Positions 1 through 64,000 of a stretch of DNA of 64,000 nucleotides are shown here, in pieces. Source of the stretch: Nitrospirales bacterium (GTDB lineage: Bacteria > Nitrospirota > Nitrospiria > Nitrospirales > UBA8639); assembly GCA_963555755.3 (NCBI GenBank), contig OY820905.2, positions 4,032,001-4,096,000 of the forward strand, given 5' to 3'. How positions within the stretch are numbered: position 1 is the stretch's first letter; every line of letters begins with the position of its first letter. Both the position numbers and the translations under genes were made by a program. The notes under the pieces were generated by a model that was not told the origin of the DNA, searched no databases, and saw only the letters and a program-made list of their open reading frames with translations.

Positions 1-472
1 CAACCATTGGACCCACTTATTTCCAGGGTTGTCGAGAATGTTTCTACTTTTTTTATAGTCTGATGGACCCCGCTTGGGCTTTTGGGATTAACACCGAGTC
101 TAATACTGAGAAGAAGGTTCCAGAAGAAAAGACAACAGTGGAAACAAAATACCACCAAGACATAGCCTTTCTTGAAACTCAACAAATCCCCCTTAAACAG
201 GAACTGCTAGACTTATATTTAAAAAAAAACAAGACGAATCGAGAATGGGTTTTCCGTTTGTGTTGAAGGGCAAGAACGGCAATATGTATTTTCGGAGAAC
301 ACCTTTCTCAGATCTGAAGATGGAAAAGGACCTTGCGAGACAATCTCCATTAACGACCTGAAAACGTTTAAGGATCAGCCACCTAATTAAATGCCTCCTT
401 TCATTAATTTTTCCCGCAATTTTGCAAACGGAGTTTTTTTATTACACATTTCAACATCAGAGAGGTTTAGAC

Positions 473-1558
473 ATGAAGAATTGGTTGGTTTGGATTGCTC
501 AAGCACTCAAATTTGCTCTTGTTTTAGTTATGGGATTTACACTTATAGGGTGCGGCCCGCTGCTAACCCTTTACGTTAGCTTAACGACCATCGAGAAAGA
601 GGAAGCCAATATTGTCACTCCCCTCAAAGACGATGAAATCGCTCAGGTCATTGCAGATAGGTTCGGGCTCATGGCTTTGTTCGCTTATGTTTCATATCGT
701 AAGGATCTTCTGAAGACAGGAAACCTTACTTCAGCTTGTGATTGGACCAAACCAGCAGCAGAACCTGATAATTATGGCATGCCCAAAAGTGATGCGCAGA
801 AAGAGGGGAGGTGGCTGCGGTGGAAAGGAAAACATTCCTGTGTAAACGACGAAAGCGGTTTGTTTTATGAGACATATGTATATAAAAAAAACGAGACGGC
901 CGAAATACAGGAGGCGGTGATATCCTTTAGAGGAACGGAAGACTCATTAGATGACTGGATAACGAACGTCTCTCCCACATTTGGAATTCAACCAGAACAA
1001 TATTTCTTGGCTAGCGAAAAATTACCCGATCTGATCAAGGCCCTCAAGAAAAACAATAAAAAGGTCAAGATATATGCGGCTGGTCATTCGTTAGGCGGAG
1101 GTTTGGCTCAGCAGGCCGGTTATCAATTTAAAGATATTCTCGAAGTATTTACCTTCAATACCTCGCCTGTCACCAATTGGACCTATTTAAGATTTAGAGG
1201 CAAGGTACAAAAAGAGTATCCCACGGTCTACAGGATCTATCATGGTGGGGAAATCCTTGAGAAACTTCGCTTCTTCACCACGAGCTTCACTTCTACAAGT
1301 TATCGTCGATACGATTTGGGCATTCAATTCCACCCAAGAAAAATTATCAAAGGACATTCTATGAAAATACTCGTATGTGGTTTCGCGGCGATTATCGCTT
1401 CGGATGGGGATAATCCACACGATGCCGCGCATCACTATGGAAGGAAGTACGTTCGAGACAAGATCCTAGAAGACCCCAACACTCAAGACAAGGACCTAGC
1501 AAACCCCAAAATCTGTGGCTCCGACTCCATAGAAATGGTCAACCAGGACAAACTTTGA
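473..1558 (+). CDS. Class 3 lipase / alpha-beta hydrolase, putative lipoprotein
   Basis: SFRGTE and GHSLGG nucleophile motif; ATG at 473 after AGAGG; hydrophobic N-terminus ending in LIGC lipobox. Confidence 0.7.
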   Translation: MKNWLVWIAQALKFALVLVMGFTLIGCGPLLTLYVSLTTIEKEEANIVTPLKDDEIAQVIADRFGLMALFAYVSYRKDLLKTGNLTSACDWTKPAAEPDNYGMPKSDAQKEGRWLRWKGKHSCVNDESGLFYETYVYKKNETAEIQEAVISFRGTEDSLDDWITNVSPTFGIQPEQYFLASEKLPDLIKALKKNNKKVKIYAAGHSLGGGLAQQAGYQFKDILEVFTFNTSPVTNWTYLRFRGKVQKEYPTVYRIYHGGEILEKLRFFTTSFTSTSYRRYDLGIQFHPRKIIKGHSMKILVCGFAAIIASDGDNPHDAAHHYGRKYVRDKILEDPNTQDKDLANPKICGSDSIEMVNQDKL

Positions 1559-1683
1559 TCCGAAAAAATCAGAAAAAGATTGATTCCATATCAACATTTA
1601 TTATCCCAATTAGAAATGTGGGCAGGTCTTGTTTTTTGTATCGAAAGATACTTGATCTGATTGAAATTCTTTAACTTGGTATT

Positions 1684-1796
1684 CCCCGTAGCTTGCTACG
1701 GGGTTCCCGCTTAGGTCCCCCCTTTGGAAAAGGGGGGTAGGGGGATTTTCAAAATCATATTGTTCCTCTGAATACCCCGTCAGCTTGCTGCGGGGA
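1684..1796. repeat. Cluster of REP-like palindromes
   Basis: CCCCGTAGCTTGCTACGGGG (1684-1703), a CCCCCCTTT..AAAGGGGGG hairpin and CCCCGTCAGCTTGCTGCGGGG; degenerate inverted copy at ~48201-48224. Confidence 0.65.
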
Positions 1797-2115
1797 TCTT
1801 TTATTGACCAGTGTCTACAGTCAGATATTTGGATTTACGAGGTGCGCTGTTGAATTTTCCTCACCAAACTCATCCACTTCTCGTGACGCTGGGAGTCGTG
1901 GTCTTGAACATGAGGAACTCGTTTAATCGTTTCCACATAATCGGGTGGGAATAGGAATTTTAAAAGGCTTTTTTGACTGGACCGCAAAGTACCAAAGAAC
2001 TCGGTGAAGGGTCAATCCGCAGACTCCGCCGTCTGAAATGTGGGAGTACATCCAGGGAGGAGGGGCTGACTGGCCCTTTTGCCCAGGTTCATGTCAGTTC
2101 TAGAAAACCAAACGC

Positions 2116-2187
2116 AGCACAATCCTGCTGTTAGGCACTGGCTTAGTCGGCCTCATTGGCTACCGGATGAAGAAAGCACAAGCGTAA
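2116..2187 (+). pseudogene. Orphan PEP-CTERM sorting-signal remnant
   Basis: Translates STILLLGTGLVGLIGYRMKKAQA* (TM helix plus basic tail); the VPEP motif and upstream gene are missing. Confidence 0.7.
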
Positions 2188-2221
2188 ACGCATAGTCGAT
2201 AATTTAGTCACAGAAACAGAG

Positions 2222-2255
2222 AGCCTCATCGTTGCGGCGGTGGGGCTTTTTCTTT
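2222..2255 (+). terminator. Rho-independent terminator, recurrent family
   Basis: AGCCTCATCG/CGGTGGGGCT hairpin plus T-tract; related copies at 48740-48774 (-), 60529-60558 and ~63144-63180. Confidence 0.7.
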
Positions 2256-2267
2256 GAATGGTTAGGT

Positions 2268-2350
2268 AGCGCGTCTCTGCTTCAGTATGGAATCCCTCCT
2301 GGCGCATTCTCGCGTGTTTCAGACGTGTCCACAATTTCGGGGATAGACCA
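2268..2350 (-). mobile_element. IS3-family left-end remnant
   Basis: TGGTCTATCCCCGAAATTGTGGACAC terminal-IR-like sequence, then GGAGG and a KQRR orfA-like start; truncated. Confidence 0.45.
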
Positions 2351-2386
2351 ATTTGACTATAGCCGTGGGTCCTCACCAAGGCACTC

Positions 2387-3789
2387 AGTATTTTCCAATC
2401 CGTAAATGAGTCTGGACTGAGGGAGAGCCGGGAGTGAGTCATCCGGTGTTCCGAGTCCGTTCATGAATCATGGTGAATAAATGCTGGCGGGCCTTTTGGA
2501 GCCGGTCCGCCGCTTGGGTATCACTGAGCTGATGCGCGATGGCATCGAGTATTTCAAAGGTGAGGCCGGGTTGCAACCGTGTGGCGGCCTGTGGGAGCGA
2601 TTTGAATTTGTCATAGGGGGTCATCATCGTCTCATAGCGATAGATCTTGCGTTGTTTGCCCTTCTGATCTGTCCGGATCTCTGGGAAGAAGCAGGGCCGA
2701 TGATAGTTGAGAGAGGGATGGAGGTGTTCTTGATTAAAGGTATTGATGAGTGGGGCCCAGCGTTGGGGAATATGGCCATAGCCAAACAGCTTCCGCACCA
2801 CGGCCCCGTTTTTACTTTCAGCAAGGGCATTGTCATGGGTTTGGCGGGCGCGGGATTTGGTGAATGCGATCAAGAGCTTGCCCAGGAGCGCGGCCACCCG
2901 CCCATTGATATATTCCGAGCCATTATCCGAATGGAAGCCACAGAGGCGGAAGGGAAACGCTGCGAGGAGTTGCTCCAGGGCCGGGATGAGATAGTGTTCA
3001 CTAATTTTCTCTCCCGTACAGATCACTTCGAATTGGGTGACCTCATCGACCGCATTGATATGGTAGACCCCTTTCTGTTTATCCCAATCTCCCTGATGCA
3101 CGGTGTCGATGCGGATAAACCCTGGCTGCCCGGCGGGGTGCGGTTTGCGGCGCTCGCCAATGCTTGAGCGTGTGGGCCGCGGTTTCTCGACCTGCCGTCG
3201 CTGGCGCAGATACGGCGTGGATTTCCGTAAGTTGTACACATGCCCGATCGAAATGAACGCTAGGCGTTCGTAGACCGCTTCACCAAAAATCTGATAGGCC
3301 CGCTCACACAGTTTCTTGATCGCAGGCCCACTGGGCGTGTCATGGCGTTCATCCATCGCCGCCAGCAAACAACTATCCTCCATGGTGTACCGGCGAGCAA
3401 AGCCCTGCACGGTGCGTTGACGGCGCGTCACCCGCCCGGTCTGACGATAGTGGTGAATCAGCCGAGTGAGTTGCTGCCGAGAATATCCGCTCATCTTCAG
3501 CAGATAGCGGATGACGATGCCTTTGTGAGGCTTGGCGAGAGTCAGGTACTCAAATTTGATCAGGATCCCTTGAATCCACTGATACCGCTCATCCTTGGTG
3601 CTCAGCACGGAAAAGGTGACGGGTTGGGTCCCTGCCAGGAAATCTTCCAGTTGGTCTACAGTCTTGAGCGCATGGATATTCATGATGGTGTTCATCCTCC
3701 CATCATGAACGAACTTCAGTTGGATTTCAGACTCATTTCATGTTAGAAACACGGCCGCCCTTCAGACTCATTTCATATTGGAAGAGACT
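2387..3789 (-). mobile_element. Complete insertion sequence (ISNCY/IS481-like DDE)
   Basis: Imperfect ~29-bp terminal IRs starting AGT; 5-bp direct repeat CACTC at 2382-2386 and 3790-3794; single transposase ORF. Confidence 0.85.
2439..3695 (-). CDS. Integrase-core (rve) DDE transposase
   Basis: RIDTVH, HSDNGSEYIN and DNALAESKNG motifs. Confidence 0.9.
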   Translation of the reverse strand: MNTIMNIHALKTVDQLEDFLAGTQPVTFSVLSTKDERYQWIQGILIKFEYLTLAKPHKGIVIRYLLKMSGYSRQQLTRLIHHYRQTGRVTRRQRTVQGFARRYTMEDSCLLAAMDERHDTPSGPAIKKLCERAYQIFGEAVYERLAFISIGHVYNLRKSTPYLRQRRQVEKPRPTRSSIGERRKPHPAGQPGFIRIDTVHQGDWDKQKGVYHINAVDEVTQFEVICTGEKISEHYLIPALEQLLAAFPFRLCGFHSDNGSEYINGRVAALLGKLLIAFTKSRARQTHDNALAESKNGAVVRKLFGYGHIPQRWAPLINTFNQEHLHPSLNYHRPCFFPEIRTDQKGKQRKIYRYETMMTPYDKFKSLPQAATRLQPGLTFEILDAIAHQLSDTQAADRLQKARQHLFTMIHERTRNTG

Positions 3790-4016
3790 CACTCTATCTT
3801 TTCTGCCGGTTACCTGATATGCTAATTTTACTTTATCGCGTTGGGCCTGGTGATGAGGCGAAAATAAACAAGGTCCCTAACCGATATTGTTTTGTCTAGG
3901 AGTTCATTCGGAAGTTAGCCCCTAACCGCATCAGTTTTGCGTCAACGGATCCCACCTTCCCCATCTTTGTTCTCTCTAAAACAAGACAGTGTCCTATTTT
4001 TCAAAGGAGGAACCTC

Positions 4017-4337
4017 ATGGGTTCAAAAATTTATGTAGGTGGATTACCGTATTCCGCGACTGAGTCTCAAGTTGAGACATTATTCGGCGAACATGGAACC
4101 GTAGAGTCCGCACGAGTGATCACGGATAAGTATACCGGACAATCTCGCGGGTTTGGTTTTGTGGAAATGTCATCCCCGAGTGAAGCGCAAGCGGCTATTA
4201 CGGCCTTGCACTCCACAGAGATGGATGGCCGCACCTTAACCGTGAACGAAGCCAAACCAATGGCCCCTCGCTCCGGTGGAGGAGGATTTGGCGGTGACCG
4301 AGGAGACGATAGAGGAGGCAGGCAGAGCCGGTTTTAA
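4017..4337 (+). CDS. RRM RNA-binding protein with Gly/Arg-rich tail
   Basis: RNP2 IYVGGL, RNP1 RGFGFVEM; GGAGG SD. Confidence 0.95.
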   Translation: MGSKIYVGGLPYSATESQVETLFGEHGTVESARVITDKYTGQSRGFGFVEMSSPSEAQAAITALHSTEMDGRTLTVNEAKPMAPRSGGGGFGGDRGDDRGGRQSRF

Positions 4338-4360
4338 TCGTCACTAGGTAATCTCTTTAT

Positions 4361-4406
4361 AAGCGGAGCGGCTGGTTTGAAAAGGTGGCCACTCCGCTTT
4401 TCTTTT
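4361..4406 (+). terminator. Rho-independent terminator
   Basis: AAGCGGAG...CTCCGCTT stem plus T-tract after the RRM gene. Confidence 0.65.
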
Positions 4407-4675
4407 GAACGGCGAACCCACTGTATGTCGTCAGAACAATTTGGACTTGGAGCGCAAGGAATATAAGGAATAGGATGGTGCCCTGGTTCTTTGTATTATG
4501 GACATTCAACTGACGCTTCCCAAACCGCAAAAATTTTCCGCGATCCCTCTAGCCCAAACCCCTCCAAGTAAACCTTGTGAATCGAATTCCGCAGCATATC
4601 CTCCAGTATGCGGCCCCACTTGTTCCCCGCCGAGGGGCCTTTTCATTTTCCTTAAGCCCTAGGACTTGACCTTGT

Positions 4676-4861
4676 TTACTGTCGTGACTCTCGCCAAATC
4701 AAAATAGCTAACCCGCCCGCAATGATGGCTCCGACAATACTGACCCACGGGGGGATAATGATGCCATTGACGATGACTTCCCAGCCTTGAATGATGCGCA
4801 TCAGATGAACGACGGCAACCAAGGCAAAGACGACAACTACGATAGTGCTAACGGGTTTCAT
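4676..4861 (-). CDS. Small two-TM membrane protein (61 aa)
   Basis: Two hydrophobic helices; identical 5' end repeated from 63948. Confidence 0.7.
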   Translation of the reverse strand: MKPVSTIVVVVFALVAVVHLMRIIQGWEVIVNGIIIPPWVSIVGAIIAGGLAILIWRESRQ

Positions 4862-4926
4862 TGGAAAACTTAGGTAAGTAGCTTCACGTCTTAGGCAACG
4901 GGGTCATTGGGGCAACTACCCTATTC

Positions 4927-5001
4927 TTACTCACACCAATCCTTCCCCTTCGTCCCCCCATCATAAAGAACCGCTAATTGCCGTTCAATTAGCAAGTCTG
5001 A
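4927..5001 (-). pseudogene. Thermonuclease (SNase)-like C-terminal fragment
   Basis: SDLLIERQLAVLYDGGTKGKDWCE*, homologous to 63757-63882. Confidence 0.6.
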
Positions 5002-5252
5002 ATTACAGCCAAAAACTGCTATTTTCGCTTTGCCCCGCACAGGACTCACTAATCCCGCACAGGTCCCGTATCCCCTCATCCACCTAACTCCCTAATTTCT
5101 CTCACATTCCATCCTTCACTAAATTGCCATCCTGTTTGCTCCATCAATTCATGGATCGTGCAGAAGATGCTCATTTCACGTATTTTCCAAGGCCCTATTA
5201 ATTGTCTACAATCTTGGTATGAACAACGTCTATCTATGAATGGTGATAAATC

Positions 5253-5747
5253 GTGGGTTTCAAAAAAGAAATTGCAAAGTTTTTTCAGTCAGCCCTCAAA
5301 ATGAAGAAACGGGAATACAAAACCTTTCATCAACGTCAGGCAGAACGCTTTCGACCCATGAAAGACCTTTTACCAAAAATGCTTGCTGGCATGGATGCCG
5401 AGTTTATTAAAGTGTCTGTTTCCGATGTTAAAGCTAGTGTCAAAATTGGAACGCGTGCAACCAATTCAGGTGATTTTGAAACGCATATGCAATGGGATAT
5501 TTCCCCAAATTATGAGATTCGATCGGAGGCTCAACCAGAAGGACGGGTTTTTTTCGAAGTGGACCTTCCAGGATATAGAATTGAGGAAATAAACCGTCTT
5601 AGAGGATTGGAAGATGAAGAATCTGAAGACCATATTATTTTTGAGAATGGACGCGAAGCCTTAGGATATTTAGTCGATAAAACCTTAGGAAAAATTGCGC
5701 TGTATCGACAACTGGAGGCAACTCCACAACCTTCAGGAAAACTATAA
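5253..5747 (+). CDS. Hypothetical protein
   Basis: 164-aa AT-rich ORF, no recognised motif. Confidence 0.55.
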   Translation: MGFKKEIAKFFQSALKMKKREYKTFHQRQAERFRPMKDLLPKMLAGMDAEFIKVSVSDVKASVKIGTRATNSGDFETHMQWDISPNYEIRSEAQPEGRVFFEVDLPGYRIEEINRLRGLEDEESEDHIIFENGREALGYLVDKTLGKIALYRQLEATPQPSGKL

Positions 5748-6110
5748 CCGACAAGAAATAATAAAACCTGCCTTGAGTGCTTACCTGTTCCGATCATCGA
5801 CTTCTCCCCCCGTATATTTCTAGCCCGACCTATCCATCATGCCCCAAGGAGATCGTCTGGAAACTGGGAGCCTGTGGACCGATTATTGAATAAAACAGGC
5901 ACTATTCAATTACCCCATTGTGCTTGGACAGTTCACGATACCCCTCAAAAGAGGGGGAGGGTTGATTCCCACATCAAAGAAGGTTTCAGGATTGACTACC
6001 ATGGAGGCCGATCCTTGAGGTAAGCTTGTTTCGTTTCAGCACATGTTGGACAAATAGGAGGGATTGTTAAGGTGAGGTTTGGCTCATCGTATTTCGTGAA
6101 AGGAGCGACG

Positions 6111-6179
6111 GTGAAGCCAAAACAGGACACCAAAGTTGAAGCGGATAAACCGGTCTGAGACATCAAACGGGCCACGAGT
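6111..6179 (+). pseudogene. Possible IS3 orfA N-terminal remnant
   Basis: AAGGAG SD, GTG start, ...PV*DIKRAT resembles the IS3 orfA VRDIRRAT motif. Confidence 0.3.
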
Positions 6180-6243
6180 GCGGAGAGTGAGTCGTCAAGA
6201 ACAACGAGGCAGCTCCGTTTCGCGTGTCGTGGTGGGATGATTA

Positions 6244-6540
6244 TACGTATATTAACCTAGTAGGCCATTTCCAAAAAATAGCAAGTGTCATACAAGGGGT
6301 CCGGCCTTTGACCCTTCAACGAACGAATTGTGGGATCGACTTTTTGCAGGAGCAAATTTTCGTGGGTTATTTGAACGATCAGGCGGCGTGCGACGAGGTG
6401 TTAAATAGGTGTTAGAAATACAGACATACTGGTGGGAATTGAGGCAGAGAGAGGCAAAGTGAGGCAAAGAGGCAATCTACGAATAGGAAGGCGGGGAGAG
6501 GGAATTGCCCGTCTTTACTAGCGTTGAGCAATTCCCCCTC
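6244..6540 (+). repeat. att-adjacent arm region of an integrative element (inverted homologue at 60766-61060)
   Basis: AGGTGTTA x2 and GAGGCA(A/G) x4 direct repeats; colinear with the reverse complement of 60766-61060. Confidence 0.8.
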
Positions 6541-6546
6541 ATCTTA

Positions 6547-6591
6547 TTCGTAAACCGTAGGTCGGTGGTTCAACCCCACTCGCCGGCTCCA
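6547..6591 (+). tRNA. tRNA-Thr(CGT) 3' half only (att site), not a functional gene
   Basis: TTCGTAA loop, ACCGT, AGGTC, GGTGG-TTCAACC-CCACT T-arm, CGCCGGCT-CCA; no D-arm or 5' acceptor strand upstream. Confidence 0.8.
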
Positions 6592-6973
6592 TTTTATTCT
6601 TGATCAAGTTCTCGTGTACCTATCAGAGGTTCTCATCCTGGCGTTCCCTGTATTTTCCCATTTCGGAATTGATGCCGAATCTATCGCCTCAATTCATCTA
6701 ACATATTGAAATTAATGGTTTTTTCTAGCGTGTGGTCACGCGTCTGAGTTGTTGTTTACGTAAAAGAATTCTCAATTCTTGGGCCAATTTGTCTCGGTTC
6801 TGGCCAGAAAAGGCAGGTTGGTGTTCATTAGGATTAAGTCTTGACGGAAAGGAACCGATATCAATAATAGAGAGTAATGAACAGTACTGAAGGGTAACGA
6901 GGAGAAATTTGGTCCGTATTGAAGAGGTATGTAAGAGGCTACGAGTACGCTGCGGGGGTAAGGAAATAACCGA

Positions 6974-8668
6974 ATGACTGTTCTCGCTCCAACAACAGAG
7001 GTCATGAGTGTTCCAGGAAACGAAGTCCTTTTAGACCGGCTGCCTCTCGGAGTCTGTCTTTTGCGACAGGACTGGACGGTTGTCTTTTGGAATCGATGTC
7101 TTGAAAGTTGGAGTGGTCTCCCTCGAACCAGCATTGTGGGGCAATCCTTATTGGCCATGTTTCCCTTTCTCGTCCTCACGGAATATGAAAAATATCTTCA
7201 AAAGATTTTTGATGGAGGGGAGGCTACCGTCCTTTCATCAGCAGAGCATGGTCCCGTGTTTAGGTTTGGGCCGGGCCGGAGGGAGAACCGATTTCAGCAT
7301 GTGCACATCACGGGTGTTCCGTCTGATGAAATCGATGGTGTGTATGCCATGATTTCCGTTGAAGATGTCACGGATATGTGGCTTCAGGTGAAAGGGTATC
7401 AAGCGTCGGAGGCGCAGGCCAAACAGGACCTGAGTGATCGGCGAATGGCTGAAGCGGCACTGACTCGCTTAGGTCGGTTTCATGAATTGATTCTTCAATC
7501 CGCGGGAAATGGAATCTTTGGGCTCGATCGTGACGGAAATACCTTATTTGCGAATCCGGCCGCTGCCAATATGTTAGGCTGGGATATTGAGGATATCGTT
7601 GGCGAATGCATGCATACTATTCTTGGTCACCATTGTCCTTTAGAACATGGGAATGATGGCGATGGCTGTTTTCTCTCGGCCCCCCTTGAGGAAGGCCGGT
7701 ACCAGCTTGTAACCGAAGACTGGTTTCAGAAAAAAGATGGCACACGTTTTCCCGTGGAATATCTTGGCGCCCCTATCGTGGAGGGGGGAGAAATCGTGGG
7801 GGCTGTCGTGACCTTCAGCGATATTTCCTGCCGCCGAATTTTGGAGCAAAAAGTATTGCGGTATACGATGCAGCTCGAAGAAGAGGTCGACTTGAGAACC
7901 AGTCGCATTCGAGAACTGGAACAGCGTCGTATGGAAGTGGAGAAGTTGGCGGCGTTAGCGCAAATGGCGGCCGGTGTGGCCCACGAAATTAATAACCCGC
8001 TTGCCGGGATCAAAAACGCGTTCCATCTGGTAAAAGGCGCTATTCCAAAAACCCATCCGCGTGTCAGTTACGTCGGTAAGATCGAGAACGAGATTGATCG
8101 TATTTCCGGAATCATCAAGCGGATGTATCAACTCTATCAGCCTGATCCTGCGGTGTTGCGTGCCGTGAATCTCACGGAAATGTTGCAGGATGTGTCGTTA
8201 ATGGTAGAACCCGTCTTGAAGCATCACGACATCACATTGGAGATTTTGACACCGCCCTCCCTGCCGCTCATGCGGTTACCCGTTCGAGATATTACCCAGG
8301 TACTCTGTAATCTTGTGCAAAATGCGGTTCAGGCTTCTTTCGGGAAGCAGGCCATTCGTCTTGCGGTTGAAACGGATAATCAGTGGATTCGGATTGCGGT
8401 CAGTGATCAGGCTGGAGGGATATCGGACGATATTCTCCCCCATATCTTTGAACCATTTTTTACGACGAAATCAGGTAGTGGGCAAGGAGGAATGGGGTTG
8501 GGGCTGTCCGTGTCACGAAGTTTGATTGAAGCGTTGGGCGGTCGAATAGAAGTGCGGACTATGGCGAAGGAGGGGAGTACCTTTATCGTGCACATACCCC
8601 ACGCGATGGAGGGGGGGGAAGATCCCAGTGAACAACTGAGAGTAACCAAGGAGGAGGTCCATGGGTAG
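6974..8668 (+). CDS. PAS-PAS sensor histidine kinase (NtrB-like)
   Basis: AHEINNPL H-box, NLVQNA, FEPFFTTK, GMGLGLS; two PAS domains. Confidence 0.92.
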   Translation: MTVLAPTTEVMSVPGNEVLLDRLPLGVCLLRQDWTVVFWNRCLESWSGLPRTSIVGQSLLAMFPFLVLTEYEKYLQKIFDGGEATVLSSAEHGPVFRFGPGRRENRFQHVHITGVPSDEIDGVYAMISVEDVTDMWLQVKGYQASEAQAKQDLSDRRMAEAALTRLGRFHELILQSAGNGIFGLDRDGNTLFANPAAANMLGWDIEDIVGECMHTILGHHCPLEHGNDGDGCFLSAPLEEGRYQLVTEDWFQKKDGTRFPVEYLGAPIVEGGEIVGAVVTFSDISCRRILEQKVLRYTMQLEEEVDLRTSRIRELEQRRMEVEKLAALAQMAAGVAHEINNPLAGIKNAFHLVKGAIPKTHPRVSYVGKIENEIDRISGIIKRMYQLYQPDPAVLRAVNLTEMLQDVSLMVEPVLKHHDITLEILTPPSLPLMRLPVRDITQVLCNLVQNAVQASFGKQAIRLAVETDNQWIRIAVSDQAGGISDDILPHIFEPFFTTKSGSGQGGMGLGLSVSRSLIEALGGRIEVRTMAKEGSTFIVHIPHAMEGGEDPSEQLRVTKEEVHG

Positions 8669-9437
8669 CGCCGCAAAAATTTTGCTGGCCGATGATGAGC
8701 AGACGTTTTTATATTCAACCGCAGATCTGTTACGAGATCAGGGGTATGAGTGTGATTGTGCGATGGACGCAGAAGAGGCGAATGCCCTGTTGCAACGGGC
8801 CGAATATGATTTGTTGATCAGTGATATCAATATGCCCGGCAATGGGCAATTGGAATTTCTGAACGCCGTCCATGGTGAACAGCAGGGGTTGCCGGTCATT
8901 ATGATTACGGGATACCCATCGGTTGAAACGGCCGTTCACTCCTTTCGATTGTCCGCGGTCGATTACCTGCAAAAACCGATCGATATTGACGAGTTACTCG
9001 GGTTAATCGATCCTGCCGTGCAGAAGGGACAATTGGCGCGGAGGGTTCGAAAAACAAAAGAAGAGATGCAAGGGCTGGTTGGCATTCTTGAAACACTGGA
9101 GAATGTTGGGGCGACCGGAAGAACCGGTTCCAGCCTAGATGATGGATCATTCGCGCTCAGTGCGTATCTTGATCAGGCTGTCAGTCATCTGGCCACGGTG
9201 TCCGTGGGATTAAAAGCTACCATCGATACGATCAAAAATTCTGGGGTGGGAGAAGAGACCGAATTGAACATCAGGGGGGTCTGTCCACGATGTCAGAGTT
9301 ACCGAGAGGTCCTGTATCATACGATCCAGGTGTTAATGAGGACCAAAGATGCCTTTAAGTCCAAGACTCTAGGTGAATTGCGCCGGCAAGTAGAAATCGT
9401 ATTAGAAGATCCTCAAACTCTGATGAAAAAGGCTTAA
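8661..9437 (+). CDS. Response regulator (REC plus unrecognised C-terminal domain)
   Basis: LLADDE, DINMPG, YLQKP; overlaps the kinase stop codon. Confidence 0.88.
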   Translation: MGSAAKILLADDEQTFLYSTADLLRDQGYECDCAMDAEEANALLQRAEYDLLISDINMPGNGQLEFLNAVHGEQQGLPVIMITGYPSVETAVHSFRLSAVDYLQKPIDIDELLGLIDPAVQKGQLARRVRKTKEEMQGLVGILETLENVGATGRTGSSLDDGSFALSAYLDQAVSHLATVSVGLKATIDTIKNSGVGEETELNIRGVCPRCQSYREVLYHTIQVLMRTKDAFKSKTLGELRRQVEIVLEDPQTLMKKA

Positions 9438-9784
9438 GTTTTCCTGGGCAAGACCGAAAAGAGTAAACAGAGGGAAACGGAGACGATAGATCATCTGATG
9501 TGCCTAACGAATGGCTTTAGGTCGGAAGTTGAGGCGCTACAACTGGGCTTCCAGCCAAGCAAACAGGGGAATTGGACCTGTTGGTTGATGGCATGAGGGA
9601 AGGCCTTTCACAATACTGGTGAAGGTCTTGCGTTGTGCTTTTTTTTTGCAAGGCGCAAAGCAGGAACGGCGAGGAGACTGAGACCGTGAATCCACGCACT
9701 GGACAGGACAAAGCGAGTGCAGGCCGATCCCTCATACTCTAGTCTGACCTTCTCCGGGTTTTCTTGTTAGGAAAGGAGACTCCC

Positions 9785-9973
9785 ATGTTTAACGAAGGAA
9801 TTCTCACCATCTCCGATGTGGCCAGCTTTTTAAAGATCCCCAAATCATCGGTGTATAAACTCATCCATGACGGTGGGTTGCCTGCCCATAAAGTTGGGAA
9901 GCATTTTCGAATGGTGCAGGGTGAGGTCAAGGAATGGCTGTATCAGGGCGGACTGAGCGCGCCCAAACTCTAA
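9785..9973 (+). CDS. HTH_17 excisionase-like DNA-binding protein
   Basis: ILTISDVASFLKIPKSSVYKL...LPAHKVGKHFR; AAGGAG SD. Confidence 0.85.
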   Translation: MFNEGILTISDVASFLKIPKSSVYKLIHDGGLPAHKVGKHFRMVQGEVKEWLYQGGLSAPKL

Positions 9974-10143
9974 GTCCATGACTCGTGGAATGTCGAGCCT
10001 CGTGAAAAGCTCGCCCGCCTACCTAATGGTAGGGGGGCACCGAGTCGCTGTGTGAGGCTGCCTGTTCCCCGAGGGAGGGATACCACACATGTCCATGACT
10101 GGGTAGTTTTTTTTCGAGAGGACGTTTCTCGTCTTTTCTAGCT

Positions 10144-13100
10144 ATGGCTGACTCATCTTCCAACCAGATCTTCGCAGAACCATCTTCTTCGTCCGTCGAT
10201 TTCCAGGACCAGATCGGTCTTCAAGCTCGGCTCATTGTCGAGCAGGCTTTGGATGCCATCATCACCTTTGATGCCAATGGCCTCATTACCCATGGGAATC
10301 CCCAAGCGGAGCGTCTTTTTGGTTGGATCCAACGCGAGGTGGTGGGTCAGGCCTTTACGGATGTGGTGTTAGCTCCGCAATACCGTGAAAGTTATACTCG
10401 TGGCATTCAACGCTTTCTCGCTTCAGGGGATGATACGCTTCTCAATAGACGAGCCGAGACGATGGCCCTTAATCGGGATGGATCAGAATTTCTCGTGGAA
10501 ATGTCATTATGTCCGTTGGACCTTGGCGGAACCTATTGCTTTAGTGTCTTTTTAAGAGATATTCGTGAGCGTCGACAATCCGAACGAGCGTTGCTCCGAG
10601 AGACCATGCTGGTCCAACTGCATCAGGGTGTGGCCTCGGCAGCCAATGAGTCGCCAACGGTGGAGTTGGCATTAGAGTCGAGCCTCAATTGGGTGTGTGC
10701 GTTACTCGGTTGGTCAGTTGGGCATGTGTGGCTGTATTCCAAAGAAGAGAAACGGTTGACCTCAAGCCGTATTTGGTTTCTTGACCATCCGAGCCGGTAT
10801 GATGGGTTTCGAACGGCGACAGAAGGCCTGTCTCTCCTGTCTGGGGAAGATCTCCCTGGTAGGGTTCATCAGAGCCGGCAACCTATCATGACCCAGGAGG
10901 TGTGCAAGGAAATGTCCACGGCTCGATCGTCACTGGCTGAGTCGGCTGGCTTGGTGTCGAGTTTTGCCTCGCCTATCGTGGTTGGTGTGGATGTTGTCGC
11001 GGTGATGGAATTTTTCTCAGATAAACAAGAAGAAATGGACGATCGGCTTTTGGATTCCATGGTGTCGGTTGGGGTGCAACTAGGCCGTGTCATCGAACGA
11101 AAAGAAGTCCAAGAAGAATTGGTGAGCGCGAAAGAGGCGTCGGAAGCGGCAGCTCGGACCAAGTCAGAATTTCTCGCGAATATGAGCCATGAGATCCGCA
11201 CACCCATGAATGGTGTCATTGGGATGACTGGACTTCTTCTTGACACCCCACTGTCGACCGAGCAACGAGATTTTGCCGAAACGGTGAGAAACTCGGCAGA
11301 GGCCTTGCTGACGATCATCAATGACATCTTAGATTTTTCTAAAATTGAAGCCGGAAAGCTCGACCTTGAAATGATTGACTTTGATCTTCGGGTGGCCGTT
11401 GAAGAGGTCGTCGAATTATTGGCGGAAAAAGCTGAGGACAAAGGTATTCAACTTGCCTGTCTGCTGCACTCCGATATCCCCCATGAAACGAAAGGGGATC
11501 CAGGACGGTTTCGACAGGTGCTGATCAATTTGCTTGGCAACGCGGTGAAGTTTACTGAACAGGGCGAAGTGGTGGTTCGTGTGAACACAGTCCACGACAG
11601 CCAGGAAGGCACTGTCATTCGTGTGGAAGTGGCCGATACGGGGATCGGCATTTCGGAGGAACACCAAGATCGACTGTTTCAGTCTTTCACGCAAGCCGAC
11701 AGTTCTACCACGCGAAAATACGGAGGCACGGGATTAGGGTTAGCGATCTGTAAGCAGCTGGTTGGTGTAATGGGCGGACAGATTGGATTCACTAGCGAGC
11801 CAGGAAAGGGCGCGACCTTTTGGTTTACGGTGTGTTTGCAACCAGTGACTCAGGTGTCCGAATCCGGAAATAGTAGCCGAGGGAAGCTCAAGGGGCTGCG
11901 CGTGTTGATCGTTGACGACAATTCCACCAACCAAAAAATATTGGAATACTATGTGAAGGCCTGGGAGATGGATAGCGTCAGTGTGCGGGACGGACCCTCA
12001 GCGCTCCATGCGCTTCGTCAAGCTGCCGCCGAGGGCCGGTCGTTTGATTTGGCATTGCTCGATATGCAGATGCCTCACATGGATGGGCTGGCCTTGGCAC
12101 AAGCCATTCAACAGGACCCTGGCCTGGCATCGGTCAAACTTGTGATGTTGACGTCCTTGGGTCGTCGGGGAGATGCCGAGAAAGCCAAACACGTGGGCAT
12201 CGCGGCGTACTTAACCAAGCCGATTCGTCAAGTTGTGTTGTTTAACAGTTTAAGTATGTTGGTTGGGACAGAAGGGAAGGGTGAGGCCCCTCAGCTGGTG
12301 ACCCGACATACTGTCAAAGAAGTACAGCGGAGGGAAACGGTTCATATTTTATTGGCCGAAGATAATCTTGTGAACCAAAAAGTGGCAGTGCGAATGCTCG
12401 AACGTCTGGGATTTCGTCCGGATGTGGTCAAAAACGGGTGTGAGGCCGTAAAAGCCTGTGAGCAGGGCACGTATCACCTGATTCTCATGGATTGCCAGAT
12501 GCCAGAAATGGATGGATTTGAAGCGACGCAGGTAATTAGAAAACGCGAAGAGTCGCTCATCGCTGGGACCTCCTCGCGTGTAAATGGTGAATCGGTTCCA
12601 GGAAAAGACGAGGAACGAGCGATCAGCACGCAGCGGCACATTCCAATCATTGCCATGACCGCCAATGCCATGAAAGGTGATCGTGAGAAATGCTTGGAAG
12701 CTGGCATGGACGGTTATCTCGTGAAACCGGTGAAGCCCGAGATTCTCGAAGACATGATTCTTCGATGGCTTCCCAAGCCCTCGGAAGGCCTGCCCTTCCT
12801 GGTGGTGAGACAGGAAGAATCCTTCGTCGGGTGTCTGGATGAGCAAGTGCTCCGGGACTTAGAATCCTTGGGTGATGAAAAACAGCCTGATTTTCTCAAA
12901 ACCGTGATTCAGCAATTTTTGGAGGATCAACCGAAGCATATCACCGCAGTTGAAACCGCCATCGAGGACAAGGATGCCTTGGCCCTTCGATTGGCTGCCC
13001 ATTCTTTGAAAGGGAGCAGTTGTAATGTCGGGGCTCGGGCCCTAGCCAGTCGTGCCATGGAATTAGAAAAATTAGGTGCAGCCGGCACGCTTGATGGTGT

Positions 13101-13200
13101 CGAGCCTCTTCTCGTAGCGTTTCAAAAAGAATGTCGTCGGGCTCGCCGGGCACTTGCACAACGTATCGGCACTCAATCCGTTGGCTCTGGGGGCTGTTGA
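10144..13200 (+). CDS. Hybrid sensor kinase PAS-GAF-HisKA-HATPase-REC-REC-Hpt
   Basis: [24 protein letters not shown], two receiver domains, AHSLKGSS Hpt motif. Confidence 0.95.
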
Positions 13201-13355
13201 AAAAGCATGCCCTGAGTCTTTCCGAAGGGTCCCAGCGGCGTTCTCGGCCCTTGGTCGTGCTCACGTACTATGAGTACGCTCCGCGCGCCAAAGTGCCTGC
13301 GGCCTTTCCTTCGACAAGCTCAGGACAGGACTGGACGGGCCTTTTTGAACAGCCC
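13191..13355 (+). mobile_element. MITE family A
   Basis: GGGCTGTTGAAAAAG...CTTTTTGAACAGCCC IRs; related to 33822-33942 and 41536-41725; may extend to ~13406. Confidence 0.75.
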
Positions 13356-13463
13356 CTTTCCCTACCTTTCGATTTTCCAACTTATCATTCCATCTTCTCA
13401 ACCGGCACTCCCTGTGTTATACACACCTCCAGATTGTAGCGCGGACCTTTTGGCCTTGGTTCA

Positions 13464-13894
13464 ACCTAGAAACAGCAGTTGGATCACAAAAGTCCGCGCA
13501 AGCTCTCAGGGTCCGTCACGAAATAACCGGGACAATTGGCCGAGACGATTTTGGAGCGAGCCAAGGAGCGAAGAGCGCGCATACCGGGAGTATGGAAGCG
13601 ATGAGCGACGCCGGCGGAGCCCAAAAGCGTCCGGCCCTGCGGGGAGGCCCATCTTTGGCCCGGGGCGGCGTTGCTCCTCGGTCACAGAGCCCCGCTCTGC
13701 TCCCTCGTCGCGCCTTGCCCCGATCACAAATCTGGGCCTCCCAATTGTCCCGGTTATTTCGTGACGGACCCTTAGCGCACCTGGCAAAATAAAAAAATGT
13801 CTCATCACCACGAAGGTGACCACGACTTTTTTTATTTCACCATGCACACCAATATCTTACACGGCTTTTTTGTGTCCAACTGCTGTTTCTAGGT
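13464..13894. mobile_element. Nested MITE: backbone carrying a family B insert (13509-13771)
   Basis: Outer IR ACCTAGAAACAGCAGTTGGA with TCA duplication; inner IR GGGTCCGTCACGAAATAACCGGGACAATTGG. Confidence 0.85.
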
Positions 13895-13929
13895 TCAAGC
13901 CCACTGTTGACTCCTCAACGTTTTCTCCT

Positions 13930-15273
13930 ATGACGATTGCACCTTACCGAACGACTCCTGTCACGACTGACCGCATGCCGGCAGGCATTCTGTTTTTGGT
14001 CACGAATGAGGCTGCCGAGCGTTTTAGTTACTATGGCATGCGCGCCATCCTGGTGGTGTTTATGACGGAGTATTTGCTCACTCATGATGGTGCCCCGGAC
14101 CTCATGGGAGAAGCCGAAGCGCGATCGTATTTTCATCTCTTTGCCTCGGCCGTCTATTTTTTCCCGATAGTGGGTGCGCTCATCGCGGATGTGTTCTGGG
14201 GAAAGTTTCGCACCATTGTCGTGCTGTCGATGGTCTATTGCCTCGGTCACCTGGCCTTGGCCGTGGATCACACGCGGATGGGTTTAGCGATCGGGTTAAC
14301 CCTCATTGCCATTGGCTCAGGAGGTATTAAGCCCTGCGTCTCCGCGAATCTCGGGGATCAGTTTGGCTCGGCCAATAGTCATTTATTGTCCAAGGCGTTT
14401 TATTGGTTTTACTTTGCTATTAATCTTGGGGCAGGCATATCTACATTGTTGACTCCATGGTTCTTACACCATGTTGGGCCTCATGTGGCCTTTGGCGTGC
14501 CCGGGTTGCTGATGCTGTTGGCAACCTGGGTGTTTTGGATGGGGCGGTGGCAGTATGTCCATATCCCGCCTAGGGGGGCCTCATTTCTCACCGAACTGAT
14601 GGAGCCGGAAAATCTTCGTGCCATATGGCGGCTGATTCCGATTTTTATTTTTTCCGCATTTTTCTGGTCCCTTTATGACCAGACGGGATCGGCTTGGGTC
14701 TTGCAAGCCAAACACATGGATCGTCTATGGATGGGGATCGAATGGTTACCGTCCCAAATTCAGGTGGTCAATCCGTTTCTCATCATGGTGTTGATCCCGA
14801 TTTTTTCCTATGGGATTTACCCATTCCTTAGCAAGGTCTATCCCCTCACCCCTTTGCGCAAGATTGCTATTGGGTTTTTTGTGACGGTTCTGGCGTTTCT
14901 CATTTCTGCTCAAATCGAAATCCAGATTGCGGAGGGCCTTCGACCAAATATCGTGTGGCAACTGCTGGCCTTTGTCGTGATCACGGCTGCAGAAGTCATG
15001 GTGTCGATTACATGTTTGGAGTTTTCCTATACTCAGGCCCCAAGAGCCTTAAAATCCGTGGTGATGGCGTTGTTCCTCTTGTCCGTGTCCCTTGGCAATG
15101 CGTTCACCTCACTCGTGAATGTATTCATCCAAAATGAGGATGGCAGTGTTGTCCTTGAAGGCGCGGCCTACTATTGGTTTTTTGCTGGGGTGATGTTTGC
15201 GGGTTCCGTGCTGTTTATCTGGGTTGCCCAAAGGTATCGAGGAAAGACGTACCTTCAAGGAGAAGGGACATAG
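13930..15273 (+). CDS. POT/PTR family proton-dependent oligopeptide transporter
   Basis: EAAERFSYYGMRAIL, GSGGIKPCVSANLGDQF, FYFAINLG motifs. Confidence 0.93.
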   Translation: MTIAPYRTTPVTTDRMPAGILFLVTNEAAERFSYYGMRAILVVFMTEYLLTHDGAPDLMGEAEARSYFHLFASAVYFFPIVGALIADVFWGKFRTIVVLSMVYCLGHLALAVDHTRMGLAIGLTLIAIGSGGIKPCVSANLGDQFGSANSHLLSKAFYWFYFAINLGAGISTLLTPWFLHHVGPHVAFGVPGLLMLLATWVFWMGRWQYVHIPPRGASFLTELMEPENLRAIWRLIPIFIFSAFFWSLYDQTGSAWVLQAKHMDRLWMGIEWLPSQIQVVNPFLIMVLIPIFSYGIYPFLSKVYPLTPLRKIAIGFFVTVLAFLISAQIEIQIAEGLRPNIVWQLLAFVVITAAEVMVSITCLEFSYTQAPRALKSVVMALFLLSVSLGNAFTSLVNVFIQNEDGSVVLEGAAYYWFFAGVMFAGSVLFIWVAQRYRGKTYLQGEGT

Positions 15274-15577
15274 GGAATGGTGCGGATTTCAACCTGTGGA
15301 TAAGCTGTTGTTTTTTTCAATCGCCATGTTGGATGGGGTGTTTTTTGCCTTTACGCGACTTTCCCCATATTTTAAGAGGGTTTTACAAACACATCGCTCA
15401 AAACTCCTTATCAATAAAGGGTTTTTTAATTCTCAAGACGATTCATCCCCTCTGGGTGTCACGAATGAAATGGTGTGGATATTTGATGCCATGCCATCCA
15501 GGTGAGTGACTGTGAATTTGAAGGGGATAACTCTCAAGCGTGGTGGTCTGTAGTCATTCTCAATACGTTCCATACAC

Positions 15578-15685
15578 TCGAAATACGAATATCGAATTTC
15601 GAAACAAATCGGAAACTTTAAATTCGAATTTTTCAATTTGATCATTCTCATGTGTTTCGGATTTCGATATTGGAGCTTCGGATTT
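15578..15685. repeat. Degenerate heptamer repeats in inverted arrangement
   Basis: TCGAAAT ACGAATA TCGAATT TCGAAAC ... TTTCGGA TTTCGAT ATTGGAG CTTCGGA between convergent genes. Confidence 0.55.
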
Positions 15686-15774
15686 ACTCTCTTGTTCTTC
15701 CGCCATCAGCAACAAGAACGGAAGTTAATTGAAAAAGCTAAAGAATGAAGGATGTTCAGGGAGTGTCCTGCCTC

Positions 15775-16593
15775 TCAACCCCTAGGCTTTTGGCTGAGAT
15801 AGACGACCTGGTTGACTCGGAAGGCCTCGGTATATTGGTCGGGTGTGATGTGTTGGGAATGAAAGCACCGACCGTCGAAGATAATGAGTCGATTGGGTTT
15901 CATCTCAATGAGCTTGAGTAATTCCCAGTATTCGTTTCCGTCGTTGATATAGGTGTTGTCCCTATTGGCAAAGAGCGGATTAAATATCATACTGTTTTGA
16001 AAATTCTCGTAGCCCTCCTCACTGTCCAAAAATTCATCACTCAGTTCTAACCGGTCTGCAAGTTCCCTGATGTCTTGGTCTGGCACGATGGGGACCCGTT
16101 CGAGTCCGGTGGGGCGATGTCGGTAAAGGCCGCTTCCTCCGACACATGATTCGGCTGGGTTCAAATATACCATGGCCGTGATGTCTTGGTCGATGTGAGG
16201 CTGCCGCTGCCCAATGTTCAACTTAAAATTATTGTTCGTGATTCCTTGGAAGACGGCGGGTTGGGCATCGAAAAAATTATACAGGGGAACTCCCCACAGT
16301 TCACTGATTTTCTCAAAGAGTGGTTGAGTATTGATCTTCAGTGAGGCTCGAACACCAGGAAAGTTGCCCACGATCTCAAACCGGTCGGTGTAGGGTAATC
16401 CCAGCGCCAGTTCTAGCGCTTTCTCGGGATGCTGATAAAAATAATCTGCCATGACCAGTTTATGGTGACCCTGCCCTACAAACTCAGTGGTAACACGACA
16501 CTGTGGATTTATGGCAAGTGCATCTGCAGGAACATTCATAGCGAGATCAAGTGGTGATGACAATGATAGGGCATGGTGCGCTTTCTCAAACAT
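15775..16593 (-). CDS. DUF6445 / 2OG-Fe(II) oxygenase-like protein
   Basis: FPGVR, PHID (HxD), AMVYLN, NRLIIFDGRCFHS; start uncertain. Confidence 0.7.
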   Translation of the reverse strand: MFEKAHHALSLSSPLDLAMNVPADALAINPQCRVTTEFVGQGHHKLVMADYFYQHPEKALELALGLPYTDRFEIVGNFPGVRASLKINTQPLFEKISELWGVPLYNFFDAQPAVFQGITNNNFKLNIGQRQPHIDQDITAMVYLNPAESCVGGSGLYRHRPTGLERVPIVPDQDIRELADRLELSDEFLDSEEGYENFQNSMIFNPLFANRDNTYINDGNEYWELLKLIEMKPNRLIIFDGRCFHSQHITPDQYTEAFRVNQVVYLSQKPRG

Positions 16594-16659
16594 CCCCGTC
16601 AATTCGGGTGTCTACCGGCGTAAGACACATCACGATTTTTTCATAGCCACAATGGCTAG

Positions 16660-16786
16660 GTGTGCTGGCGGCCTTTTTCAACCTTCCACGTTTTCGTTGA
16701 ATAGTCCCACTATTCGCCTCACACGATCGAAACCTCTGACTCAAATCAGCACATCCTCGTGGGGATCGCTAATCTTGGATAGGCTC
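16660..16786. mobile_element. Chimeric/partial MITE (family D right part, family A-like left part)
   Basis: 16691-16786 matches the right part of 30591-30750; CTAG on both flanks. Confidence 0.65.
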
Positions 16787-16925
16787 CTAGAAAAATGGTG
16801 AAGCTCCATTAACATATCGCCCTTTGTCGATGAGGGCATTTTTGAAATGATTGTCAAAAAAGTTTTGAAGGCGCGAAAAAAAATGCGTTCTGAGCGTGGT
16901 CGTAGAGGGCCTTCGGTGAGGTTCG

Positions 16926-17453
16926 TCAATGACCATGGTCCGAGGTCAGCTCTAAAAAACGAGGCGCCAAAATTCGGCTTTGAATCATCAGAAATCCTCG
17001 TTCTCCATGTTCTCGGTAATTGAGAGTGGCTTCGGTTTCGTCCCCTCGCCAAGTATTTTCTTGGTTTAATCCACGCATCATGGACCCTGGCCTTCGTATG
17101 ACTGGGCCATATTGCCTCGTGAGGTACATCATGATGGCATGATGCGAATCCTTGCCTTGGTAGCGAATCATGACCCTTGCAAATTTTCCGTCGATTGTCA
17201 GTAGGCGCAGAGATTCAACATGCGTATTCGCAAATCGTAACGTTTCTTCTGAAAATTGATATGATTGGATTCGATCATCAGAGTCAATGAGGGAAAGATG
17301 TTTGAGCGTGTGAAGAGCCGTGTTCCATTTGATTCCTTCAAAACCTTGGGGGTCATTTGAAATCGGACTGATGGCTCGAGTTGGAGACGTCGCGAGGAGG
17401 ACGAGAAGCAGGGAGGTGAACACGACAGAAATGTGGAGCCGAAGGCTTTTCAT
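16926..17453 (-). CDS. Exported hypothetical protein
   Basis: Signal peptide, then DPQGFEGIKW. Confidence 0.7.
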   Translation of the reverse strand: MKSLRLHISVVFTSLLLVLLATSPTRAISPISNDPQGFEGIKWNTALHTLKHLSLIDSDDRIQSYQFSEETLRFANTHVESLRLLTIDGKFARVMIRYQGKDSHHAIMMYLTRQYGPVIRRPGSMMRGLNQENTWRGDETEATLNYREHGERGFLMIQSRILAPRFLELTSDHGH

Positions 17454-17622
17454 ACCTGTCACCGCTCGGACCCTAACATGTGGCAAGTCTGCGTGCAATG
17501 TCGCTGGGTTCGTCTTATTGAAATGCAGGCAATCGAGAAAAGAGGAATTCTTAATAGTTGAATTTGGTGTAGCCTACCTATTACCGAGGTGGGGAAGATG
17601 GGCGCGTTGCCTGATTAGCGGA

Positions 17623-18567
17623 TCATGCAGCGGAGTTAGCAGAAAGGGCGACAGGGTAGGTGGTTTTCTTTCCATGTAAAGAGCCGTTGGATAAGGCAGC
17701 CCATTCCGTGTGTTGTGCCCCCACGAGGATCCAGGTATCAGGGTTGTCAAGAATCATTTGAACCAACTGATTATGTAAAAAATGTCCGGAACGATCGGCA
17801 AAAACATGTCCGATGACCGGAACTCCCAACAATGCCAAATCCCCAATAAGATCTAGTACTTTGTGTCGAACACATTCATCCGGGAACCGAAGTCCTTGGT
17901 CATTGAGAAGCCCTGATTCTGAAAACACGATAGTGTTATCCAGTGATCCACCTTGCCCAAGCCCCCTAGCCCATAACGCTTCCACTTCGTGTGAAAAGGC
18001 AAACGTCCTGGCTTCGGCAATTTTATCTTGGAAGGCTTTAGGCGACCATTCGTACTCATATGTCTGTTGTTGGATCAGGGTGTGATCGTATTCAATGGAG
18101 TAGGTAATTTTTGGGGTGGTCGATGGGAGAATAGACACCCCACGGCGATGATCGCCCACGTGCAAGGGTTTGACGATTTTGAGGAATGTCCGTGGGCGTT
18201 CCTGGGAAACCATGCCTGCAGCATGGATCTTCTCGACAAATGGTGCGGCACTGCCATCCATGGCAGGGACTTCTTCTGAATCGATATCAATATAGGCATT
18301 GTTGATATGCATTCCCCAAAGAGCGGAGAGAACATGTTCGGTCGTTTGAATTTGGAAGCCGTTGGATCCAATGGTTGTACAGAGTTCCATGGGGCGAAGG
18401 TTTCGAATGGAGGCTTGACATGTTTCAATGTGTCCGTTGGTCTTTCTCCTGAATACGATCCCTGAGTCCACCGGTGCGGGCGCCAGCGTCACCTTGGAGG
18501 GTTTCCCTGAATGTAAACCGATGCCCTCTAATGAAATATTCTGTCTCAATGTCCTTTGCACGTGCAT
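17623..18567 (-). CDS. lpxC: UDP-3-O-acyl-N-acetylglucosamine deacetylase
   Basis: QRTL, GIGLHSG, TEHVLSAL, MDGSA, RHKVLDLIGDL. Confidence 0.97.
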   Translation of the reverse strand: MHVQRTLRQNISLEGIGLHSGKPSKVTLAPAPVDSGIVFRRKTNGHIETCQASIRNLRPMELCTTIGSNGFQIQTTEHVLSALWGMHINNAYIDIDSEEVPAMDGSAAPFVEKIHAAGMVSQERPRTFLKIVKPLHVGDHRRGVSILPSTTPKITYSIEYDHTLIQQQTYEYEWSPKAFQDKIAEARTFAFSHEVEALWARGLGQGGSLDNTIVFSESGLLNDQGLRFPDECVRHKVLDLIGDLALLGVPVIGHVFADRSGHFLHNQLVQMILDNPDTWILVGAQHTEWAALSNGSLHGKKTTYPVALSANSAA

Positions 18568-18605
18568 AGCTCCTCTTGTCGGAATTTAAGAGTCCATTAA
18601 TATCA

Positions 18606-18621
18606 TGCAAAACACGGGCCA
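18606..18621 (-). promoter_or_regulatory. Sigma-54 (-24/-12) promoter for lpxC
   Basis: TGGCCCGTGTTTTGCA (GG-N10-GC), AT-rich tract and TGTG..CACA-like sites upstream. Confidence 0.7.
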
Positions 18622-18745
18622 GTATTTATGAATAATTAAATTTCATAACTAATTGAATTTATGCGAATTTTAAATTTTCACTATACTAGTGTGATGTTAA
18701 AAATCAATATTGTGTTGCTAAAAAACCACACTTTAGAATTTATAC

Positions 18746-19084
18746 TCAAATCCTTAAGGTCTCCAAAAACGGTTCCTGTAGGTAGCGTTGGACTTCAGGA
18801 ATATCAGTAGCGTTTTGTGAACGAAGGAGCCCCGCAATGATGCCTCGATGTTTTTTATACAGCCCTGAATCAATTATGGCTATCTGGTACAGCTTCCATT
18901 TACTGATCTTGTTATCGGCAATGTGCTGCTGTTCATCCGCAGTTTTCGTCTGTATCAGGGTTGAGAGGCAGGTCAACGCTTTTTCGACGCTGTCATAAGG
19001 CGGGGCGAGTTGTAACCGTTGATAAAAGGATTCAAGGTCGTGTCGGAAGTCGGTCAGAATTATTTTCACAGGTGCTGGCGTCAT
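18746..19084 (-). CDS. Hypothetical protein
   Basis: Helical ORF of 112 aa. Confidence 0.6.
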   Translation of the reverse strand: MTPAPVKIILTDFRHDLESFYQRLQLAPPYDSVEKALTCLSTLIQTKTADEQQHIADNKISKWKLYQIAIIDSGLYKKHRGIIAGLLRSQNATDIPEVQRYLQEPFLETLRI

Positions 19085-19609
19085 GACTAATTCCCCCACG
19101 TTAAATGGGGGTAAGTATAGCAAAAGTCATGATCCTGTGTCTTTCTCTGATTTCGGAAAATTCGTGGTTCTTTCGTTCAGAGGAACAACATGAACCATGA
19201 GGCAAGGTCGACCTTCTGAATGACCAGTGTTGGGACCGGACAAATAGGGGATCATACAGAATATATGGTTCTATCCTACCGCCATCCAATTCTGGCCACA
19301 TGGAGTTTCTTGGCCATGGCTTTGCTTCCTGTGAGCTTTCTTTCTTAGTGTAGCCTGCACGATCTTATCGTGCCCTCTTCCCACGGACCAAGGGGCTATG
19401 ACGCCAGGAAGAGGCAGCATGAGATGCTGCAGCGACCTAAAAATACAAGACGACGCCATTCGCTCAAAAGGAGAGGCGACATAACCCACGAGGAGTGCCA
19501 TACATTTATGTGCACCTGATCGTATTGTGCTGCCAGAACCCTATATTCTGCATGATCCCAAATAGGGAGGCGGGAACTCACTACCGGAAACCAAGGGCTC
19601 TGAAAAGTC

Positions 19610-20299
19610 CTATTCGGCATTACTGAATTGGTCCAAGTCCTGTTCTTTGCCAATCATGACCAGCACGTCTCCCTTTTCAATGAGGTCACTGGGAGACGGG
19701 GTAAAATTAAACGATTCCTCTTTCATTAATTGGCCTTTGACCATGCGCTTGACCTGTTTTTTGATGCCGATGACATTGAGATTGTGTTCCTCTCGAATTT
19801 TCGCCTCTTCGATGCTTAAGCCGGAAAAACGATCCGGTACGACAATTTCTTCAATGCTATAGCCTGGCGAAAGTTCCAAGTATTCCAATACTTTGGGGGA
19901 AATGAGGCGATGTGCCAGTCGATTGGCCGCATCGCGTTCAGGGTAGATCACTTCCGAGACGCCAAGGTTACTGAGAATTTTCCCATGAGTATTCGTCACG
20001 GCCTTTGCAATGATTGACTTCACGCCCATTTCAGCCAGTGTTTGGACGATCAGAATGCTGGCTTCAATATTTTCACCGATGCTCACAACGGCCACGTCAA
20101 CATTCTGTGCGCTGACTGCCTTGAGGGCTCGCTCATCCGTGGCATCGCATTGAACGGCAAATGTTGCGATGTCGCTGATGGCTTGAATTTTGGATTCTTC
20201 GCTATCGATGGCCAGCACTTCACATCCTTTTTTTACTAACGACTCAGCCACGCTATAACCAAACCGTCCTAACCCAATGACGGCAAACACGCGCTTCAT
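19610..20299 (-). CDS. trkA: TrkA/KtrA potassium uptake regulatory subunit
   Basis: VIGLGRFG Rossmann motif, VIYPE, RCK-C domain. Confidence 0.92.
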   Translation of the reverse strand: MKRVFAVIGLGRFGYSVAESLVKKGCEVLAIDSEESKIQAISDIATFAVQCDATDERALKAVSAQNVDVAVVSIGENIEASILIVQTLAEMGVKSIIAKAVTNTHGKILSNLGVSEVIYPERDAANRLAHRLISPKVLEYLELSPGYSIEEIVVPDRFSGLSIEEAKIREEHNLNVIGIKKQVKRMVKGQLMKEESFNFTPSPSDLIEKGDVLVMIGKEQDLDQFSNAE

Positions 20300-20341
20300 A
20301 GCAATCCTTGATGGTGAAGGTTAGACATCAGGTTGTGAAAA

Positions 20342-21157
20342 TTAGCTGTGGGGCGTTTCCTCTGTGGGTGCTGGGGGTTCTGGTGTCTTGGCACCTTGAA
20401 GGAAAGGGGAAATCAGGTCAATGGGAACGGGAAATATAATGGTCGAGGTTTTATCGCCGGCCACGCTCATAATGGTCTCGATGTATCGCAATTGAAGTGC
20501 AGCGGGGTTTCGGCTCAAAATATTGGCGGCATCCGATAATCGCTGTGAGGCCTGAAATTCCCCTTCCGCGTGAATAACTTTCGAACGGCGTTCCCGTTCG
20601 GCTTCGGCTTGTCGCGCAATGGCCCGCTGCATTTCCTGCGGCAGATCAACATTCTTGACTTCAACTGATGTCACTTTGATACCCCAGGGCTCAGTGGCTT
20701 GGTCAATAATGCGCTGAAGGTCGGCATTAATTTCATCGCGCTTGGAGAGTAAATCATCGAGTTGGCTTTGTCCCAGCACGCTGCGCAGAGTCGTTTGGGC
20801 AATCATGGATGTGGCATAATAGTAATCTTCGACATCGACGATAGCTTTTTCGGCATTGACCACGCGGAAGTAAATCACCGCGTTGACCTTCACCGAGACG
20901 TTATCTTTGGTGATGACATCCTGTGGAGGGACATCCATGGTCACGGTTCTGAGACCGACCCGAACCAATTTGTCGATCAACGGAATAATAATGATGATGC
21001 CGGGCCCGTTCTTTCCGATAATGCCGCTGGCCAAACGTCCGAACCGAAAAATCACGGCTCGCTCATACTCCCGTAAGATATACATCCCTTTTGAGATGAT
21101 AATTAGCAATCCGATCAGGACGATCAAGAGCGTGGTTGGATTAAACGGATCCGGCAT
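20342..21157 (-). CDS. Slipin (SPFH/stomatin) family protein
   Basis: [35 protein letters not shown]. Confidence 0.95.
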
Positions 21158-21158
21158 G

Positions 21159-22481
21159 TCAATGTTCCTCTCTTTGAGGCAAAACAGGTTTCACGTGGAG
21201 TATGAGCCCTTCCATTTTTGTGACTTCGATTTCCTGCCCGGCTGAGACGGGATCCGAACTGACCGCATTCCACAGTTCGCCATGGACGAAGATTTTCCCA
21301 TCCGGGGAGAAGTTGGTTTTAGCTAATCCGATAAGCCCGACCATCCCCTCGCTTCCCGTGGTCGTGCGACTTCGCAAGGCCTTCACGCCAAATCTTACGA
21401 CGAAGAAGGTAAACCCAAGTACGAGCGCCACCATCGGAAGAATCACTGACCAGGAAATTTGATAGAACGGAAAATCCTGATTCATGAGCATGACGGAGCC
21501 CAGGATCATGGCCGTGACGCCGCCAATTGCCAGGAGCCCGAAGCTTGTGACCGTCACTTCCAGCATCAACATGACAATTCCCAAGATAAACAGCAAGACC
21601 CCGGCATAGTTGACCGGCAGTGATTGAAGCGAATAAAACGCGAGGATCAGACTGATCGCGCCCACCACGCCAGGTAAAATCGCGCCAGGATTATACAGTT
21701 CCGCAATCAATCCGATCGTGCCAATGGTCATCAGCACGAACGCGATATTCGGATTGCTGATCACCTGAAGGGCTTCTAACCGCCAACTCATGGGAAAGGC
21801 TTGTCTCGCAGCGCTTTTGGTTTTTAGCGTCACCGTCTTCGCTCCCATCTGCACGTCCCATCCTTCAAGCTGTGCCAGTAAGTCATCGAGATCCTGAGCG
21901 ATCAGGTCAATCAACCCAAGCTCCTTCGCCTCCGTAGCCGGAGCCGACACACTTTTTCGTACGGCATCTTCCGCCCATTCAGCATTCCGTCCGTGCCGCT
22001 CGGCAATGGATCGAATATAGGCCGCGGAATCATTTTCCACTTTTTCCTTCATCACGTCGTCCATCTCACCCCCACCCATGGCGACCGGGTGGGCGGCTCC
22101 AATGTTGGTCCCTGGAGCCATGGCCGCAATATGCGCCGCCAGGGTGAGAAACACTCCCGCTGAAGCCGCTCGACCGCCCGTTGGAGACACAAACACCACG
22201 ATAGGAATCTGAGATCCGGCCATGTCTTTAATCATGGCGCGCATGGATGTATCGAGACCGCCGGGAGTGTCTAGCTGAAACACGAGGAGTTGAGCCTGCT
22301 GTTCCTCAGCATGGCGAATGGCGTCGTGAAGATATTCAGCGGTGACAGGATTAATAATGCCTTCGTATGTTGCAGTGATGATGGGCCCAGGCTGAGAAAA
22401 GGCCAAGTTGGAAGTGGAAAGGAGGAAAAGAAACCCCAGAAAGAATGCGCGGATCAGGGCACGTGGATAAGGAGTTCCCAT
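21159..22481 (-). CDS. nfeD: Membrane-bound serine protease NfeD (long form)
   Basis: [26 protein letters not shown]; adjacent to slipin; 5' end interrupted by a MITE. Confidence 0.92.
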
Positions 22482-22492
22482 GTTCTGGTTAA

Positions 22493-22649
22493 GGGTTCGC
22501 ACAAGAATAACTTCCCATGTTTGGGCGTTGATCCATCCCGTCTGGCGGCGTTGCTCGTCCTTTCCATACGAGGAGTATGCGCAGTCCTCCCGCCTTGCCA
22601 GACAGGTGTCTCAGCACCCAAACATGGGAAGTTATTCTTGCGCGAACCC
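22493..22649. mobile_element. MITE family C (157 bp)
   Basis: GGGTTCGC(A/G)CAAGAATA IRs, TAA duplication; copies at 31836-31992 and 40735-40891. Confidence 0.88.
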
Positions 22650-22833
22650 TAAGTAACGGACCGCGGATAGTCTGAAAAAGGCATACAGTCAATATGAGAA
22701 AAACCTCCTAGAGAAATGATCTTACGACCCTCCCAGGGAGGTGTCAAGAAATCATATGGGTGCGTGACTCAGGACGACACTGTAGAAGCGCGTTCCTTGC
22801 AACCCGCACAATGGCTACTTAGAATGGCGAATA

Positions 22834-23745
22834 ATGAAAGTCTTTGAAGACGGCAAACGGGTCCACCTCGTCGATAAAAAAGGGCGGCACTATGCCCTGA
22901 CCTTAAAGGCCGGGGAGACCTTTCAGCATAGCGGTGACACGATTGCTCATGATGAGATAATCGGAAAATCAGATGGGTCGCTCATTGTCTTGTCTCGCGG
23001 GAAGAAGATGCTCGCGTTATCGCCTACCCTCGCGGAATACACTCTGAAGATGCCCAGAGGTGCCCAAGTCCTCTATCCAAAAGATCTGGCCCTGATCACG
23101 ATGTGGGCCGATATCTATCCTGGTGCGAGAGTGTTCGAAGCTGGGGTGGGGTCGGGTGCCTTAACGATTGCGTTGTTACAGGCTGTGGGAGAACCCGGTT
23201 CAGTGGTGAGTTATGAGCGCCGAGACGACTTTGCGAGAACCGCGATGCGAAACATTGAACGATTTCTTGGCCCAGTGTCGAATTTCCAGCTCCTCCAACG
23301 CGATGCTCATGAAGGGATTGATTGTGAGTCAGACGAGGGTGAGAAGCTCTTTGACCGAGTCGTTCTTGATCTTCCGGAACCGTGGCATGTGGTGCCTCAT
23401 GCGGCGAAGGCCCTCCGGCTAGGTGGCATTTACCTCAGTTTTGTGCCCACGGTGCCCCAAATCACCCAAACAGTCGATGCGCTGAATCACACCCGAGCCT
23501 TTGGGTTGATCGAGACATTTGAGTCGTTCACGCGCAACTGGAATATTCAAGGTCGCAGTGTGCGGCCGGACCTTCGCATGATTGCGCATTCAGGATTTAT
23601 AACGGTCGCTCGACGCGTGGAACAGGTCATGGATGCCCCGTCCGAACCGAGCGAAAACATTTCCCCACAAACCGAGGAGGATGGCGAGACCACACCTGAC
23701 TGGGATGGCGGGCAGGCGAAACGCAGAGGAGTGAAAATTTCATGA
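22834..23745 (+). CDS. trmI: tRNA (adenine-N1)-methyltransferase
   Basis: MPRGAQVLYPKD, EAGVGSGALT, LDLPEPW, HSGF. Confidence 0.93.
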   Translation: MKVFEDGKRVHLVDKKGRHYALTLKAGETFQHSGDTIAHDEIIGKSDGSLIVLSRGKKMLALSPTLAEYTLKMPRGAQVLYPKDLALITMWADIYPGARVFEAGVGSGALTIALLQAVGEPGSVVSYERRDDFARTAMRNIERFLGPVSNFQLLQRDAHEGIDCESDEGEKLFDRVVLDLPEPWHVVPHAAKALRLGGIYLSFVPTVPQITQTVDALNHTRAFGLIETFESFTRNWNIQGRSVRPDLRMIAHSGFITVARRVEQVMDAPSEPSENISPQTEEDGETTPDWDGGQAKRRGVKIS

Positions 23746-23776
23746 TGTGTCTGCGGTTGTGACGCCTTCGAGGTGT

Positions 23777-24163
23777 ATGAAAACCATTCTTATCGCCGAT
23801 GATGAAGAAGACATTCGTGCCCTTCTTCTCATGACGTTGGAAGATCCGGCCTATCGGCTGATCGAAGCTTCTGACGGTGAATCCGCGCTCAACCTCATCA
23901 AAACCGACCCCCCCGATGCGGTGATTCTCGACTGGATGATGCCCAAGAAAAATGGCATCGATGTCGCCCGCGCCATGCAAGACCATCCTCGGCTCAAACA
24001 CATTCCGATCATCATGCTGACGGCTAAAGATCAGCCGTGTGATCAAGAACGTGGTCAAGAAGTCGGGGTCTATGCGTACTTTGTGAAGCCCTTTAGTCCT
24101 CTTCGATTGTTGGAGGCCATTCATGAGGTGTTGGCGAAAATCCAGGTTACCTCACCAGGCTAA
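23777..24163 (+). CDS. Single-domain response regulator
   Basis: IADDE, LDWMMP, VKPFSP. Confidence 0.9.
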   Translation: MKTILIADDEEDIRALLLMTLEDPAYRLIEASDGESALNLIKTDPPDAVILDWMMPKKNGIDVARAMQDHPRLKHIPIIMLTAKDQPCDQERGQEVGVYAYFVKPFSPLRLLEAIHEVLAKIQVTSPG

Positions 24164-24169
24164 CCATCC

Positions 24170-25012
24170 ATGAAACTCTCTTCGACGTTCGTGCCAGATG
24201 ATGATTTGAACATACAACTCAGTGCGGCTAAGTCGCAGTTGGCCCTTTATGCCAAAGATCTGAACGAACTGCTGGTTCGCGAGCAGAAGAAATCGAGAAA
24301 ACTCGAGGCGACAAATAAACAGATGCAGGCGTATGCACAAGATTTACAAGCTGCGTATCACGCGGAACGCCGAAAGACCTCTGAACTCGAAAAAGCATAC
24401 GCCGATACGGTCGTCCGGCTCACGCTCGCGTCACGATATAAAGACGAAGAAACCGGAACGCATATTCAACGGTTGAGCCATTATTCCAAGTCACTGGGGT
24501 TGTGTGTTGGGCTCAGCGAAGACGAAGCCCAACTTATTTTTGATGCGGCGCCGATGCACGATGTGGGCAAGGTCAGCATCCCGGACATGATCATGCAGAA
24601 ACGTGGGCCTTTGAATGAGCAGGAATGGGAAATCGTTAAACGACACCCGGTATTCGGAGCCAATCTGTTAGCAGGATCGCCCTCGCAGTTGTTGGAGACC
24701 GCAAGGGAAATTGCGCTGACGCATCATGAACGCTGGGATGGGACGGGCTATCCCCAAGGTTTGAAGGGAAACGATATTCCCCTTGGCGGGCGCCTGGTCA
24801 TGTTGGTCGATACCTATGATGCCTTGCGCAGTCGACGGCCGTATAAGCCGGCGTTCACTCATACCAAGGTGTGCGACATCATGCTCCATGGCGATGACCG
24901 AACGCGGCCCACGCATTTCGATCCACAGTTGCTCGACGCGTTTCGAGAAATCCACGAACAATTTGATGTGATTTTTTCAGAGATCGCGGAGGAGGGAACG
25001 GCTGAAGGCTGA
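24170..25012 (+). CDS. HD-GYP phosphodiesterase with coiled-coil N-terminus
   Basis: MHDVGK, HHERWDGTGYP, RRPYK. Confidence 0.93.
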   Translation: MKLSSTFVPDDDLNIQLSAAKSQLALYAKDLNELLVREQKKSRKLEATNKQMQAYAQDLQAAYHAERRKTSELEKAYADTVVRLTLASRYKDEETGTHIQRLSHYSKSLGLCVGLSEDEAQLIFDAAPMHDVGKVSIPDMIMQKRGPLNEQEWEIVKRHPVFGANLLAGSPSQLLETAREIALTHHERWDGTGYPQGLKGNDIPLGGRLVMLVDTYDALRSRRPYKPAFTHTKVCDIMLHGDDRTRPTHFDPQLLDAFREIHEQFDVIFSEIAEEGTAEG

Positions 25013-25070
25013 AGGCTGAAGAGCTGAAGGCTACACTCATAATATGATCCCCCCTAACAGCCTTCAGCCT
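25000..25070. repeat. GGCTGAA heptamer repeats with a short inverted copy
   Basis: GGCTGAA x3, GAGCTGAAGGCT, then CAGCCTTCAGCCT. Confidence 0.6.
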
Positions 25071-25098
25071 ATCCACCTGAGTTACGGCTGCTGATGGA

Positions 25099-25533
25099 TT
25101 ACCGACGGACCGTTTGAACGGGATACCCAGCCTCGGCCCAGGCATTCATGCTGCCTGCCACATTATAGACGTGTGTATACCCAAGGCCGGCCAATGTTTC
25201 GGCGGCAATATTGCTTCGGTGTCCAGACTGACAGTACACCACAATGTGATCTTCGAATCGTGCGCCGATTTCCTGATGCCGCGCGCCGATTTCCCGAAAA
25301 TCAATGTTCCGGTCGGTGCCCGGAATAAATCCCATGCTATGCTCATCTGCTGTCCGAACATCAATCAGAGTGAAACCTTTTTGAGCGAGGTTGGGTGCTT
25401 TGTTTAATCCACCGTTCAGTTCATGGACGGTGAGCAAGTACGTATCGTTGGCCGCGGAAACAACGTTCCCGGTTGAGACAACAAAGGTGCTGCATATAAA
25501 GAATAGTGCCAGAGATGTTTTCCAATTAATCAT
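25099..25533 (-). CDS. Exported rhodanese-like protein
   Basis: IDVRTADE, YCQSGHRS; signal peptide. Confidence 0.88.
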   Translation of the reverse strand: MINWKTSLALFFICSTFVVSTGNVVSAANDTYLLTVHELNGGLNKAPNLAQKGFTLIDVRTADEHSMGFIPGTDRNIDFREIGARHQEIGARFEDHIVVYCQSGHRSNIAAETLAGLGYTHVYNVAGSMNAWAEAGYPVQTVRR

Positions 25534-25585
25534 GGGACCCTCCATTCGGTTCAACGGGTAGAATCCGTTCTTCTGAGAAACAGCG

Positions 25586-25942
25586 ATGTGGGAATCGAAG
25601 CGCTTGATACAATATCGTATGCCCTGTCTTTATCAATGGTCAAGAGTCTGGATCGTCTTTGGGGTGTTTCTGCTGGCGGGGTGCGGGGATGGCCTCAAAA
25701 TGGTTCGCGAAGGGGATCGTACGGGTGTGATGACGTATCTCTACAAAGGACCAGACGGTCATATGTTCACCCCACGGAGAGGAGAAGCATTTCAGGAAAT
25801 TCAAGAGTTTTGCCGAGGGCCTTTTGATGTGGTGCGTGAAGGCCAGACCAAAGGTCGCCAACGGGTGGTGGAAGGGGTAGTCGGGTCGGACATCATTGTG
25901 GAAAACTGGTGGGGCATTCGGTTCCAATGCGTGGATTCGTAG
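25586..25942 (+). CDS. Hypothetical lipoprotein
   Basis: LLAGC lipobox; start uncertain. Confidence 0.7.
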   Translation: MWESKRLIQYRMPCLYQWSRVWIVFGVFLLAGCGDGLKMVREGDRTGVMTYLYKGPDGHMFTPRRGEAFQEIQEFCRGPFDVVREGQTKGRQRVVEGVVGSDIIVENWWGIRFQCVDS

Positions 25943-25955
25943 CTTTAAGGGTAGG

Positions 25956-26534
25956 CTAGGATGCTGGGGCGGGTTTAGCCGCTTTTAAATCTTCCAATGT
26001 TAAGAGACTCATCAGCGAAACCCCTTCTGCTTCGACTTTGCTTTTCCCCTCCTGTTCCTGTCGATCCACGATGACCATCGCATGGGATGCATGAAGCTTC
26101 GCCTCCTCCACGGCACGAAGAGCTTGCAAAATTGACCCACCGCTAGTCAGAACATCATCGACAACTAACACCCGATCATTGGCGTTCACAGCACCTTCAA
26201 TTCGTTTCCCCAGCCCATGGTCTTTCGCCTGTTTTCGGACGAAAAATGTGCGGTAGGTTCTCGAAGGTTGAGTCGCGAAGGCATAATCGGATATAGCTGT
26301 GGCTAGGGGAATGGCGCCAATCTCCAAGCCGCCCACGGCTTCAAACGAGAGGTGGTGAATGGCGGCACAAGCCAGGTTGGCCACGAGCCACCGGGCATCG
26401 GGGTGAGCTAACAGTGCACGGCAGTCCACGTAATAGGGACTCTTTTTCCCCGAGGCAAGGAGAAATCCCTCATCGGGGTCCCATTTAAACGCTTCGTACT
26501 TCCAGAAAAACGCTGCCAGTTGTTCTTTGTACAT
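25956..26534 (-). CDS. pyrE: Orotate phosphoribosyltransferase
   Basis: LASGKKSPYYVDCR, RKQAKDHG, VVDDVLTSGGS. Confidence 0.93.
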   Translation of the reverse strand: MYKEQLAAFFWKYEAFKWDPDEGFLLASGKKSPYYVDCRALLAHPDARWLVANLACAAIHHLSFEAVGGLEIGAIPLATAISDYAFATQPSRTYRTFFVRKQAKDHGLGKRIEGAVNANDRVLVVDDVLTSGGSILQALRAVEEAKLHASHAMVIVDRQEQEGKSKVEAEGVSLMSLLTLEDLKAAKPAPAS

Positions 26535-26649
26535 GGAAAAGAGGTGCCGGTTGAATGAATAATATTCACCTTTTCTATCATTCAACGATCAACAAAGGCA
26601 AAGGTGAACCGCATAGTCTCGAAACACGCGGTGATGGAGAAACTCAAAG

Positions 26650-27501
26650 ATGTTTAGAATTAGAAAACGCCCCATAAAGCCTGAGAAAGACCCGGAGCTG
26701 TACAACGTGTTGGAGAATTACACGGATTTCGATCCTCCAGGAAATGTCATGGTGTGTGCCATGACCTGCGACGAAGACATCGAGCATCATGCGAAAATCC
26801 TGGGAGGAAGTTATGGGATTCCCGTTGAAGACATCCAGGCCTTGCTGGAGACAGGTGGGCTGTATACGTATCCGCAGTCAGGAGGTGTGGTCACCCGAGG
26901 GTTGTTTGTGTGCAAGGTCGATCCGACAGGTGAGGCGCCTAAACAAACCTGGGTATTGGATTTGCAACAAACAGCAGAAACCGAGCAATTGGCGCGGTTT
27001 TCAGACATTACCCTGATTGAAGCTGCCGAGCGTGTGTTTTATCGTGGTTTGCCCAAAGAATTGCAAACCCGACTCACACAAAAAAATCTGGGGCTGGATT
27101 ATTCCAAGCTCGATCGGTCTGTGGCCAAAGGTGGGGACATCACCTATATCGATTTTCGAAAAGATTGGTCCCCGTATTTCAAACGCAAATGCACCATGCC
27201 CAATGGATCAATGGTGGAGACTGGAGGCATTCAGGAATTCGCGACGTTGCATGGAATTACGGTTTCGCAAGCCGAAGAGCTGATGGATCAGGGCGGGACA
27301 CTCGAAATTGAAGATGGTGTGCTCGCATGTCAGGTGATCAACAACCAACCCACCGTCGCGCGATTCAATAGCAAACAATACGCCAAAGCCAAAGAGTTAA
27401 TGGAATCCAAAGACCTGCATATCATGGATGCGTTGAGCGAAATGGCGCTCAATGATCCTATTTTGATGCGTGCGCTTCGACGTATCGAGCGAGAGAATTA
27501 A
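26650..27501 (+). CDS. Hypothetical protein with internal duplication
   Basis: 283 aa; two similar GI.V.....L...GG...G...C.V segments. Confidence 0.75.
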   Translation: MFRIRKRPIKPEKDPELYNVLENYTDFDPPGNVMVCAMTCDEDIEHHAKILGGSYGIPVEDIQALLETGGLYTYPQSGGVVTRGLFVCKVDPTGEAPKQTWVLDLQQTAETEQLARFSDITLIEAAERVFYRGLPKELQTRLTQKNLGLDYSKLDRSVAKGGDITYIDFRKDWSPYFKRKCTMPNGSMVETGGIQEFATLHGITVSQAEELMDQGGTLEIEDGVLACQVINNQPTVARFNSKQYAKAKELMESKDLHIMDALSEMALNDPILMRALRRIEREN

Positions 27502-27536
27502 GACAGTCCTTGGTTTGCCTCACCGATGAACTGAGC

Positions 27537-27986
27537 TTATTCCCACCCAATAGGTTTATACCCTCGATCTTTCAAGCAGGTGTTCACAAATTTTTTGTAG
27601 ACCTCGCTGGGACCTGATTTTCGAAGTACAGATCGCAGAAGTCCGCCTGTGGCTCCGACCGCCGCGCCAATGGCAGCTCCTTTTCCGGCTGATCCCTGTA
27701 TCGCTCCAATCACGGCTCCGGAAGCCGCACCAACACCGGCACCAACGGCTGTCCCCTGTGCCACTTCCATACCTTTGTTGCTTGAAGACGTATGCGCATC
27801 GGCTAAATCTTTGCACTCGGCAATGTCTAACTCTGCCTGCTCATGCCCAACGGTCTCAAAATGATCGTTTGGGTACAGCACTGGTTTTGGTCCCGCACAA
27901 CCCAATAGGAGCAATGACGTCAGTCCACCAATGATTATCATTGTGAACGGGTGAGTTATCAAATAGGTCGAATCTTCCATTTTCAT
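27537..27986 (-). CDS. Glycine-zipper lipoprotein
   Basis: LLGC lipobox; GAGVGAASGAVIG...GAAIGAAVG; CLKDRGY. Confidence 0.85.
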   Translation of the reverse strand: MKMEDSTYLITHPFTMIIIGGLTSLLLLGCAGPKPVLYPNDHFETVGHEQAELDIAECKDLADAHTSSSNKGMEVAQGTAVGAGVGAASGAVIGAIQGSAGKGAAIGAAVGATGGLLRSVLRKSGPSEVYKKFVNTCLKDRGYKPIGWE

Positions 27987-28110
27987 ATCGTAGTTATCTT
28001 AACACGACCGTCCCTCAGGTCCAGATGGAGTAAGATTGCTGGGTATTTAGTTGGAATTGTTTCGGAGATAAAGCGTGTAAAAGAAGGTGAGGTTTGATAT
28101 TCATTTTGGT

Positions 28111-29267
28111 CTAACTTGATTGGTCAGTCTCTCCCCGGAACAACTGCACGTAAGCGGCGAAAATAAAAAGCCGATTTCGTTTTTGTCCAGTCATCTCACG
28201 CAGAACATCAAGTTTTATGAAATCTGTGATAAGGGCTGCCGCGGTGTTGGTCTGCACTTTGAGGCGTTCGGCCACTAATTTGATGGTTACCACTGGGTAT
28301 TCATACAACAGTCGCATAAGGGTCTGAGCGTTGTGTATACGTCGGGCATGGAAGGTGGGCATGACTTCGCGTTCTAGACCTTCTTTGAGGGTGAGAATGT
28401 TCTTAAAGACCTGACTGGATTGAGCTGCTGTTTCGGAAATGCCCAGAAGAAAAAATCGCAACCAGGGTTCCAGTTTGTTGGTGGTTCGCACAGCCATGAG
28501 TTGATCATAGTATTCGGCTTTATGGCGCTCGAAAAAATCAGAGAGTAGAGCGCAGGCTTGTGCAACAGGCCGAAGCTGACCAAATATAAGACAATGAGTA
28601 GGCGCCCCAGACGTCCATTTCCGTCCAGAAACGGATGGATGGTCTCAAATTGATAGTGGATGATGGCAATCTTGATCAGGTGCGGCACATGGATGGCTTC
28701 ATTGTGCATGAACTGTTCAAGGTCACTCATCAAATCTGGCACGTGATCGTGGTGAGGCGGAATAAAGGTCGCGTGTTTGAGGTTGATGCCAATCCAGTTT
28801 TGGCTCGTCCGAAAATCTCCAGGAAATTTGTGTTTTCCCCGCACGCCTTGTAAGAGCACAGCGTGGGTTTCCTTTATCAAGCGATTTGACAAGGGTAGTG
28901 TGGGCAGTTGTTGAATAGCATAATTGGTGGCTTTGATATAATTCTGCACCTCTTGCCAATCCAGACGTTTTTCCGGATCGACATCGCTTTCATTGACTAA
29001 GGCCTCATCGAAGTTGGTCTGAGTCCCCTCGATTCGACTGGAGGTGGTTGCTTCTTTGGTGATATGCATCCGGATAAAAAAGTCTACATCCGGGATGAGT
29101 TGGGAATAGGCATTCAGTTCACCAAGGAGCAGAGTGGCTTCTTCTAGCAAGGTGAGAGTTTGTGGGTCTACTTGCCATTCTTTATTGATTGCCGTGGGGA
29201 GGAAGGTTTTGTATTCGTACTCCTGCTCGTAAGATCCTGCGTGGAAGGTATTGATATTTATAGGCAT
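28111..29267 (-). pseudogene. fic: Fic-family protein, frameshifted near 28545
   Basis: [23 protein letters not shown](L)SDFFERHK restored by adding one C; C-terminal wHTH in the other frame. Confidence 0.85.
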
Positions 29268-29629
29268 TTTTTCAGCATGGCTACAATTTGATATTGCCAA
29301 GTCATTTATGTCAATTTGTGACCATTAACTGACATAAGCGAAATTATATGTCAACTCATTTGTTGGTGCATAAACACAGATTCAGGGATGTGGGGTCAAA
29401 TGCGAGGTGGGTTCAGGCCTAGATATGGGGTCATTGTCGATTCGTTCTGTTGTCAGGGATATCCTCCATGCAGTGGCGGACTGATTGCAGGTGATAATCT
29501 CCTCTTTAACGAGGCGGAAATTGGGGTGCCGGTCATTAAAAAAAGGGTCAATCTTATTTATTAATTGATTGGGAAGTGGCCTATATTTTTTTAACGTAGA
29601 AATTGCAGTTAGGCGCGATGTAGTTCAAG

Positions 29630-30460
29630 TTATTTTTTCGCGAGCCCTAAGGGCGGGCGGATTTTTCGGATGATTTCTTTCATAAGAATTTTTTTCGGCA
29701 CCCAATTTGTGAGGAGGGACCAAAGCGTACCTTGCCATCCAATGGTGACGACCGTTTGATTTTTCTGTAAGGCCGCAAGGGATACCTGAACGACTTGTGA
29801 AGCCGTCTGCATGGAGATGGGGCTCGATGGCTGAAACCCCGCGGAAGCATGAAAGTCTGTTTCCGTCTGGCCTGGGCAACAGGCTTGTATGTGGACTCCT
29901 GTTGACTGTACTTCTTCGGCAAGTGCTTCGGAAAAGGAATTGAGAAACGCCTTGGTGGCCGCATACTCTGCCAGGTATGGCATGGGGAGCATCCCTGCAA
30001 TCGAGGACACGTTAATGATAGCCCCTGATCCACGTTCTATCATGCCAGGGAGAAACAGCCGAGTGCTTTCCACGACCGTTTGGATATGCAAATGGAGCAT
30101 CTCCTGAATGCGTGGCAAAGAATGCGAGACAAACTCACCGTATAACCCAAAGCCGGCGTTGTTGATTAAGAGGTCCGGCGTCGGTCGATAATTTCTGGCG
30201 ACCACGAACAATTGATGGGCGGATTGGGGTTGGGCCAAATCAAGGACACACACATGTGCGTGAATGGACTGGTTCGTCTCCAGTTCGTGCGAGAGTTGCG
30301 TCAGGCGTTCTTCATCTCGTGCCACCAGAAGAAGATCATAGCCTTGGCTGGCCAGCACACGGGCATACTCGGCGCCAATGCCTCGTGAGGCCCCAGTGAT
30401 AATGGCAAAGGGGGGATCCGATGTCGTCAAATCGAGGACTCTCTCTCCAGCCATCATCAT
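29630..30460 (-). CDS. Short-chain dehydrogenase/reductase
   Basis: TGASRGIG, NNAG, YAATK. Confidence 0.93.
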   Translation of the reverse strand: MMMAGERVLDLTTSDPPFAIITGASRGIGAEYARVLASQGYDLLLVARDEERLTQLSHELETNQSIHAHVCVLDLAQPQSAHQLFVVARNYRPTPDLLINNAGFGLYGEFVSHSLPRIQEMLHLHIQTVVESTRLFLPGMIERGSGAIINVSSIAGMLPMPYLAEYAATKAFLNSFSEALAEEVQSTGVHIQACCPGQTETDFHASAGFQPSSPISMQTASQVVQVSLAALQKNQTVVTIGWQGTLWSLLTNWVPKKILMKEIIRKIRPPLGLAKK

Positions 30461-30590
30461 CGTGATTTAAATCGTTCACGCCAAAGATCAAAAAAAGAAA
30501 TCGGACTAATTTCTACCAACCTCTCGGTTATCCTAGCGTGTCTTTAGGAAACGTCAAGGTAGCCGAAAAAGAAGGCGAAGGCATGGTTAA

Positions 30591-30750
30591 GAGCCTGTCC
30601 GAGATTAGACGAATCTACTGAGGATGCGCTGGTTTGAGTCAGATGTTTCGATCCTTTTCGTTGAATAGTCCCACTATTCGCCTCAAACAATCGAAACATC
30701 TGACTCAAACCAGCACTCCCTCGTGACGATCGCTAATCTCGGACAGGCTC
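30591..30750. mobile_element. MITE family D (160 bp)
   Basis: Perfect 18-bp IR GAGCCTGTCCGAGATTAG. Confidence 0.85.
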
Positions 30751-30788
30751 CTAGCGGGTATCTTCTCCAATTACTATAAAGGTTTCGG

Positions 30789-31592
30789 ATGATAATTGAA
30801 CAGGAAACACGGCGTGATCTCGAATACACGTTGGCAAAGATCGAGAGAGAGTCGGATCTGCTCGTGAAAACGGTGACGGATGCCGCCACCGCCGTGAAAA
30901 AAATTCGCAGCGCAGCCAGTGTGGGAGACTTTCAAAAGCTTCGAGCTGCGCTGGAGGAAGCAAACCAAGCCGCCTCCCGGCTTCAGCAGGGCTTGGAAGC
31001 GACGACCCATAGTTGGGAGTTTGATGAGGTGGCCTATCTGTCGGGGGTTGATTTTCAACAGGACATGTTGGTTATGGCCGAACAGATGGGGGTTGATCTT
31101 ATTGAGCACGAGGGGGTGTTGTTTGCCTACCCCGCGCTAGTTCGGATTCTTCCTAAAGACATGGCGGTCACCATCGATCGCGTTCGTGAAACACGGCTGC
31201 GACCTTCCCACTTGATCAAACGGTTAAAAGATTTACAAACGAGACCGTATCGATTCAAATCCCATGAATTTGTGGCGATCTTGTATGCGGCCTATTCCAT
31301 TGCGGTTGGGATTCGAGGCAAGCATCTTCTTGGAACCGGCATTGTGATTCCGTTAATGGAGATTTATGATTTATTAACGATGTTGCCGCGACAATCATTT
31401 GAGTATACGCGGCAAGAATTTGCACGAGATCTCTACTTCCTCGATAAAAGTGGTGTGACGAAAACGAAAAAGGGACACCAACTTCACTTCCATGCCAGTA
31501 CTGGAATCAAAGACGCAACCAAGACCTTGAGTGTGATTACACAGGGTGGACGGTTGCGGACGTATTACGGCACATCCTTTACTCCTGCGTAG
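30789..31592 (+). CDS. Hypothetical protein (coiled-coil N-terminus), candidate partner of DUF2791-like ATPases
   Basis: 267 aa; RLRPS and YTRQEFARDLYFLD motifs; upstream of the ATPase remnant. Confidence 0.7.
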   Translation: MIIEQETRRDLEYTLAKIERESDLLVKTVTDAATAVKKIRSAASVGDFQKLRAALEEANQAASRLQQGLEATTHSWEFDEVAYLSGVDFQQDMLVMAEQMGVDLIEHEGVLFAYPALVRILPKDMAVTIDRVRETRLRPSHLIKRLKDLQTRPYRFKSHEFVAILYAAYSIAVGIRGKHLLGTGIVIPLMEIYDLLTMLPRQSFEYTRQEFARDLYFLDKSGVTKTKKGHQLHFHASTGIKDATKTLSVITQGGRLRTYYGTSFTPA

Positions 31593-31787
31593 GAAAACGT
31601 TAGACGGTAGGCGGGAGTCGGGAGGTAGTCTATCTCTTTTCCCCTCTTTCGCCTCACGCCTTTCGTCTCACAAGGGTCACAAGGGGCATGAGGTGCTGTT
31701 GATCGAAGTTTGACTCCTTCAATCGATCCTCTTCTGGCCCGTGCAAGAATTTTGGAACCCTTCCGATAGCTTTAGGGGTAGGAGGCG

Positions 31788-32043
31788 AAAGGGCAAACTG
31801 CCTGAGAGGGCAGGACGCAACGCCAAGAGACCCGAGGGTTCGCGCAAGAATACCTTCCCATTTTGGGGTGCTGAGACACCCGTCTGGCAAGGTGCGAGGA
31901 CTGCGCATACTCGTGGTATGTACGGGACGAGCAACGCCGCCAGGCGGGATGGATCGACGCCCAAAGAAGGGAAGTTATTCTTGCGCGAGCCCTCAGTAGA
32001 AGGGGGACGAGCATTCTCCTTTCAGGGTTGGACTGGTTGCACC
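31788..32043 (+). ncRNA. c-di-GMP-I (GEMM)-like riboswitch interrupted by a MITE
   Basis: GGGCAAAC-TGCCT-GAGA-GGGCA-GGACGCAACGCC; second stem GCCA..ACCC / GGGT..TGGT completed after the MITE. Confidence 0.6.
31836..31992. mobile_element. MITE family C
   Basis: GGGTTCGCGCAAGAATA...TATTCTTGCGCGAGCCC. Confidence 0.88.
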
Positions 32044-32193
32044 GTTCCATTGTGTATACCCTGTCCTTGAATGCCCGCTGGCGGGCTCTTCTACCTTTTC
32101 TCCTCCACACAACATTGATTTGAAAGGAAATATACTGATGGTTGCGTTGGTCTATATCGTGTGGTCGTACTTCAAGGGAAAGAGAGGATCGTC

Positions 32194-32509
32194 ATGAACA
32201 TGTTATCCCAGGATTGGTTGGCGGTGATCCAGAAAGAATATGTCCAGAATTACCTGCGACAGGGGGGAACCGCCAACCATTCCTTCTGGGGAACGGTTGT
32301 CCAGTAGGCGCATGCGTGAATATGTGAAAGGGTGGATCACGGAGTGGGATCTGAAGCGACTGGCTCCGGAAGAAGCCGTGGATCTCGAAGTGATACCATT
32401 GCGGCCCAGTTATACAGAAGACACGGAATTGGAAACTCCTACCGAAGGGGATCAGGTTGGTGTTGGTACTGAGGCCTATGCGGCGACGCCAGAGTATGTC
32501 ACGGCGTGA
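32194..32509 (+). pseudogene. Internally deleted paralogue of the DUF2791-like ATPase at 41987-44695
   Basis: N-terminal WLAVIQKEYVQNYLRQGG joined out of frame to C-terminal RMREYVKGWITEWDLKRL. Confidence 0.85.
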
Positions 32510-32527
32510 GTAGTTGTTGAGGATATT

Positions 32528-33832
32528 GTGAACCTTCGTGAACGATTCTCGGTGGTCGGTCAAGTCATGAATCAGGCGATCGCCCGTTTTATGGATCCGT
32601 TGTATGAGCGCATGGTCCTTGTGCTCACGGTTCTGTTTTGCTCAAGTTTGGCTCTCATGCTGCTTCAGGTGTCCCACTTGCAAGGGGATGTGATTGCCTC
32701 GATGGCGATAGCCGATGCCCGGGTGTACACCGAAGCCTTGGATGCCCTGCAGGGTTTGTATTCAAGCGATATTGTGCAACGGGTTCGGTTTCACGATTGG
32801 TACAACATCTATTCATGGACGGCCTTGCTTCTCGTGATTTGGGTAGGTGGCTTAGCCCTCGTTATTAGCAAATTCCGTCCAGTACCAGAAGAATTAGAGC
32901 ATCGGGTTCTGGAACGAACCGGAGACCTTCGAGATGCCAACCTTGAGCTGGAACGTCAAATAGGTGAACGCCGCCTGGTAGAAGAAGCGCTGCGCCAAGC
33001 CCACTTGGATCTCGAACAACGGGTGCACGACCGAACGGCCAAGCTCGCGGAAGCGAACACTGAACTTATGAGAGAAATTCGTGATCGGCAACGAGTTGAA
33101 GAGGATATGTGTAAGGTGAATGTGGATTTGTTGCAACGGACCACACAGTTGGAGTCATTCAATAAAGAGCTGGAGGCGTTCAGCTACTCGGTCTCGCATG
33201 ATTTGCGTGCTCCGTTGCGTGGCATTGACGGGTTTAGCCAAGCCGTTCTTGATGACTATGGTGACAAGCTGGATGACACGGGCAAGCAGTATTTGCAGCG
33301 CGTTCGCGAGGCGAGTCAACGCATGGCCAAACTCATTGATGCCATGTTGAACCTGGCGCGGTTGATCCGGGCGGAGTTGACTTTTGAGTCGGTTGATCTG
33401 TCAGCCATTGGTCAATCTGTCGTTTCGGACCTGAGCAAGGCTGATCCCGAACGTCAGGTGGAGATCGTGGTGGCCGATAATCTTCGGACCAATGCGGATC
33501 CGGATCTGACCAGAGTGGTGCTCGAGAATTTGCTGGGGAATGCGTGGAAATTTGCCAGTCACGAAGAATTCGCCAGAATTGAATTAGGGCTGACCTATCA
33601 TTATTCCCAGCCTGTCTTTTTTGTCCGAGACAATGGCGTGGGGTTTGATATGACCTATGCAGATAAACTGTTCGGGGCTTTTCAACGGTTGCATGCCATG
33701 AGTGAGTTTCAAGGAATCGGGATTGGTCTAGCGACCGTGCATCGTATTATTCTACGCCATGGGGGCCGCATTTGGGCAGATGCCTCCGTGGGCAAGGGGG
33801 CAACATTTTTCTTTACCTTGGGGAACTGTTGA
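32528..33832 (+). CDS. Membrane sensor histidine kinase (Cph1/BphP-type transmitter)
   Basis: FSYSVSHDLRAPLRG, NLLGNAWKF, GIGIGLA; two TM helices. Confidence 0.9.
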   Translation: MNLRERFSVVGQVMNQAIARFMDPLYERMVLVLTVLFCSSLALMLLQVSHLQGDVIASMAIADARVYTEALDALQGLYSSDIVQRVRFHDWYNIYSWTALLLVIWVGGLALVISKFRPVPEELEHRVLERTGDLRDANLELERQIGERRLVEEALRQAHLDLEQRVHDRTAKLAEANTELMREIRDRQRVEEDMCKVNVDLLQRTTQLESFNKELEAFSYSVSHDLRAPLRGIDGFSQAVLDDYGDKLDDTGKQYLQRVREASQRMAKLIDAMLNLARLIRAELTFESVDLSAIGQSVVSDLSKADPERQVEIVVADNLRTNADPDLTRVVLENLLGNAWKFASHEEFARIELGLTYHYSQPVFFVRDNGVGFDMTYADKLFGAFQRLHAMSEFQGIGIGLATVHRIILRHGGRIWADASVGKGATFFFTLGNC

Positions 33833-33942
33833 AAAAAGCCGCCAGCTGCGTTCTCATTGCTCGGAGGACTCAACGTACGCAGCGTACGCCTCGTCATCCT
33901 CGCTGCTTGCGGCCTTGCCGGACGACTTTTTTCAACAGCCCC
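33822..33942 (+). mobile_element. MITE family A
   Basis: CTGTTGAAAAAAG...CTTTTTTCAACAG IRs. Confidence 0.8.
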
Positions 33943-33975
33943 TTTAGCTACTCTGGAAAATGAGGGAGGCAGGTC

Positions 33976-34425
33976 ATGAGTGAAAGAGTCATTTTGTTAG
34001 TGGAAGATCATCCTGACGATGAAGAGCTGACCATGCGTGCTCTGAAAAAGAACAACATTCTCAACAAGGTGGTGATCGCGCGTGACGGGGTGCAAGCCCT
34101 GGAATATCTGTTTGGCACGGGTGCTCATGCCGGGCGTGATGTGAGTGAGATGCCTCAGCTCATTCTCTTGGATTTAAAGCTGCCAAAGATTGATGGATTA
34201 GAAGTGTTGCGACGATTACGGGCAGATGAGCGAACGCGGTTTTTGCCCATCGTCATTTTGACCTCGTCAAAAGAAGAACAAGATTTGCTCAAAAGTTATA
34301 AACTTGGAGCCAATAGTTATGTTCGCAAACCCGTGGATTTTGTCGAATTCACCCAAGCCGTTCAGCAGCTTGGGTTATACTGGCTCATTCTCAATGAATC
34401 GGCTCCCAAGGCCAAAGTCCGGTAG
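33976..34425 (+). CDS. Single-domain response regulator (Rcp1-like)
   Basis: [28 protein letters not shown]. Confidence 0.93.
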
Positions 34426-34435
34426 CGAGGTTAAA

Positions 34436-34733
34436 GTGGGGTTTTGCCCCCACGCGACGAGGCCCCTTCGGCAAGCTCAGGACAGCCCTGTTGTTTCGGC
34501 AAAAGTGCCCAAAACCATTTTCACCCGTGCGCGGCCCCTCCGATCCTGCTCAGAAGCAGATTCTCCGGGGTCCTTCCGCCTCCACCCCGAACCCTTCGAC
34601 TCCGCTCAGGATAGGTCAAGATGGCTCAGAAACTCGCGGAGTCTGTCCTGAGTGGAGTCGAAGGGCTCAAACAGCCCTCGCCGAAAAATCGATTCGGGGC
34701 TCCGGCTCCGCCGCACCCAACGCGAGAACCCAC
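34436..34733. repeat. Composite REP/MITE element
   Basis: GTGGG...CCCAC ends; internal inverted pair CCCTTCGACTCCGCTCAGG / CCTGAGTGGAGTCGAAGGG. Confidence 0.6.
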
Positions 34734-35298
34734 ACAGAAAACAACCCGTTCCTTTAAAAGAGGACGCTACTTTTTAAAAGGGCACTACGATTGACTGAAT
34801 TGGTTAACGAAAGGGAATGAGCCATCCATCCCCCTCTGGCCTTTCGACCCTCTCCAGTTGTCATGTCGAGTGAAAGGAGACATCTCTTTGTGGGGATTGG
34901 AACACCAGCCCAAGCGTGACGGGAAGGGGGAGATTTCTCTCAAGGGTCGAAATGACTAAAGTGGGGAGATGATGGTCAGTCCAAAATCTATTGGTCTGGT
35001 ACGGAGTTCGCGCCGAATTCCAACAACGCGTGGTTGTATGAGTGGAACCATGCCTTCCGTATGATCCTTGGGTTCCTCCCAAGGGAGTCGTTGGTGAGTC
35101 CTCGTTCTCACAGGCTTTTATCTTCCTGGATCTTGCCACCTCCCTTCCTCATCTGTTCCTTCGTCTGACAGACTGTCAAAATATCCCATATTTTTTGAGA
35201 CACGGCTTTATAAAGGCTTTCCCTTAATTTTTTTCTGGTATTGAAAAATCATATGAATTTCAATGTGTTGTGTTAGGCAAGCAAGAAAGGCTCTGCTT

Positions 35299-35314
35299 TG
35301 GCATACCCTTTGCT
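35299..35314 (+). promoter_or_regulatory. Sigma-54 promoter
   Basis: TGGCATACCCTTTGCT (GG-N10-GC). Confidence 0.65.
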
Positions 35315-35409
35315 CTTTTGTTTAGAACAGCAAGAAGAAGTGCAAATGTAAGCGAGGATTTTTGAGGTGCCTCTGGGAAGGTGCCGCCGAGGAGGACAAG
35401 GAGGGTACC

Positions 35410-35757
35410 ATGGCACGGTTGGCCATTTCTCATATGACCATAAGCCGCAATCTAGACGAATCTTGGCTGACGTCTTCTGTATGGGACGACGAGTCTGTTG
35501 CGGATCTCAAACGGGACCGTCTTTTAAAATGTCATACCGGAGGATTGGCAAAATGTTCTCAGTGTGGCACCGATGTGAAGATTCATGTTTCGCCAAAACG
35601 GAATCCACACTCTGGAAAGCTCGGACGCATCGTGACATTAAAGGACCATGATCTCTGCCGGCGATGTTGGCGGCAAATCATTCGAAACTGTCGCGAAGCG
35701 ATGCTCACGTACGAATGGCATGTCCCGGCACTTGCTGAACCACGAGAAGTTGCTTAG
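35410..35757 (+). CDS. Small CxxC...CxxC putative zinc-binding protein
   Basis: CSQC and CRRC; GGAGGG SD. Confidence 0.6.
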   Translation: MARLAISHMTISRNLDESWLTSSVWDDESVADLKRDRLLKCHTGGLAKCSQCGTDVKIHVSPKRNPHSGKLGRIVTLKDHDLCRRCWRQIIRNCREAMLTYEWHVPALAEPREVA

Positions 35758-35812
35758 CGACGGATATAGAGTAAAAACTCATACCCCATCACCCTTCCCG
35801 ATTCCCCGTATC

Positions 35813-37318
35813 TTATAGCTGCGCGCACACTGATTTCACTTCAGTGTAGAGATCCAAGGCCTCGTGTCCCATTTCTCGTCCCCAGCCTGATTGTTTGAAT
35901 CCGCCGAAGGGGAGTGCGGCATCGAAAATATTGTGACAGTTGATCCACACGGTTCCCGCGCGAAGTTGAGCCGCAAGACGATGGGCCTTACCGATATCCT
36001 TGGTCCAGATGGACGCCGCTAAGCCGTAGATACTGCCATTCGCTTTCGCCACGACTTCTTCCAGATCAGTAAAGGGTTCCGCACAGACCACTGGACCAAA
36101 AATTTCTTCCTGGATCACTTTCATGCTTTGATTCGTGTTCACCAGAACGGTGGGCTCAATAAAATACCCTCTCTCGCCCACCCGTCCACCGCCCGCAATG
36201 GCTTTGGCCCCTTCGTTCATGCCTGCCTCTAAATACCCTAAGACTCGTTGTTGTTGTTCCTCTGATACTAAGGGACCCATGTCCGTCTGCGTATCCATGC
36301 CAGGTCCGATTTTGATCTGTTTGGCTTGGTCCGCCACCCCGGCAACTACTTTGTCAAATATGCTTTTTTCAGCGTAGATCCGCGACCCTGCACAACAACA
36401 CTGTCCGTGGTTAAAGAAGATGGCGTTGGCCACCCCGGGGATGCTGCTCTCCAAGTCGGCATCGGCCAATACCAGAGTCGGCGATTTGCCGCCCAATTCC
36501 AGGGTAACTTTTTTCAGATTGCCGGATGCCGCGTGAAGAATTAATTTTCCGACTTCCGTTGAGCCGGTGAAAGCCACTTTGTCCACATCGGGGTGGGCGG
36601 CTAATGCGGCACCGGCTGTTTCGCCAAATCCTGTCACAATGTTTACCACTCCCGGAGGAAATCCTGCCTCACAGAAAAGTTGGCCCAGCAGTAGGGCCGA
36701 CAGTGGGGTTTGCTCGGCGGGTTTCAAGATAATCGTACAGCCAACTGCGAGGGCGGGGCCTAATTTCCAAGCAGCCATGAGCAGGGGGAAATTCCAAGGG
36801 ATAATTTGTCCGACTATCCCGACAGGTTCACGTAATGTGTAGGCATGAAATTGAGCGCCGGGGGCATAGGGAACCGAAATGGGAATGGTGTTGCCTTCAA
36901 TCTTCGTTGCCCATCCGGCCATGTAACGGAACAGATCAATGGCCAGTGGCACATCAGCCACCCGGGCGATGGCAACGGGTTTCCCGTTATCAAGTGATTC
37001 CAGTTGTGCAAAGTCTTCCAACCTCGATTCCATGAGATCGGCTAATTTCCACAGCAGTTTCCCGCGTTCTGACGCCGTCAGCTTTCGCCAAGCTCCTTGG
37101 TCAAAGGCTCGACGTGCCGCTCGCACGGCCAGGTCGATATCGCCCTGTTGTCCCTCAGGGATTTGACACATGGTCTCACCTGTCGCGGGGTTCAGGGTCG
37201 AAAAGGTTTGGCCGGAGAGAGCTGTGACCCAGTTTCCGTCGATGAGCATGGTGTGATCGGTGGCGAGAAATTGTTGGACAGAGGGAGAGAGCGGGGTGTC
37301 AGTGGCAGCAACACTCAT
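35813..37318 (-). CDS. NAD-dependent aldehyde dehydrogenase
   Basis: IIPWNFP, FTGSTEVG, LELGGKSP, GQCCCAG, EEIFGPV. Confidence 0.96.
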   Translation of the reverse strand: MSVAATDTPLSPSVQQFLATDHTMLIDGNWVTALSGQTFSTLNPATGETMCQIPEGQQGDIDLAVRAARRAFDQGAWRKLTASERGKLLWKLADLMESRLEDFAQLESLDNGKPVAIARVADVPLAIDLFRYMAGWATKIEGNTIPISVPYAPGAQFHAYTLREPVGIVGQIIPWNFPLLMAAWKLGPALAVGCTIILKPAEQTPLSALLLGQLFCEAGFPPGVVNIVTGFGETAGAALAAHPDVDKVAFTGSTEVGKLILHAASGNLKKVTLELGGKSPTLVLADADLESSIPGVANAIFFNHGQCCCAGSRIYAEKSIFDKVVAGVADQAKQIKIGPGMDTQTDMGPLVSEEQQQRVLGYLEAGMNEGAKAIAGGGRVGERGYFIEPTVLVNTNQSMKVIQEEIFGPVVCAEPFTDLEEVVAKANGSIYGLAASIWTKDIGKAHRLAAQLRAGTVWINCHNIFDAALPFGGFKQSGWGREMGHEALDLYTEVKSVCAQL

Positions 37319-37501
37319 GGCAGTCCTCCAAGTTCAGATATGTGTAATCGAGTGAATGGGTTATGAAAACAAACAGGCGATGGACTTCATAATAAATTAT
37401 GACGCGATATCTCTGGTGACTGCAACTCGAAAGGGGTTGGGAATACATGGACGAAACTAAATTTGGTGAAAATCGTGGTGGGTTGAACCAAGAAATACCA
37501 T

Positions 37502-37703
37502 TTGGATCACAAAAGTCCGCGCCAGCTCTTGGCGAAATACAAAACTGTCTCCTCACCACCAGGGATGACTTTCGATCCTTCCACCCTTGTCATTTCTACC
37601 AAGGGTCGAAATGACAGACCCGAGGTGGCCACGACTTTTTGTATTTCACCATGCACACCAATATCTTCCACGTCTTTTTTGTGCCCAACTGCCGATTCTA
37701 GGC
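37502..37703. mobile_element. MITE backbone copy (as 13464-13894) with a different insert
   Basis: TGGATCACAAAAGTCCGCGC start and shared right half; a CGAAATGAC-type hairpin sits at the CACCAC slot. Confidence 0.75.
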
Positions 37704-37760
37704 TGGAAAACCCTGAAATTGTGAATGCTTTTTTGGAACGATGAAAAAAGCGTTTTCAAG

Positions 37761-37832
37761 GGACAGGACAGGGACAGGGGTCAAATCTTGGACAGAGACA
37801 GGGACAGGGGTCAAGGACAGGGGTCAAATCTT
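37761..37832 (+). repeat. GGACAGGGGTCAA short-repeat (REP-like) cluster
   Basis: Three GGACAGGGGTCAA units plus partial copies. Confidence 0.7.
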
Positions 37833-37903
37833 TGGTTGACTAATTAAATAAGGTTCCCGCCTCGTCTACTGAGGGAATTCCGCCCCCACATAAAATAATC
37901 AAT

Positions 37904-39331
37904 TTATCTTTTGTTCTTTTCCATTTTACTGACCCACCAGATCGCCAGGCAGGAAAATAAAAACGCGGGAACCAGTTCATAGATCACGGCGTCGGACAGC
38001 CCGGAAACTTTCCAGACGATTGTGGTCAGAAACCCTGTGAGCATGCCGGCGACCGCACCCTGAATGGTGACGTTTTTGGAGTAAAGGGTGAACAAAATCA
38101 CCGGACCAAAACTCGCCCCCAGTCCCGACCAGGCAAACAGCACGAACCAGAAAATCACCCGCGTCTCCATAAGCGCAATCGTCATTGCCCCCAGTCCCAG
38201 TACCAAAATAGTGATTCGGCTAACACGCAGAATTTTCTCGTGCGACAGGGTGTGCTTGAGGATTTTCGTGTAAACATCGTGCGCCACCGTCGACGTGGCG
38301 ACGATGATTTGGGCTGAAACCGTGGACATGATGGCCGCCAGCACGCCCGTCAGGACCACCGCCGTCACCACCGTCGGCAGTAACGCCTCCGCCGCTTTGG
38401 GAAACAACTGCTCAGGGTCTTCCAGTCCGGGGAACAAGGCGTTGCCCGCCACCCCCAGGACAATAGCGGAACTATATATTACCAAACCCCAGGAGATCGC
38501 GATCCACACTCCCCGCTCGATGGCCTTTGTGTCCTTTGCGGCCATGTAACGGTTGATGACGTGCGGCTGGCCCGGATACCCCAAGCCGATTCCCAGCAGG
38601 CCCACCATCGACCCCAAAAAAGCGGCAGAGGTTTTTCCGCCCATCCAGGCTAATGTTTCCGGTGACACCTGATGGACCTGCTGAACCATGCCGCCAAATC
38701 CGCCCAGATTCCACACGGCAACGAAAGCGAGAACCGCGATGCCCAGGACCATTATCAGGCCTTGAATAAAATCCGTCCACACCACCGCGCGGAACCCTCC
38801 CATCATCGTGTAAAGAATCACGATGGCCCCGCCGATGGAAATGCTCAGCCAATGCGGGATGCCGAAAATAGCGTCAAAGGTTTTGCCGATGGCGGTGAAT
38901 TGGGCGGCGACATAGGCCATCATGCAGGCGAATATGATGACGACGGAAATGATTCGCAGGATGCTTGATTTATCATTGAAATGGGATTCAAGGTAATCGG
39001 GAACCGTGAGAGCGTGTTCCTCATGGGAATGCTTGCGCAATCTTTCAGCAATAAAAAACCAGTTGATCGCGTATCCCAGCAGGCAACCGGGCAAAAACCA
39101 CATGGCTGACAGCCCGTCTTTATAGGCGAGACCCGCGGTCCCCAATACCGCCCAGGCGCTCTCGGAACTGGCGGTCGAGGAAATGGCCGTGACCCAGGCT
39201 TTCAGCGATCGGTCAGCCAGGAAAAAATCGGCGGGGGAACTTGTACTCCGGGAGGTCACGTAACCGATCCCCAGCATCAGCAGGACATATAAAAAGAAAA
39301 CCGTTCCGATGACCACAGTGAGTTCCGTCAT
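37904..39331 (-). CDS. putP: Sodium/proline symporter (SSS family)
   Basis: FFLADRSL, GGFRAVVWTDFIQG, GYPGQPH, AWSGLGASFGP. Confidence 0.85.
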   Translation of the reverse strand: MTELTVVIGTVFFLYVLLMLGIGYVTSRSTSSPADFFLADRSLKAWVTAISSTASSESAWAVLGTAGLAYKDGLSAMWFLPGCLLGYAINWFFIAERLRKHSHEEHALTVPDYLESHFNDKSSILRIISVVIIFACMMAYVAAQFTAIGKTFDAIFGIPHWLSISIGGAIVILYTMMGGFRAVVWTDFIQGLIMVLGIAVLAFVAVWNLGGFGGMVQQVHQVSPETLAWMGGKTSAAFLGSMVGLLGIGLGYPGQPHVINRYMAAKDTKAIERGVWIAISWGLVIYSSAIVLGVAGNALFPGLEDPEQLFPKAAEALLPTVVTAVVLTGVLAAIMSTVSAQIIVATSTVAHDVYTKILKHTLSHEKILRVSRITILVLGLGAMTIALMETRVIFWFVLFAWSGLGASFGPVILFTLYSKNVTIQGAVAGMLTGFLTTIVWKVSGLSDAVIYELVPAFLFSCLAIWWVSKMEKNKR

Positions 39332-39532
39332 GACCCGGCATTATAACGGAAAACCCTTCTATCGATAAAAGTTTTTCCGGTAACAGTGCCTTTCACCACC
39401 CGCTGGCTTATTTCCAGTTTTTTGCTCATATAGCCTCCTCATTCCATTTTGGATCAGAGGAAACAGAATCCCTGTATTACAGGCCCTTTGTTAGGGAAAC
39501 CATCGCTAACCTGTTACAGATTGAAGGACATT

Positions 39533-40048
39533 ATGAATAAAAAAGAACTGGTAGAAAAATTATTGGCGGCAAAAAAAGCATCAGGAAAAACTTATGACCA
39601 AATTGCGAAAGCTCTTGGCCTTTGCAATGTTTATGTGGCTTAGTTGTTTCACGCACAGGCGCAACGGCACAAGGATACGGAGAAAAACCTCGTTAAACTG
39701 GGGCCCGGCATCGATAAAAAAGCGCTAACGGAGATGCGGAAATGTCCGATGCGTTCCTATGATCCCGATATCATCCAGGAACCCACCATCTACCGGCTGA
39801 CTGAAGTCTGCATGCACTATGGTGAATCGCTCAAAGAAATTAACAACGAAAAATTCGGTGACGGCATCATGTCCGCCATCGATTTCAAGTTAACTGTGGA
39901 CAAGGTCAAGGGAAGCCAAAAAGAAGACCGTGTGGTCATTACCATGAATGGAAAATTTCTGCCTCATATTGAAAAAACTCTAGTAATCCATGCAGTCATA
40001 CGATTTTTAATCCATAGAAGAGAAGTGGCAGAAAATCTGGGTGAATAG
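39533..40048 (+). pseudogene. cynS: Cyanase with an in-frame TAG at 39641-39643
   Basis: [28 protein letters not shown]-terminal HTH in the same frame upstream of the TAG. Confidence 0.85.
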
Positions 40049-40326
40049 GAATTTAGGGTCTTCTCCCAAGTGAGTGGGTAAATTTGGGCGAGTCATTTTC
40101 TGAAAGGCTCGCTGGAGAAGAGGTTGGTGGATTTTTCTACCGTGGGAAAAGTGGCCAGGCGTTCTTGAGGCGTCACGCTGCTCATCCCTCCCCTTTGTAA
40201 GGGGAGGCTAGGTGCTGGCGCGCCGAAGCGTTTTGGCGAAGGCGTGGGGTAGAGCCCGTGGCAAGGAGCGAGCCACAGGCATGCTGAAAGCCCGGACCGA
40301 ATTCGACTCCAGGCTGCTGAGGTGGT

Positions 40327-40530
40327 TGGGATGTGCAGACACAGATGATAATGATTCCCCAGCAGGCAATAGGCCAAGACCTCGACGCCCCATAGCGTAT
40401 GGGTGTCACTCAACACCTGGAGAAAGGTTTCATAATCGGAGGGATCTCGAAAGACAGACTGACGTGCCAGGCCACGGTTCATGGCATGATAGACCGCGCC
40501 CGGATATTCAATGCGGAGAGGTCGGGCCGT
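40327..40530 (-). pseudogene. Truncated REP-associated tyrosine (Y1/HUH) transposase
   Basis: ARPLRIEYPGAVYHAMNRG...YCLLGNHYHL; first codon is ACG; truncated after the HUH motif. Confidence 0.85.
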
Positions 40531-40532
40531 AA

Positions 40533-40974
40533 GGGTCTGTCACGAAATAACCCGTACAATTGGGAGGCCCATCTTTGGCCCGGGGCGGCGTTGCTCCTCG
40601 GTCACAGAGCCCCGCTCTGCTCCCTCGTCGCGCCTTGCCCCGATCACAAATCTGGGCCTCCCAATTGTCCCGGTTATTTCGTGACGGACCCTTAGCGCAT
40701 CTGGCACAATACAAAAATGTCTTATCACCACGGAGGGTTCGCGCAAGAATACCTTCCCCGGTTTGGGTGCTGAGACACCTGTCTGGCAAGGCGCGAGGAC
40801 TGCGCATACTCCTCGTATGGAAAGGACGAGCAACGCCGCCAGGCGGGATGGATCGACGCCCAAACCGGGGAAGGTATTTTTGCGCGAACCCTAAGGTGAC
40901 CACGACTTTTTGTATTTCACCATGCACCCCAATATCTTACACGGCTTTTTTGCGCCCAACTGCCGTTTCTAGGT
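40533..40974. mobile_element. Nested MITE: family B (40533-40691) and family C (40735-40891) in the backbone right half
   Basis: Matches 13509-13894 and the family C copies; abuts the TAA of the next gene. Confidence 0.85.
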
Positions 40975-41742
40975 TTATTGCGGGCGAGTCCGCTCCCAGT
41001 ATTCCCTCAGGGCTTCTGCGGCTGCCCCGTCTTGGTAGACAACCCGAAGAATCAGGTTTCCGAATGGACGACGCACAATTTTAAGAATGACTGATCCGTC
41101 GGCAAACCCTATGATCAATTCGTTGTCCGTGCCTTCCTGAAATCTGGTGTCTTCTGATTCGGTTGGCACGTGGCTGACGGGGTATTGTGACACCAGGGTT
41201 TCATACAGTTCTCCAAACAATTCTCTGGTGTGGTTGCCCATGTCGATATCGATTTTGGTGAGTTCTGCCGTTGGGGAGGGGGGAGATTTCGTGGTGCTGT
41301 TTGACTCATTCGCACCATAGGTCAGGGCGAAATAACGATTTTTCCCTAAGAGGTCATAGAGGCACTCTGTGTTGCTCGAACAGCCTTGAAGCGCTTCCAC
41401 TTCGCGGGGGGTCATGCCCAATTTCAATTTTCCAAATCCCTCAATGGTGTTGGCTTGGGTTAAAGCTGTCCCTCCCAACGCGACCATGAAGGGTATCAGG
41501 ACAAGTGAACACACCACTCTGGTCACGCGCTGTACGGGCCTGTTGAATATTTCACTCCAATGGCCAATAAAAGCTCCAGATGAGTCTCGTATCGTCAATG
41601 GGGGGGGATGTTCAAAAAAGTCCGTCCAGCAAGGCCGCAGCCCTTTTGACGCGCGGAGCGTACTCATAGTACGTGAGCACGGCAAAATGGCGAGAACGCC
41701 GCTGGCGGCTTTTTTCAACATTCCCTGTACGGATGCAAACAT
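40975..41742 (-). CDS. Exported hypothetical protein with an in-frame MITE insertion
   Basis: AAGGA SD, ATG at 41742; signal peptide restored when 41536-41725 is removed. Confidence 0.7.
   Translation of the reverse strand: MFASVQGMLKKAASGVLAILPCSRTMSTLRASKGLRPCWTDFFEHPPPLTIRDSSGAFIGHWSEIFNRPVQRVTRVVCSLVLIPFMVALGGTALTQANTIEGFGKLKLGMTPREVEALQGCSSNTECLYDLLGKNRYFALTYGANESNSTTKSPPSPTAELTKIDIDMGNHTRELFGELYETLVSQYPVSHVPTESEDTRFQEGTDNELIIGFADGSVILKIVRRPFGNLILRVVYQDGAAAEALREYWERTRPQ
41536..41725 (-). mobile_element. MITE family A, long form (190 bp)
   Basis: GGGCCTGTTGAA / GGGAATGTTGAA IRs; TGTAC duplication. Confidence 0.85.
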
Positions 41743-41986
41743 GTGGTGTTCCTTTCGAAGGTACTCCAGGGAACAATTGGTCTTGAAAGAGTGGCAAAAC
41801 CATGTGTTTTCTTGATGCACCCTAACAAATCGGGATAGAGGGCTCCAACCCCCGTGTGGGGAAGTTTGTAGACGGGCTTCTCCATTTCTCCTCACATGTG
41901 CAGTGACGAAAAAGTATCAAGAATTGCCAAGAAACACCGATAAAGTCTAATAAGTCCTCAGAACGGGGCAGAACCCGCAGGAATGA

Positions 41987-44695
41987 GTGAATGTGGCGCC
42001 ATATAGTGAAGGCCAAACTCAGTCATTTTCGGAATCAGATGCTTGCGAATTCCATGAAAGGATCAACCGTGGCATGAGTGCAATTGTGGAATCGCTAAAT
42101 CGTATTCAGGCAACGAGAACGGCGGAAACGCTCAGTGACGAGACCCCCTCGGCCTTAGCAGAACCGGTGAGGGAAACAGCCGTGGACTCGTCTGAAACGT
42201 GCTCATCGGATTTGCGTGATTTCTTTAAGCCTCAGGTTCCCGAAGCCTCACCAAACGAGAATCCTATCTCATCAGTTTATCCCGCCGCCACTGAGCAGGA
42301 TTTGGCTGTATTAACCATGGAGCAGTGGTTGAGTATACTTCAGCAGGAATATGTGGGTTCGTATCTCAGGGATGGAGGAAGTTCGATCAAATTCGCGATT
42401 TGTGCTGGTGAAGATTTACATCTTTCGCTTCAGTCTGAGTTGAAAGCGATGGCCAAAGCCGAGGGACTGGTGTTTGTTCGTATCGATGCCCGATACACCA
42501 AGATTCATATGATGGATCGGTTGTTTTTCAAAGTGGCAAAACAGATCGATTGGGATGAACTCGCCTATAATTTTCTCGTCGCGCTCATACGCGACAAAGG
42601 GTATCAGGTTCCAGCCCAATGGGAAGATTTCAGTCTGCAATACCTCGCACAGCTCAATGACCGAAAGGAAGCGCTTCTGTGGAAAGATGTGCAAACGTGG
42701 GTGGAGCAGGCCATTGAAGGCGACCTGAACCTCTGTCAGGAATTCCGGATGGCCATGGTGTGTGTGTGCATGGCCCAGTTACAAGTCAGTGACGCGGCTC
42801 TCAATGTGGCACAATCCGTCAAAGACTGGCTGCGGGGTGAACTCAGGTTGATCTCCAGCGTGAAACCTGCGCTGATCTTTCAAAAGATTTCTCGGCATAA
42901 TGGTCGGCACATGTTCACGTCATTGACGCAATGGTTACGGCGAGCGAAGAAACCGGGGCTGGGGATCACGATAGACATTTCACGATACCTGGAGGCGAAG
43001 AAACCGAGTGAACCGGACACCACCTTCTATTACAGCTCTTCCGCGGTTCTTGATCTCTATGACACGCTACGCCAATTCATTGATGGCATGGATGATCATG
43101 CCGGGTGCTTGATAGTCGTTCTGGCCCCTCAAGAGTTTTTGAGTGATCGTCGCCGCGGCCTTGATCGATGTGAAGCGTTGAAACTGCGGATTTGGGATGA
43201 TGTGCGTGATACATATCAACAGAACCCTCTCGCCCCAATGGTGCGGCTTGCTGCATCGACTCCAGAGTCAATGTCCCATGCAGTAGGAAATGGCGCGATG
43301 CCACTTCACCAAGGTCGGGCCTCCCTCCGTGACCGGCGGGTGATTGAAGGATTGCGGTCTGGTGTGCCGAATCGAGATGTCATCCAGGCCTTGGGGTGTT
43401 ACCAACCGGAAGTGGAGGGCCGGTTCCAACACATGTTGACTGCGATGGATCAACATGCCGCCGAAGGTCGATCGACGCGAGGCATGATCGTGGAAGGGGG
43501 GTTCGGTACCGGGAAGTCACATGTGTTGGCGTATTTACAACATCTGGCATTGCAGCAGCAGTATATTTGCAGCCAAGTCATTATTAGTAAAGAAACCCCG
43601 CTGTACCATCCATTGAAAGTGTTCCTTTCTGCGATGGAGAATGCTGTGATGCCGGGTCATGCAGGCCAGGTGCTGGTAGACATAGCCAATCGCCTCGATG
43701 TCTGGAGTCCCGCCTACAAGGAATTATCCGACTGGGTGCATGACTATCGAAATGGAATGGATCAGCGGTTTGCCGCGACCATGTTTTTATTCCACCGGAT
43801 GTACAGCGAGCCCGAGCTTCGCCATCGCGTGATTCGGTTTTGGAGTGGCGACTCGTTGGCCATGAATGAAATTCGAACCAATTTGCGCCAATGCGGGGCG
43901 TATCAACAGTATTCCTTCGCCAGGATTCGTGAGGTCGATTTGGCCGTTCAACGGTTCCACTTTGCCGCCAAGCTGATGCGTGTGGCTGGGTATCGGGGTT
44001 GGGTGTTGTTTCTCGATGAGGCCGAACTCATTGGTCGATATTCCTTTGGCCAACGAATCAAATCGTATGCGGAATTAGGACGGGTCTTGGGTGTGTCCAC
44101 AGATGGCGGCATCCCAGGGCTCACTTCAGTGGTGGCGTTAACGGATGATTTTCAATCCGAGATCCTTGAAGCCAAAGGTGATCGGAGTCGGGTGCTTGAT
44201 GCCCTCGGCAAGGTCGGCACGAATGCCATACTTGAAAAACAGGCTGAAGAAGGGGTGCGGTTTATCCAATGGGATTCGACCTTGCTACGAGAGTTAACGG
44301 AAGTTCGTGTGGAGGAAGCCTATCATAAAATTCGACAGCTTCATCGCGCAGTGTACTGCGATAACCAGGAGTCCTTGGCTCAGGCCTATGACCTGCCGCC
44401 CATCGCCTTTACAGGCAAGCGAATGCGAGAATGGGTCAAGAGTTGGGTGACGGAGTGGGATCTGAAGCGGCTCCTGTCTCGGGATCATGTCGAAATCGAA
44501 ATCCGTTCGATCACACACGAGTACCAGGAAGATACAACCTTGGAAGCCTCGGCTGCAGAAGACATGGATCAGCCCTCAGTCGTTGAGTCAGAATTGCTAA
44601 AAACCTCTGAGGCTCTGGTTAAGCCCTCAACTATTTCGGTGAAGCGCAATCCCTTTGCCTCTTACCGTTCGGCATCACCTGAAGAAATTACCTGA
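41987..44695 (+). CDS. Tandem BrxD/DUF2791-like P-loop ATPase (degenerate domain fused to an intact domain)
   Basis: Second half: IEGLRSGVP, Walker A GGFGTGKSH, Walker B WVLFLDEAE; first half: LRQFID and EALKLRIWDDV without a Walker A; start uncertain. Confidence 0.75.
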   Translation: MNVAPYSEGQTQSFSESDACEFHERINRGMSAIVESLNRIQATRTAETLSDETPSALAEPVRETAVDSSETCSSDLRDFFKPQVPEASPNENPISSVYPAATEQDLAVLTMEQWLSILQQEYVGSYLRDGGSSIKFAICAGEDLHLSLQSELKAMAKAEGLVFVRIDARYTKIHMMDRLFFKVAKQIDWDELAYNFLVALIRDKGYQVPAQWEDFSLQYLAQLNDRKEALLWKDVQTWVEQAIEGDLNLCQEFRMAMVCVCMAQLQVSDAALNVAQSVKDWLRGELRLISSVKPALIFQKISRHNGRHMFTSLTQWLRRAKKPGLGITIDISRYLEAKKPSEPDTTFYYSSSAVLDLYDTLRQFIDGMDDHAGCLIVVLAPQEFLSDRRRGLDRCEALKLRIWDDVRDTYQQNPLAPMVRLAASTPESMSHAVGNGAMPLHQGRASLRDRRVIEGLRSGVPNRDVIQALGCYQPEVEGRFQHMLTAMDQHAAEGRSTRGMIVEGGFGTGKSHVLAYLQHLALQQQYICSQVIISKETPLYHPLKVFLSAMENAVMPGHAGQVLVDIANRLDVWSPAYKELSDWVHDYRNGMDQRFAATMFLFHRMYSEPELRHRVIRFWSGDSLAMNEIRTNLRQCGAYQQYSFARIREVDLAVQRFHFAAKLMRVAGYRGWVLFLDEAELIGRYSFGQRIKSYAELGRVLGVSTDGGIPGLTSVVALTDDFQSEILEAKGDRSRVLDALGKVGTNAILEKQAEEGVRFIQWDSTLLRELTEVRVEEAYHKIRQLHRAVYCDNQESLAQAYDLPPIAFTGKRMREWVKSWVTEWDLKRLLSRDHVEIEIRSITHEYQEDTTLEASAAEDMDQPSVVESELLKTSEALVKPSTISVKRNPFASYRSASPEEIT

Positions 44696-44878
44696 CAGGT
44701 TCTTTCGCGGCGACCTCATGGTTCGTGCCTCCTTCCTGTGTGTGAGGGGTTCCTCCGCGCCATCATTTTTCGAGCGATCACTGTCCTGTTTCATACATGG
44801 CTTATACGTTCGTTCGTGGTGAGCATGTCGAACCATGAATAGATCCTATCGGAATATCTCACCCTATGATTCAAAACA

Positions 44879-46315
44879 TCACTTTCTTGGTGTCCATTCT
44901 GGGGGAACATCAAAGGGAATTTCATGGGGGTTATGCCGGTTCTGTAATGGCGATAAAAAGGAATTATTAGGTTTCCATTCGCGCGAGAGTTTTTGGGCTT
45001 CGGCGATTTGCTCAGGGGTCATATCCTTTGCGACCTTGCCTCGATTTTTGATAGCACTTTTTTGGTCTTCACCTTCGGATCTCGAGGCCGCGAGATCATA
45101 CCACAAATAAGCCTGAACAAAATCCTGCTTGACCCATTGGCCAGCGTGATACCACCCACCTATGAGAAATTGTGCTTTGGCGTCACCTTGCTCAGCGGAC
45201 AAGCGGAACCATTTCACCAACCTCGCATCCACTGGTAATTCAGCCTCAACCTTATCCGCTAATTTGTTAGCCTGCTCCACAATTTTGCGGGTTTGCTGCG
45301 CCTCCTTGATGCTTTCCTGCACCGCTTCCGCATCATTCTGCGTAACTCCATCACCCTCGACGTCCATTCCATCAGCCTTTAGCTGTGCCTTAGCCTCATT
45401 CTGCTCCACAGCTTCCATAAGTCTTTCCTTCAACTCTTGGGCATTTCTTTGGATGTAACTCAGAAGATATCGTGCGTCTGCATGGCCCTGCTCGGCGGCC
45501 ATGCGGAACCACTTTTCCGCCTCCGCATAATCTTGCGTTACTCCATCGCCCTTGACGTACACGACTCCGAGTTGCACTTGCGCTTCAGTGTCACCCTGCT
45601 CAGCCGCCATACGGAGCCATTTCACTCCTTTGGCAAAATCCTGCATCCCAAACCGCCCAGATAAGTACATGCCCCCGAGTTTTAGTTGCGCTTCAGCGTC
45701 ACCCTGCTCTGCAGCTTTGCGGAACCACTTTGCCATCTTCGCAAAATCCTGCTTTACTCCTTCGCCCTTGCCGTACATGACCCCGAGATTTATTTGTGCC
45801 TTGGGGTCACTCTGCTCCGCAGCTTTGCGGAACCACTTTTCCGCCTCCGCATAATCTTGCACCACCAACTGCCCTGAAAGGTACATGACCCCGATGGTGT
45901 ATTGAGCTGTAGCATAGCCCTGCTCCGCAGCCTTGCCGATCCATTTCACTGCTTCTATATTATCCTGGGGAATTCCCTGGCCCTCGCGGTACATTAAACC
46001 GAGCATCATTTGTCCTTGAGGATCACCTTGCTCCGCGGCCTTGCGGAACCACCTTTCCGCAACCGCATGATCCTGCGCTACTCCCTCGCCATTGTAGTAC
46101 ATGCGCCCTAGTACGCCTTGAGCGTTAGCGTCACCTTGTTCTGCCATGGATAAAAATTTTTGGAGTGCCTTCTCGTAGTCATCTTTTTCTAATGCATTGA
46201 CTCCTACTTCAAACCGATCTGAATCAGCGGTAAATGCTTGGGGAATCTGGAAAAACCAGGTAAGCAAAATGATAAAAATACAGGTCTTTAATATTTTTGA
46301 GTTTTTAACAACCAT
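44879..46315 (-). CDS. Exported SEL1-repeat protein
   Basis: Multiple AQ..LG.MY..G.GV.QD...A.KWFRKAAEQG repeats. Confidence 0.92.
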   Translation of the reverse strand: MVVKNSKILKTCIFIILLTWFFQIPQAFTADSDRFEVGVNALEKDDYEKALQKFLSMAEQGDANAQGVLGRMYYNGEGVAQDHAVAERWFRKAAEQGDPQGQMMLGLMYREGQGIPQDNIEAVKWIGKAAEQGYATAQYTIGVMYLSGQLVVQDYAEAEKWFRKAAEQSDPKAQINLGVMYGKGEGVKQDFAKMAKWFRKAAEQGDAEAQLKLGGMYLSGRFGMQDFAKGVKWLRMAAEQGDTEAQVQLGVVYVKGDGVTQDYAEAEKWFRMAAEQGHADARYLLSYIQRNAQELKERLMEAVEQNEAKAQLKADGMDVEGDGVTQNDAEAVQESIKEAQQTRKIVEQANKLADKVEAELPVDARLVKWFRLSAEQGDAKAQFLIGGWYHAGQWVKQDFVQAYLWYDLAASRSEGEDQKSAIKNRGKVAKDMTPEQIAEAQKLSREWKPNNSFLSPLQNRHNPHEIPFDVPPEWTPRK

Positions 46316-46392
46316 AAGGAAAAGAAAGGAATAGAATAGAAGCATTCCCGCAACTCATTGGGTTTTATTGTCCATAGTTAACCCTCACAGAT

Positions 46393-48156
46393 TCACATCC
46401 GCTCCAGTTCCACCCTAGCCGCGGTGTATTCCGTGGAACTGGTCACTCCGGTCTCGACGGATTGCTGAAACATCTCGCGTGCCTTGTCCTTCTCTCCGCG
46501 CAGAAGATGGTATTGGCCGATATAAAAATACGCTTCGCATTTTCGCTCGTTTTCGATTTTTTTGTCGGGGTCGACAATCTCTTTAAAAACCCGGCTGGCA
46601 GTGAGGTTCCCAAGGAACATGGAGACCACAGGGCCTGGCCACGTTTGCAGGTCCACGACCCTGGATTGAAATTTGAGTACGGGTATTCCGTTCTTTTTCT
46701 CTCCCATGCGGGCGAGATAAAGCCAGATCATGGATTGGATGTCCTTAAGATCAATGACTGCCGCATGTTCAAAATCCATCGCGGCCTTGCTGAACCGGTT
46801 GAGGAAATACTGGGACCATCCACGGTATTTATATCCGCTGGCGCGATTCGGTTTCAGTCTAATTGCCGAATCGAAATCGGCAAGCGCTTTTTCGTATTGG
46901 CCCGCTTGTGTAAGGGCATTACCCCTGTTGTTGTACGGGTCCGAATATTTCGGATTCAGTTCGAGGGCTCGATTAAATTCTGCGATCGCTTTATCGTTCT
47001 GGCCTTTTTCAAAATACACAAGGCCGCGGTGATTATAGCTAAAGGCTAAATCCGGCTGAATGTTGATGGCGCGGTTGTAATCGGCAAGCGCTTTATCGTA
47101 TTTGCCATTCTTAAAGTACGCGACGCCCCGGCTGACATAGGCAAGCGCAAAATCAGGATTCAATTTGAGCGCCCAGTCAAAATCCGCAATGGCTTCATCA
47201 AATGCGGCCTTGTCGGTGAAGGCCTCGCCCCGCCCCTTATAATAATATGGCTGCTCTGGATCCAGTTGCAGGGCGCGGTTGAGATCAGCCAACCCCTGGT
47301 TGAACTCGCCTTTTTGAGAATAAGCGGTGCCGCGACCATAATAGCCATAGGCCTCAAGTGGATTCATCGTGATGACTCGATTATAATCTTCAATGGCCTT
47401 GTCAAACTGATCATTGCTCTGGTAAATGCCTGCGCGATTAAGATAGGAAAAGGCATGGTCCGGCTTTAGTTTAATGGCCTGGCTGTAATCTGAAATTGCC
47501 AGATCTAATTGTCCCTTCCTGTGAAGGGCTACGCCGCGATTGCTGTATGCGGAGGCATGGTCGGGTTGCAGGTCGATGGTTCGCGTGTGATCGGCGATAG
47601 CCTTGTCGAACTCGCCTGTCTGAATGTATGCAACGCCGCGGTTGTAGTAGGCAGCGACATAATCAGCTTTCAGTCTTATGGCACGGGAGTAATCCGCAAT
47701 GGCCTGGGCGGGTTGGCCTTTATTAATGTACGCAACGCCCCGATTATAATGAGCCAGCGCAAAATCCGGTTGCAGTTCGATGGCTCGAGTGTAGTCGGCG
47801 ATAGCTTCATCGTACTGGCCATTGGCCTGATAGGCGTTGCCACGGTCGTTATATGCGGCAACATTGTCAGGTGTCAGTTCAATTGCGCGGGAATAATCCG
47901 TAATGGCTCTTTCATATTGGCCAATGGATTCGAAGGCAATCGCGCGGTTGCTAAAAGTCTTTGCCTGTGTTCCTTTCGGCAGATCCGGAATCTCCAGAAT
48001 ATTCGTGTATAAATCAAGAGCGTGTCTATAATTCCCATTTAATAGAGCCGTCTCTGCGGATTTTATATTTTCCTCATACCCGGCCCAGACAATGGTCGCA
48101 AAGGCCAGTATTGCCAGCCCGGCGACTCCTGTTAGATGTAATAAAATATTTTTCAA
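46393..48156 (-). CDS. Exported TPR protein with NlpI-like C-terminus
   Basis: About 12 AY.NRG...AIADY.RAI.L.P repeats; CEAYFYIG...EY..ARVEL tail; TTG start after GGTGAGG. Confidence 0.9.
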   Translation of the reverse strand: MKNILLHLTGVAGLAILAFATIVWAGYEENIKSAETALLNGNYRHALDLYTNILEIPDLPKGTQAKTFSNRAIAFESIGQYERAITDYSRAIELTPDNVAAYNDRGNAYQANGQYDEAIADYTRAIELQPDFALAHYNRGVAYINKGQPAQAIADYSRAIRLKADYVAAYYNRGVAYIQTGEFDKAIADHTRTIDLQPDHASAYSNRGVALHRKGQLDLAISDYSQAIKLKPDHAFSYLNRAGIYQSNDQFDKAIEDYNRVITMNPLEAYGYYGRGTAYSQKGEFNQGLADLNRALQLDPEQPYYYKGRGEAFTDKAAFDEAIADFDWALKLNPDFALAYVSRGVAYFKNGKYDKALADYNRAINIQPDLAFSYNHRGLVYFEKGQNDKAIAEFNRALELNPKYSDPYNNRGNALTQAGQYEKALADFDSAIRLKPNRASGYKYRGWSQYFLNRFSKAAMDFEHAAVIDLKDIQSMIWLYLARMGEKKNGIPVLKFQSRVVDLQTWPGPVVSMFLGNLTASRVFKEIVDPDKKIENERKCEAYFYIGQYHLLRGEKDKAREMFQQSVETGVTSSTEYTAARVELERM

Positions 48157-48240
48157 TTTAACCTCACCGTGTAGGCGCTGATGAAGCAATTAATCAAAGG
48201 CCCCGTAGCAAGCTGTCGTGGTATCCGAAAAGGATGTATA

Positions 48241-48381
48241 GGGCACCTCTAAAAACCGTCCTTTTCCGTGATGGCGGCGTCAGCCGCGTGCTCAAATCCT
48301 CATGTATTCGCCCATACACTCCGGTTTTCCGCGCGCGGCTTCCTTGCCCTCACAAAAAATGCCTGGTTTTTAGAGGTGCCC
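48241..48381 (+). mobile_element. MITE family E (141 bp), copy 1
   Basis: 16-bp IR GGGCACCTCTAAAAAC; TA on both flanks. Confidence 0.9.
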
Positions 48382-48652
48382 TATATGTAAATGCCACAGC
48401 AAGCCACGGGGAATTTAACCCATTTGTGGGATTAATCTGGAATTTTTTATGGACATTAGTAATCGCCAATATTCACCCTGATTGGGTAAACCATATTGTG
48501 AGATCAAAATTTCTTTTTGAATTTAGCTCCTATTATAACATTCATTCAGCCTGCTTTGGTATCACCCCTTCCGTTGCACTAGCGAGTTGAATCTAAGCAT
48601 TATTTTTATCTGAAGGTTATTCATGTGAAGGCCTGTAAAAGGTATTGTATTG

Positions 48653-48774
48653 TTCTTCGAGAGTGACGAGGTCTTTGGGGTCGAGAGGGAAGGCCATGAT
48701 GGCGGAAGGAAACTGTATTTTGGTATGATTGCAAAACAAAGGAAAAGCCCCACCGTCGTAACGATGAGGTTCTC
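48653..48774 (-). repeat. Terminator plus MA.PLDP..LVTLEE gene-start fragment
   Basis: Homologous to ~63143-63260. Confidence 0.75.
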
Positions 48775-48923
48775 ACATGTAATGCTTGTATCGACAACTC
48801 GTTTACGCCAACACACAGAGCCAAAACACCACCGTAGTTTCTTAAACCCTGTGTCCAAATTGTTCTGACGACATACAGCATCGAAATTTTTTTGAAAAAA
48901 CAGGCGAATAATAAAGGTGTAGT

Positions 48924-50981
48924 ATGAAAATTTTTTACACTCTCTCGCTTGTACTTCTATTGTATGTAACCAACTCGCCAGCTCTGGCGGTACATGAATG
49001 CGGTGAACTTATGGGGAGCTGCCTCCCTCAGATGGTATTGTCCTCTGAGCCACAACCTCTGGTAATGGTCGAGGCTGCGCCTGAACCCGCAGAGCCAGTG
49101 AACCCCTGGAATCCGCCGCCGGATGAATACGATCCTACCGAACAGGATGAATTAAATTATTCCGAAGCTCCGTTTAACCCGATTGATAAAGCGCTTGAAG
49201 AGGCTGATGCCGCTCAATTCTCAGGGAGGTATGCCGACGCATTGGAAATACTGACACCGCTGGCGGAGCAGGGAAATCCCATTGCTCAAGAGAACCTGGC
49301 GCGCATGTATCTCAACGGTCGCGGTGTTCCACAAAACGACAGTGAAGCGGCTCGGTGGATGCGGAAGGCTGCCGATCAAGGCTTCGCACAAGCCCAATAC
49401 CTCCTCGGGGCCCTGTATGACGACGGCCGGGGCGTGCCGCAAAGCAAATCCGAATCGCTCAAATGGATGAGACGGGCTGCGGAACAAGACCATCCGGCGG
49501 CGCAATATGACCTTGCCGTCTCATACTCTCTGGGCAAGGGCCTTCCGGTGGATTGGGAGCGTGCCGCCCATTGGTTGCGCAAGGCGGCCGAGCGCGGCCA
49601 CGGCCCGGCCCAATATTATATCGGCATCTTCTACCAAGACGGAAAAGGTGTTGAGAAAGATCTGGTCGAGGCCATCAAATGGTTTCGGGTCGCCGCCGAG
49701 AAAGGTCTTGCCCCCGCACAATTGCAACTTGGCTTAGCGCTACGCGAGCGGGCAAATTTCGCCCAGTCCGTGAAGCGAATGCTTGGGCTCAATGCCTCCC
49801 AATATAACTTAAGGGCCCTTGGATCACTTGCTCCTCCAAACGAGGCGGCGGCGGCTACCATTGAAGCCATGATCTGGCTCAAAGTAGCGGCACGTGCCGG
49901 CGAGGCTAGGGCCTATTGGGCGCTCGGTACCATTTATGGCGATTCTCCTGATGTCGCGATGGATTTCACGGAAGCGTATGTCTGGCTCACCCGCGCATGG
50001 GAGGTTTCAAAGGATTCCACGAACCGCGGCAATATCGAAGGCTTGTTGAAGTTAATCCTTGACCATCGGATGAAGCCGTGGCACATCGCCATGGCGGAGT
50101 CGCAGGCAAGACAGCTTGGGGTCAAGGCGCTTTACCCGCAAACTCAGGTCAACGTTGTGATCGACAGGACTCATCCTGATCCCGATCAACTATTCTCTTT
50201 GCGAATTGCCGATAGCCCTGGAACGACGTACCGTGTTTGGGGAACGTCAGACCTGTTCGCTGTATTGAAGGAGACCAAGCCCGATGCGTTCATGCAGGGC
50301 GGAAGCGGTGTCATGTTCGAGATTGAGACCGAGGAGCCGCTGCCAAACGGCAATGTCAAACGCATCCAACAAGTGGTGGAGTGGCGTTGTGCCTCCGGGG
50401 TTGTCGCGCTGGGGCACGGGTTTGTCAGTAATGATTGCGATCAGGCCGGCCCCGGCAACAAGACCGACTGGTCGGGGGCCAGCCTCAATTTGGAATTGAC
50501 ACCCTTCGGGGAACTGGTTGACCTGTCTGCGGAGACCGGTAATTTGGCCGTCGAAGATTTAGTGGAGCAAAATTTCGAAGAATTGGTCGGCCGAGGAATT
50601 TCTTCGCCGTTCCTACCCAAGACAGCTATTTCCGTGGGTGAACGATGGGACGGTGGATCCGGATTCATTGATCTTGCGGGTTTTGGCAGGCTCACCTTTT
50701 CGCGCCAGCTTGAACTGACGCGGATATTGGAAGCAAGCGATGAGCAGTATGCTGAGATCACGTTGCGCGGCACTGAGGTCACTCTTGAATCTAAAGAAGA
50801 CCGTTCAGCTGAACTTCGGCTGAACCGCAGCGACGTCGTTGGTACGATTATTTTCTCTTTCACCAACCAACGAGTGGTCGCCCAGACCTTCCATTATCAA
50901 GCGGACTTTGACGGACAGGATCCCAAAAAAGGCGATGAGAAGATCAATCTTTCGATTCAATTTCGGGCAGCTGAAGAATAA
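48924..50981 (+). CDS. Exported SEL1-repeat protein with a beta-rich C-terminal domain
   Basis: Signal peptide, Pro-rich linker, about 6 SEL1 repeats. Confidence 0.85.
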   Translation: MKIFYTLSLVLLLYVTNSPALAVHECGELMGSCLPQMVLSSEPQPLVMVEAAPEPAEPVNPWNPPPDEYDPTEQDELNYSEAPFNPIDKALEEADAAQFSGRYADALEILTPLAEQGNPIAQENLARMYLNGRGVPQNDSEAARWMRKAADQGFAQAQYLLGALYDDGRGVPQSKSESLKWMRRAAEQDHPAAQYDLAVSYSLGKGLPVDWERAAHWLRKAAERGHGPAQYYIGIFYQDGKGVEKDLVEAIKWFRVAAEKGLAPAQLQLGLALRERANFAQSVKRMLGLNASQYNLRALGSLAPPNEAAAATIEAMIWLKVAARAGEARAYWALGTIYGDSPDVAMDFTEAYVWLTRAWEVSKDSTNRGNIEGLLKLILDHRMKPWHIAMAESQARQLGVKALYPQTQVNVVIDRTHPDPDQLFSLRIADSPGTTYRVWGTSDLFAVLKETKPDAFMQGGSGVMFEIETEEPLPNGNVKRIQQVVEWRCASGVVALGHGFVSNDCDQAGPGNKTDWSGASLNLELTPFGELVDLSAETGNLAVEDLVEQNFEELVGRGISSPFLPKTAISVGERWDGGSGFIDLAGFGRLTFSRQLELTRILEASDEQYAEITLRGTEVTLESKEDRSAELRLNRSDVVGTIIFSFTNQRVVAQTFHYQADFDGQDPKKGDEKINLSIQFRAAEE

Positions 50982-51062
50982 TCGGTATTACCCAGACAGA
51001 AGACAATTCCCTCTGAGCGATTCAACGGACCAGGGTACCCAATAGGGCAATAGAGTATCGAA

Positions 51063-52247
51063 ATGCAAGGTTGGATCATGCCACGTCATGCGAAGTTCGG
51101 TTTATCTCTCCTGCTGATAGTCGGGATTCTGATAGTTCTGGCCGGAGTCGCTGATGCCAAAAACTGTCCACCCAACTCCGAATCGGTTTCCTCCACGGAG
51201 ACCAGCGGCGGAACACTTGTCACCTGCCGATGTCATGACGGGTTTTGGGAAGTCGAAAAGGCCTGCGTCGCCCGGGACAGCGCCGACCTTCAGGTAGCGG
51301 CAGCAAAGGAATATCAACTTCTGGTGGATTCGATTCAGGGAAAAGCCCTGGACAATAAGGAAGCGATCCAAAACTACGTACTTGCCCAAAAGTGGCCGCC
51401 CCAGATCGCAACGATCGTTGTACTCACCACACTCGAAATGGCCTGGGGGCAATTCGACCGAGCCAGTTGGTATCTCGGCGTTGTTAGCCGCTTCGTTGAG
51501 GATGACGTCCTCAATGCCTATGCCCAGTTGGTTGACGATCGCAGACGCACCTTTGTCATTCGCGATCGCATCGGCCCGTTTGTGCGTGAGCGTGTTGACC
51601 CCAATCTGATCAGCCACCTGAAGGTGGCGGCGCAACGCAAAATTATTCAGGCGTCAATCCGGCGAGGCCAAGGCGACTATGATACCGCCATCACACTTTA
51701 TGAAGAAGCCGTCAAGAACCTTGGTCGATCTGAAGAATTCAAAATTCAGAGCGAAATCAGAGACGCGATAGTTTGGACCAGTCAGCTCAGAGCTGCCAGA
51801 GACGAGCGGATTAACCCTGGCGCCCGCGCCGAATTTTATCGCCAAGCCAGGGAAACAGCAGCTGCCCGACGCGCATGGAGCCTTGCAGGAGCCCTTGCTG
51901 AAGCGGAGCAGAAGAATGCATCGCTTACGATGTATAAAGAGGCTCGTGATTTATTTTCCACGGCTGACACACGGATGGTGCCGGTCATCGAAAAACAAAT
52001 GAAATCGGTTGCCGAGGATCGGTTCGAACACCTTCCCCCTGACCTGGAAGGATTGTTCAAACACCAGTATCGTTGGGTGCCGACTAAGTCGATCCGTGCC
52101 ACGATCGTTCTTGATGCCCTGGAATATGCCAAAGGCGACTGGCAAGGCAGTCTTCAGTATGTCGGCCTGTCCCTCAAGGCCGATCCGGGCAATGCCAATC
52201 TTCGCGAAGCCCGCGCCTATCTCGAGGGCTTAAGCGCGGGACGTTAA
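51063..52247 (+). CDS. Exported TPR-like protein with a Cys-rich (EGF-like) N-terminus
   Basis: CPPNS...CRCHDGF...CV, followed by helical repeats. Confidence 0.7.
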   Translation: MQGWIMPRHAKFGLSLLLIVGILIVLAGVADAKNCPPNSESVSSTETSGGTLVTCRCHDGFWEVEKACVARDSADLQVAAAKEYQLLVDSIQGKALDNKEAIQNYVLAQKWPPQIATIVVLTTLEMAWGQFDRASWYLGVVSRFVEDDVLNAYAQLVDDRRRTFVIRDRIGPFVRERVDPNLISHLKVAAQRKIIQASIRRGQGDYDTAITLYEEAVKNLGRSEEFKIQSEIRDAIVWTSQLRAARDERINPGARAEFYRQARETAAARRAWSLAGALAEAEQKNASLTMYKEARDLFSTADTRMVPVIEKQMKSVAEDRFEHLPPDLEGLFKHQYRWVPTKSIRATIVLDALEYAKGDWQGSLQYVGLSLKADPGNANLREARAYLEGLSAGR

Positions 52248-52281
52248 TCTTCCTGGTGCTGTGCAATGGAGAGGACACCGA

Positions 52282-55200
52282 ATGAAGCGGCTGAGCTGGC
52301 ATCCGATTATTGCGCTGCTCGTCTCTGTGGTAATAGGCCTTGCCGTCAGCAATCATAGCATCGCCAAGGAAGGAAAGCTGAATGTCGAGACCCCTCGGGA
52401 TACAGTCGATCAGGAATTCAATCGCCGGCAGGAAATGCTTAATGGCCAGATTGAATCGTTTGGCAACTTAGCCGAGCTTTTGCGCGGGAAGTTGTCCGGG
52501 CGGAGCAAAAATGACGGGGATGGTAACAATACCGGCGGTGGCGATAACACCTTTATAATCCTCATCAAAAAAGAGGAAAAGGAAGATGAATCGTCTAAGC
52601 CCGAGAGGTCGACGACAGAGTCAAAGCCCGCCCAGGAAACGCCGCCGTCCATTAGTCTGACTCCCACCCAGGCGACTGCAATCGAGAAAGTATTGGCGGA
52701 GAACAAGTTTAAGATCGAGGCCTATGCCATGGCCAGCCGACAAGCTGGCCAGTCCATGATCGAAGCCAGGCAGGTCGAAGCCACAAACCCCGCCTATGCC
52801 CGCCGGCTCCGGCAAATCGCCCGGCGTAAGCTTGATGATGCCCTGGGATTCGTTGAGGATCTGTCCAACACAATCGCCTCCGCCGTCGATCCAAGTGGCG
52901 CACCGCCCCCGTCGCCACGCCTCATTGGCGATCAGGTCAATCCGGACAAGTTCTGCGGTATAGCATGTGAACAGCTCAAGCGGATTGCGGCCCCCGCAGG
53001 GGGAGCCGGTCTGCCGCGGTTTGACACGACCGCGCCGCGCTCGTCCGAGGACAAAAAGCTCCAACCGATCGATCAAAGGCTGTTCAAAGGAATGGGACCA
53101 CGCTCGCCACCACCCCTGTCGGGGCGGGGTCCAAGCGCCGCCCCCGTCTTAAATGATAGCCCAGTGCCCCTCGACGGGCTCCGAGACGCAGTCGCCAATA
53201 CCGCCCCGCAACTGGCGGACATGGCTCTTTTTGTGCCATGTACCGACAATCGTCAAGCCTGCACGTCGCCGCAACTCCTGGAGTTGCTTGGCTCACCGGA
53301 AAAGCGACAGGCCTTGCGTGACGTTGGCGGTGTTGCGCTTGACGTCACGTTCGACCTGCTCGCCATGGCCGGTCTGGGTGAATTTGAGGGCGGTGGTGAC
53401 CTGTCCTTTGTCGGTCAACCGGTATTGGTTTCACTCAACCGCCTGCACGACCACGTGGCATCTTATGCCTCTCAACACCGGTGGTCCGAATTACCCGCTT
53501 CGTTGCGCTTCCCGGGCGGAATAGAGCGTTTGATCGGGTTTGTTCTGGACCCGGTCGGCAAGGACGTGGTCCTGGTTGGCCGCAAAGCCCAACGCCCGAG
53601 TCATGCCCTCGACATCGATATGATCGTCCTCGCAATCCGCCAAGCGTGGAAAAAGGGGTGGCTCATGGGGGTTTCTCTTGATCCGCTTCCGGATGATATC
53701 GCCGGACCGCAATATCCGAGGGTGATTAATGTACCGGCCGACTCGATCGCCGCCCGGGTGATGCTCGACGCCGATTACGCGATGAAGCTCATTATGTTTA
53801 ATGCCGGTTTTGCGCGTGGGGAAAATCTGATCGACCTTGAGGCCGCTTACGGCCGTTCCGTGGAAGGCGGCCTTGCCCGGTTTTGGCTTGCCCCCCGGCC
53901 GTTGGGCCCCGGCTCAACCCGGCTTTCCGCATCGCGCCGGACCATGCTGCTCGTTACGGGTGTTGAGGTCCGAACCGAAGAGCAATTGGTTGCAAACGGA
54001 ACCAAGCTGGGAACAGGGCACCGGTCTCAGTGGGCCTTGCACGTCGCCGATGCATTCAACGACGCCTATCCGGCAATCGAACTGGCGAGACACGTCGAAC
54101 CGAAAGGCGTTTTTGTTCGCCTGCACGGCTTGATTGATCTTGTCACCTTCGCAAAGATCTGGCGTATCAATGGGCTTGATTATCCCGTCTTGAACAAGAT
54201 CGCCGTCCTGCCCTATCGCCGTCTTACCGGCAAAGACGCGATCCCATCCTTTTATCCGGGCGTCCACTCCGTCATACCGGTCAGCGGCGTGGAGGGCGTC
54301 CTTATCGGCGGTGTGGATCTCAGTCTCCGATGGCGCGGTGGCATGGGATCGCGCCATGCCGATCACGTCATGGCGATGCTGGAACGCGCCGTCGACGAAT
54401 ACCGGACCCAGATGGACATATTCCATCAAGTCGCCATTCCCGTCGCGGTCCCTCGTATCTTTGACGATCATGAAACAGAGGTCGACAGGAAGTTATTGAC
54501 GGCGGGACGATTGTTGGCCCAAAACAAATTCGATCGGGCGACGAAAGGGTTGATCGATCTCGTACAACAGGAACCGCTGGTGGCCGAGGCCTGGTCCATG
54601 CTGGCGACAGCCTATCTCCACAATAAAAAGTTCGAACGGGCGGCAAGTGCCGTGTTGCATGCCATCGAGCTTAATCCAGGTGATGAGCACTTGCGCCTCT
54701 TGGCCAAAGACATCTTGTGGTCGACCAACGCGCGAACCGCTTATGCCACATTCAGCCCTGACGAGCGGAGGCAAATGAGTGCCCATTATGCCGCCTTGGC
54801 ACGCTCCGAACTCCTCCGTAAGCGGAATGTCAGGGGGAAACAATTTGCCGAATGGGCGGTTCAGCTGTCAGGCGAGAACGGTGATGCCCACCTGCTGCTG
54901 GCCTTTGCGCGGGCTTCTACGGATCAGAAAACCGGTCGCCGGGATATGGTTCGCGCTATCCGTGCCTACCGTCGGCAGCATGCCGCCGGTATTCCCAATG
55001 CCGGCAGAAAATTGTCCATTGCCCTTTCGATCAGTGCTGCACAGCGCGTGGAAAGGGCGTTTGAGAAGCTTTTTGATCGCTTAGGTGGTTGGCGGGGGGA
55101 AGCAGAGGTCGATGTCGGTCCGATAGTTTACGACCTCGATGCCGCTCACAAGGAAGCGCGTGAGGCCGGCGAGCTCGATCCGGATCAACCTCTCGCCATG

Positions 55201-55581
55201 TCCATTGAACCCCTTGCCATGGCGCTTTCGGCCACAGTGGCCCCGGACAAGCCGTCCGCCGTCAAGCACGCTATTCAGCAAATAAAAAAAGTGAGGGCAA
55301 GGTTCCCGGACAATCCGATCCCGTTCGAAATCAGTGGGCGAATTTACATGATTGCCGAAAACTGGCCAAGTGCCCTCGCCGATCTTGAGCGATCGATTGA
55401 ACTCGCCCCAAGCCGGGGCCAGCCCTATGCCATCCGCGCAATCGCTTTTGCCCAAACGGGACGCTGCACTGATGCGAGAGGAGATATACAGAGAGCCCGC
55501 AATTTGGCAGGCGGACAGTTCACAATCCCTGCCGCCGTTGAACAATTCATCGCCGATTGCCGGCAACGTCCACTGGGATGA
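52282..55581 (+). CDS. Large exported DUF1598-like plus TPR protein
   Basis: GVSLDP, MLDADYAMK, RFWL and GGVDL motifs; C-terminal TPRs. Confidence 0.65.
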   Translation: MKRLSWHPIIALLVSVVIGLAVSNHSIAKEGKLNVETPRDTVDQEFNRRQEMLNGQIESFGNLAELLRGKLSGRSKNDGDGNNTGGGDNTFIILIKKEEKEDESSKPERSTTESKPAQETPPSISLTPTQATAIEKVLAENKFKIEAYAMASRQAGQSMIEARQVEATNPAYARRLRQIARRKLDDALGFVEDLSNTIASAVDPSGAPPPSPRLIGDQVNPDKFCGIACEQLKRIAAPAGGAGLPRFDTTAPRSSEDKKLQPIDQRLFKGMGPRSPPPLSGRGPSAAPVLNDSPVPLDGLRDAVANTAPQLADMALFVPCTDNRQACTSPQLLELLGSPEKRQALRDVGGVALDVTFDLLAMAGLGEFEGGGDLSFVGQPVLVSLNRLHDHVASYASQHRWSELPASLRFPGGIERLIGFVLDPVGKDVVLVGRKAQRPSHALDIDMIVLAIRQAWKKGWLMGVSLDPLPDDIAGPQYPRVINVPADSIAARVMLDADYAMKLIMFNAGFARGENLIDLEAAYGRSVEGGLARFWLAPRPLGPGSTRLSASRRTMLLVTGVEVRTEEQLVANGTKLGTGHRSQWALHVADAFNDAYPAIELARHVEPKGVFVRLHGLIDLVTFAKIWRINGLDYPVLNKIAVLPYRRLTGKDAIPSFYPGVHSVIPVSGVEGVLIGGVDLSLRWRGGMGSRHADHVMAMLERAVDEYRTQMDIFHQVAIPVAVPRIFDDHETEVDRKLLTAGRLLAQNKFDRATKGLIDLVQQEPLVAEAWSMLATAYLHNKKFERAASAVLHAIELNPGDEHLRLLAKDILWSTNARTAYATFSPDERRQMSAHYAALARSELLRKRNVRGKQFAEWAVQLSGENGDAHLLLAFARASTDQKTGRRDMVRAIRAYRRQHAAGIPNAGRKLSIALSISAAQRVERAFEKLFDRLGGWRGEAEVDVGPIVYDLDAAHKEAREAGELDPDQPLAMSIEPLAMALSATVAPDKPSAVKHAIQQIKKVRARFPDNPIPFEISGRIYMIAENWPSALADLERSIELAPSRGQPYAIRAIAFAQTGRCTDARGDIQRARNLAGGQFTIPAAVEQFIADCRQRPLG

Positions 55582-55638
55582 TAATGTGGTGGTGGAACAG
55601 TTGTGGCGTAATGTTAAGAACTTAGTCAGCTCACACAA

Positions 55639-55779
55639 GGGCACCTCTAAACACCGTCCTTTTCCGTGATGGCGGCGTCAGCCGCGTGCTCACATCCTCA
55701 TGTATTCGCCCATACACTCCGGTTTTCCGCGCGCGGCTTCCTTGCCCTCACAAAAAATGCCTGGTTTTTAGAGGTGCCC
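55639..55779 (+). mobile_element. MITE family E, copy 2
   Basis: Near-identical to 48241-48381. Confidence 0.9.
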
Positions 55780-55785
55780 ACAATA

Positions 55786-57069
55786 TTATTGATTCAATTG
55801 AATACTCTGAAATATCGTTTGAAGGTCGGCATTATCTTGTTGTGGATAGTACGTATCTAAATCATAGATGATTGTAATATCAATCGTATGATTATTTTTC
55901 ATGAAAGAAAAAATATCTGAGCGGGTTCGATACGTATCTCCCTCAAGAACCAATTGCGTATCGTACGTAACATGCGCGCCAGAGGTTCCGTTCACGTTAG
56001 TTGCTTCAACAGCCTCCACAATGTCCACGTAGGTCATTTGTGACACAAAGTACATATAGGCTCTGAGATGATGAAGCACGGATTCAGGAGGACTTTTTAC
56101 TTTTGCTAAATTTCTCGTCGTGATTTGAACGGCTGGTAAGGGGGTGCCTGGGGAATGCATTCTGATCAAGATAGATTTTTCACTGCCAGCCTTAGCTATT
56201 TCCGTCACCACGTCTTTGGGAACCCCCAGCGCTTTACTGGTAATATCTCGAGCCGTATCGTAGGCCTTTTCAATAACTGTTCCTGACGTTTCATATTCCC
56301 ATCCATCAGGAATCTCAATTTGAATACCCAATTCTTCGTGGACATAAATTTTGGTGTGAACGTTAGAGGAGAGGACAGCAGAATCTTCGCTCTGGGCTAA
56401 CGATAACTCTGCAGGTGTTAAGATCATGCCCAGATCTGTTCTGGCGGCCATGGCGATTGGCAGTCCCTGATCAGCTGCCTTGCTGATCCACCTGTACGCT
56501 TCGACGGTGCTTTGCCCGGTGCCTTCACCTTTGACGTACATCATACCAACATTGAATTGGGCCTGACTGATACCCTGTTCCGCTGCCTGTTTAAACCATG
56601 AAAATGCTTGGCCATGGTCAACGGCAACGCCCTGACCCTTATCAAAAACAAGACCCATATTGAATTGTGCATGAGCATTGCCCTGGTTGGCCGCACGTGT
56701 GAACCACTGAATGGCTTGAGCATCATCTTGCTCTACGCCAAGCCCTTGAGCATAGAGGATGCCGGCTCCCTGTTGGGCGCTGCTGTGTCCCTGCTCAGCT
56801 GCCTGTACATACCGTTTTAAGGCTTCAGCATAATCCTGTTGTACGTCTTCTCCACGGAAATATAAATCGGCAAGACTGTATTGGGCCTCCACGTGCCCCT
56901 GATCTGCGGCTATGGTCAACCAGTGGATGGCATCAGCCATGTTGTTACTCAACTGATAACCAACACCAGCTGAATAAGCCTCCTCAGGCGTGAGTTGTTC
57001 AGCATAAATGGGGCTAAAGGAAAATAGGGTGATGGCTATTGAAATGAATCCAAGAAATTTCTTAAACAT
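55786..57069 (-). CDS. Exported SEL1-repeat protein with a PsbP-like C-terminal region
   Basis: Signal peptide, about 5 SEL1 repeats, GIQIEIPDGW. Confidence 0.85.
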   Translation of the reverse strand: MFKKFLGFISIAITLFSFSPIYAEQLTPEEAYSAGVGYQLSNNMADAIHWLTIAADQGHVEAQYSLADLYFRGEDVQQDYAEALKRYVQAAEQGHSSAQQGAGILYAQGLGVEQDDAQAIQWFTRAANQGNAHAQFNMGLVFDKGQGVAVDHGQAFSWFKQAAEQGISQAQFNVGMMYVKGEGTGQSTVEAYRWISKAADQGLPIAMAARTDLGMILTPAELSLAQSEDSAVLSSNVHTKIYVHEELGIQIEIPDGWEYETSGTVIEKAYDTARDITSKALGVPKDVVTEIAKAGSEKSILIRMHSPGTPLPAVQITTRNLAKVKSPPESVLHHLRAYMYFVSQMTYVDIVEAVEATNVNGTSGAHVTYDTQLVLEGDTYRTRSDIFSFMKNNHTIDITIIYDLDTYYPQQDNADLQTIFQSIQLNQ

Positions 57070-57241
57070 TGGTTGGCTCCTCTTTATCATTTTCAATGAT
57101 TCGATGGAGTGTCCAGCATGCACCCGGCTTGGGTCAAAACCTGTTGTGGGGCCTGTTTCAGGCTCCTAGACAACGACGTGCTTGCCATCGGCAATCAATT
57201 GCTCGGCGACGGGGAGCCCATGAAGCCGGCACCTCCATTAT

Positions 57242-58522
57242 TCAGGACTTGCACGCGGTGGCCTCGTGTAGCGCAGCTTCCGCGACCGCCGTACGCCCCT
57301 TCCCTCGTGCCGCTTGTGCAACGATTTGCAGGTAGCGCGGTACAACGACGCTCTCGGTCCAATGACGCTCAAACCCCGCTCGGGCACGAGCCGATGCCTG
57401 CTGTCGCCAATCGGAATCGTTCGTAATCATACGGAGCATCGCCATGAGTTCGTCGGTAGTCTCGAACAGCACACCGCCACCGTAGGCGTCGACAACCTCC
57501 GGGAACGGCCCTAGTCGCCGAGCGACTACCGGCGTGCCCATCCGGAATGCCTCGATCAAGGTGATACCGAACGTTTCGAAACCTACCGACGGCGCTATCA
57601 GCGCGAGTGCGTGGCGGTAGTAGCGCGACAACTGATCCGGAGGCATATGTCCCAGGAAGTGCACAGCATTAATTCCACTAGATAGTTTGCGCAGCTGGCT
57701 TTCGTAGTCACCGTCGCCAGCGATCAGCAGGTCGGCGTCATGAAAACGAGCGAAGACCGGAATGACGTCATCAAGGCCCTTGATGACCTCGAGTCTGCCT
57801 GCGAACAGGAAGTACGGACGATCATGTGGCGACCGCTCCGCTTGCGTCACCACGCTTGAGGACGGTTCATCGTCTGGCAGAAAGTACGGCACCACCTCCA
57901 TCTCTCTTTGAAAGCCGAACTCACGGTGTTTGGCACGGCTGAACTCACTCTTGGCGATGAACACATCGATATGTCGAAGCTGCCTCTCGAGGTAACCGAA
58001 GTAGCGCCAGAGTTGAGGTGGTCGCTGGTGGTGCAAGACGCATCGCAGACATTGCCGTTGCGAGCACGGTTCGCGATTGTGGCGCCACAACACATGAGAT
58101 GGACACACCAGCCAATGCTCGTGGGCCTCGAAGATATTGATGGCGTCGCTGAGGCCTAGCAGGCCAGGACCGCCGATCAAGGACACATTGTGAAAATTTA
58201 CGACGTCGAAGCGTCGATTCCCAATCAGCTCGCGCAGACGGCGGCCTTGAAAAATCGGTCTTCCGGTTTGTTGCGTGAGCAGAACCGAAAGCCGCTTCAT
58301 GCAGCTGCTCAGGTGAACAACATTGACACCGTCGTTCTCGCACACAACCGTCTCCGGTGCATTTCCATTTAAGACCGTGTAGGCATCGGTGTCCTGAACG
58401 ACCGTCACCTCATGGCCGCGACCAACCAGCGCACGCGCGAGTGTCTGCACACCAATGCCGTCGCCACCGAAGTTGTACGGCGGGTAAAAGGTGGTCAGCA
58501 TGCAAAAGCGTAAGCCAGTCAT
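57242..58522 (-). CDS. Glycosyltransferase family 4
   Basis: FYPPYNFGG, FAGRLEVIKG, ETFGITLIEA. Confidence 0.92.
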   Translation of the reverse strand: MTGLRFCMLTTFYPPYNFGGDGIGVQTLARALVGRGHEVTVVQDTDAYTVLNGNAPETVVCENDGVNVVHLSSCMKRLSVLLTQQTGRPIFQGRRLRELIGNRRFDVVNFHNVSLIGGPGLLGLSDAINIFEAHEHWLVCPSHVLWRHNREPCSQRQCLRCVLHHQRPPQLWRYFGYLERQLRHIDVFIAKSEFSRAKHREFGFQREMEVVPYFLPDDEPSSSVVTQAERSPHDRPYFLFAGRLEVIKGLDDVIPVFARFHDADLLIAGDGDYESQLRKLSSGINAVHFLGHMPPDQLSRYYRHALALIAPSVGFETFGITLIEAFRMGTPVVARRLGPFPEVVDAYGGGVLFETTDELMAMLRMITNDSDWRQQASARARAGFERHWTESVVVPRYLQIVAQAARGKGRTAVAEAALHEATACKS

Positions 58523-58540
58523 TGGTTTATGTACCGGGGA

Positions 58541-59902
58541 TTACGTCCTAGCGAGGACTCCCATCCGCAGGCCGTGCCGTGGGCGCAAAATGACTTCGGG
58601 CTGCGGCCGTACGTCTTGGTCTGGAACCAGCTCTAGTCTGAATTTCTGAGTAACGAGAGCCAGGATTACTGCGGTTTCCCACTTGGCCATGTACTGGCCG
58701 ATGCAGGCATGGCTACCAACCCCGAACGGCAGATAGGCCATCCGTGGTCGTCCGGCCGCTTGATCCTGGGCGAAGCGCAGGGGATTGAAACGTTGAGGGT
58801 CGGGATGAAACCGCGGATCGCGATGGAGGATATACGGGCACACATACAGCTTTGCGCCAGCACTTATACGCGTACCCGATGGTAGGAGGTCGGCGGCGCG
58901 CGCCATGCGAACGAACAACCAGGTTGGCGGATACAGTCGCATCGATTCAGCTACGACCATCGAGGTGAACTCCAAACCTTCTACCACGCCTGTGGCCGCC
59001 GGGGTTCTGCATACTGTTTCGCGTTGCCAGCGGTCTACCTCCGAATAGAGACGTTGCGCTACTTGCTCGTGGCACGACAGCAAGAAAAAACTCCACGCCA
59101 ACGCCACCCCGACCGTCTCGTAACCGGCGGAGAATAATGTGATCACTTCGTCGATGATCTCTCGGTCGGTGAGCCCCGTACCATTGTCGTCAAAACGCGC
59201 AGCAGCCAGCATCACTAGCATATCGTCCTGCGATGCGCCGGCATTGCGGCGCGAGGCGAGTGCGTGCGAGACCGCTTCATCGATGGTGCGTGCGGCCTCT
59301 CTATAGTGGCGCGTTGCCGCAGTTGGTAAGTGCTCAGGCCACGGAAGGAGCGAACCATAAACGTACTCCGTATAGGTTCTGAGGTCGGCGATTGCACGAT
59401 CAATCCGGTCGTCCTCATCGCAAAAATCTCGTCCGAAGACCGTCGATGCGATCGCACGACGCGTCAGCGTCATCATCTCCCCGTACACGTCAACTTCTCC
59501 TCCGTCGTGCCAGGTCCCGAGCATCCGTCGTGTTTGCCTCGTGACGACGTCAGGAAACATCTCGCTGAGCGCGCGTCGGTAGATAGGCTGAAGCAAGCGC
59601 CTAAGGCGGGCATGACGTTCGCCAGTACTGGTGAGGAGGCCATTACCATGCAGTCGCCGTCCTCGCTCACTTGTTAGTCTGCGAGTCTTCTCGTAGTTGG
59701 AATCGTTGCGGACCAAGACGTGATAGAGGTCATCGGGGTGACGAAGAAGCCACACTGGACCGCCGATGTTTAGTTCGACCACATCGCGATCGAGCTGTGC
59801 ACATCGCTCGAGGAACCCCAGCTTGTCGCGTAGAAACCAGACCGCATGACCAAGCAGCGGAAGAGGGCGTGGTGGGGAGTCTAGTATGCGCTCCAAGTTC
59901 AT
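58541..59902 (-). CDS. Cytochrome P450
   Basis: AGYETV I-helix, ESMRLYPP, FGVGSHACIG heme-Cys. Confidence 0.95.
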   Translation of the reverse strand: MNLERILDSPPRPLPLLGHAVWFLRDKLGFLERCAQLDRDVVELNIGGPVWLLRHPDDLYHVLVRNDSNYEKTRRLTSERGRRLHGNGLLTSTGERHARLRRLLQPIYRRALSEMFPDVVTRQTRRMLGTWHDGGEVDVYGEMMTLTRRAIASTVFGRDFCDEDDRIDRAIADLRTYTEYVYGSLLPWPEHLPTAATRHYREAARTIDEAVSHALASRRNAGASQDDMLVMLAAARFDDNGTGLTDREIIDEVITLFSAGYETVGVALAWSFFLLSCHEQVAQRLYSEVDRWQRETVCRTPAATGVVEGLEFTSMVVAESMRLYPPTWLFVRMARAADLLPSGTRISAGAKLYVCPYILHRDPRFHPDPQRFNPLRFAQDQAAGRPRMAYLPFGVGSHACIGQYMAKWETAVILALVTQKFRLELVPDQDVRPQPEVILRPRHGLRMGVLART

Positions 59903-60247
59903 TTCATTGAGCAGACGCGCAGCGGAAGCCTCGACGTGGAGGGAAAGGAGAAGCACATGCCCTTCTTGGGCCAACCGAAAAGTACTGAAGAGGCAACACG
60001 TTGTCAATTACAAATTGGGGAGGTTTCGGCGGCAGGGCTTTTGTGGTGTGAGCACTTCTCAATATTTAGGGTATAGGTGCAGACAAACGAAAGGCCCACG
60101 CGGTTACCAGCCGTTGAGCCTTCCCAAAAAGGGGAGCTGACACAATCTTTCACTAGGTTTAGTGTCTCACGAATCAGGCGGTTCGTCTATTCCTTAAACG
60201 AGGGGTCAACGTGTGATCTACACACACTTCATCATCTGAGTAATGTA

Positions 60248-60388
60248 GGGCACCTCTAAAAACCGTCCTTTTCCGTGATGGCGGCGTCAGCCGCGTGCTC
60301 ACATCCTCATGTATTCGCCCATACACTCCGGTTTTCCGCGCGCGGCTTCCTTGCCCTCACAAAAAATGCCTGGTTTTTAGAGGTGCCC
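60248..60388 (+). mobile_element. MITE family E, copy 3
   Basis: Near-identical to the other two copies. Confidence 0.9.
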
Positions 60389-60528
60389 TGTAGTCTACCC
60401 GCTTTCAATAACTCACCTGTCACCCCACCTGAATCACCGTCAGTCAATTTAACAGTATGGAGAAGTGGCTCGAGCCACCATGGATAAGCGCGATATTAAA
60501 TAATCGATACACGCGTCACACAAACAGC

Positions 60529-60558
60529 AAGCCTCACCGTTTCGGCGGTGGGGCTTTT
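60529..60558 (+). terminator. Orphan terminator, same family as 2222-2255
   Basis: AAGCCTCACCG-TTTCGG-CGGTGGGGCTTTT. Confidence 0.65.
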
Positions 60559-60740
60559 GGTTGTTTCTTAAGACCACCAAGGGTGAGTTTGGGGAATCAA
60601 GGCGGGTGTCCCCTAACGGGACTATTTAAAACGACAGCCCCCCCAGATGAGGTGATGAGGCGTGAACCCTGCATGAATGAGGGGTGGGAGAGGAAATCGT
60701 CAAGCCTGATAAGCACTTGAACGATTCCCTCATAAAGAGC

Positions 60741-60759
60741 TGGTGCCGAAGGCGGGATT
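60741..60759 (-). tRNA. tRNA-Leu-like 3'-terminal fragment (att site)
   Basis: AATCCCGCCTTCGGCACCA on the minus strand; rest of the tRNA absent; abuts the arm region. Confidence 0.7.
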
Positions 60760-60765
60760 GTCCTA

Positions 60766-61060
60766 GAGGGGGTTGCTCAAGTCGTTGATAACTTGGGCAA
60801 TCCTCCCTCCTAGCGGGCCTTTACGCAGTTTGCCTCTTTGCCTGACTTTGCCTCTCTCTGCCTCAATTCCCACCCGTTTGTCTGTATTTTTAACACCTAT
60901 GTAACACCTGGCCGCACACCCGTTTTTCGATCACATAACCCACGAAATTCGCGCCCCACAAAAGTCGATCCCCACAATTGTTCCGTTGGAGTGCCAATCG
61001 CCGGAACCCTCGTAGCACACTTGCTATTTTTTCAAAAACAAGTATAGGTAAATATACGTA
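60766..61060 (-). repeat. att-adjacent arm region (inverted homologue of 6244-6540)
   Basis: Same AGGTGTTA x2 and (G/C)AGGCA repeats. Confidence 0.8.
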
Positions 61061-61348
61061 ATTTTGTTTTGTGTGGTAAAGCACAGACAAATTAACGCTG
61101 CCAGAATTATTCCAGGAAGTGAGTTCGTACGATGGCGTCTTATTTCACAACGGGCGGCTGGGGCTATACGTTGCTTGGCGTATGGTGCGGAAAGCGTTTC
61201 CTAGTCATAATATCTACCAACTAATTGCAATCTCTAACAACGGCACTCCACGTCCATAAGATTGATGATAAAAAGCGGACCAGATCACCGAAGATTTTGA
61301 CCCATATTGGAGCCTAGCGCCTAACTACGGTTGGAGGAGGAAGGAAAG

Positions 61349-62983
61349 ATGGTACATTCTTCTTGTATGGGAAAGCGAGCTTCGCGCTGGTCGATCGCAC
61401 TGCTGACGGCGGCGCTTCTCGTCGTAGGCGTTGCGGAGGTCCGGGCCCAGTTCGAGGCTCGGTCGGTCGACGGAAGCGGGAACAATATGGCCAACCCGCA
61501 GTGGGGAATGGCGGGGACGCAACTGCTCCGGCTCGCGCCGGAGGCTTATGGCAACGGCATAGATACGCCGGCGGGTGGGACGAGGATCAGCCCCCGCGAG
61601 GTCAGCAACATGCTCTCGGCGCAGATGAGCGACATACCGAACAGCGTCGGGGCGAGCGACTGGATCTGGCAATGGGGCCAGTTCTTGGATCACGACATCG
61701 ACCTCACGCCCGACAACAGCGCCGAGCCGCTGCCAATCTCCGTGCCGGCGGGGGATCCCTTCTTCGATCCCGGAGAAACCGGCACGCAGGAAATTGGGTT
61801 CAACCGCTCGATCACCGATCCAAGTACGGGGACGGGGACCAGCAATCCCCGCCAGCAGCTCAACCTGATCACCTCGTTCATTGACGCCTCGAACGTCTAT
61901 GGTTTGGACGCCCTGCGAGCGGCGACCCTGAGGACCAACGACGGGACGGGGCGGCTCGCCTCGACAAAGGGCGGGCTGGCGCTGCCGTTCAACACCGACG
62001 GGCTAGCCAACGCCGGCGGTCCGGACCCGAGCCTCTATCTGGCCGGCGACGTGCGCGCCAACGAGCAGATCGCCCTGACAGCCACGCATACGCTCTTCAT
62101 GCGTGAGCACAACCGCCTGGCCGCGGAGCTCGCCGACAATGACCCGAGCCTGACCGGCGAGGAGATCTATCAGCAGGCACGCAAGATCGTGGGCGCCCTG
62201 ATTCAAGTAATCACCTACAACGAGTTCCTACCGATCCTCTTAGGCCCGGGGGCACTCCCGGATTACGCCGGCTATGACGATTCGATCGAGGCGGGGATCT
62301 CGAACGAGTTCTCGACCGGGGCCTATCGATACGGGCACAGTATGCTCTCGGAGACGCTGCTGCGCGCCAACAAGTCGCTCAACCAGAAGGCCGATACTTC
62401 GCTCAGGGACGCCTTCTTCAACCCGAAACTCCTCTTCAAGGGCGGGGGGATCGAGGCGCTGCTGCTCGGGCTTACAACCCAGCAAGCCCAGGAGGTGGAT
62501 ACCCTTATGGTCGACGGCGTGCGCAACTTCCTCTTCGGCCTGGCGGGCTCGGGCGGCTTCGATCTGGCGTCGCTGAACCTCCAGCGCGGGCGCGATCATG
62601 GCCTCTCGGACTACACGGCCGTCCGGTTTGCCCTCAGGCTCCGCAAGGTGAAGGACTTCGATGACATCACTTCGAACCCAGAGCTCCAGGCGAGGCTCGC
62701 GGCGACCTACAGCGACGTGGACGATATTGACCTCTGGATGGGCGGCCTGGCCGAGGACCACGTGGCCGGCGCGCTCGTCGGCGAGACGTTCCACGCCATC
62801 ATGGTGGACCAGTTCACGCGCCTGCGCGATGGCGACCGTTTCTGGTATCAGAATGATTCGTTCTTCACGAACAACCCCGGCCTAATGAACGAGGTAGAAG
62901 CCACGACGCTGGGCGACATCATTCGTCGCAATACGAACCTCGAAGACGAGATGCTCGATGACGCCTTCACCTTGAACAACTAA
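61349..62983 (+). CDS. Secreted animal-type heme peroxidase (peroxidase-cyclooxygenase family)
   Basis: RSVDGSGNN, WGQFLDHDID, GDVRANEQ, REHNR, YRYGHS, QRGRDHG, RDGDRFWY. Confidence 0.95.
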   Translation: MVHSSCMGKRASRWSIALLTAALLVVGVAEVRAQFEARSVDGSGNNMANPQWGMAGTQLLRLAPEAYGNGIDTPAGGTRISPREVSNMLSAQMSDIPNSVGASDWIWQWGQFLDHDIDLTPDNSAEPLPISVPAGDPFFDPGETGTQEIGFNRSITDPSTGTGTSNPRQQLNLITSFIDASNVYGLDALRAATLRTNDGTGRLASTKGGLALPFNTDGLANAGGPDPSLYLAGDVRANEQIALTATHTLFMREHNRLAAELADNDPSLTGEEIYQQARKIVGALIQVITYNEFLPILLGPGALPDYAGYDDSIEAGISNEFSTGAYRYGHSMLSETLLRANKSLNQKADTSLRDAFFNPKLLFKGGGIEALLLGLTTQQAQEVDTLMVDGVRNFLFGLAGSGGFDLASLNLQRGRDHGLSDYTAVRFALRLRKVKDFDDITSNPELQARLAATYSDVDDIDLWMGGLAEDHVAGALVGETFHAIMVDQFTRLRDGDRFWYQNDSFFTNNPGLMNEVEATTLGDIIRRNTNLEDEMLDDAFTLNN

Positions 62984-63214
62984 TCAGCCTTCGACGTTGC
63001 CTCGGGGCCCAAGGCTGTTTCGTTTCAGCACATGTTGGAAAAATAAGGGGGGGATTGTTTCCTACTCGTTTAGCAAAGCTGGAAGCGCAAGCCAGCGTCG
63101 TCCCCGTCAGCCTGCATTGAGCAGCAACGTTCGCCGTCACAAAGAGCCTCATCGTGTCGGCGGTGGGGCTTTTTCTTTTGCAATCACACCTAAATACAGT
63201 ATCCTTCCTCCATC

Positions 63215-63418
63215 ATGGCTTCCCCCCTCGACCCCCAAACCCTCGTTACCCTCGAAGAGCTCAGCATTGACGATAATCCCAAAGAAGTCAGAGGGAAATA
63301 TTTCAGGATTGTGGGGAGGCTTATAGTTGATGGGCAGGACCTTTCCGATATGCTTATTCAAAAGCAATTAGCCGTCCCTTATCATGGGGGAACGAAGACC
63401 AAGGATTGGTGTGGGTGA
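63215..63418 (+). pseudogene. Chimera: MASPLDP gene start fused to a thermonuclease C-terminal tail
   Basis: MASPLDPQTLVTLEEL plus RGKYFRIVG...LAVPYHGGTKTKDWCG. Confidence 0.65.
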
Positions 63419-63431
63419 AAAGGAGGAACCA

Positions 63432-63731
63432 ATGAAGACGCTAGACAGGATTATTCTAATTGTTTTGGTTATTGGAATTTGGGGATTAATAGGGACGATG
63501 TGGGTAAAGCCAAGCAATGTGGATGCACACGATGGACATACCCATGAAAGCATTGATGTGTTCGGCGTAGCAGAAGAATACCACTCGCATGATTATGCGG
63601 AGGAAGGCCACTCGCATGATTATGCAGAGAGAGACCACTCGCATAATGTCTTTGCTATTTACAATTTCAAGAGCGCTATAGTACGCATCCTATTAGATTG
63701 CTCTGTCGATGGGGATTCTATTTCGTGCTAA
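63432..63731 (+). CDS. Small membrane-anchored His-rich repeat protein
   Basis: N-terminal TM helix; HSHDYAE repeats with a 27-bp period; AGGAGG SD. Confidence 0.75.
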   Translation: MKTLDRIILIVLVIGIWGLIGTMWVKPSNVDAHDGHTHESIDVFGVAEEYHSHDYAEEGHSHDYAERDHSHNVFAIYNFKSAIVRILLDCSVDGDSISC

Positions 63732-63756
63732 ATACAAGGAGGAACCCTATTTTGGG

Positions 63757-63882
63757 GGAAAATATTTCAGGATTGTAGGGAGACTGATCGCCGATGGCGT
63801 GGATATTTCAGACTTGCTGATACAACAACACTTAGCGGTTCTCTATGATGGGGGGACGAAGACCAAGGATTGGTGTGAGTAA
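63757..63882 (+). pseudogene. Thermonuclease-like C-terminal fragment, second copy
   Basis: GKYFRIVGRLIADGVDISDLLIQQHLAVLYDGGTKTKDWCE*; no start codon. Confidence 0.65.
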
Positions 63883-63947
63883 GAATAGGGTAGTTGCCCC
63901 AATGACCCCGTTGCCTAAGATGTGAAGCTACTTACCTAAGTTTTCCA

Positions 63948-64000
63948 ATGAAACCCGTTAGCACTATCGTAGTTGTCGTCTTTGCCTTGGTTGCCGTCGT
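63948..64000 (+). CDS. Small membrane protein, partial; duplicate of 4676-4861
   Basis: MKPVSTIVVVVFALVAV, identical at DNA level. Confidence 0.75.
   Translation, partial: MKPVSTIVVVVFALVAV

Follow-up and report, generated by a model that had tools for sequence, protein, structure and literature searches.

The stretch of DNA that we analysed, hereafter the window (64,000 nucleotides of a Nitrospirales bacterium genome, G000), carries two related sequences of approximately 295 base pairs in inverted orientation. BLAST aligns positions 6244-6510 with 61060-60795 at 79% identity over 268 base pairs and 221 bits, as compared with a top score of 27.4 bits in 20 base-shuffled windows, and the inverted homologues noted in a preliminary description, each with two AGGTGTTA elements and GAGGCA repeats, are therefore real. 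The AGGTGTTA elements begin at 6396 and 6407 in the left copy and at 60909 and 60898 in the right, and GAGGCA is present four times in the left copy and three times, plus one variant, in the right. Homology had been thought to end where each copy joins a tRNA gene fragment. The junctions are where they had been placed, but strong identity stops about 70 base pairs short of the crossover, and a weaker tail (58%) continues to the crossover in both copies. The two copies are 74% identical in an inner block of approximately 125 base pairs (Part 1), 94% in a 79-bp block of arm and excisionase sites, and 58% in a 49-bp core-proximal block. Related copies also occur beyond the window pair, with four full and six partial copies of the 295-bp region in the genome.

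The left copy abuts, exactly as first described, the 3' half of a tRNA-Thr(CGT) gene beginning at the anticodon loop (47 bp, 6547..6593, plus strand), and the first 7 bp of this fragment probably form the overlap. Positions 1..6593 (plus strand) are the distal part of a 16.4-kb island (G000:C1:4022139-4038593) bounded by this 47-bp direct repeat and the full tRNA gene (G000:C1:4022109-4022183); attL, the tRNA and a truncated integrase lie to the left of the window. Just inside attR is Part 1 (6244..6369), which occurs independently of integrase family. It is followed on the same strand by the tandem AGGTGTTA pair (6396..6414), candidate arm-type integrase sites that lie at a fixed distance from the core and are matched by a pair in attL, and by four GAGGCA repeats (6441..6475) with spacings of 10, 10 and 8 bp that are candidate excisionase (HTH_17) sites. 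The core-proximal block (6500..6546) contains a 9-bp inverted repeat and is identical in relatives that target tRNA-Arg(CCT), as against 58% identity to the Leu copy.

The right copy lies on the minus strand and abuts the last 17 bp of tRNA-Leu(CAG) (60741..60757). This fragment starts at the last base of the T-loop, a site at the T/acceptor junction that accords with the T-loop start first proposed, and relatives start at the same base. Moving inward, the island contains a core-proximal block of the Leu class (60758..60803; 90% identical to Leu-class ends of G000 and the congener G002), GAGGCA-type repeats (60830..60864), the tandem AGGTGTTA arm pair (60891..60909) and Part 1 (60936..61060), all on the minus strand, and a haem peroxidase cargo gene on the plus strand (61331..62983; PF03098, E 2.9e-159). 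The IHF consensus is matched exactly at 60790-60778 within the core-proximal block. The full tRNAs predicted to lie beyond the window were found, each with an integrase of the same family (PF00589). The enzyme at tRNA-Leu(CAG) (c4108445-4108530) is intact with 368 amino acids, and that of the Thr island is a C-terminal piece of 124 amino acids alone. Behind the Leu att lies a sequence of about 85 bp (60655..60740, minus strand) that also follows a second Leu att (G000:C1:4096878-4096824), the two agreeing at 92% over 104 bp, att included. Further out, from approximately 44800 to 60740, lies older accreted DNA with Sel1/TPR, glycosyltransferase and P450 genes (Pfam), whose matches in five of five congeners are limited to dispersed repeats.

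Both repeats in the window are attR ends of decayed tRNA islands, one at tRNA-Thr(CGT) and one at tRNA-Leu(CAG). The empty-site evidence concerns the Thr island, whose site is empty in the congener G006; the Leu island has older island DNA outboard of it. Both islands are likely immobile, since the Thr integrase survives only in truncated form and the excisionase of the Leu element has been lost. A gene for an HTH_17 excisionase is absent from both islands, and Pfam finds no replication (primase/helicase) or packaging genes in the two loci (L001 and L002). Contig C2 was considered as an excised element and rejected, since it is a 99.98% duplicate of C1 DNA plus an insertion sequence (IS). The outcome for the window itself is modest: two likely immobile relics.

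The cargo reported as common to the two interiors is of two kinds. The match of 4810-5002 to 63807-64000 is indeed shared, but it is a piece of a 566-bp block (4440..5005, plus strand) that is 96.5% identical to its Leu-island counterpart, has the same polarity within each element, and on the right (63804..64000, minus strand) runs beyond the window to G000:C1:4096369. The second match, 6027..6068 (plus strand) to 63016-63059, is likewise repeated, but it is a direct plus-strand repeat outside the inverted pair, has five genome copies, and shows opposite polarity within the elements. Aside from the 566-bp block, the islands share just IS and short repeats. The 96.5% block and the 94% arm block might suggest that the islands are recent sisters, one element having switched between tRNA-Thr and tRNA-Leu in this lineage with its cargo carried along. 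We consider this very unlikely, given so short a common interior and Part 1 copies that are just 74% identical. Moreover, the two integrases are approximately 40% identical, which makes them distant kin, and belong to different clades, each with good support and distributed throughout the order. The tree thus largely refutes a recent switch, and the term 'sibling' in that sense has to be dropped.

The inverted arrangement had also raised the possibility that the 54 kb between the copies could invert, and such a switch might draw on their orientation, on a longest perfect match of 30 bp, or on the 566-bp near-identical inverted block as a substrate for RecA. However, the copies are inverted because the two tRNAs face each other. 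Each tRNA fragment remains directly repeated relative to its own full tRNA gene, and the interval is collinear with the congener G003 and, at the Thr flank, also with G002 and G006. An integrase cannot join sites whose overlaps differ; the 7-bp overlaps of these copies do differ, and therefore the integrase could not catalyse the inversion. No sign of a 54-kb inversion is present in the assembly or in congeners, and we regard a functional invertible switch as hardly credible.

The 295 bp had been treated as a single arm region, and this does not hold for Part 1. The inner block adjoins at least four unrelated arm types and, because it is found beside several of these, is not itself an arm. Nine copies are present in G000, some without a recognisable tRNA fragment alongside. 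A likeness to lambda ends is visible by eye only; the G-run in the cos-like part has three Gs in five of 11 copies and four in six, and this variation in length argues against a functioning cohesive end. No lambda-type large terminase was found in G000. We rejected the idea that Part 1 is a signal already known from phages or plasmids: its exact pattern has no match in IMG/VR, BLAST against 50,697 GenBank phage records found none, and matches to plasmids are 22-nt chance matches only. A structured RNA was also rejected, as there is no Rfam family match and none of the 15 predicted pairs shows a compensatory change. We tentatively regard Part 1 as a separate element common to unrelated island types, perhaps a mobilisation signal for packaging or transfer, although we would not put this reading quite at even chances. 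The nine copies, some away from any tRNA fragment, might also be expected if the whole 295 bp were no more than a dispersed repeat, or a structured RNA, that tends to build up in islands. This is very improbable in view of the same Rfam and covariation results and of the arm block, which stands at a fixed distance from the tRNA fragment in 32 of 36 ends.

These 36 distinct attR ends, collected from Nitrospirales-type genomes, represent about 14 tRNA classes and comprise 11 in forward anticodon loops, 12 in reverse orientation, nine at Leu 3' ends, three that are too degenerate to assign and one orphan. An attL (L138) was left out of the 37 arm matches, and a locus with unrelated flanks (L314) out of 27 metagenome matches. 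The arm block is present in 29 of 301 genomes of the order, and the spacing from arm to core is fixed at 133-137 nt in every end. A single attR architecture is joined to anticodon loops on the forward and the reverse strand and to the T/acceptor junction of Leu, so that the proposal of arm sites being kept while tRNA and crossover sub-site change is upheld on a scale far above the earlier guess. At 13 of 23 loci examined, a tRNA, a family integrase or its remnant, and a family attR occur together. In G000 and its relatives a GTGTTA pair lies in the last codons of the integrase gene (attL), with a second pair some 150 bp inside attR. Intact relatives have the order excisionase-like HTH_17 gene, small XRE gene, integrase and attL, with the integrase transcribed towards the tRNA. 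The same integrase module is found in inovirus-like and terminase-bearing elements, and replication or packaging genes occur in some relatives that carry it. The exact IHF consensus is present in six of the 36 ends only, a count made without a shuffle control.

Several further observations bear on the extent of the family. Chimeric att sites joining a Gly loop to a Thr 3' end are present in two metagenome loci (L304 and L324), and an attP-like junction of a relative was found in IMG/VR (L207). Scanning IMG/VR with the Leu integrase as a single protein gave no match; a scan with the integrase alignment did. No cognate family integrase was found for the Lys, Met/Ile, Leu(CAA), Pro(GGG) and forward Gly(CCC) ends, and the integrase at tRNA-Gly(CCC) in G000 is unrelated to the family. 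One further copy in this genome (G000:C1:1488850-1489164) was rejected as a secondary-site insertion when no partner end was found. No att-to-att excision joint is present among the joints listed (15 of 44 and 15 of 37) for contigs of public runs.

The catalytic residues R208, K235, H298, R301, H324 and Y333 are invariant in 12 of 12 aligned integrases, and the top Foldseek match is lambda Int (1z1b, E 1e-12). Lambda Int and HK022 Int have arm sites in common. The comparison of arm-binding and core-binding domains suggested at the outset gave, over 438 between-clade pairs, identities of 60% for the N-terminal domain, 42% for the core-binding domain and 46% for the catalytic domain. The predicted topology of the N-domain would fit three strands and a helix, with an extra beta-hairpin. 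Its structural matches to lambda Int (Z 4.4, rmsd 5.0, 55 aligned) and to the HPI arm domain (Z 4.0, rmsd 1.6, 47 aligned) are weak and lie in the range of chance folds, and searches of Pfam and PDB sequences gave nothing meaningful, including no Pfam arm family. The Leu clade nests within the loop-targeters, and a clade of loop-targeters only is rejected (p-AU 0.0008), in a test where the group was named after the first tree was seen and the Leu clade sits on a long branch.

Two observations speak for exchange, the first of them a mosaic gene. Past residue 74, the Leu integrase of G005 is 92% identical to the G000 Leu enzyme, yet its N-domain is nearest to an Arg(ACG)-reverse enzyme (81%, versus 67% to G000 Leu). 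The break falls at residue 72, in the domain linker (5 of 42 versus 367 of 398 informative bases). The xis genes of the Leu and Arg(ACG) elements in G002 have 95 identical bases in common. These cases have to be weighed against a family with the same site roles and no exchange of cassettes, in which purifying selection would hold arms and N-domain, core-binding domains would diverge vertically, and elements would drift to new tRNAs by mutation. Several observations are consistent with such a history: the N-domain is conserved in all clades, its nearest neighbours mostly fall within the same target clade, and the Thr-CGT and Arg-CCT enzymes are 83% identical, with anticodon loops one base apart. 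In addition, rate differences alone may fool the max-chi test, which over-calls (a control triplet likewise gave p 0.001-0.007). However, vertical descent does not readily account for the sharp break at the linker, for the identical xis bases, or for an arm block in which the Thr and Leu copies of G000 agree at 94%, more than Leu copies of congeners do (82-87%, with 87% against a Leu end of G002). An arm from G018, which belongs to another genus, matches the Thr copy at 94% as well, and arm similarity thus does not simply track the host. We consider descent without exchange unlikely.

We therefore think it probable that these elements form one lambda-type tyrosine-integrase family with a common arm region and many tRNA targets, in which retargeting likely proceeds by cassette exchange between co-resident elements. 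In this reading, the N-terminal domain would bind the GTGTTA pairs, the excisionase the GAGGCA repeats, and IHF would bend the core-proximal DNA, with the choice of tRNA presumably made by the core-binding and catalytic domains. The target-determining block would consist of these two domains, the core and the core-proximal 50 bp. In the excised circle this block would be flanked by conserved blocks, with xis and the N-domain on one side and the arm on the other, and homologous recombination within the flanking blocks could swap the target and keep the arms. For steps between similar loops (Thr-CGT, Arg-CCT and Gly-CCC) a changed overlap may suffice. More speculatively, and as a possibility we would not press, a constant chassis (excisionase, arm-binding domain and arm DNA) with specificity cassettes swapped by recombination (core-binding and catalytic domains and core) could be a natural modular retargeting system. 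Its range would extend to at least 16 tRNA sites, on both strands and in both crossover classes, it would be common to Nitrospirales islands, satellites, inoviruses and tailed phages, and the separate 125-bp signal would link unrelated islands in one mobilisation and shuffling network.

Ideas on how tyrosine integrases are retargeted have so far come mostly from trees or from the comparison of lambda with HK022. In the family described here, a single conserved arm and N-domain serve many natural target classes, and mosaics and chimeric att sites occur as well; retargeting is thus testable by domain and att swaps. If the cassette model holds, the family would offer a set of site-specific integrases, ready for use and with accessory parts in common, that land DNA at native tRNA genes. 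The family also explains how the lineage accumulates and reshuffles cargo at many tRNA islands. Target switching is already known; what appears to be new is one arm chassis spanning sub-sites and strands. Searches of open-access full text found no description of such a chassis or of the family, nor of an exchange of arm domains from one target class to another.

Frequent switching of integrase targets is reported for Islander tRNA islands (PMC4383910). As in those islands, a full tRNA and a displaced direct-repeat fragment bound the element, with a tyrosine integrase inside. Of the sub-sites named there (anticodon-loop, A; T-loop; T/acceptor junction, J), the Thr copy uses A and the Leu copy fits J. 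Unlike in the Islander islands as described, one arm architecture here covers A, J and 5'-fragment (reverse) sites. The 5'-fragment type accounts for 12 of 36 ends in our sample, which is neither independent nor random, versus 159 of 3919 islands in that database. According to a preprint, the rule of Williams (2002) is that each subfamily keeps either to symmetric or to asymmetric sub-sites; the preprint itself reports sub-site differences below the level of domain content (bioRxiv 10.1101/2020.11.02.365908). Our family resembles those subfamilies in using different tRNA genes. However, its Leu clade, which is asymmetric, sits within the loop-targeters and has the same arms and N-domain as they do, so the family appears to cross the boundary as cited, although 'subfamily' may be meant in a different sense.

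The elements also resemble Prochlorococcus tycheposons, as described, in having one integrase lineage that clusters by tRNA target, mixed cargo and satellite-like elements, and tandem accretion and decay in islands (bioRxiv 10.1101/2020.12.28.424599). By that description the two are set apart by the integrases, which face inward in tycheposons and towards the tRNA here; unlike tycheposons, our module also serves inovirus-like and terminase-bearing elements. The KplE1/HK620/Sf6 group similarly uses one integrase-RDF-att module at a tRNA gene in different phages and islands, and we predict counterparts to its arm, RDF and IHF sites (PMC2951348). In that group argW is the target and attL is overlapped by the promoter of the integrase gene, whereas here the gene ends at attL and targets vary. 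Lambda-type traits found here are the catalytic residues and fold, arm sites that flank the core as direct repeats on either side, and an HTH_17 RDF gene in intact relatives. As with lambda and HK022 Int, there are three domains, of which the N-terminal is arm-binding (here by prediction), and relatives with differing core specificity (PMC7736782). That comparison involves two phages with 70% identity and non-tRNA targets, whereas ours involves dozens of elements with 35-50% identity and about 16 tRNA classes, an N-domain with an extra beta-hairpin and no Pfam match, and an arm pair that overlaps the last integrase codons.

The inverted homology between the two attR ends, at window positions 6244-6540 (Thr side) and 60766-61060 (Leu side), is confirmed. 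The copies match at 79% identity over 268 bp (221 bits, compared with 27.4 bits for the best of 20 shuffled windows), and a weaker tail beyond this strong match reaches the crossover. For the motifs and for the two tRNA joints, the sequence agrees with the preliminary description. Its interpretation of the pair is only partly supported. The full tRNAs that it expected outside the window (G000:C1:4032001-4096000) are present on the same contig, tRNA-Thr(CGT) at 4022109-4022183 and tRNA-Leu(CAG) at c4108445-4108530, and the integrase expected at each was found as a PF00589 gene ending at the 3' side of the full tRNA. The cargo match at 4810-5002 is real but wider than claimed, being part of a 566-bp block (96.5% identity) that extends past the window, and that at 6027-6068 is also real but is a direct repeat, one of a five-copy repeat. 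The islands were further read as siblings. However, over the part that can be compared, their integrases share only about 40% identity and are therefore not recent sisters. A sub-repeat of about 75 bp within the shared cargo block (4925-5005) has about seven more copies, several within other islands. A terminator-like hairpin is also repeated (2192-2250, 48737-48774, 60500-60558 and 63115-63178); in several islands it follows cargo genes, PEP-CTERM genes among them.

The inverted arrangement of the copies is a consequence of the two tRNAs pointing towards each other. It had been suggested that they could invert the 54 kb between them. Integrase recombination needs matching overlaps, and since the Thr and Leu overlaps differ, the integrase cannot join the two copies. 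RecA could in principle invert the interval through a 30-bp perfect match or through the 566-bp block. However, each tRNA fragment and its full tRNA still form a direct repeat, one congener (G003) matches collinearly from window 7.3 kb through the Leu flank, and at the Thr flank two others (G002 and G006) do so as well, all of which argues against inversion. This check for inversion and excision covered contigs only, with the two ends examined separately, and rare events would escape it.

The homologous region consists of blocks that differ in conservation. Identity between the window copies is 74% in the innermost block (Part 1), 94% in the arm block (79 columns), 58% in the spacer and 58% in the core-proximal block (49 columns). 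Five ends in this genome carry the arm block, namely Thr-CGT, Leu-CAG, Gly-CCC, Leu-GAG and one orphan. Its GTGTTA pair is also found at attL, within the last integrase codons, and from sequence its presence at both attL and attR is as expected for arm-type sites. An IHF-like site was called with the IHF consensus; an exact match, scored without a control, is present in 6 of 36 attR ends. This site and the GAGGCA repeats are a putative IHF site and putative excisionase sites, respectively, based on spacing and on passages describing lambda-type systems (PMC2951348, PMC7736782). The orphan attR (G000:C1:1488850-1489164; L009:17850-18164) carries a core-proximal block identical to that of the Thr/Arg-CCT class, breaks off within the overlap with unrelated DNA after it, and lies 230 kb from tRNA-Arg(CCT). 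It may have arisen by off-target integration or be the scar of a rearrangement.

Part 1 lies immediately internal to attR ends whose arms are of at least four unrelated types, and its sub-blocks are in shuffled order among copies; Part 1 is thus not tied to the integrase family. There are nine copies in this genome, and Part 1 is present in 3 of 115 genomes of the family-level taxon and in 26 of 27 metagenome pattern matches. Other members of the integrase family have G/C-run motifs in its slot. Considered as an RNA, Part 1 is neither a known nor a covarying one. By eye, it resembles the lambda (cos) ends. Our best guess, a tentative one, is that Part 1 may be a packaging or transfer signal. 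Searches around Part 1 found no helper, terminase neighbour or phage match. Three other arm families beside Part 1, read by eye, are likewise joined to several tRNAs: Arg-CCT/Thr-TGT (L005, L306, L307), Arg-TCG/Arg-TCT (L007, L303) and Arg-ACG/Lys-like (L308, L317).

The Thr island is 16.4 kb long, and its empty site is seen in G006, where the tRNA is directly followed by the sequence found behind the window's Thr fragment. Its integrase is reduced to 124 C-terminal residues beside an IS-like piece also present elsewhere in the genome. By contrast with this remnant, the Leu enzyme is complete at 368 aa, and the 2,025-bp block in which it lies is present twice. This exact duplication (L002:7342-9366 and 15391-17415) includes the end of a PEP-CTERM gene and is flanked by a repeated element of about 150-200 bp; the C-terminus of the copy differs, and contig depth there is about 2x in runs X4 and X6. 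The closest integrases among named records are from Nitrospira and Nitrospirales, which makes Nitrospirales the likely host group. Neither island contains an excisionase or replication gene. The Leu locus is a stack of elements, with a second att (55 bp, anticodon-loop type) that has a different arm type at G000:C1:4096878-4096824. Between 44.8 and 60.7 kb of the window, only dispersed repeats match in all five congeners. Multi-copy, transposase-associated ORFs with a DruA-like Pfam match (L002:11836-12960, L006:4639-5523, L011, L013) apparently belong to IS elements and not to a defence system. In G003, tRNA-Thr(CGT) and the genes that are its neighbours in G000, G002 and G006 are 1.6 Mb apart (G003:C1:3210681-3210842 versus 1593683), a rearrangement break at this tRNA site. 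The small contig G000:C2:1-14119 duplicates C1:4141231-4153174 almost exactly, with an IS in addition, and probably remained from the assembly.

Within the order, 29 of 301 genomes have the arm block, with two candidates at most scored per genome. All loci together gave 37 arm matches, from which one attL was removed to leave 36 attR ends with an arm-to-core distance of 133-137 nt. We assigned targets by BLAST against tRNAs. Eleven ends correspond to the forward anticodon loop (Thr-CGT, Thr-TGT, Gly-CCC, Arg-CCT, Lys-CTT, Leu-TAA), twelve to reverse-strand 5' halves (Arg-ACG, Arg-TCG, Arg-TCT, Pro, Leu-CAA) and nine to Leu 3' ends; three have no tRNA class by BLAST and one is the orphan. With a reverse Gly-CCC end, and with Pro-GGG and Met/Ile-CAT ends identified by eye, there are about 16 target classes. 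At Leu ends the identity block begins with the final base of the T-loop, also in cases in which the preceding base is unlike the tRNA, matching the T/acceptor junction class as the Islander account presents it (PMC4383910).

In 13 of 23 loci examined, an attR of the family occurs together with the tRNA and with an integrase of the family or its remnant, and gene order in intact elements is HTH_17, HTH_3, integrase, attL. The integrase module is carried by cargo islands, primase-bearing satellites, inovirus-like contigs and one terminase-bearing contig. The inovirus-like contigs (L208, L209, L210, L141) combine a Zot-like morphogenesis gene with a family integrase. An IMG/VR contig (L207:4785-6100) has a Leu-clade integrase followed by the Leu 3' end (17 bp) but no full tRNA, an attP-like arrangement. 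Its inner arm is different, and it also carries terminase small subunits and a tape-measure gene. Cysteine-rich, zinc-finger-like insertions occur near the integrase N-terminus in one Leu subclade (L132, L133, L134, L136) and within the core-binding domain of Pro/Gly-clade integrases (L105, L107, L139, L158). Two Nitrospirales-type genomes carry Tc-toxin-like genes (Pfam TcA/TcB domains) within elements of the family or next to them (L111:3100-18983, L123:1-13920).

Between clades, identity is 60% in the N-terminal, putative arm-binding domain, 42% in the core-binding domain and 46% in the catalytic domain (34 proteins, 438 pairs); the corresponding within-clade values are 74%, 73% and 79% (123 pairs). 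In the core-binding plus catalytic tree, the Leu clade (100/100) joins the Thr/Pro/Gly/Arg clade, and the Arg-reverse/Leu-TAA clade stands separately. A tree with the 12 loop-targeters as one monophyletic group is rejected (p-AU 0.0008, 18-row subset), with the group defined after the first tree was seen and a long Leu branch.

Four mosaics, compared at the sequence level, point to exchange. The Leu enzyme of a further relative (G005) is 92% identical to the Leu enzyme of our genome beyond residue 74, whereas its N-terminal domain is nearest an Arg-reverse enzyme (81% versus 67%), with a break at residue 72; a control triplet in the breakpoint test also gave p 0.001-0.007 with a far weaker shift, and thus the p value alone is no proof of a mosaic. 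In G002, Leu and Arg-reverse elements have 95 identical bases of the excisionase-like gene in common, as far as the contig end. The Leu window copy is 94-96% identical in its arm block to the co-resident Thr and Gly copies versus 82-87% to Leu copies of congeners, and 80-90% identical in its core-proximal block to the Leu class versus 56-58%; however, an arm from another genus also reaches 92-94%. Metagenome loci L304 and L324 join a Thr-type core-proximal block to a Gly-CCC loop and a Thr(CGT) 3' remainder, followed by attL-like sequence. This chimeric tRNA half resembles target switching caught in progress, or else a tandem junction.

Targets probably change by two routes. Thr-CGT and Arg-CCT ends have core-proximal blocks that are 100% identical, and their integrases are 83% identical; by one route, the overlap would be altered between similar loops. 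By the other, distant clades would trade cassettes through the conserved flanks of the attP circle.

These elements function like tRNA-targeting islands with lambda-type integrases and, by the features tested, belong to them. Lambda and HK022 are a precedent for common arms with different cores. Target switching by integrases is described as frequent in the Islander account (PMC4383910), and the tycheposon preprint groups integrase lineages by tRNA target (bioRxiv 10.1101/2020.12.28.424599). We found no description of this integrase family in open-access full-text literature. According to a statement in another preprint citing Williams 2002, integrase subfamilies are exclusive in their use of the asymmetric site (bioRxiv 10.1101/2020.11.02.365908). 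In contrast to the rule as cited there, one arm chassis here covers both strands and the asymmetric site. What differs from known systems is this breadth of targets on one arm chassis, together with mosaics that break at the domain linker.

Follow-up and report, generated by a model that had tools for sequence, protein, structure and literature searches.

What is the role of a BrxD-type ATPase that is encoded away from any BREX locus and in which one of two fused ATPase domains is dead? This question is raised by a 902-aa protein encoded in the window analysed here, a stretch of 64,000 nucleotides from a Nitrospirales bacterium. The first-pass annotation proposed a separate module, consisting of a partner protein, a pseudo-ATPase and an ATPase, that was duplicated here, placed under second-messenger control and possibly active as a stand-alone defence or regulatory machine. 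On the sequence evidence, we give roughly even chances to the view that the protein, a dead/live BrxD-type fusion, derives from the core of a probable anti-phage cassette and is now domesticated as an effector-less, ATP-driven regulatory switch.

The fused ATPase and its partner

The gene of the 902-aa protein, referred to as the solo paralogue (41987–44695, forward strand), was characterized by its open reading frame, Pfam, motifs and a tree. The protein consists of a variable N-terminal extension of ~105 aa, an N half (residues ~110–425) and a C half (~445–860). Each half on its own passes the 22.2-bit cut-off of PF10923 (BrxC_BrxD, DUF2791), the N half with 38.3 bits (E 1e-9) and the C half with 59.8 bits (E 3e-16), which bears out the proposed DUF2791/BrxD relationship of both. 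In the motif alignment, Walker A (GGFGTGKSH, from residue 504; 43496–43522, forward strand) and Walker B (LFLDEAE, from residue 674; 44006–44026, forward strand) are found only in the C half, as expected for the annotated fusion of a Walker-A-less and an intact domain. The Walker A lysine K510 is kept in 133/133 C halves, and so is D677 of Walker B, with E678 present in 132 of them. The N half, which has lost both motifs, retains an invariant arginine, R401 (43187–43189, forward strand), conserved in 135/135 N halves and aligned with the YEAxxSRL arginine of SngB/BrxD-type proteins; it is a predicted arginine finger. The C half also contains a well-conserved arginine, R758 (120/133), which could be its own finger. 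AAA+ proteins belonging to the ORC/Cdc6 clade are marked by Walker A/B, an arginine finger before strand 5 and a helical bundle; of these, the sequence shows the C-half Walker motifs and, for the N half, a putative finger. A sequence search for a relative of the ATPase with a solved structure returned none. The profile-profile comparison of N and C halves gave a weak match (E 0.003, probability 10%) with the Walker regions aligned. Both PADLOC and NCBIfam return BrxD as the best match of the ATPase, with the NCBIfam BrxD equivalog NF033438 scoring 71.6 bits and thus not reaching its cut-off of 350. The scan of the locus for promoters and terminators performed no better than chance.

Such an arrangement suggests a division of labour, in which ATP would be bound and hydrolysed by the C half only and the dead N half would donate R401 in trans, completing the C-half site. 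In this case, the fusion would fix an alternating dead/live oligomer.

The partner gene, U (30789–31592, forward strand), encodes a 267-aa protein with a predicted N-terminal helical hairpin, a CyaY/frataxin-like middle part and a C-terminal winged-helix-like domain. U belongs to no family in Pfam, PADLOC or NCBIfam, so the suggested PADLOC check gave a named match for the ATPase and none for its partner. The winged-helix matches of the predicted structure are modest (Z 4.8–6.1); Foldseek searches with full U and with its residues 78–267 returned nothing at E <= 0.001, VIA with full U matched the hairpin as the sole part, and the ESM Atlas placed U, as well as the 188-aa protein described below, in unnamed clusters only. 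The family is large, with 885 clusters at 50% identity. The expected co-occurrence with the ATPases is evident in the neighbourhoods: U is followed by a DUF2791-type ATPase in 110/111 loci and by the dead and live DUF2791 domains, in this order, in 102/103, both counts including one duplicate pair. The prediction of a complex between cognate U and fused ATPase (score 0.02, mark 0.32) gave no answer either way. By binding the ATPase, U may bring a winged-helix DNA-binding domain that is missing from BrxD-type ATPases.

The upstream locus and its riboswitch

In the window, U itself belongs to a second, damaged locus. The U-linked fused ATPase paralogue is reduced to a remnant (32194–32509, forward strand), in which ~2.0 kb has been deleted at a 9-nt direct repeat (32265–32273). 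The 27 remaining N-terminal codons (32194–32274) are out of frame with ~70 C-terminal codons (32297–32506), in agreement with the deleted copy described in the first pass. The lost stretch is retained in a close wild strain. An assembly artefact was considered and rejected, as contigs from two studies, one of them possibly on the source sample, cross the junction without differences. The order of U and dead/live ATPase at this locus applies to the copy as it was before the deletion, and what is intact in this strain is only U and the riboswitch-less solo ATPase. Of the four same-genus genomes having the U-linked locus, three show damage to it: this strain with its deletion, G002 with a stop within U, and G005 with two frameshifts, although the lesions of G002 and G005 may be errors of metagenome-assembled genomes.

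The annotated kinase and receiver are both found downstream of the remnant. The histidine kinase (32528–33832, forward strand; HisKA and HATPase_c by Pfam) is devoid of the Tll0287-like sensor domain that a tandem-type relative has in its 576-aa kinase. It is followed by a single-domain response regulator (33976–34425, forward strand; Pfam), syntenic across the host's Nitrospirales family. An RRM gene of opposite orientation lies between ATPases and kinase in the tandem-type loci, so that the link to two-component signalling may be mere synteny.

The leader of the deleted ATPase contains a c-di-GMP-I (GEMM-I) riboswitch aptamer (31782–32044, forward strand), found with RF01051 and by alignment. 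It scores 31.3 bits, under the gathering cut-off of 35, because a 159-bp repeat (31835–31993) is inserted in its P3 loop. This palindromic, MITE/REPIN-like element folds into one long hairpin and has 166 copies of at least 120 bp in the genome. The possibility that the RNA element is the repeat only was rejected, since both aptamer halves and intact orthologues were found. Uninterrupted orthologous aptamers pass RF01051 in four relatives (49.2–53.2 bits), and in these relatives the c-di-GMP-I riboswitch is real. Alignment to the relatives predicts ligand contacts at G31792, A31819 and C32040, which we take to be G20, A47 and C92 of the c-di-GMP-I riboswitch. Two bases past the A47-equivalent, the aptamer carries an A-to-C change. 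PMC9049102 indicates that these three bases are important. Compared with the canonical RF01051 element, the one described here is split by the repeat, and the gene which it leads is deleted.

The riboswitch precedes the U-linked ATPase in seven genomes of one subclade only, each of which has 5–8 c-di-GMP-I riboswitches anyway; none was found upstream of any examined solo copy or in tandem-type loci. The proposed second-messenger control therefore applies to the other, now deleted copy within one subclade and not to the solo copies or the tandem-type loci. In that subclade, the U-linked copy would have gained c-di-GMP-I control directly ahead of the kinase and receiver.

Origin of the fusion and relation to known systems

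The history of the fusion can be followed in the ATPase trees. In a quick tree, the 56 fused copies all group on a single branch (SH-aLRT 97). When rooted on a both-active relative, this branch is nested among the split forms (support 100, 15 of 38 rows) in a second quick tree, the rooting of which depends on a long branch; related genomes do not count as independent cases. A constraint placing L091, a split locus of Nitrospirales, within the fused clade gained no support but was not rejected either (p-AU 0.16). A candidate second fusion, L199 (749 aa), was rejected as an ORF-calling artefact. Within the host's Nitrospirales family, the pair was likely fused once and would have given rise to up to three old paralogues, with the effector lost. 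The two copies of the window fall into separate old paralogue clades common to this family, which contradicts their being duplicated here.

An ATPase match is present in 24/36 genomes of the family and absent from 12/36. The solo copy has the same neighbours in 11/11 genomes of one branch, and its dN/dS in three pairs (0.08–0.22 for the N half, 0.04–0.14 for the C half) indicates purifying selection. Its distances correlate with those of neighbouring conserved genes with rho of 0.73–0.88 (8–10 genomes), and those genes with one another with 0.69–0.91. The C half had no match in plasmids and U had none in viral contigs. U had no match in four genomes of 90–100% completeness that do contain the solo ATPase (G020, G025, G029 and G036).

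Outside the host's family, the ATPase pair is split and usually forms part of an unnamed cassette that includes a helicase, either SNF2(±Mrr) or Lhr. The forms seen are a both-live pair accompanied by an Lhr helicase, a dead/live pair with SNF2-Mrr, and the fusion without an effector; the partner has already been swapped between Lhr and SNF2. A 188-aa gene and SNF2 are each nearby in 33/52 of the other loci and in 0/39 fused loci, and a single-protein query with the 188-aa gene found it in 0/36 genomes of the host's family. The neighbours of fused loci are instead kinase, receiver, RRM, Sel1 and similar genes, with no helicase adjacent. The first pass missed that the module outside the family usually has a helicase or nuclease effector, and the stand-alone state thus appears derived. 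A helicase-less three-gene core is also found in unrelated genomes (e.g., L094, L167, L168, L173, L182 and L195), so the absence of an effector does not prove the loss of defence.

Among the closest known systems is type 2 BREX (Pgl) with its BrxD-BrxHI dyad. The PF10923 ATPase domain is common to this dyad and the module, and distant relatives of the module adjoin BrxHI-like Lhr helicases, but here two ATPase domains are fused, one of them Walker-dead, a dedicated winged-helix partner is predicted, and no BrxHI-type helicase is adjacent. The reported lack of pglZ extends to the 99.4% complete host genome (0 matches; control positive in 2/14). The homologues likewise lie outside BREX loci: PglZ occurs in 2/61 related genomes, both times on a contig other than that of the module, and there is no PglX, PglW or BrxC among the syntenic neighbours of the ATPase loci.

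Shango consists of SngA (TerB-like), SngB (ATPase) and SngC (helicase), and combines a DUF2791 ATPase with a helicase without BREX, as does the module, the both-active outgroup loci of which carry SngC/BrxHI-like helicases. The 902-aa ATPase is, however, a weak SngB match (32.7 bits, where a true SngB within the host's family reaches 582.6), is doubled and half dead, and lies in a locus without a helicase; U has no SngA match, whereas the true Shango locus of the family has one. ZorD of Zorya has the same SNF2 and Mrr make-up as the split-cassette effector. Unlike in Zorya, no ZorA/B/C was seen in the split-cassette loci, their effector scores 147 against the ZorD equivalog cut-off of 1500, and the SNF2-Mrr gene is absent from fused loci. 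A description of the module was not found in the literature covered, mostly papers open without subscription; the supplementary neighbourhood tables of PMC12839542 could list such loci.

Regulation, defence or decay

In the ancestral split cassette, the core may load its helicase, SNF2(±Mrr) or Lhr, onto DNA or activate it there. For BrxD, PMC12839542 proposes the loading or activation of its helicase partner. The fused ATPases could still have the ancestral role in trans, with an SNF2 or another helicase encoded elsewhere in the host, in DNA repair or in the remodelling of transcription complexes. The host genome does encode two full SNF2 cores elsewhere, and the cassette has a record of exchanging partners, but these genes are unlinked to the ATPase, share ~32% identity with the cassette SNF2 over the helicase core only and do not have its specific N-terminal and Mrr parts, which makes this explanation improbable. 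Even less credit is given to a decaying relic without present function. The state of the U-linked locus in three same-genus genomes, the repeat-interrupted riboswitch and the dozen family genomes without an ATPase match would fit decay; for the 902-aa gene, such decay is largely refuted by the intact reading frame, the purifying selection on both halves and the unbroken conservation of K510 and R401.

A continuing anti-phage or anti-plasmid role deserves more weight, though it is still considered rather unlikely. U with the dead and live ATPase would then be self-sufficient, leading from DNA sensing to cell arrest or a replication block, with an optional helicase-nuclease and a riboswitch that turns defence on in aggregates. 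The effectors of the relatives are ZorD-like SNF2-Mrr or BrxHI/SngC-like Lhr helicases, the split forms are patchy (30/401 and 9/401 genomes in two other phyla) and intermingled across phyla on the tree, and the three-gene cores without a helicase recur. Some flanks contain a type I REase, HEC-01, DruE-like, SoFic-like, TIR-TPR or a DUF1156/PLD-helicase system. Yet PADLOC matches (1e-12) were obtained for only 16/97 proteins flanking split loci, a count without a control set, of which three are Lhr helicases belonging to the cassette and several others are generic. Retention across the family, the fixed position, three old paralogues and a solo copy that persists in genomes with no U match set the module apart from typical defence genes. 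Because the helicase-nuclease genes are absent and conservation is family-wide, domestication of the fused protein as a regulatory switch is the reading preferred here.

These comparisons define a large unnamed family of BREX-free BrxD-type modules. Its series of forms offers a direct route to testing the role of BrxD-type ATPases, including arginine-finger donation by a dead copy, and strains in which the riboswitch-led copy is naturally deleted already allow a comparison. The branch in Nitrospirales is a candidate domestication of an immune module. More speculatively, a lineage of the nitrite-oxidiser type may have domesticated the part of an undescribed immune cassette that does the sensing, namely an ORC-like ATPase, obligately dead/live, with its DNA-binding winged helix on a separate protein. 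Fused, triplicated and relieved of the nuclease, it would have been connected to c-di-GMP and to two-component signalling, as a regulatory machine acting on the chromosome. If true, this would represent a transition from defence to housekeeping, and the ancestral cassette would be a new class of defence in many phyla.

The fused ATPase and its partner

The 902-aa ORF (41987-44695) carries two PF10923 domains, and the closest named homologues of the window originate from Nitrospirales. Both halves were said in the first-pass annotation to be related to DUF2791, and this holds, as each half scanned separately exceeds the Pfam cut-off for PF10923; the BrxD/SngB scores of the protein in PADLOC and NCBIfam are weak. 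In the alignment of the Walker-intact C halves (n=133), the Walker A lysine and the Walker B aspartate never vary, and the Walker B glutamate is kept in 132/133. The N halves (n=135) carry variable sequence in place of the P-loop and a Walker B reading DI or DL, and all share R362, D366, G391, A397, L398, R401 and D404 (numbered on the 902-aa protein). The GLxRYEALKLRI motif of the N-half profile aligns with GFKSYDALWSRI of a Walker-intact relative, and the matching place in a true SngB is GLYSYEAIQSRL. PMC12839542 places BrxD among the ORC/Cdc6-type AAA+ ATPases, with the arginine finger ahead of strand 5, and notes that it lacks a DNA-binding domain and is tightly linked to a helicase. The dead N half of the fused protein may donate R401 in trans, but the C half has its own finger candidate, R758, present in 120/133.

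The partner gene U (267 aa, 30789-31592, + strand) has no family match in Pfam, PADLOC or NCBIfam. Confident AlphaFold models (pLDDT 86 and 90) place a helical hairpin at residues 11-76. The predicted middle domain is similar to CyaY/frataxin (Z 6.0, rmsd 2.9, 73 aligned). For the final ~110 residues, the matches are to many winged-helix domains, those of RPC62, ORC1 and kleisin C-termini among them, with Z scores (4.8-6.1) that are modest but consistent. The U family comprises 885 clusters at 50% identity. The expected co-occurrence with the ATPases was found: in the fetched loci whose downstream DNA was long enough, one duplicate pair counted, a DUF2791 ATPase comes after U in 110/111, and N and C both do so in 102/103. 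The exception to the U-then-ATPase order is a broken U, and the U loci fetched from one search were the best 80 of 262 confirmed matches.

Split cassettes and known systems

Loci outside the Nitrospirales family encode N and C separately. In the common split form, U, N and C are joined by a 188-aa gene and an SNF2 helicase, which often carries an Mrr nuclease at its C-terminus; the 188-aa gene occurs in 33/52 split loci, as does the helicase, and some loci hold U-N-C with nothing further. A more distant form combines two Walker-intact ATPases, often with a BrxHI/SngC-like Lhr helicase. The split form is patchy (30/401 and 9/401 genomes in two other phyla), and phyla are intermixed on the tree. 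At two loci (L183, L185), two types of the module are adjacent: a DUF2791 pair, accompanied by an Lhr helicase and a gene for a Uma2-like nuclease, is followed by U-N-C; and at L204-L207 the both-active form precedes a giant (~1950 aa) Lhr and SF1 helicase fusion.

The anatomy of the locus is as first reported, and the BREX-free module of partner, pseudo-ATPase and ATPase is real. PglZ was not found in the source genome (4.62 Mb, 99.4% complete). The module is predicted to work like the BrxD/SngB module, yet the membership criteria of BREX exclude it, as do those of Shango. One genome of the Nitrospirales family has a canonical Shango-like locus with SngA, SngB and a helicase (L170:7582-12110). 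No description of the module was found in the literature searched, and a passage of PMC7159879 is unrelated to it.

The U-linked locus and its surroundings

The region 31782-32044 is a c-di-GMP-I aptamer. Four uninterrupted orthologues exceed the RF01051 cut-off at 49-53 bits (14 loci scanned), and the motif also occurs in genomes G005 and G011. All seven carriers, including the source genome, are of the single U-linked type, with the aptamer between U and the ATPase and a kinase ~25-90 bp after the ATPase. The riboswitch was found neither in 9 tandem-type loci nor, by motif scan, before solo copies. In 5 tandem-type genomes, each with 5-8 such riboswitches elsewhere, none was found close to the ATPase loci. 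The proposed c-di-GMP link is therefore real but narrow, as it concerns the copy lost in the source strain and not the 902-aa gene. In the source genome and G005, the P3 loop holds a 159-bp repeat, of which the source genome has 166 copies; the repeat is self-folding (z -10.4), and therefore the split aptamer may survive. The source genome has six c-di-GMP-I riboswitches over the cut-off, two of which (G000:C1 272280-272913; L120, L121) lie ~470 bases apart. A syntenic HD-GYP gene (24170-25012) lies 5.8 kb off, with unrelated genes in between.

Downstream, an ATPase remnant (32194-32509) is followed by the kinase and a receiver. It had been regarded as a local duplicate, which is not the case, since it has only 39-50% protein identity to the 902-aa gene and 81% DNA identity to the single U-linked gene of genome G003. 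The deletion junction is spanned by contigs from runs of two studies with zero differences, and a closely related wild strain has ~2.0 kb extra between two copies of a 9-nt sequence (32265-32273). This undeleted contig already contains the repeat, with the same picture in G005; the loss is therefore recent and later than the repeat insertion. Damage to this locus is seen in two further genomes, as a stop in U in G002 and as two frameshifts in G005.

The kinase (32528-33832) is ~430-440 aa in the riboswitch-bearing subclade vs 570-630 aa in tandem-type relatives, one of which, when tested, had a Tll0287-like domain (L025:16220-17950); the subclade has apparently lost the sensor domain. Two hypothetical genes without a significant Pfam family, at 26650-27501 (283 aa) and 35362-35757 (131 aa, Cys pairs), are syntenic in 11/18 and 12/18 U loci. 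A Fic/DOC-family gene (Fic_N and Fic, 28111-29300, - strand) forms two overlapping ORFs, apparently from a frameshift. Nitrite oxidisers are well known for having cyanase; it may be lost in the source strain, because the only cynS copy found by tblastn (PF02560, 39533-40048, + strand) has an in-frame TAG at codon 37.

Several short palindromic repeat families occur genome-wide, with tens to ~300 matches each; in the window they lie at 22492-22650, 30587-30755, 31835-31993, 33831-33950, 34440-34730, 40540-40975 and 41563-41730. The last is within a 306-aa ORF (40975-41895) and inflates its N-terminus, the relatives being ~190 aa. A fragment at 40093-40482 (- strand) resembles a REP-associated HuH transposase by a motif, without a Pfam match; tblastn finds 21 pieces of it across the genome, and it is a possible mobiliser of the repeats.

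The retained solo copy

Among 36 family genomes, the ATPase was found in 24 and U in 18. One branch holds all 56 fused copies of the tree, in solo, tandem-1, tandem-2 and single U-linked sub-branches, and is nested among split forms when the both-active outgroup is used (a quick tree with a long-branch root). The 902-aa gene belongs to the solo copies, which have unchanged neighbours in 11 genomes and whose distances track those of conserved neighbour genes (putative trmI and glnS). In four genomes, 90-100% complete, the solo ATPase is present with U unmatched. Neither the plasmid nor the viral collections yielded a match. In 7 genomes of one branch, a 246-aa gene without a PADLOC match lies directly 5' of the solo ATPase (L151:5134-5874 and orthologues) and could be a replacement partner.

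Four readings of the module can be weighed. That it is a relic is very improbable, with dN/dS between solo copies of 0.04-0.22 (three pairs; dS saturated in two) set beside the damaged U-linked loci. That it acts in trans on a host helicase is also improbable, though less so. A continued defence role is rather unlikely; some split loci are flanked by defence genes, with PADLOC matches at 1e-12 for only 16/97 flanking proteins in an uncontrolled count. A domesticated, effector-less ATP switch has about even chances and is favoured over these three; neither the 188-aa gene nor SNF2 is near any of 39 fused loci, and the 188-aa gene was found in 0/36 family genomes. The U-linked locus seems to be decaying in the genus, with the solo copy retained.

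What the first reader, a model, noticed from the sequence alone, without database searches (positions are those of the whole stretch)
31788..32100. Cryptic c-di-GMP-I-like riboswitch with a MITE in its second stem
Seen: GGGCAAAC, a 5-bp stem with GAGA tetraloop and GGACGCAACGCC, then a 157-bp MITE. Excising it brings GCCA/ACCC next to GGGT/TGGT around an AAGGGG/CTCCTT hairpin. A GCCCG/CGGGC hairpin with a pyrimidine tract follows at 32073-32100. It deviates from consensus (GCAAC for GCAAA). Inference: the MITE closes on its own IRs, so the aptamer could still fold; standard scans may miss it.
Basis: partly seen in the sequence, partly recalled or inferred. Interest (0 to 1): 0.7.

Follow-up and report, generated by a model that had tools for sequence, protein, structure and literature searches.

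The report
Mobile hairpin splitting a c-di-GMP riboswitch
A 157-base mobile DNA hairpin sits inside a c-di-GMP-type RNA switch; relatives without it carry the intact switch, while the carriers examined also have mutations at two conserved positions, so this is likely a weakened or broken ordinary switch rather than a hidden new design.

Summary
31781-32048 is a c-di-GMP-I (RF01051) aptamer split by a 157-bp element (31836-31992) with 156 full-length copies in the genome and mostly TWA target duplications. Seven empty-site orthologues score 48.6-53.2 bits (cut-off 35). All five element-bearing alleles are missed at the cut-off. Two natural alleles that lost most of the element score 36.2-36.4.

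The element is predicted to fold on itself at no cost to the aptamer. But it sits at the inferred tetraloop-receptor position, and all 7 alleles of its lineage carry A49C and U84A (Vc2 numbering), which break two conserved pairs. None of the 7 empty-site alleles carries either. The ligand contacts G20, A47, C92 and the C44-G83 pair are intact. In this genome the first large downstream gene (a BrxC/D-like ATPase) has lost about 2 kb.

Best reading (0.5): an impaired switch, probably stuck towards its ligand-free, ON state. A still-working, tolerated insertion is a real rival (0.35): 0 of 32 invariant sites vary within the lineage, and the ATPase stays under purifying selection in sister alleles. 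This is a new member of a known kind. Its value is a ready-made natural allelic series.

The parts
30789..31592 (+). Upstream 267-aa gene of unknown function, usually found ahead of the ATPase gene in relatives
   Evidence: ORF; no Pfam or PADLOC family; synteny
31744..31768 (+). Sigma28/FliA-like promoter motif CAAG-N15-CCGATA (inferred promoter of the leader)
   Evidence: CCGATA lies 20-28 nt before the aptamer in 13 of 14 alleles (L075 has CCGACA), CAAG upstream in 12 of those 13. It resembles E. coli FliA sites in PMC4183435 Table 2. Two FliA/WhiG genes over cut-off. The pattern is not enriched genome-wide (102 hits vs 110, 77, 75 for controls).
31781..31835 (+). Aptamer 5' half: P1 5' strand, G20 (31792), GAGA-capped stem, C44 (31816), A47 (31819), A48, C49 (31821, normally A), 5' strand of the second stem
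   Evidence: RF01051 31.3 bits, E 5.5e-4; alignments; numbering
31833..31835 (+). Left copy of the 3-bp target site, CGA here, TGA in the other 6 alleles of the lineage; positions 61-63, the inferred tetraloop-receptor strand
   Evidence: An empty-site contig reads TGA followed directly by GTAGAAG (run X8).
31836..31992 (.). 157-bp MITE with terminal inverted repeats GGGYTCGCGCAAGAATA, folding as one long hairpin
   Evidence: 156 full-length copies among 199 non-overlapping matches in G000; identical 3-bp flanks in 83 of 146 copies with intact ends, 81 of them TAA or TTA; fold
31993..31995 (+). Right copy of the target site, TCA here, TAA in the other 4 element-bearing alleles; here it is predicted to pair G62-A63 into the MITE helix
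   Evidence: P(62 paired) 1.0 here vs 0.00-0.01 in the other four
31999..32023 (+). Distal variable stem of the aptamer (GAAGGGGGA/TCTCCTTTC)
   Evidence: Present with different sequences in empty-site orthologues; predicted
32024..32048 (+). Aptamer 3' half: G83 (32031), A84 (32032, normally U), U90 (32038), C92 (32040), C94 (32042, normally A), P1 3' strand
32049..32137 (+). Predicted expression platform: segment 32061-32068 complementary to the aptamer 5' strand, GC hairpin 32073-32086, pyrimidine tract 32094-32106, ribosome-binding site 32122-32128
   Evidence: Alignments; folding; no canonical terminator
32138..32197 (+). Conserved 19-codon hydrophobic upstream ORF whose stop overlaps the ATPase start (ATGA)
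   Evidence: Intact in 10 of 10 alleles examined for it
32194..32509 (+). Remnant of a 777-aa BrxC/BrxD-like ATPase gene; about 2,009 bp (codons 28-695) deleted between short similar sequences near 32265-32273
   Evidence: tblastn; PF10923 and PADLOC BrxD for the intact orthologue; size
32528..33832 (+). Sensor histidine kinase (HisKA + HATPase_c), open frame, 81% identical to the G002 orthologue
33976..34425 (+). Single-domain response regulator

Best explanation
This is an ordinary c-di-GMP-I riboswitch aptamer with a 157-bp multi-copy MITE inserted in its second stem, and it is likely impaired by the insertion and by two linked substitutions at conserved pairs. Shown: family membership by orthology, the insertion, the linkage of A49C/U84A/A94C to the element lineage, and the deletion in the first large downstream gene. 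Inferred ancestral working: a sigma28-type promoter makes a leader in which c-di-GMP binding holds the aptamer and frees the pyrimidine tract to cover the ribosome-binding site of the 19-codon ORF coupled to the ATPase, giving a translational OFF switch. Inferred history: the MITE hit its preferred C-TNA-G target, which here is the tetraloop-receptor strand. Selection on the aptamer then relaxed, A49C and U84A were fixed, some strains lost most of the element by an imprecise deletion, and this genome later lost the ATPase gene. The likely outcome is a leader biased to the ligand-free, translated state.
For: (1) A49C, U84A and A94C are in 7 of 7 element-bearing or collapsed alleles and 0 of 7 empty-site alleles. 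In 3 of 4 sediment runs laid, an empty-site contig carries the ancestral A49, U84, A94 while element or collapsed contigs do not; the fourth run had no such empty contig (two of the three contigs have depth under 5). (2) A49 was A in 37 of 37 aptamers parsed from 33 of 35 family loci (top-scoring hits, so biased). It is described as a highly conserved A-minor contact that supports ligand stacking (PMC3764141, passages) and as stacking with G83 (PMC11705072, passages). (3) RF01051 falls from 48.6-53.2 bits in empty alleles to 36.2-36.4 in the collapsed alleles, with these two pairs flagged non-canonical. (4) Putting both bases back in silico raises the lower second-stem pairing from 0.04 to 0.68. 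A competing helix 31784-87/31821-24 has probability 0.97-1.0 in all prefixes up to 31995. (5) The insert follows position 63, next to the base that stacks on the tetraloop in Vc2. The Vc2 A62G mutant folds slowly (N 0.17 at first; PMC11705072 section 18, read in full). In this allele G62 is predicted to be paired into the MITE helix. (6) The collapsed alleles also lost the 5' arm of the distal stem. (7) The ATPase is deleted here and carries two frameshifts in G005.
Against: (1) G20, A47, A48, C92, C44-G83, C59-G79, the GNRA loop and the P1 core are intact in all 7 alleles of rows and in the window. (2) 0 of 32 invariant positions outside the search pattern vary among the 7 lineage alleles, against 5 of 76 or 13 of 128 four-fold sites (p 0.17 and 0.048). 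Both variable positions there (G57A, U61C) keep their pair. (3) On the stem branch the aptamer changed at 3 of 40 sites vs 4 of 25 four-fold sites (p 0.25), which does not show relaxation. (4) The ATPase is intact in L071, L072 and L073 with dN/dS 0.07-0.09, and the L070 frameshift sits on N bases. (5) The folding cost is a weak guide: the intact empty allele L074 costs 7.9 kcal/mol, and L074 and G002 have lower-stem probability 0.00-0.04. (6) Two empty alleles each break one pair as well (L075, G018). (7) The OFF prediction holds for 6 of 7 lineage alleles and G002 but not for G005, L074 or G003. (8) No binding or expression data exist, and I found no measurement of an A49 mutant.
Confidence: 0.5

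Rival explanations
1. The switch still works, perhaps retuned to weaker affinity. The MITE is a tolerated 'variable insertion' projecting from a junction beside the receptor, and A49C/U84A are survivable.
For: All direct ligand contacts are intact. The element is neutral in folding energy (7.2 vs 7.3 kcal/mol). No variation at 32 invariant sites within the lineage, and pair-preserving changes at the two variable ones. The operon is under purifying selection in L071-L073. The predicted ribosome-site switch survives (unpaired 0.83 free vs 0.26 held in the window). Collapsed alleles still pass the Rfam cut-off. Riboswitches are known to tolerate self-folding insertions (PMC2258182, passages).
Against: Two pair-breaking transversions at otherwise invariant sites are confined to the element lineage. 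The insertion maps to the receptor strand. This allele has further private changes at both target-site copies and a deleted first large gene. The polymorphism test is borderline and rests on 7 related alleles.
Confidence: 0.35
2. The MITE has replaced or added a layer of control: its long hairpin is cut by RNase III or supplies a promoter, so transcript stability rather than ligand sensing now sets expression of the operon.
For: The element forms a -104 kcal/mol hairpin. RNase III cleavage and promoter activity are reported for Correia elements (PMC10969869, passages).
Against: The element is lost again in L071, L073 and contigs of runs X12 and X18. No sigma70-type promoter match lies in 31550-32550. 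156 copies across the genome argue for a selfish repeat. There is no RNA evidence.
Confidence: 0.1
3. The substitutions mark a changed ligand (3',3'-cGAMP or another dinucleotide).
For: GEMM-I variants that sense cGAMP exist (PMC6456294 and PMC8835794, passages). A c-di-GMP-I-GGC model gives the best E-value for the 5' half (27.6 bits, cut-off 59).
Against: G20, A47 and C92 are the c-di-GMP set (PMC4744006, passages); G20A is the change tied to cGAMP binding (PMC7288161, passages). Position 47 is A, not the G of the GGC model. Five of the 6 GGDEF matches examined show Asp at the GHxxG(D/S) site and one could not be read; that Ser there marks cGAMP synthases is recalled, with only an S347D construct name seen.
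Confidence: 0.04

Closest known systems
c-di-GMP-I (GEMM-I) riboswitch, Rfam RF01051; Vibrio cholerae Vc2 as structural reference
   Same: GGCAAA/GACGCAA core, GNRA-capped stem, C44-G83, G20/A47/C92, position 5' of an operon; orthologues pass the Rfam cut-off; six further copies pass it in this genome.
   Different: 157-bp insertion after position 63; A49C and an A56-A84 mismatch; does not pass the cut-off as it stands; first large downstream gene deleted.
'Variable insertions' in riboswitch aptamers (Barrick and Breaker 2007, PMC2258182, passages)
   Same: Long non-conserved self-folding stem-loop inside an aptamer that lowers covariance-model scores.
   Different: Here the insert is an identifiable multi-copy MITE with known empty sites, it lies at an inferred tertiary-contact site, and tolerance is not shown.
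Bacterial hairpin MITEs: Correia (about 104-157 bp), ERIC (about 127 bp), RUP (PMC3184786 table and PMC10969869, passages)
   Same: Size, terminal inverted repeats, high copy number, mostly intergenic (132 of 156 outside ORFs of 120 aa or more), whole-length RNA hairpin.
   Different: 3-bp TWA duplication with C|TWA|G preference and GGG ends. No sequence comparison with those elements was run. The mobilising transposase was not identified.
c-di-GMP-I-GGC variant (RF03167) and cGAMP-sensing GEMM-Ib
   Same: Same clan and fold; RF03167 gives partial matches (27.6-49.0 bits).
   Different: All scores are below its cut-off of 59; position 47 is A and position 20 is G.

Membership tests
c-di-GMP-I riboswitch (RF01051) | Covariance-model score at or above the gathering cut-off (35 bits) | tested here: inconclusive
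   As it stands 31.3 bits, not met. Natural collapsed alleles 36.2 and 36.4; 7 empty-site orthologues 48.6-53.2. A score for the exactly excised window allele was not obtained.
c-di-GMP-I riboswitch (RF01051) | Ligand-contact bases G20, A47, A48, C92 | tested here: met
   G31792, A31819, A31820, C32040; roles from PMC3764141 and PMC4744006 passages; numbering mapped by counting from the conserved motifs.
c-di-GMP-I riboswitch (RF01051) | C44-G83 inter-helix pair | tested here: met
   C-G in 7 of 7 rows; sequence potential only.
c-di-GMP-I riboswitch (RF01051) | Conserved A49 and an unbroken lower second stem | tested here: not met
   C49 and A56-A84 mismatch in 7 of 7 lineage alleles, 0 of 7 empty alleles; A49 in 37 of 37 family aptamers.
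c-di-GMP-I riboswitch (RF01051) | GNRA tetraloop docking on an intact receptor in the second stem | tested here: inconclusive
   GAGA loop and C59-G79 are present. The insert follows position 63, and G62 is predicted paired into the MITE helix in this allele only; it is also predicted paired in empty alleles G003 and G008.
c-di-GMP-I riboswitch (RF01051) | Expression platform ahead of a regulated gene | tested here: inconclusive
   Platform motifs are conserved; predicted ribosome-site switching in 7 of 10 alleles; no canonical terminator; first large gene deleted here.
c-di-GMP-I riboswitch (RF01051) | Binds c-di-GMP and changes expression | not testable with these tools
   Needs probing, ITC or a reporter.
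MITE | Terminal inverted repeats, short and non-coding | tested here: met
   only shadow ORFs cross it.
MITE | Multiple dispersed copies | tested here: met
   156 full-length copies, mostly 85-95% identical.
MITE | Target-site duplication and empty sites | tested here: met
   Identical 3-bp flanks in 83 of 146 copies; empty sites in relatives. At this copy the two flanks differ (CGA/TCA; TGA/TAA in sister alleles).
MITE | Autonomous transposase partner sharing the ends | tested here: inconclusive
   An IS630 gene between element ends is a nested insertion with its own ends. Two IS5-like elements (DUF772 + DDE_Tnp_1_2) have GGG ends and TA-rich flanks but only loosely similar repeats.
c-di-GMP-I-GGC (RF03167) / GEMM-Ib | Altered pocket bases (G47 for the GGC model; A20 for cGAMP binding) and score over cut-off | tested here: not met
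   A47 and G20; 27.6 bits vs cut-off 59.

The most novel reading that the evidence does not exclude
The aptamer still senses c-di-GMP with a 157-nt MITE hairpin grafted at its tetraloop receptor and with C in place of the near-invariant A49. The empty, inserted and collapsed alleles would then capture a riboswitch absorbing a transposon and being retuned, showing how variable insertions arise and that a class of working riboswitches is invisible to cut-off scans.
Probability: 0.3. Interest if true: 0.55.

Novelty: new member of a known kind. Interest (0 to 1): 0.3.

Why it matters
As it most likely stands it is a tidy case of a mobile element damaging a regulatory RNA, and a reminder that Rfam cut-off scans miss split aptamers. 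Its practical value is a natural three-step allelic series (empty, inserted, collapsed) with two linked substitutions. That series allows a cheap direct test of how much a c-di-GMP-I aptamer tolerates at its receptor and at A49. It also puts a poorly understood BrxC/D-like ATPase with a kinase and response regulator under inferred sigma28 and c-di-GMP control, which hints at a signalling rather than a defence role.

Tried and rejected
Chance resemblance: rejected by orthologous empty sites.

IS630 at G000 C1:2332330 as the MITE's partner: rejected; its other copies have different ends and it sits inside an element copy. A pattern search for the element ends in 151 genomes of the order found matches in only 2 other than G000 (1 and 2 matches), and no partner (G005, G006 and G018, which do carry copies, were not in that sample).

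Intrinsic terminator: 0 found, and the hairpin forms in both states in this allele (0.94 and 0.99).

Decoy pairing by the element's internal GTCTGGC (31882-31888), which a custom model aligns as the aptamer's 3' strand: not predicted to pair in prefix folds.

The custom model R1 (10 empty-site or paralogous aptamers) did not bridge the element. It gave 51-55 bits for the 5' half in 5 of 5 element alleles, 81.5-82.2 for the collapsed alleles, 97.5 for a held-out paralogue and 114.4 for a training row.

Covariation: the 7-row alignment shows no two-sided changes and does not beat the shuffle control, so the structure rests on Rfam membership.

'The switch decayed because the gene died': weakened, as the gene is intact and constrained in L071-L073.

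Expression: no RNA holder listed. The two guessed-RNA runs did not cover the aptamer halves, which is no evidence either way.

The tree did not resolve the order of element and collapsed alleles. The five hits duplicate loci already held and were not counted again.

Four primary structure papers (PMC3146058, PMC2850612, PMC2925111, PMC3356476) were not held, so any A49 mutant data there or in their supplements is unseen.

Full report
Observation. The motifs described are all present at the stated coordinates (positions). Rfam at the gathering cut-off finds nothing in the 64-kb window. A whole-genome RF01051 search finds 7 matches: six above the cut-off (54.1-74.1 bits) and this site's 5' half at 31.3 bits, E 5.5e-4. 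Record titles label related genomes as Nitrospirae, Nitrospirota, Nitrospiraceae or Nitrospinota MAGs, and the metagenome holders are mostly marine sediment.

The insert. 31836-31992 is 157 bp with terminal inverted repeats and folds as one hairpin (-104 kcal/mol, z -11.8). G000 holds 199 non-overlapping matches, 156 of them full length, and 132 of the 156 lie outside ORFs of 120 aa or more. Of 146 copies with intact ends, 83 have identical 3-bp flanks (53 TAA, 28 TTA). Outside two composite repeat families the preferred context is C|TWA|G (C in 69 and G in 77 of 119). It therefore meets the MITE criteria except for an identified transposase.

Empty sites. Of 41 genomes searched with 31400-32600, 18 matched. 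Of 13 loci then fetched, 5 carry an RF01051 hit of 49.2-53.2 bits (G002, G003, G008, G011, G018); the element-bearing G005 locus has none, and 7 loci have no riboswitch hit. A metagenome scan gave 7 more loci: three with the element (L070, L072, L076), two empty (L074 53.1 bits, L075 48.6) and two in which a deletion removed most of the element and the 5' arm of the distal stem (L071 36.2, L073 36.4). None of the 5 element-bearing sources passes the cut-off. The 7 element or collapsed alleles form one group against L074, G002 and G003 on an upstream-gene tree (100/99), with the order inside unresolved. In sequencing runs, a contig skips exactly 160 bases here and another shows the 167-base collapse.

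Where it landed. I mapped Vc2 numbering by counting from the conserved motifs, with anchors from PMC11705072 (passages and section 18), PMC3764141 (passages) and PMC4744006 (passages); the Vc2 sequence itself was not fetched. The duplicated bases are positions 61-63. In Vc2, A62 stacks on tetraloop A33 next to pairs U60-A78 and A61-U77, and an A62G mutant is kinetically trapped (N 0.17 at first, 0.98 after 3 days) while G83C abolishes binding. The insertion therefore turns the receptor's internal loop into a multi-way junction (inferred). At the level of secondary structure it is neutral: holding the aptamer fold costs 7.2 kcal/mol with the element and 7.3 without. In this allele alone the right flank TCA is predicted to pair G62 into the MITE helix (1.0 vs 0.00-0.01 in the other four carriers), although G62 is also predicted paired in the empty alleles G003 and G008.

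Linked substitutions. Of 72 core positions, 58 are invariant in the 7 empty alleles. All 7 lineage alleles differ at three of them: A49C, U84A, A94C (L076 shows two more, caused by a 1-nt insertion in a G/T run). In leave-one-out controls the empty alleles differ at 0, 0, 0, 1, 1, 1 and 3 positions and break 0 or 1 pair. In 3 of 4 runs laid on L071, an empty-site contig carries the ancestral bases at all three sites and element or collapsed contigs do not (depths 2.5, 4.4, 16.7). [quoted passage not shown] Position 84 adjoins the bulged G83. Restoring both bases in silico lowers the cost to 3.8 kcal/mol and raises lower-stem pairing from 0.04 to 0.68. A49C lengthens a competing helix with the P1 5' strand, predicted at 0.97-1.0 throughout transcription of the element.

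Results against decay. All direct ligand contacts and C44-G83 are intact. Outside the search pattern, 0 of 32 invariant positions vary among the 7 lineage alleles, against 5 of 76 (all seven alleles) or 13 of 128 (six or more) four-fold sites, p 0.17 and 0.048. The two variable positions keep their pairs, and the stem-branch rate (3 of 40 vs 4 of 25) is uninformative. The intact allele L074 has a similar folding cost (7.9) and no predicted lower stem, so these energies discriminate poorly. The downstream ATPase is intact in L071, L072 and L073 with pairwise dN/dS 0.07-0.09.

Context and mechanism. A CAAG-N15-CCGATA motif precedes the aptamer in most alleles and resembles FliA sites tabulated in PMC4183435 (passages). 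The genome has two FliA/WhiG genes over the cut-off, but the motif is not enriched genome-wide over controls, so the promoter rests on conservation. After the aptamer come a GC hairpin, a pyrimidine tract, a ribosome-binding site and a 19-codon ORF intact in 10 of 10 alleles, whose stop overlaps the start of a 777-aa BrxC/BrxD-like ATPase (PF10923), then a histidine kinase and a response regulator. No canonical terminator is found. With the aptamer held, the ribosome site becomes paired (unpaired 0.83 to 0.26 in the window). The same direction is seen in 6 of 7 lineage alleles and G002, but not in G005, L074 or G003. I therefore infer a translational OFF switch with moderate support. In this genome about 2,009 bp of the ATPase gene are deleted. 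G005 has two +1 frameshifts and the L070 frameshift lies on N bases. An element-bearing contig in run X9 spans the undeleted gene length, so the deletion is later than the insertion. I did not check the deletion junction against reads of this genome. A 48%-identical paralogue lies at 41987-44695. Breaking an OFF switch would leave the operon expressed, which reconciles a damaged aptamer with a conserved gene; evolved mutations in a GEMM-Ib riboswitch that bypass the ligand are mentioned in PMC6456294 (passages).

Comparison with what is known. It works like, and descends from, RF01051. It meets the ligand-base and C44-G83 tests, fails the A49 and lower-stem test, and is inconclusive on score, receptor and platform. 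Self-folding variable insertions in riboswitches are known (PMC2258182, passages), and MITE effects on transcripts are reviewed in PMC10969869 and PMC3184786 (passages). Three searches (8 papers, two read as passages, 1 paper, listing only, 5 papers, listing only) showed no report of a MITE inside a c-di-GMP-I aptamer, but the library lacks most subscription journals. PMC11571812 (passages), PMC7288161 (passages) and PMC8835794 (passages) gave background only. Unchecked notes from this scan list several MITE-in-riboswitch cases in other genomes, one in a c-di-GMP aptamer, so the event class looks recurrent.

Verdict. A real feature, correctly spotted. Impaired switch 0.5, working tolerated insertion 0.35, MITE-derived control 0.1, changed ligand 0.04. 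New member of a known kind; interest 0.3, mainly for the natural allelic series.

Noticed in passing
window 32194-34425 and 41987-44695; L028:4134-6467; L034-L040: A 777-aa ATPase with BrxC/BrxD-like similarity sits ahead of a histidine kinase and response regulator. No other BREX gene was recognised among the neighbours scanned. Six relatives' loci have two tandem paralogues. The paralogue in the window also has a CAAG...CCGATA motif upstream (about 41917). This suggests a signalling role.
   Followed up: partly
window 32138-32197: Conserved 19-codon hydrophobic ORF ending in basic residues, overlapping the ATPase start by ATGA; a similar end is visible in G011.
   Followed up: partly
L071:1324-1347 and L073; contigs in runs X12 and X18: Imprecise loss of the MITE through a short GCA repeat leaves 8-11 bases of the element in the aptamer and removes the distal stem's 5' arm, which returns the aptamer just above the Rfam cut-off.
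   Followed up: yes
G000 C1:166015-166998 (L006, L086): A close paralogous c-di-GMP-I riboswitch lies directly upstream of a FliA/WhiG-family sigma factor gene, a possible direct link between c-di-GMP and sigma28.
   Followed up: no
G000 C1:272280-272913 (L002, L003); also L060, L065, L069: Pairs of c-di-GMP-I aptamers about 530-560 bp apart recur in several genomes of the family.
   Followed up: no
G000 C1:2332330-2333548 (L082): An IS630-like element (family from recall of its sequence type, not scanned) is nested inside a copy of the MITE.
   Followed up: yes
G000, for example window about 40733: About 37 of the 156 MITE copies share flanks (CTCATCACCAC or CGCAGGTCC on one side), so they are part of larger composite repeats.
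   Followed up: no
window 22493-22649, 40735-40891, 29631-29647: Two more full copies and one lone end of the element lie in the window.
   Followed up: no
window 32528-32950: The N-terminal 141 codons of the histidine kinase differ among lineage alleles mostly by non-synonymous changes (for example 7 vs 0 and 9 vs 1), unlike the ATPase; numbers are small.
   Followed up: no
window 28111-29300 (-): What looks like a Fic-domain gene (label from recall, not scanned) is split over two overlapping ORFs, a probable frameshift. The genome is rich in multi-copy IS genes.
   Followed up: no
L043, L051: Two family aptamers have A at position 20, the base associated with cGAMP binding.
   Followed up: no

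Follow-up and report, generated by a model that had tools for sequence, protein, structure and literature searches.

Remnants of a thermonuclease gene as probable short-homology joints for the exchange of small genes in a Nitrospirales bacterium

Near the right-hand end of a 64,000-nt stretch of a Nitrospirales genome, two tails of a thermonuclease gene each stand directly ahead of a different small gene. An earlier reading of these letters (the sequence-only reading) proposed that the 3' end of the nuclease gene serves as an anchor at which downstream genes are added or swapped, and the locus thus raises the question of whether such tails take part in gene exchange or are debris. The whole stretch, referred to here as the window, corresponds to C1:4032001-4096000 of genome G000, a 4.6-Mb genome in two contigs. 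The host is a marine bacterium of nitrite-oxidiser type; its 16S gene agrees exactly with the Nitrospira probe Ntspa662 and differs at two positions from the Nitrospina probe Ntspn693, and we place it in the Nitrospirales. Comparison with related loci leads us to consider it likely that the tails are short-homology joints, between which general recombination adds and swaps small genes.

The array of the window reads tail, His-rich gene, tail, small membrane gene, as the sequence-only reading had it; we reproduced the coordinates and found the assembly spanned by short-read contigs. One of these, from run X1 (possibly the source sample), covers window positions 63200-63894 with 0 differences, and another, from a second study (X4), covers 63292-63894, also with 0 differences; the named holders of this stretch are sediment metagenomes. 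A 5' piece of a small island gene, here called MASPL (63215-63269, plus strand), is fused in frame to the first tail (tail A, 63260-63418, plus), which comprises the last third of the island thermonuclease gene with its stop codon. After a gap of 13 nt follows a His-rich cargo gene of 99 aa (63432-63731, plus), and 25 nt further on the second tail (tail B, 63757-63882, plus), 126 nt that run from GKYFR to the stop. The last gene of the array encodes a two-helix membrane protein of 61 aa (63948-64133, plus, the end being a window-equivalent position), none of whose 49 homologous clusters is named. A continuation of the array past position 64000 had been envisaged; it ends after this gene, at window-equivalent 64133.

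The array lies in a unit of ~4.1-4.2 kb, bounded on the left by a 17-nt copy of the tRNA-Leu(CAG) 3' end (60741-60757, minus strand) and on the right by a 55-nt copy of the tRNA-Leu 3' end (window-equivalent 64824-64878). Within this unit the upstream neighbour of the array is an animal haem peroxidase gene (61331-62983, plus; PF03098, E=2.9e-159; 63% GC), and between the two sits a hairpin with a T-run (63143-63178, plus), a linker common to many island remnants and normally found behind PEP-CTERM gene ends. The peroxidase gene and a cytochrome P450 gene (58541-60007) are both island cargo. The full tRNA-Leu (G000:C1:4108445-4108530) and two identical tyrosine integrases are ~12 kb away. An exact 2025-nt duplicate (G000:C1:4098342-4100366 and 4106391-4108415) holds a PEP-CTERM gene end, a 161-aa gene and most of a tyrosine integrase beside tRNA-Leu. 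A 143-nt palindromic repeat, present in well over 100 genome copies, occurs in the window at 48239-48385, 55637-55783 and 60246-60392. Six of nine tail sites are within 25 kb of a tRNA, which is not significant (p=0.053), and an Rfam search of three island stretches returned tRNAs only.

The second tail and its gene had also been reported as duplicated in the left island of the window. That duplicate is a real inverted copy and is longer than first seen (4440-5005, minus strand), comprising a trailer, the 61-aa gene (4676-4861) and a tail (4927-5005), but of the tail it retains just the final 79 nt. It matches 63804-64369 at 546 of 566 positions, with 11 of the 20 differences in the tail part. 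As a 566-nt inverted repeat with copies ~59 kb apart, the pair could invert the intervening segment. The allele of the 61-aa gene differs among runs X1, X4 and X5, and X4 lacks the paralogous locus at C1:2480008.

By alignment, both repeats are the 3' ends of a predicted thermonuclease (SNase-family) gene from an island family. The tails by themselves gave no match to any SNase model; a full-length relative, P0001, the product of a whole gene in the same-genus genome G005 (locus L002), exceeds the PF00565 cut-off (23.9 against 21 bits) and matches the PHROG 452 endonuclease (E=2.4e-14), which makes it a predicted nuclease, and tail A aligns with its last third. An alignment of tails A and B over 129 nt gives 78% identity, with 17 synonymous and 9 non-synonymous differences. 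We rejected a tandem duplication of tail A into tail B, since the two share 78% identity while each has nearer alleles elsewhere (identities to L048 are 83% and 90%). A phage origin of the nuclease was likewise rejected: the viral collection holds no close relative, the best being 44% identical over most of its length. The one tail-pattern match in that collection lies in the same contig as this relative, and there is one terminase-like neighbour, in L041.

Genome G000 holds ten 3' ends of the nuclease gene, without a whole copy of this subfamily; a distant nuclease paralog is located at C1:3719804. Nine of the ten were found by blastn, with starts at gene nt 300 (twice), 306, 332, 350-370, 381, ~390-410, 409 and 421, and the tenth, of ~20 nt, by motif. 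Besides these 3' ends, G000 carries four 5' pieces of the gene, one clear and the rest weak, and two internal pieces. Remnants are 13-154 nt long, and even the 13-nt remnant retains the 3' end of the gene. The word AAGGATTGGTGT occurs six times against 1.0 expected, far above chance, and a pattern for the tail matches eight times in G000, with 0 matches for its reversed control. Among 115 family genomes the tail pattern occurs in four, from three genera (G000, 8; G008, 3; G005, 1; G018, 1), a count that may fall short where repeats were lost from fragmented assemblies. We further drew on 54 metagenome loci, of which the 30 closest were analysed and 24 distant ones (33-49% identity) excluded; most are short contigs of 1-6.6 kb. 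In these loci the whole nuclease gene is mostly found behind a Sel1-repeat gene, and nearby are small Arc-like and HTH regulators (sequence-based labels with weak Pfam support) and an integrase-like start. No whole island element was recovered from the loci analysed. In the copy at C1:2967772-2967892 of G000, an internal deletion joins gene nt 152 to ~400; behind it is a SnoaL-like gene, a second copy of which is present at C1:2231568.

The remnants do not share a 5' breakpoint near RGKYFR, as had been suggested, and instead start at staggered gene positions (300 to 421 and later). The only recurrent 5' joints are the MASPL fusion point (four loci) and the junction of the His cassette itself (three loci). 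That the tails diverge in DNA while keeping their frame was borne out in so far as the frame is retained, but this does not point to selection acting on them: pN/pS is 0.13-0.32 for nine remnants against whole alleles and 0.21 among whole alleles, and we therefore dropped the idea of selection after truncation. The tails are in frame because they were cut from working alleles. The 5' ends of the nuclease gene show a separate peculiarity. In 22 of 22 (L002:1180, L040:1898, L044:1123 and 19 more), a start-Gly-stop (ATG/TTG, GGR, TAR) lies one base out of the nuclease frame, directly behind the upstream stop. In 12 of the 22, the stretch upstream as far as the first stop lacks a standard start in frame, and in six codons 1-20 lack one too; the mature part of the nuclease nevertheless has a pN/pS of 0.11. 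These ends would be explained by a -1 frameshift at codon 2 or by a non-canonical start, DNA-level homogenisation being the dull alternative.

The word AAGGAGGAACC does directly flank the His-rich gene, at 63420-63430 (plus), immediately 5' of the gene start, and at 63736-63746 (plus). As a recombination repeat it fared less well, with seven genome copies against 3.8 expected, two of them preceding the starts of RRM genes. It is a Shine-Dalgarno-like (ribosome-site-like) word, and the second copy is likely the ribosome site of the donor's next gene. Two copies within 316 nt are notable, but the second belongs to the fixed right junction of the cassette, identical in the window, L044 and L073. 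A target duplication is unnecessary as an explanation of the word. The His-rich protein has a hydrophobic N-terminal segment, three 9-aa His repeats and two conserved cysteines. It has no Pfam or PHROG family match, and the ESM Atlas returned unnamed clusters under 0.9 only. In its family of 43 homologous clusters, the number of His repeats varies between the conserved hydrophobic N-terminus and the Cys pair. Our guess would be a metal-binding surface or periplasmic peptide. By eye, the homologs in G056, G004 and G008 have no tail ahead of the gene.

If tails act as anchors for exchange, as proposed, the genes behind them should differ, and this was found: 42 ends (10 in G000, 28 in the metagenome loci and G005, and 4 in G008 and G018) are followed by 20 clusters of downstream genes. 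The largest are cargo W, a small unknown gene (8 ends), and Sel1 genes (7). The clusters are unrelated and include Sel1, PilZ, SnoaL-like and Gfo/Idh/MocA genes as well as unknowns, and the nuclease alleles upstream of them are 79-93% identical in protein. A mis-joining of repeats in the genome or metagenome contigs might generate such variety; the contigs are short and repeat-rich, and the tails are high-depth branch points in the sediment runs. We nevertheless regard an assembly artefact as very improbable: contigs from two studies span the array of the window with 0 differences, any mis-join that passes through a cargo gene would still require that cargo in two contexts, and within G000 alone ten ends lead to eight downstream clusters.

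The same cargo is also found behind unrelated tail alleles and before different neighbours, in line with the proposed swapping of cassettes at the nuclease 3' end. The His gene, its spacer and the start of tail B are ~99% identical in the window, L044 and L073, and the 5' breakpoint of tail B is fixed in all three. Upstream, the gene is preceded in these loci by the MASPL fusion, by a whole nuclease gene or by a partial tail behind another gene, and exact identity extends into the tail for only 12, 12 and 21 nt before falling to 60-84%, no longer than the baseline for 309 pairs of ends with different cargo (median 12 nt). Downstream, the window and L073 are identical for 42 nt of tail B and then diverge into the 61-aa gene and cargo W; the right side of L044 holds Ns, so that this junction is weak and counts little. 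Cargo W itself is preceded in L042 by a whole nuclease gene, in L063 by a MASPL-tail fusion and in L073 by the His cassette. L073 thus has the order tail, His gene, tail, cargo W, whereas in L042 and L063 a nuclease end directly precedes cargo W, which gives filled and empty states of the His cassette. Finally, a 718-nt block of tail and cargo is 99.6% identical between G005, where it is behind a whole nuclease gene, and C1:2480008, where it is behind a MASPL fusion. From the comparison of these loci, cargo swapping at tails is well supported; a small gene shared between different tails in related DNA makes it likely that the tails act as joints.

Sediment data give a similar picture of the His gene as a unit. 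In runs X9, X10 and X11, from three studies, it forms one contig of 423-444 nt that ends inside the tails on both sides, at a depth of 16-28 against 2-6 for pieces of the peroxidase gene, depth here not being copy number; three of four runs covered the gene, X8 being the one without coverage. Contigs, which drop rare variants, showed neither an excised circle nor, for this strain, an empty tail A-B allele in any of eight runs. A 464-nt skip from tail A to tail B (X1, X2, X5) was considered as an excision and set aside, the contig having 17 differences and being read as the C1:2480008 paralog.

The tails might alternatively be scars only, left by one-off displacement or deletion, with later gene conversion overwriting the tail beside a stationary cargo gene. 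The staggered 5' ends of the remnants would fit, as would the whole nuclease alleles, which are mosaics with internal shared tracts indicative of allele conversion, and the fragmentation of other backbone pieces (MASPL, Arc-like ends, PEP-CTERM end with terminator). However, the genes beyond the tails vary too, with three upstream settings and at least two downstream genes for the His cassette and three upstream settings for cargo W, and conversion inside a tail cannot change the neighbours; the comparison of L073 with the window in particular weakens this reading, which we consider unlikely.

Where the exchanges end bears on a second alternative, in which a specific enzyme (an island tyrosine integrase, IntI or a nicking protein) would cut or recombine the terminal 12-40 nt of the nuclease gene, making them a dedicated site or hot spot. 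Eight of 11 near-identical tracts that continue into shared cargo have their start in the final 38 nt of the 453-nt gene (nt 416-442); the other three are one recent haplotype that retains at least 153 nt of tail, so that crossovers are not always terminal. Under uniform crossover in the last 120 nt, a boundary in the last 38 nt has p=0.25 each, giving 0.004 for four and 0.0003 for six events, values that overstate the case, as the ~6 crossover events counted are not fully independent and repeated crossovers could erode the tracts. This clustering may leave room for a hot spot; every remnant, down to 13 nt, keeps the 3' end, and the genome is rich in tyrosine integrases and has a true IntI. 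On the other hand, the sequence past the stop codon is not conserved, the remnant lengths are staggered, and the right-hand crossover of the His cassette is found 42 nt inside tail B, well away from the motif. Remnants of 13-154 nt with boundaries at gene nt 301-442 and 374 do not describe a fixed-length site with a fixed crossover, and the same terminal block is the best-conserved part of the gene, which by itself would attract crossovers. We judge a dedicated site to be highly unlikely. Its bolder form, in which this coding 3' end, at its last 12-40 bases, would also be the docking site of a recombinase or nicking enzyme and so equip sediment Nitrospirales with an attC-free cassette system that takes up even chromosomal genes and carries them across several genera, strikes us as a similarly long shot.

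Integrons and CALINs stack and swap single small genes in one orientation. The array resembles them in this outcome and differs in having no attC, attI or IntI and in its imprecise joints. The sequence-only reading had described an integron-like outcome without attC sites, and this description holds: the downstream genes vary, cargo is shared, and the 13- and 25-nt gaps around the His gene are too short for attC. A script for attC sites found none in the ~4.1-4.2-kb unit, but it is insensitive, catching 1 of ~5 sites seen by eye in the real integron of the genome. TIGR02249 has one match over its cut-off, at C1:318997, which on a circular C1 would be ~0.83 Mb from the array, measured across the chromosome end, and which has attC-like sites of its own, which further argues against IntI acting at the array; the integrases near the array score 28.5 bits of 265. 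For pdif, there was no match with two or fewer mismatches to one XerD-arm motif, which may not be the dif of this lineage. In the integron (G000:C1:318997-336000) the 5' end of IntI is cut by an IS and the attC-like sites are downstream of its 3' end; it also contains two 3' remnants of IntI, each with the same trailer and a different gene behind it. Elsewhere, the same 75-nt spacer follows three short tails (L106:7516-7645, equivalent to C1:1487515-1487644; L110:8408-8499; and L031:558-652, in G008). At its end is a GTTRGGC-like word, and past this word the three sequences part, much as they would at the attI or attC end of an integron; the spacer may be a link between tails and integron cassettes.

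How tails might come to lie ahead of new genes is suggested by the two joints for which both parents are known; most other joints are without a known parent. At the MASPL-tail A joint, a 10-nt word (63260-63269) is present in both parent genes, and the same fusion recurs in the window, C1:2480008, L063 and L072. At the other, in L053, a block 99.3% identical to window 4944-5799, which holds a 164-aa gene (5253-5747, plus) with a trailing tail, runs straight into a Gfo/Idh/MocA gene 98.8% identical to C1:27407-26347 in G000, with a 7-nt match and a nearby 4-nt match at the joint. We read L053, on the evidence of this one contig, as a tail that captured a gene from elsewhere in the chromosome. 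An arrangement of staggered 3' remnants ahead of displaced cargo is seen in the window, L063, L073, L049 and L002. Other scattered island pieces are MASPL (6), Arc-like ends (3) and the PEP-CTERM end with terminator (26 matches), and IntI likewise has two 3' remnants. The tail is thus one of several island-derived linkers, not a dedicated system, the PEP-CTERM end with terminator being commoner.

For the preferred reading, tails as short-homology joints, we propose three steps. A new gene would be captured once, with incoming DNA pairing on one side, while its other side is attached within a nuclease gene by a few matching bases; the cargo and a partial tail would then lie ahead of the old cargo. 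Identity tracts then suggest that cargo bracketed by tails passes between islands and between strains through a crossover in each tail. These crossovers would fall at the cargo-proximal edge, the probable reason being that exchange halts at the first mismatches of alleles that are ~80% alike. The mosaic build of the whole nuclease alleles, with its internal shared tracts, fits such exchange as well. The architecture and the short flanks transferred with the cargo are observed; for the route and the enzymes, we infer entry of DNA by natural transformation or on the islands themselves and exchange by RecA-type recombination. The dprA, comEC and mutS families are present in G000 but also in 10-11 of 14 control genomes, so that their presence does not show competence, and RecT, ERF and Rad52-like families were not found in G000.

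An array of this kind documents, base by base, the gain and rearrangement of accessory genes in the absence of an integron, by capture at a few matching bases followed by exchange across flanks as short as 12-42 nt between alleles ~80% alike. If this is true, gene fragments usually dismissed as junk would be working joints, and short-patch recombination of diverged copies would be far more productive in these sediment bacteria than the rarity of illegitimate joins in the laboratory suggests. The array could also serve as a defined substrate for the minimum homology needed in natural gene exchange.

We found no published account of a nuclease-tail system in the literature searched, which misses most subscription journals; several described systems share parts of it. 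In the T6SS immunity arrays of Vibrio cholerae, sequential displacement was proposed to occur by homology-facilitated illegitimate recombination, and the authors call the array reminiscent of integrons, without an integrase (Kirchberger et al. 2017, PMC5361080). There, as here, a module lands behind a homology anchor and the old gene is pushed back, and its 3' end may remain. Two features of that process, staggered 3' remnants ahead of displaced cargo and microhomology at two joints, are present in our data. There, however, the cargo sits at one locus and is the immunity gene cognate to the toxin upstream of it, whereas here it consists of 20 unrelated clusters of small genes. The remnants here are spread over nine or more places and, unlike those described there, are put to use again as joints on either side. 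Insertion with long target duplication, described for restriction-modification genes between near-identical repeats in mostly naturally competent species (Furuta et al. 2010, PMC2853133), similarly places a gene between long variable direct repeats without a mobile-element gene. The array has direct repeats over 30 nt (the 126-nt overlap of tails A and B) and an empty allele (L073 filled, L042 and L063 empty); its repeats, however, are alleles of a coding 3' end that share 78% identity and recur at many loci, and its insert is a His-rich gene without a family match instead of a restriction-modification system. The PeSL cassettes of T4-type phages also have ~100-nt repeats that flank and shuffle unknown small genes, with filled and empty states (Arbiol et al. 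2010, PMC2839356). A PeSL, however, combines a promoter with a terminator, and its mini-circles have been demonstrated experimentally; the tails are coding remnants, on which we counted 4 promoter-like sites against 2.0 +/- 1.5 by chance and no terminator on the coding strand. Tycheposons (Hackl et al., bioRxiv 10.1101/2020.12.28.424599) recall the surroundings of the array, with integrases at tRNA genes, partial tRNA copies and stacked decayed elements, a likeness that explains the island frame and not the gene-by-gene swapping inside it. Set beside these systems, exchange at nuclease tails is a real and well supported instance, on the loci compared, of a known type of process, in a case previously undescribed among the literature searched.
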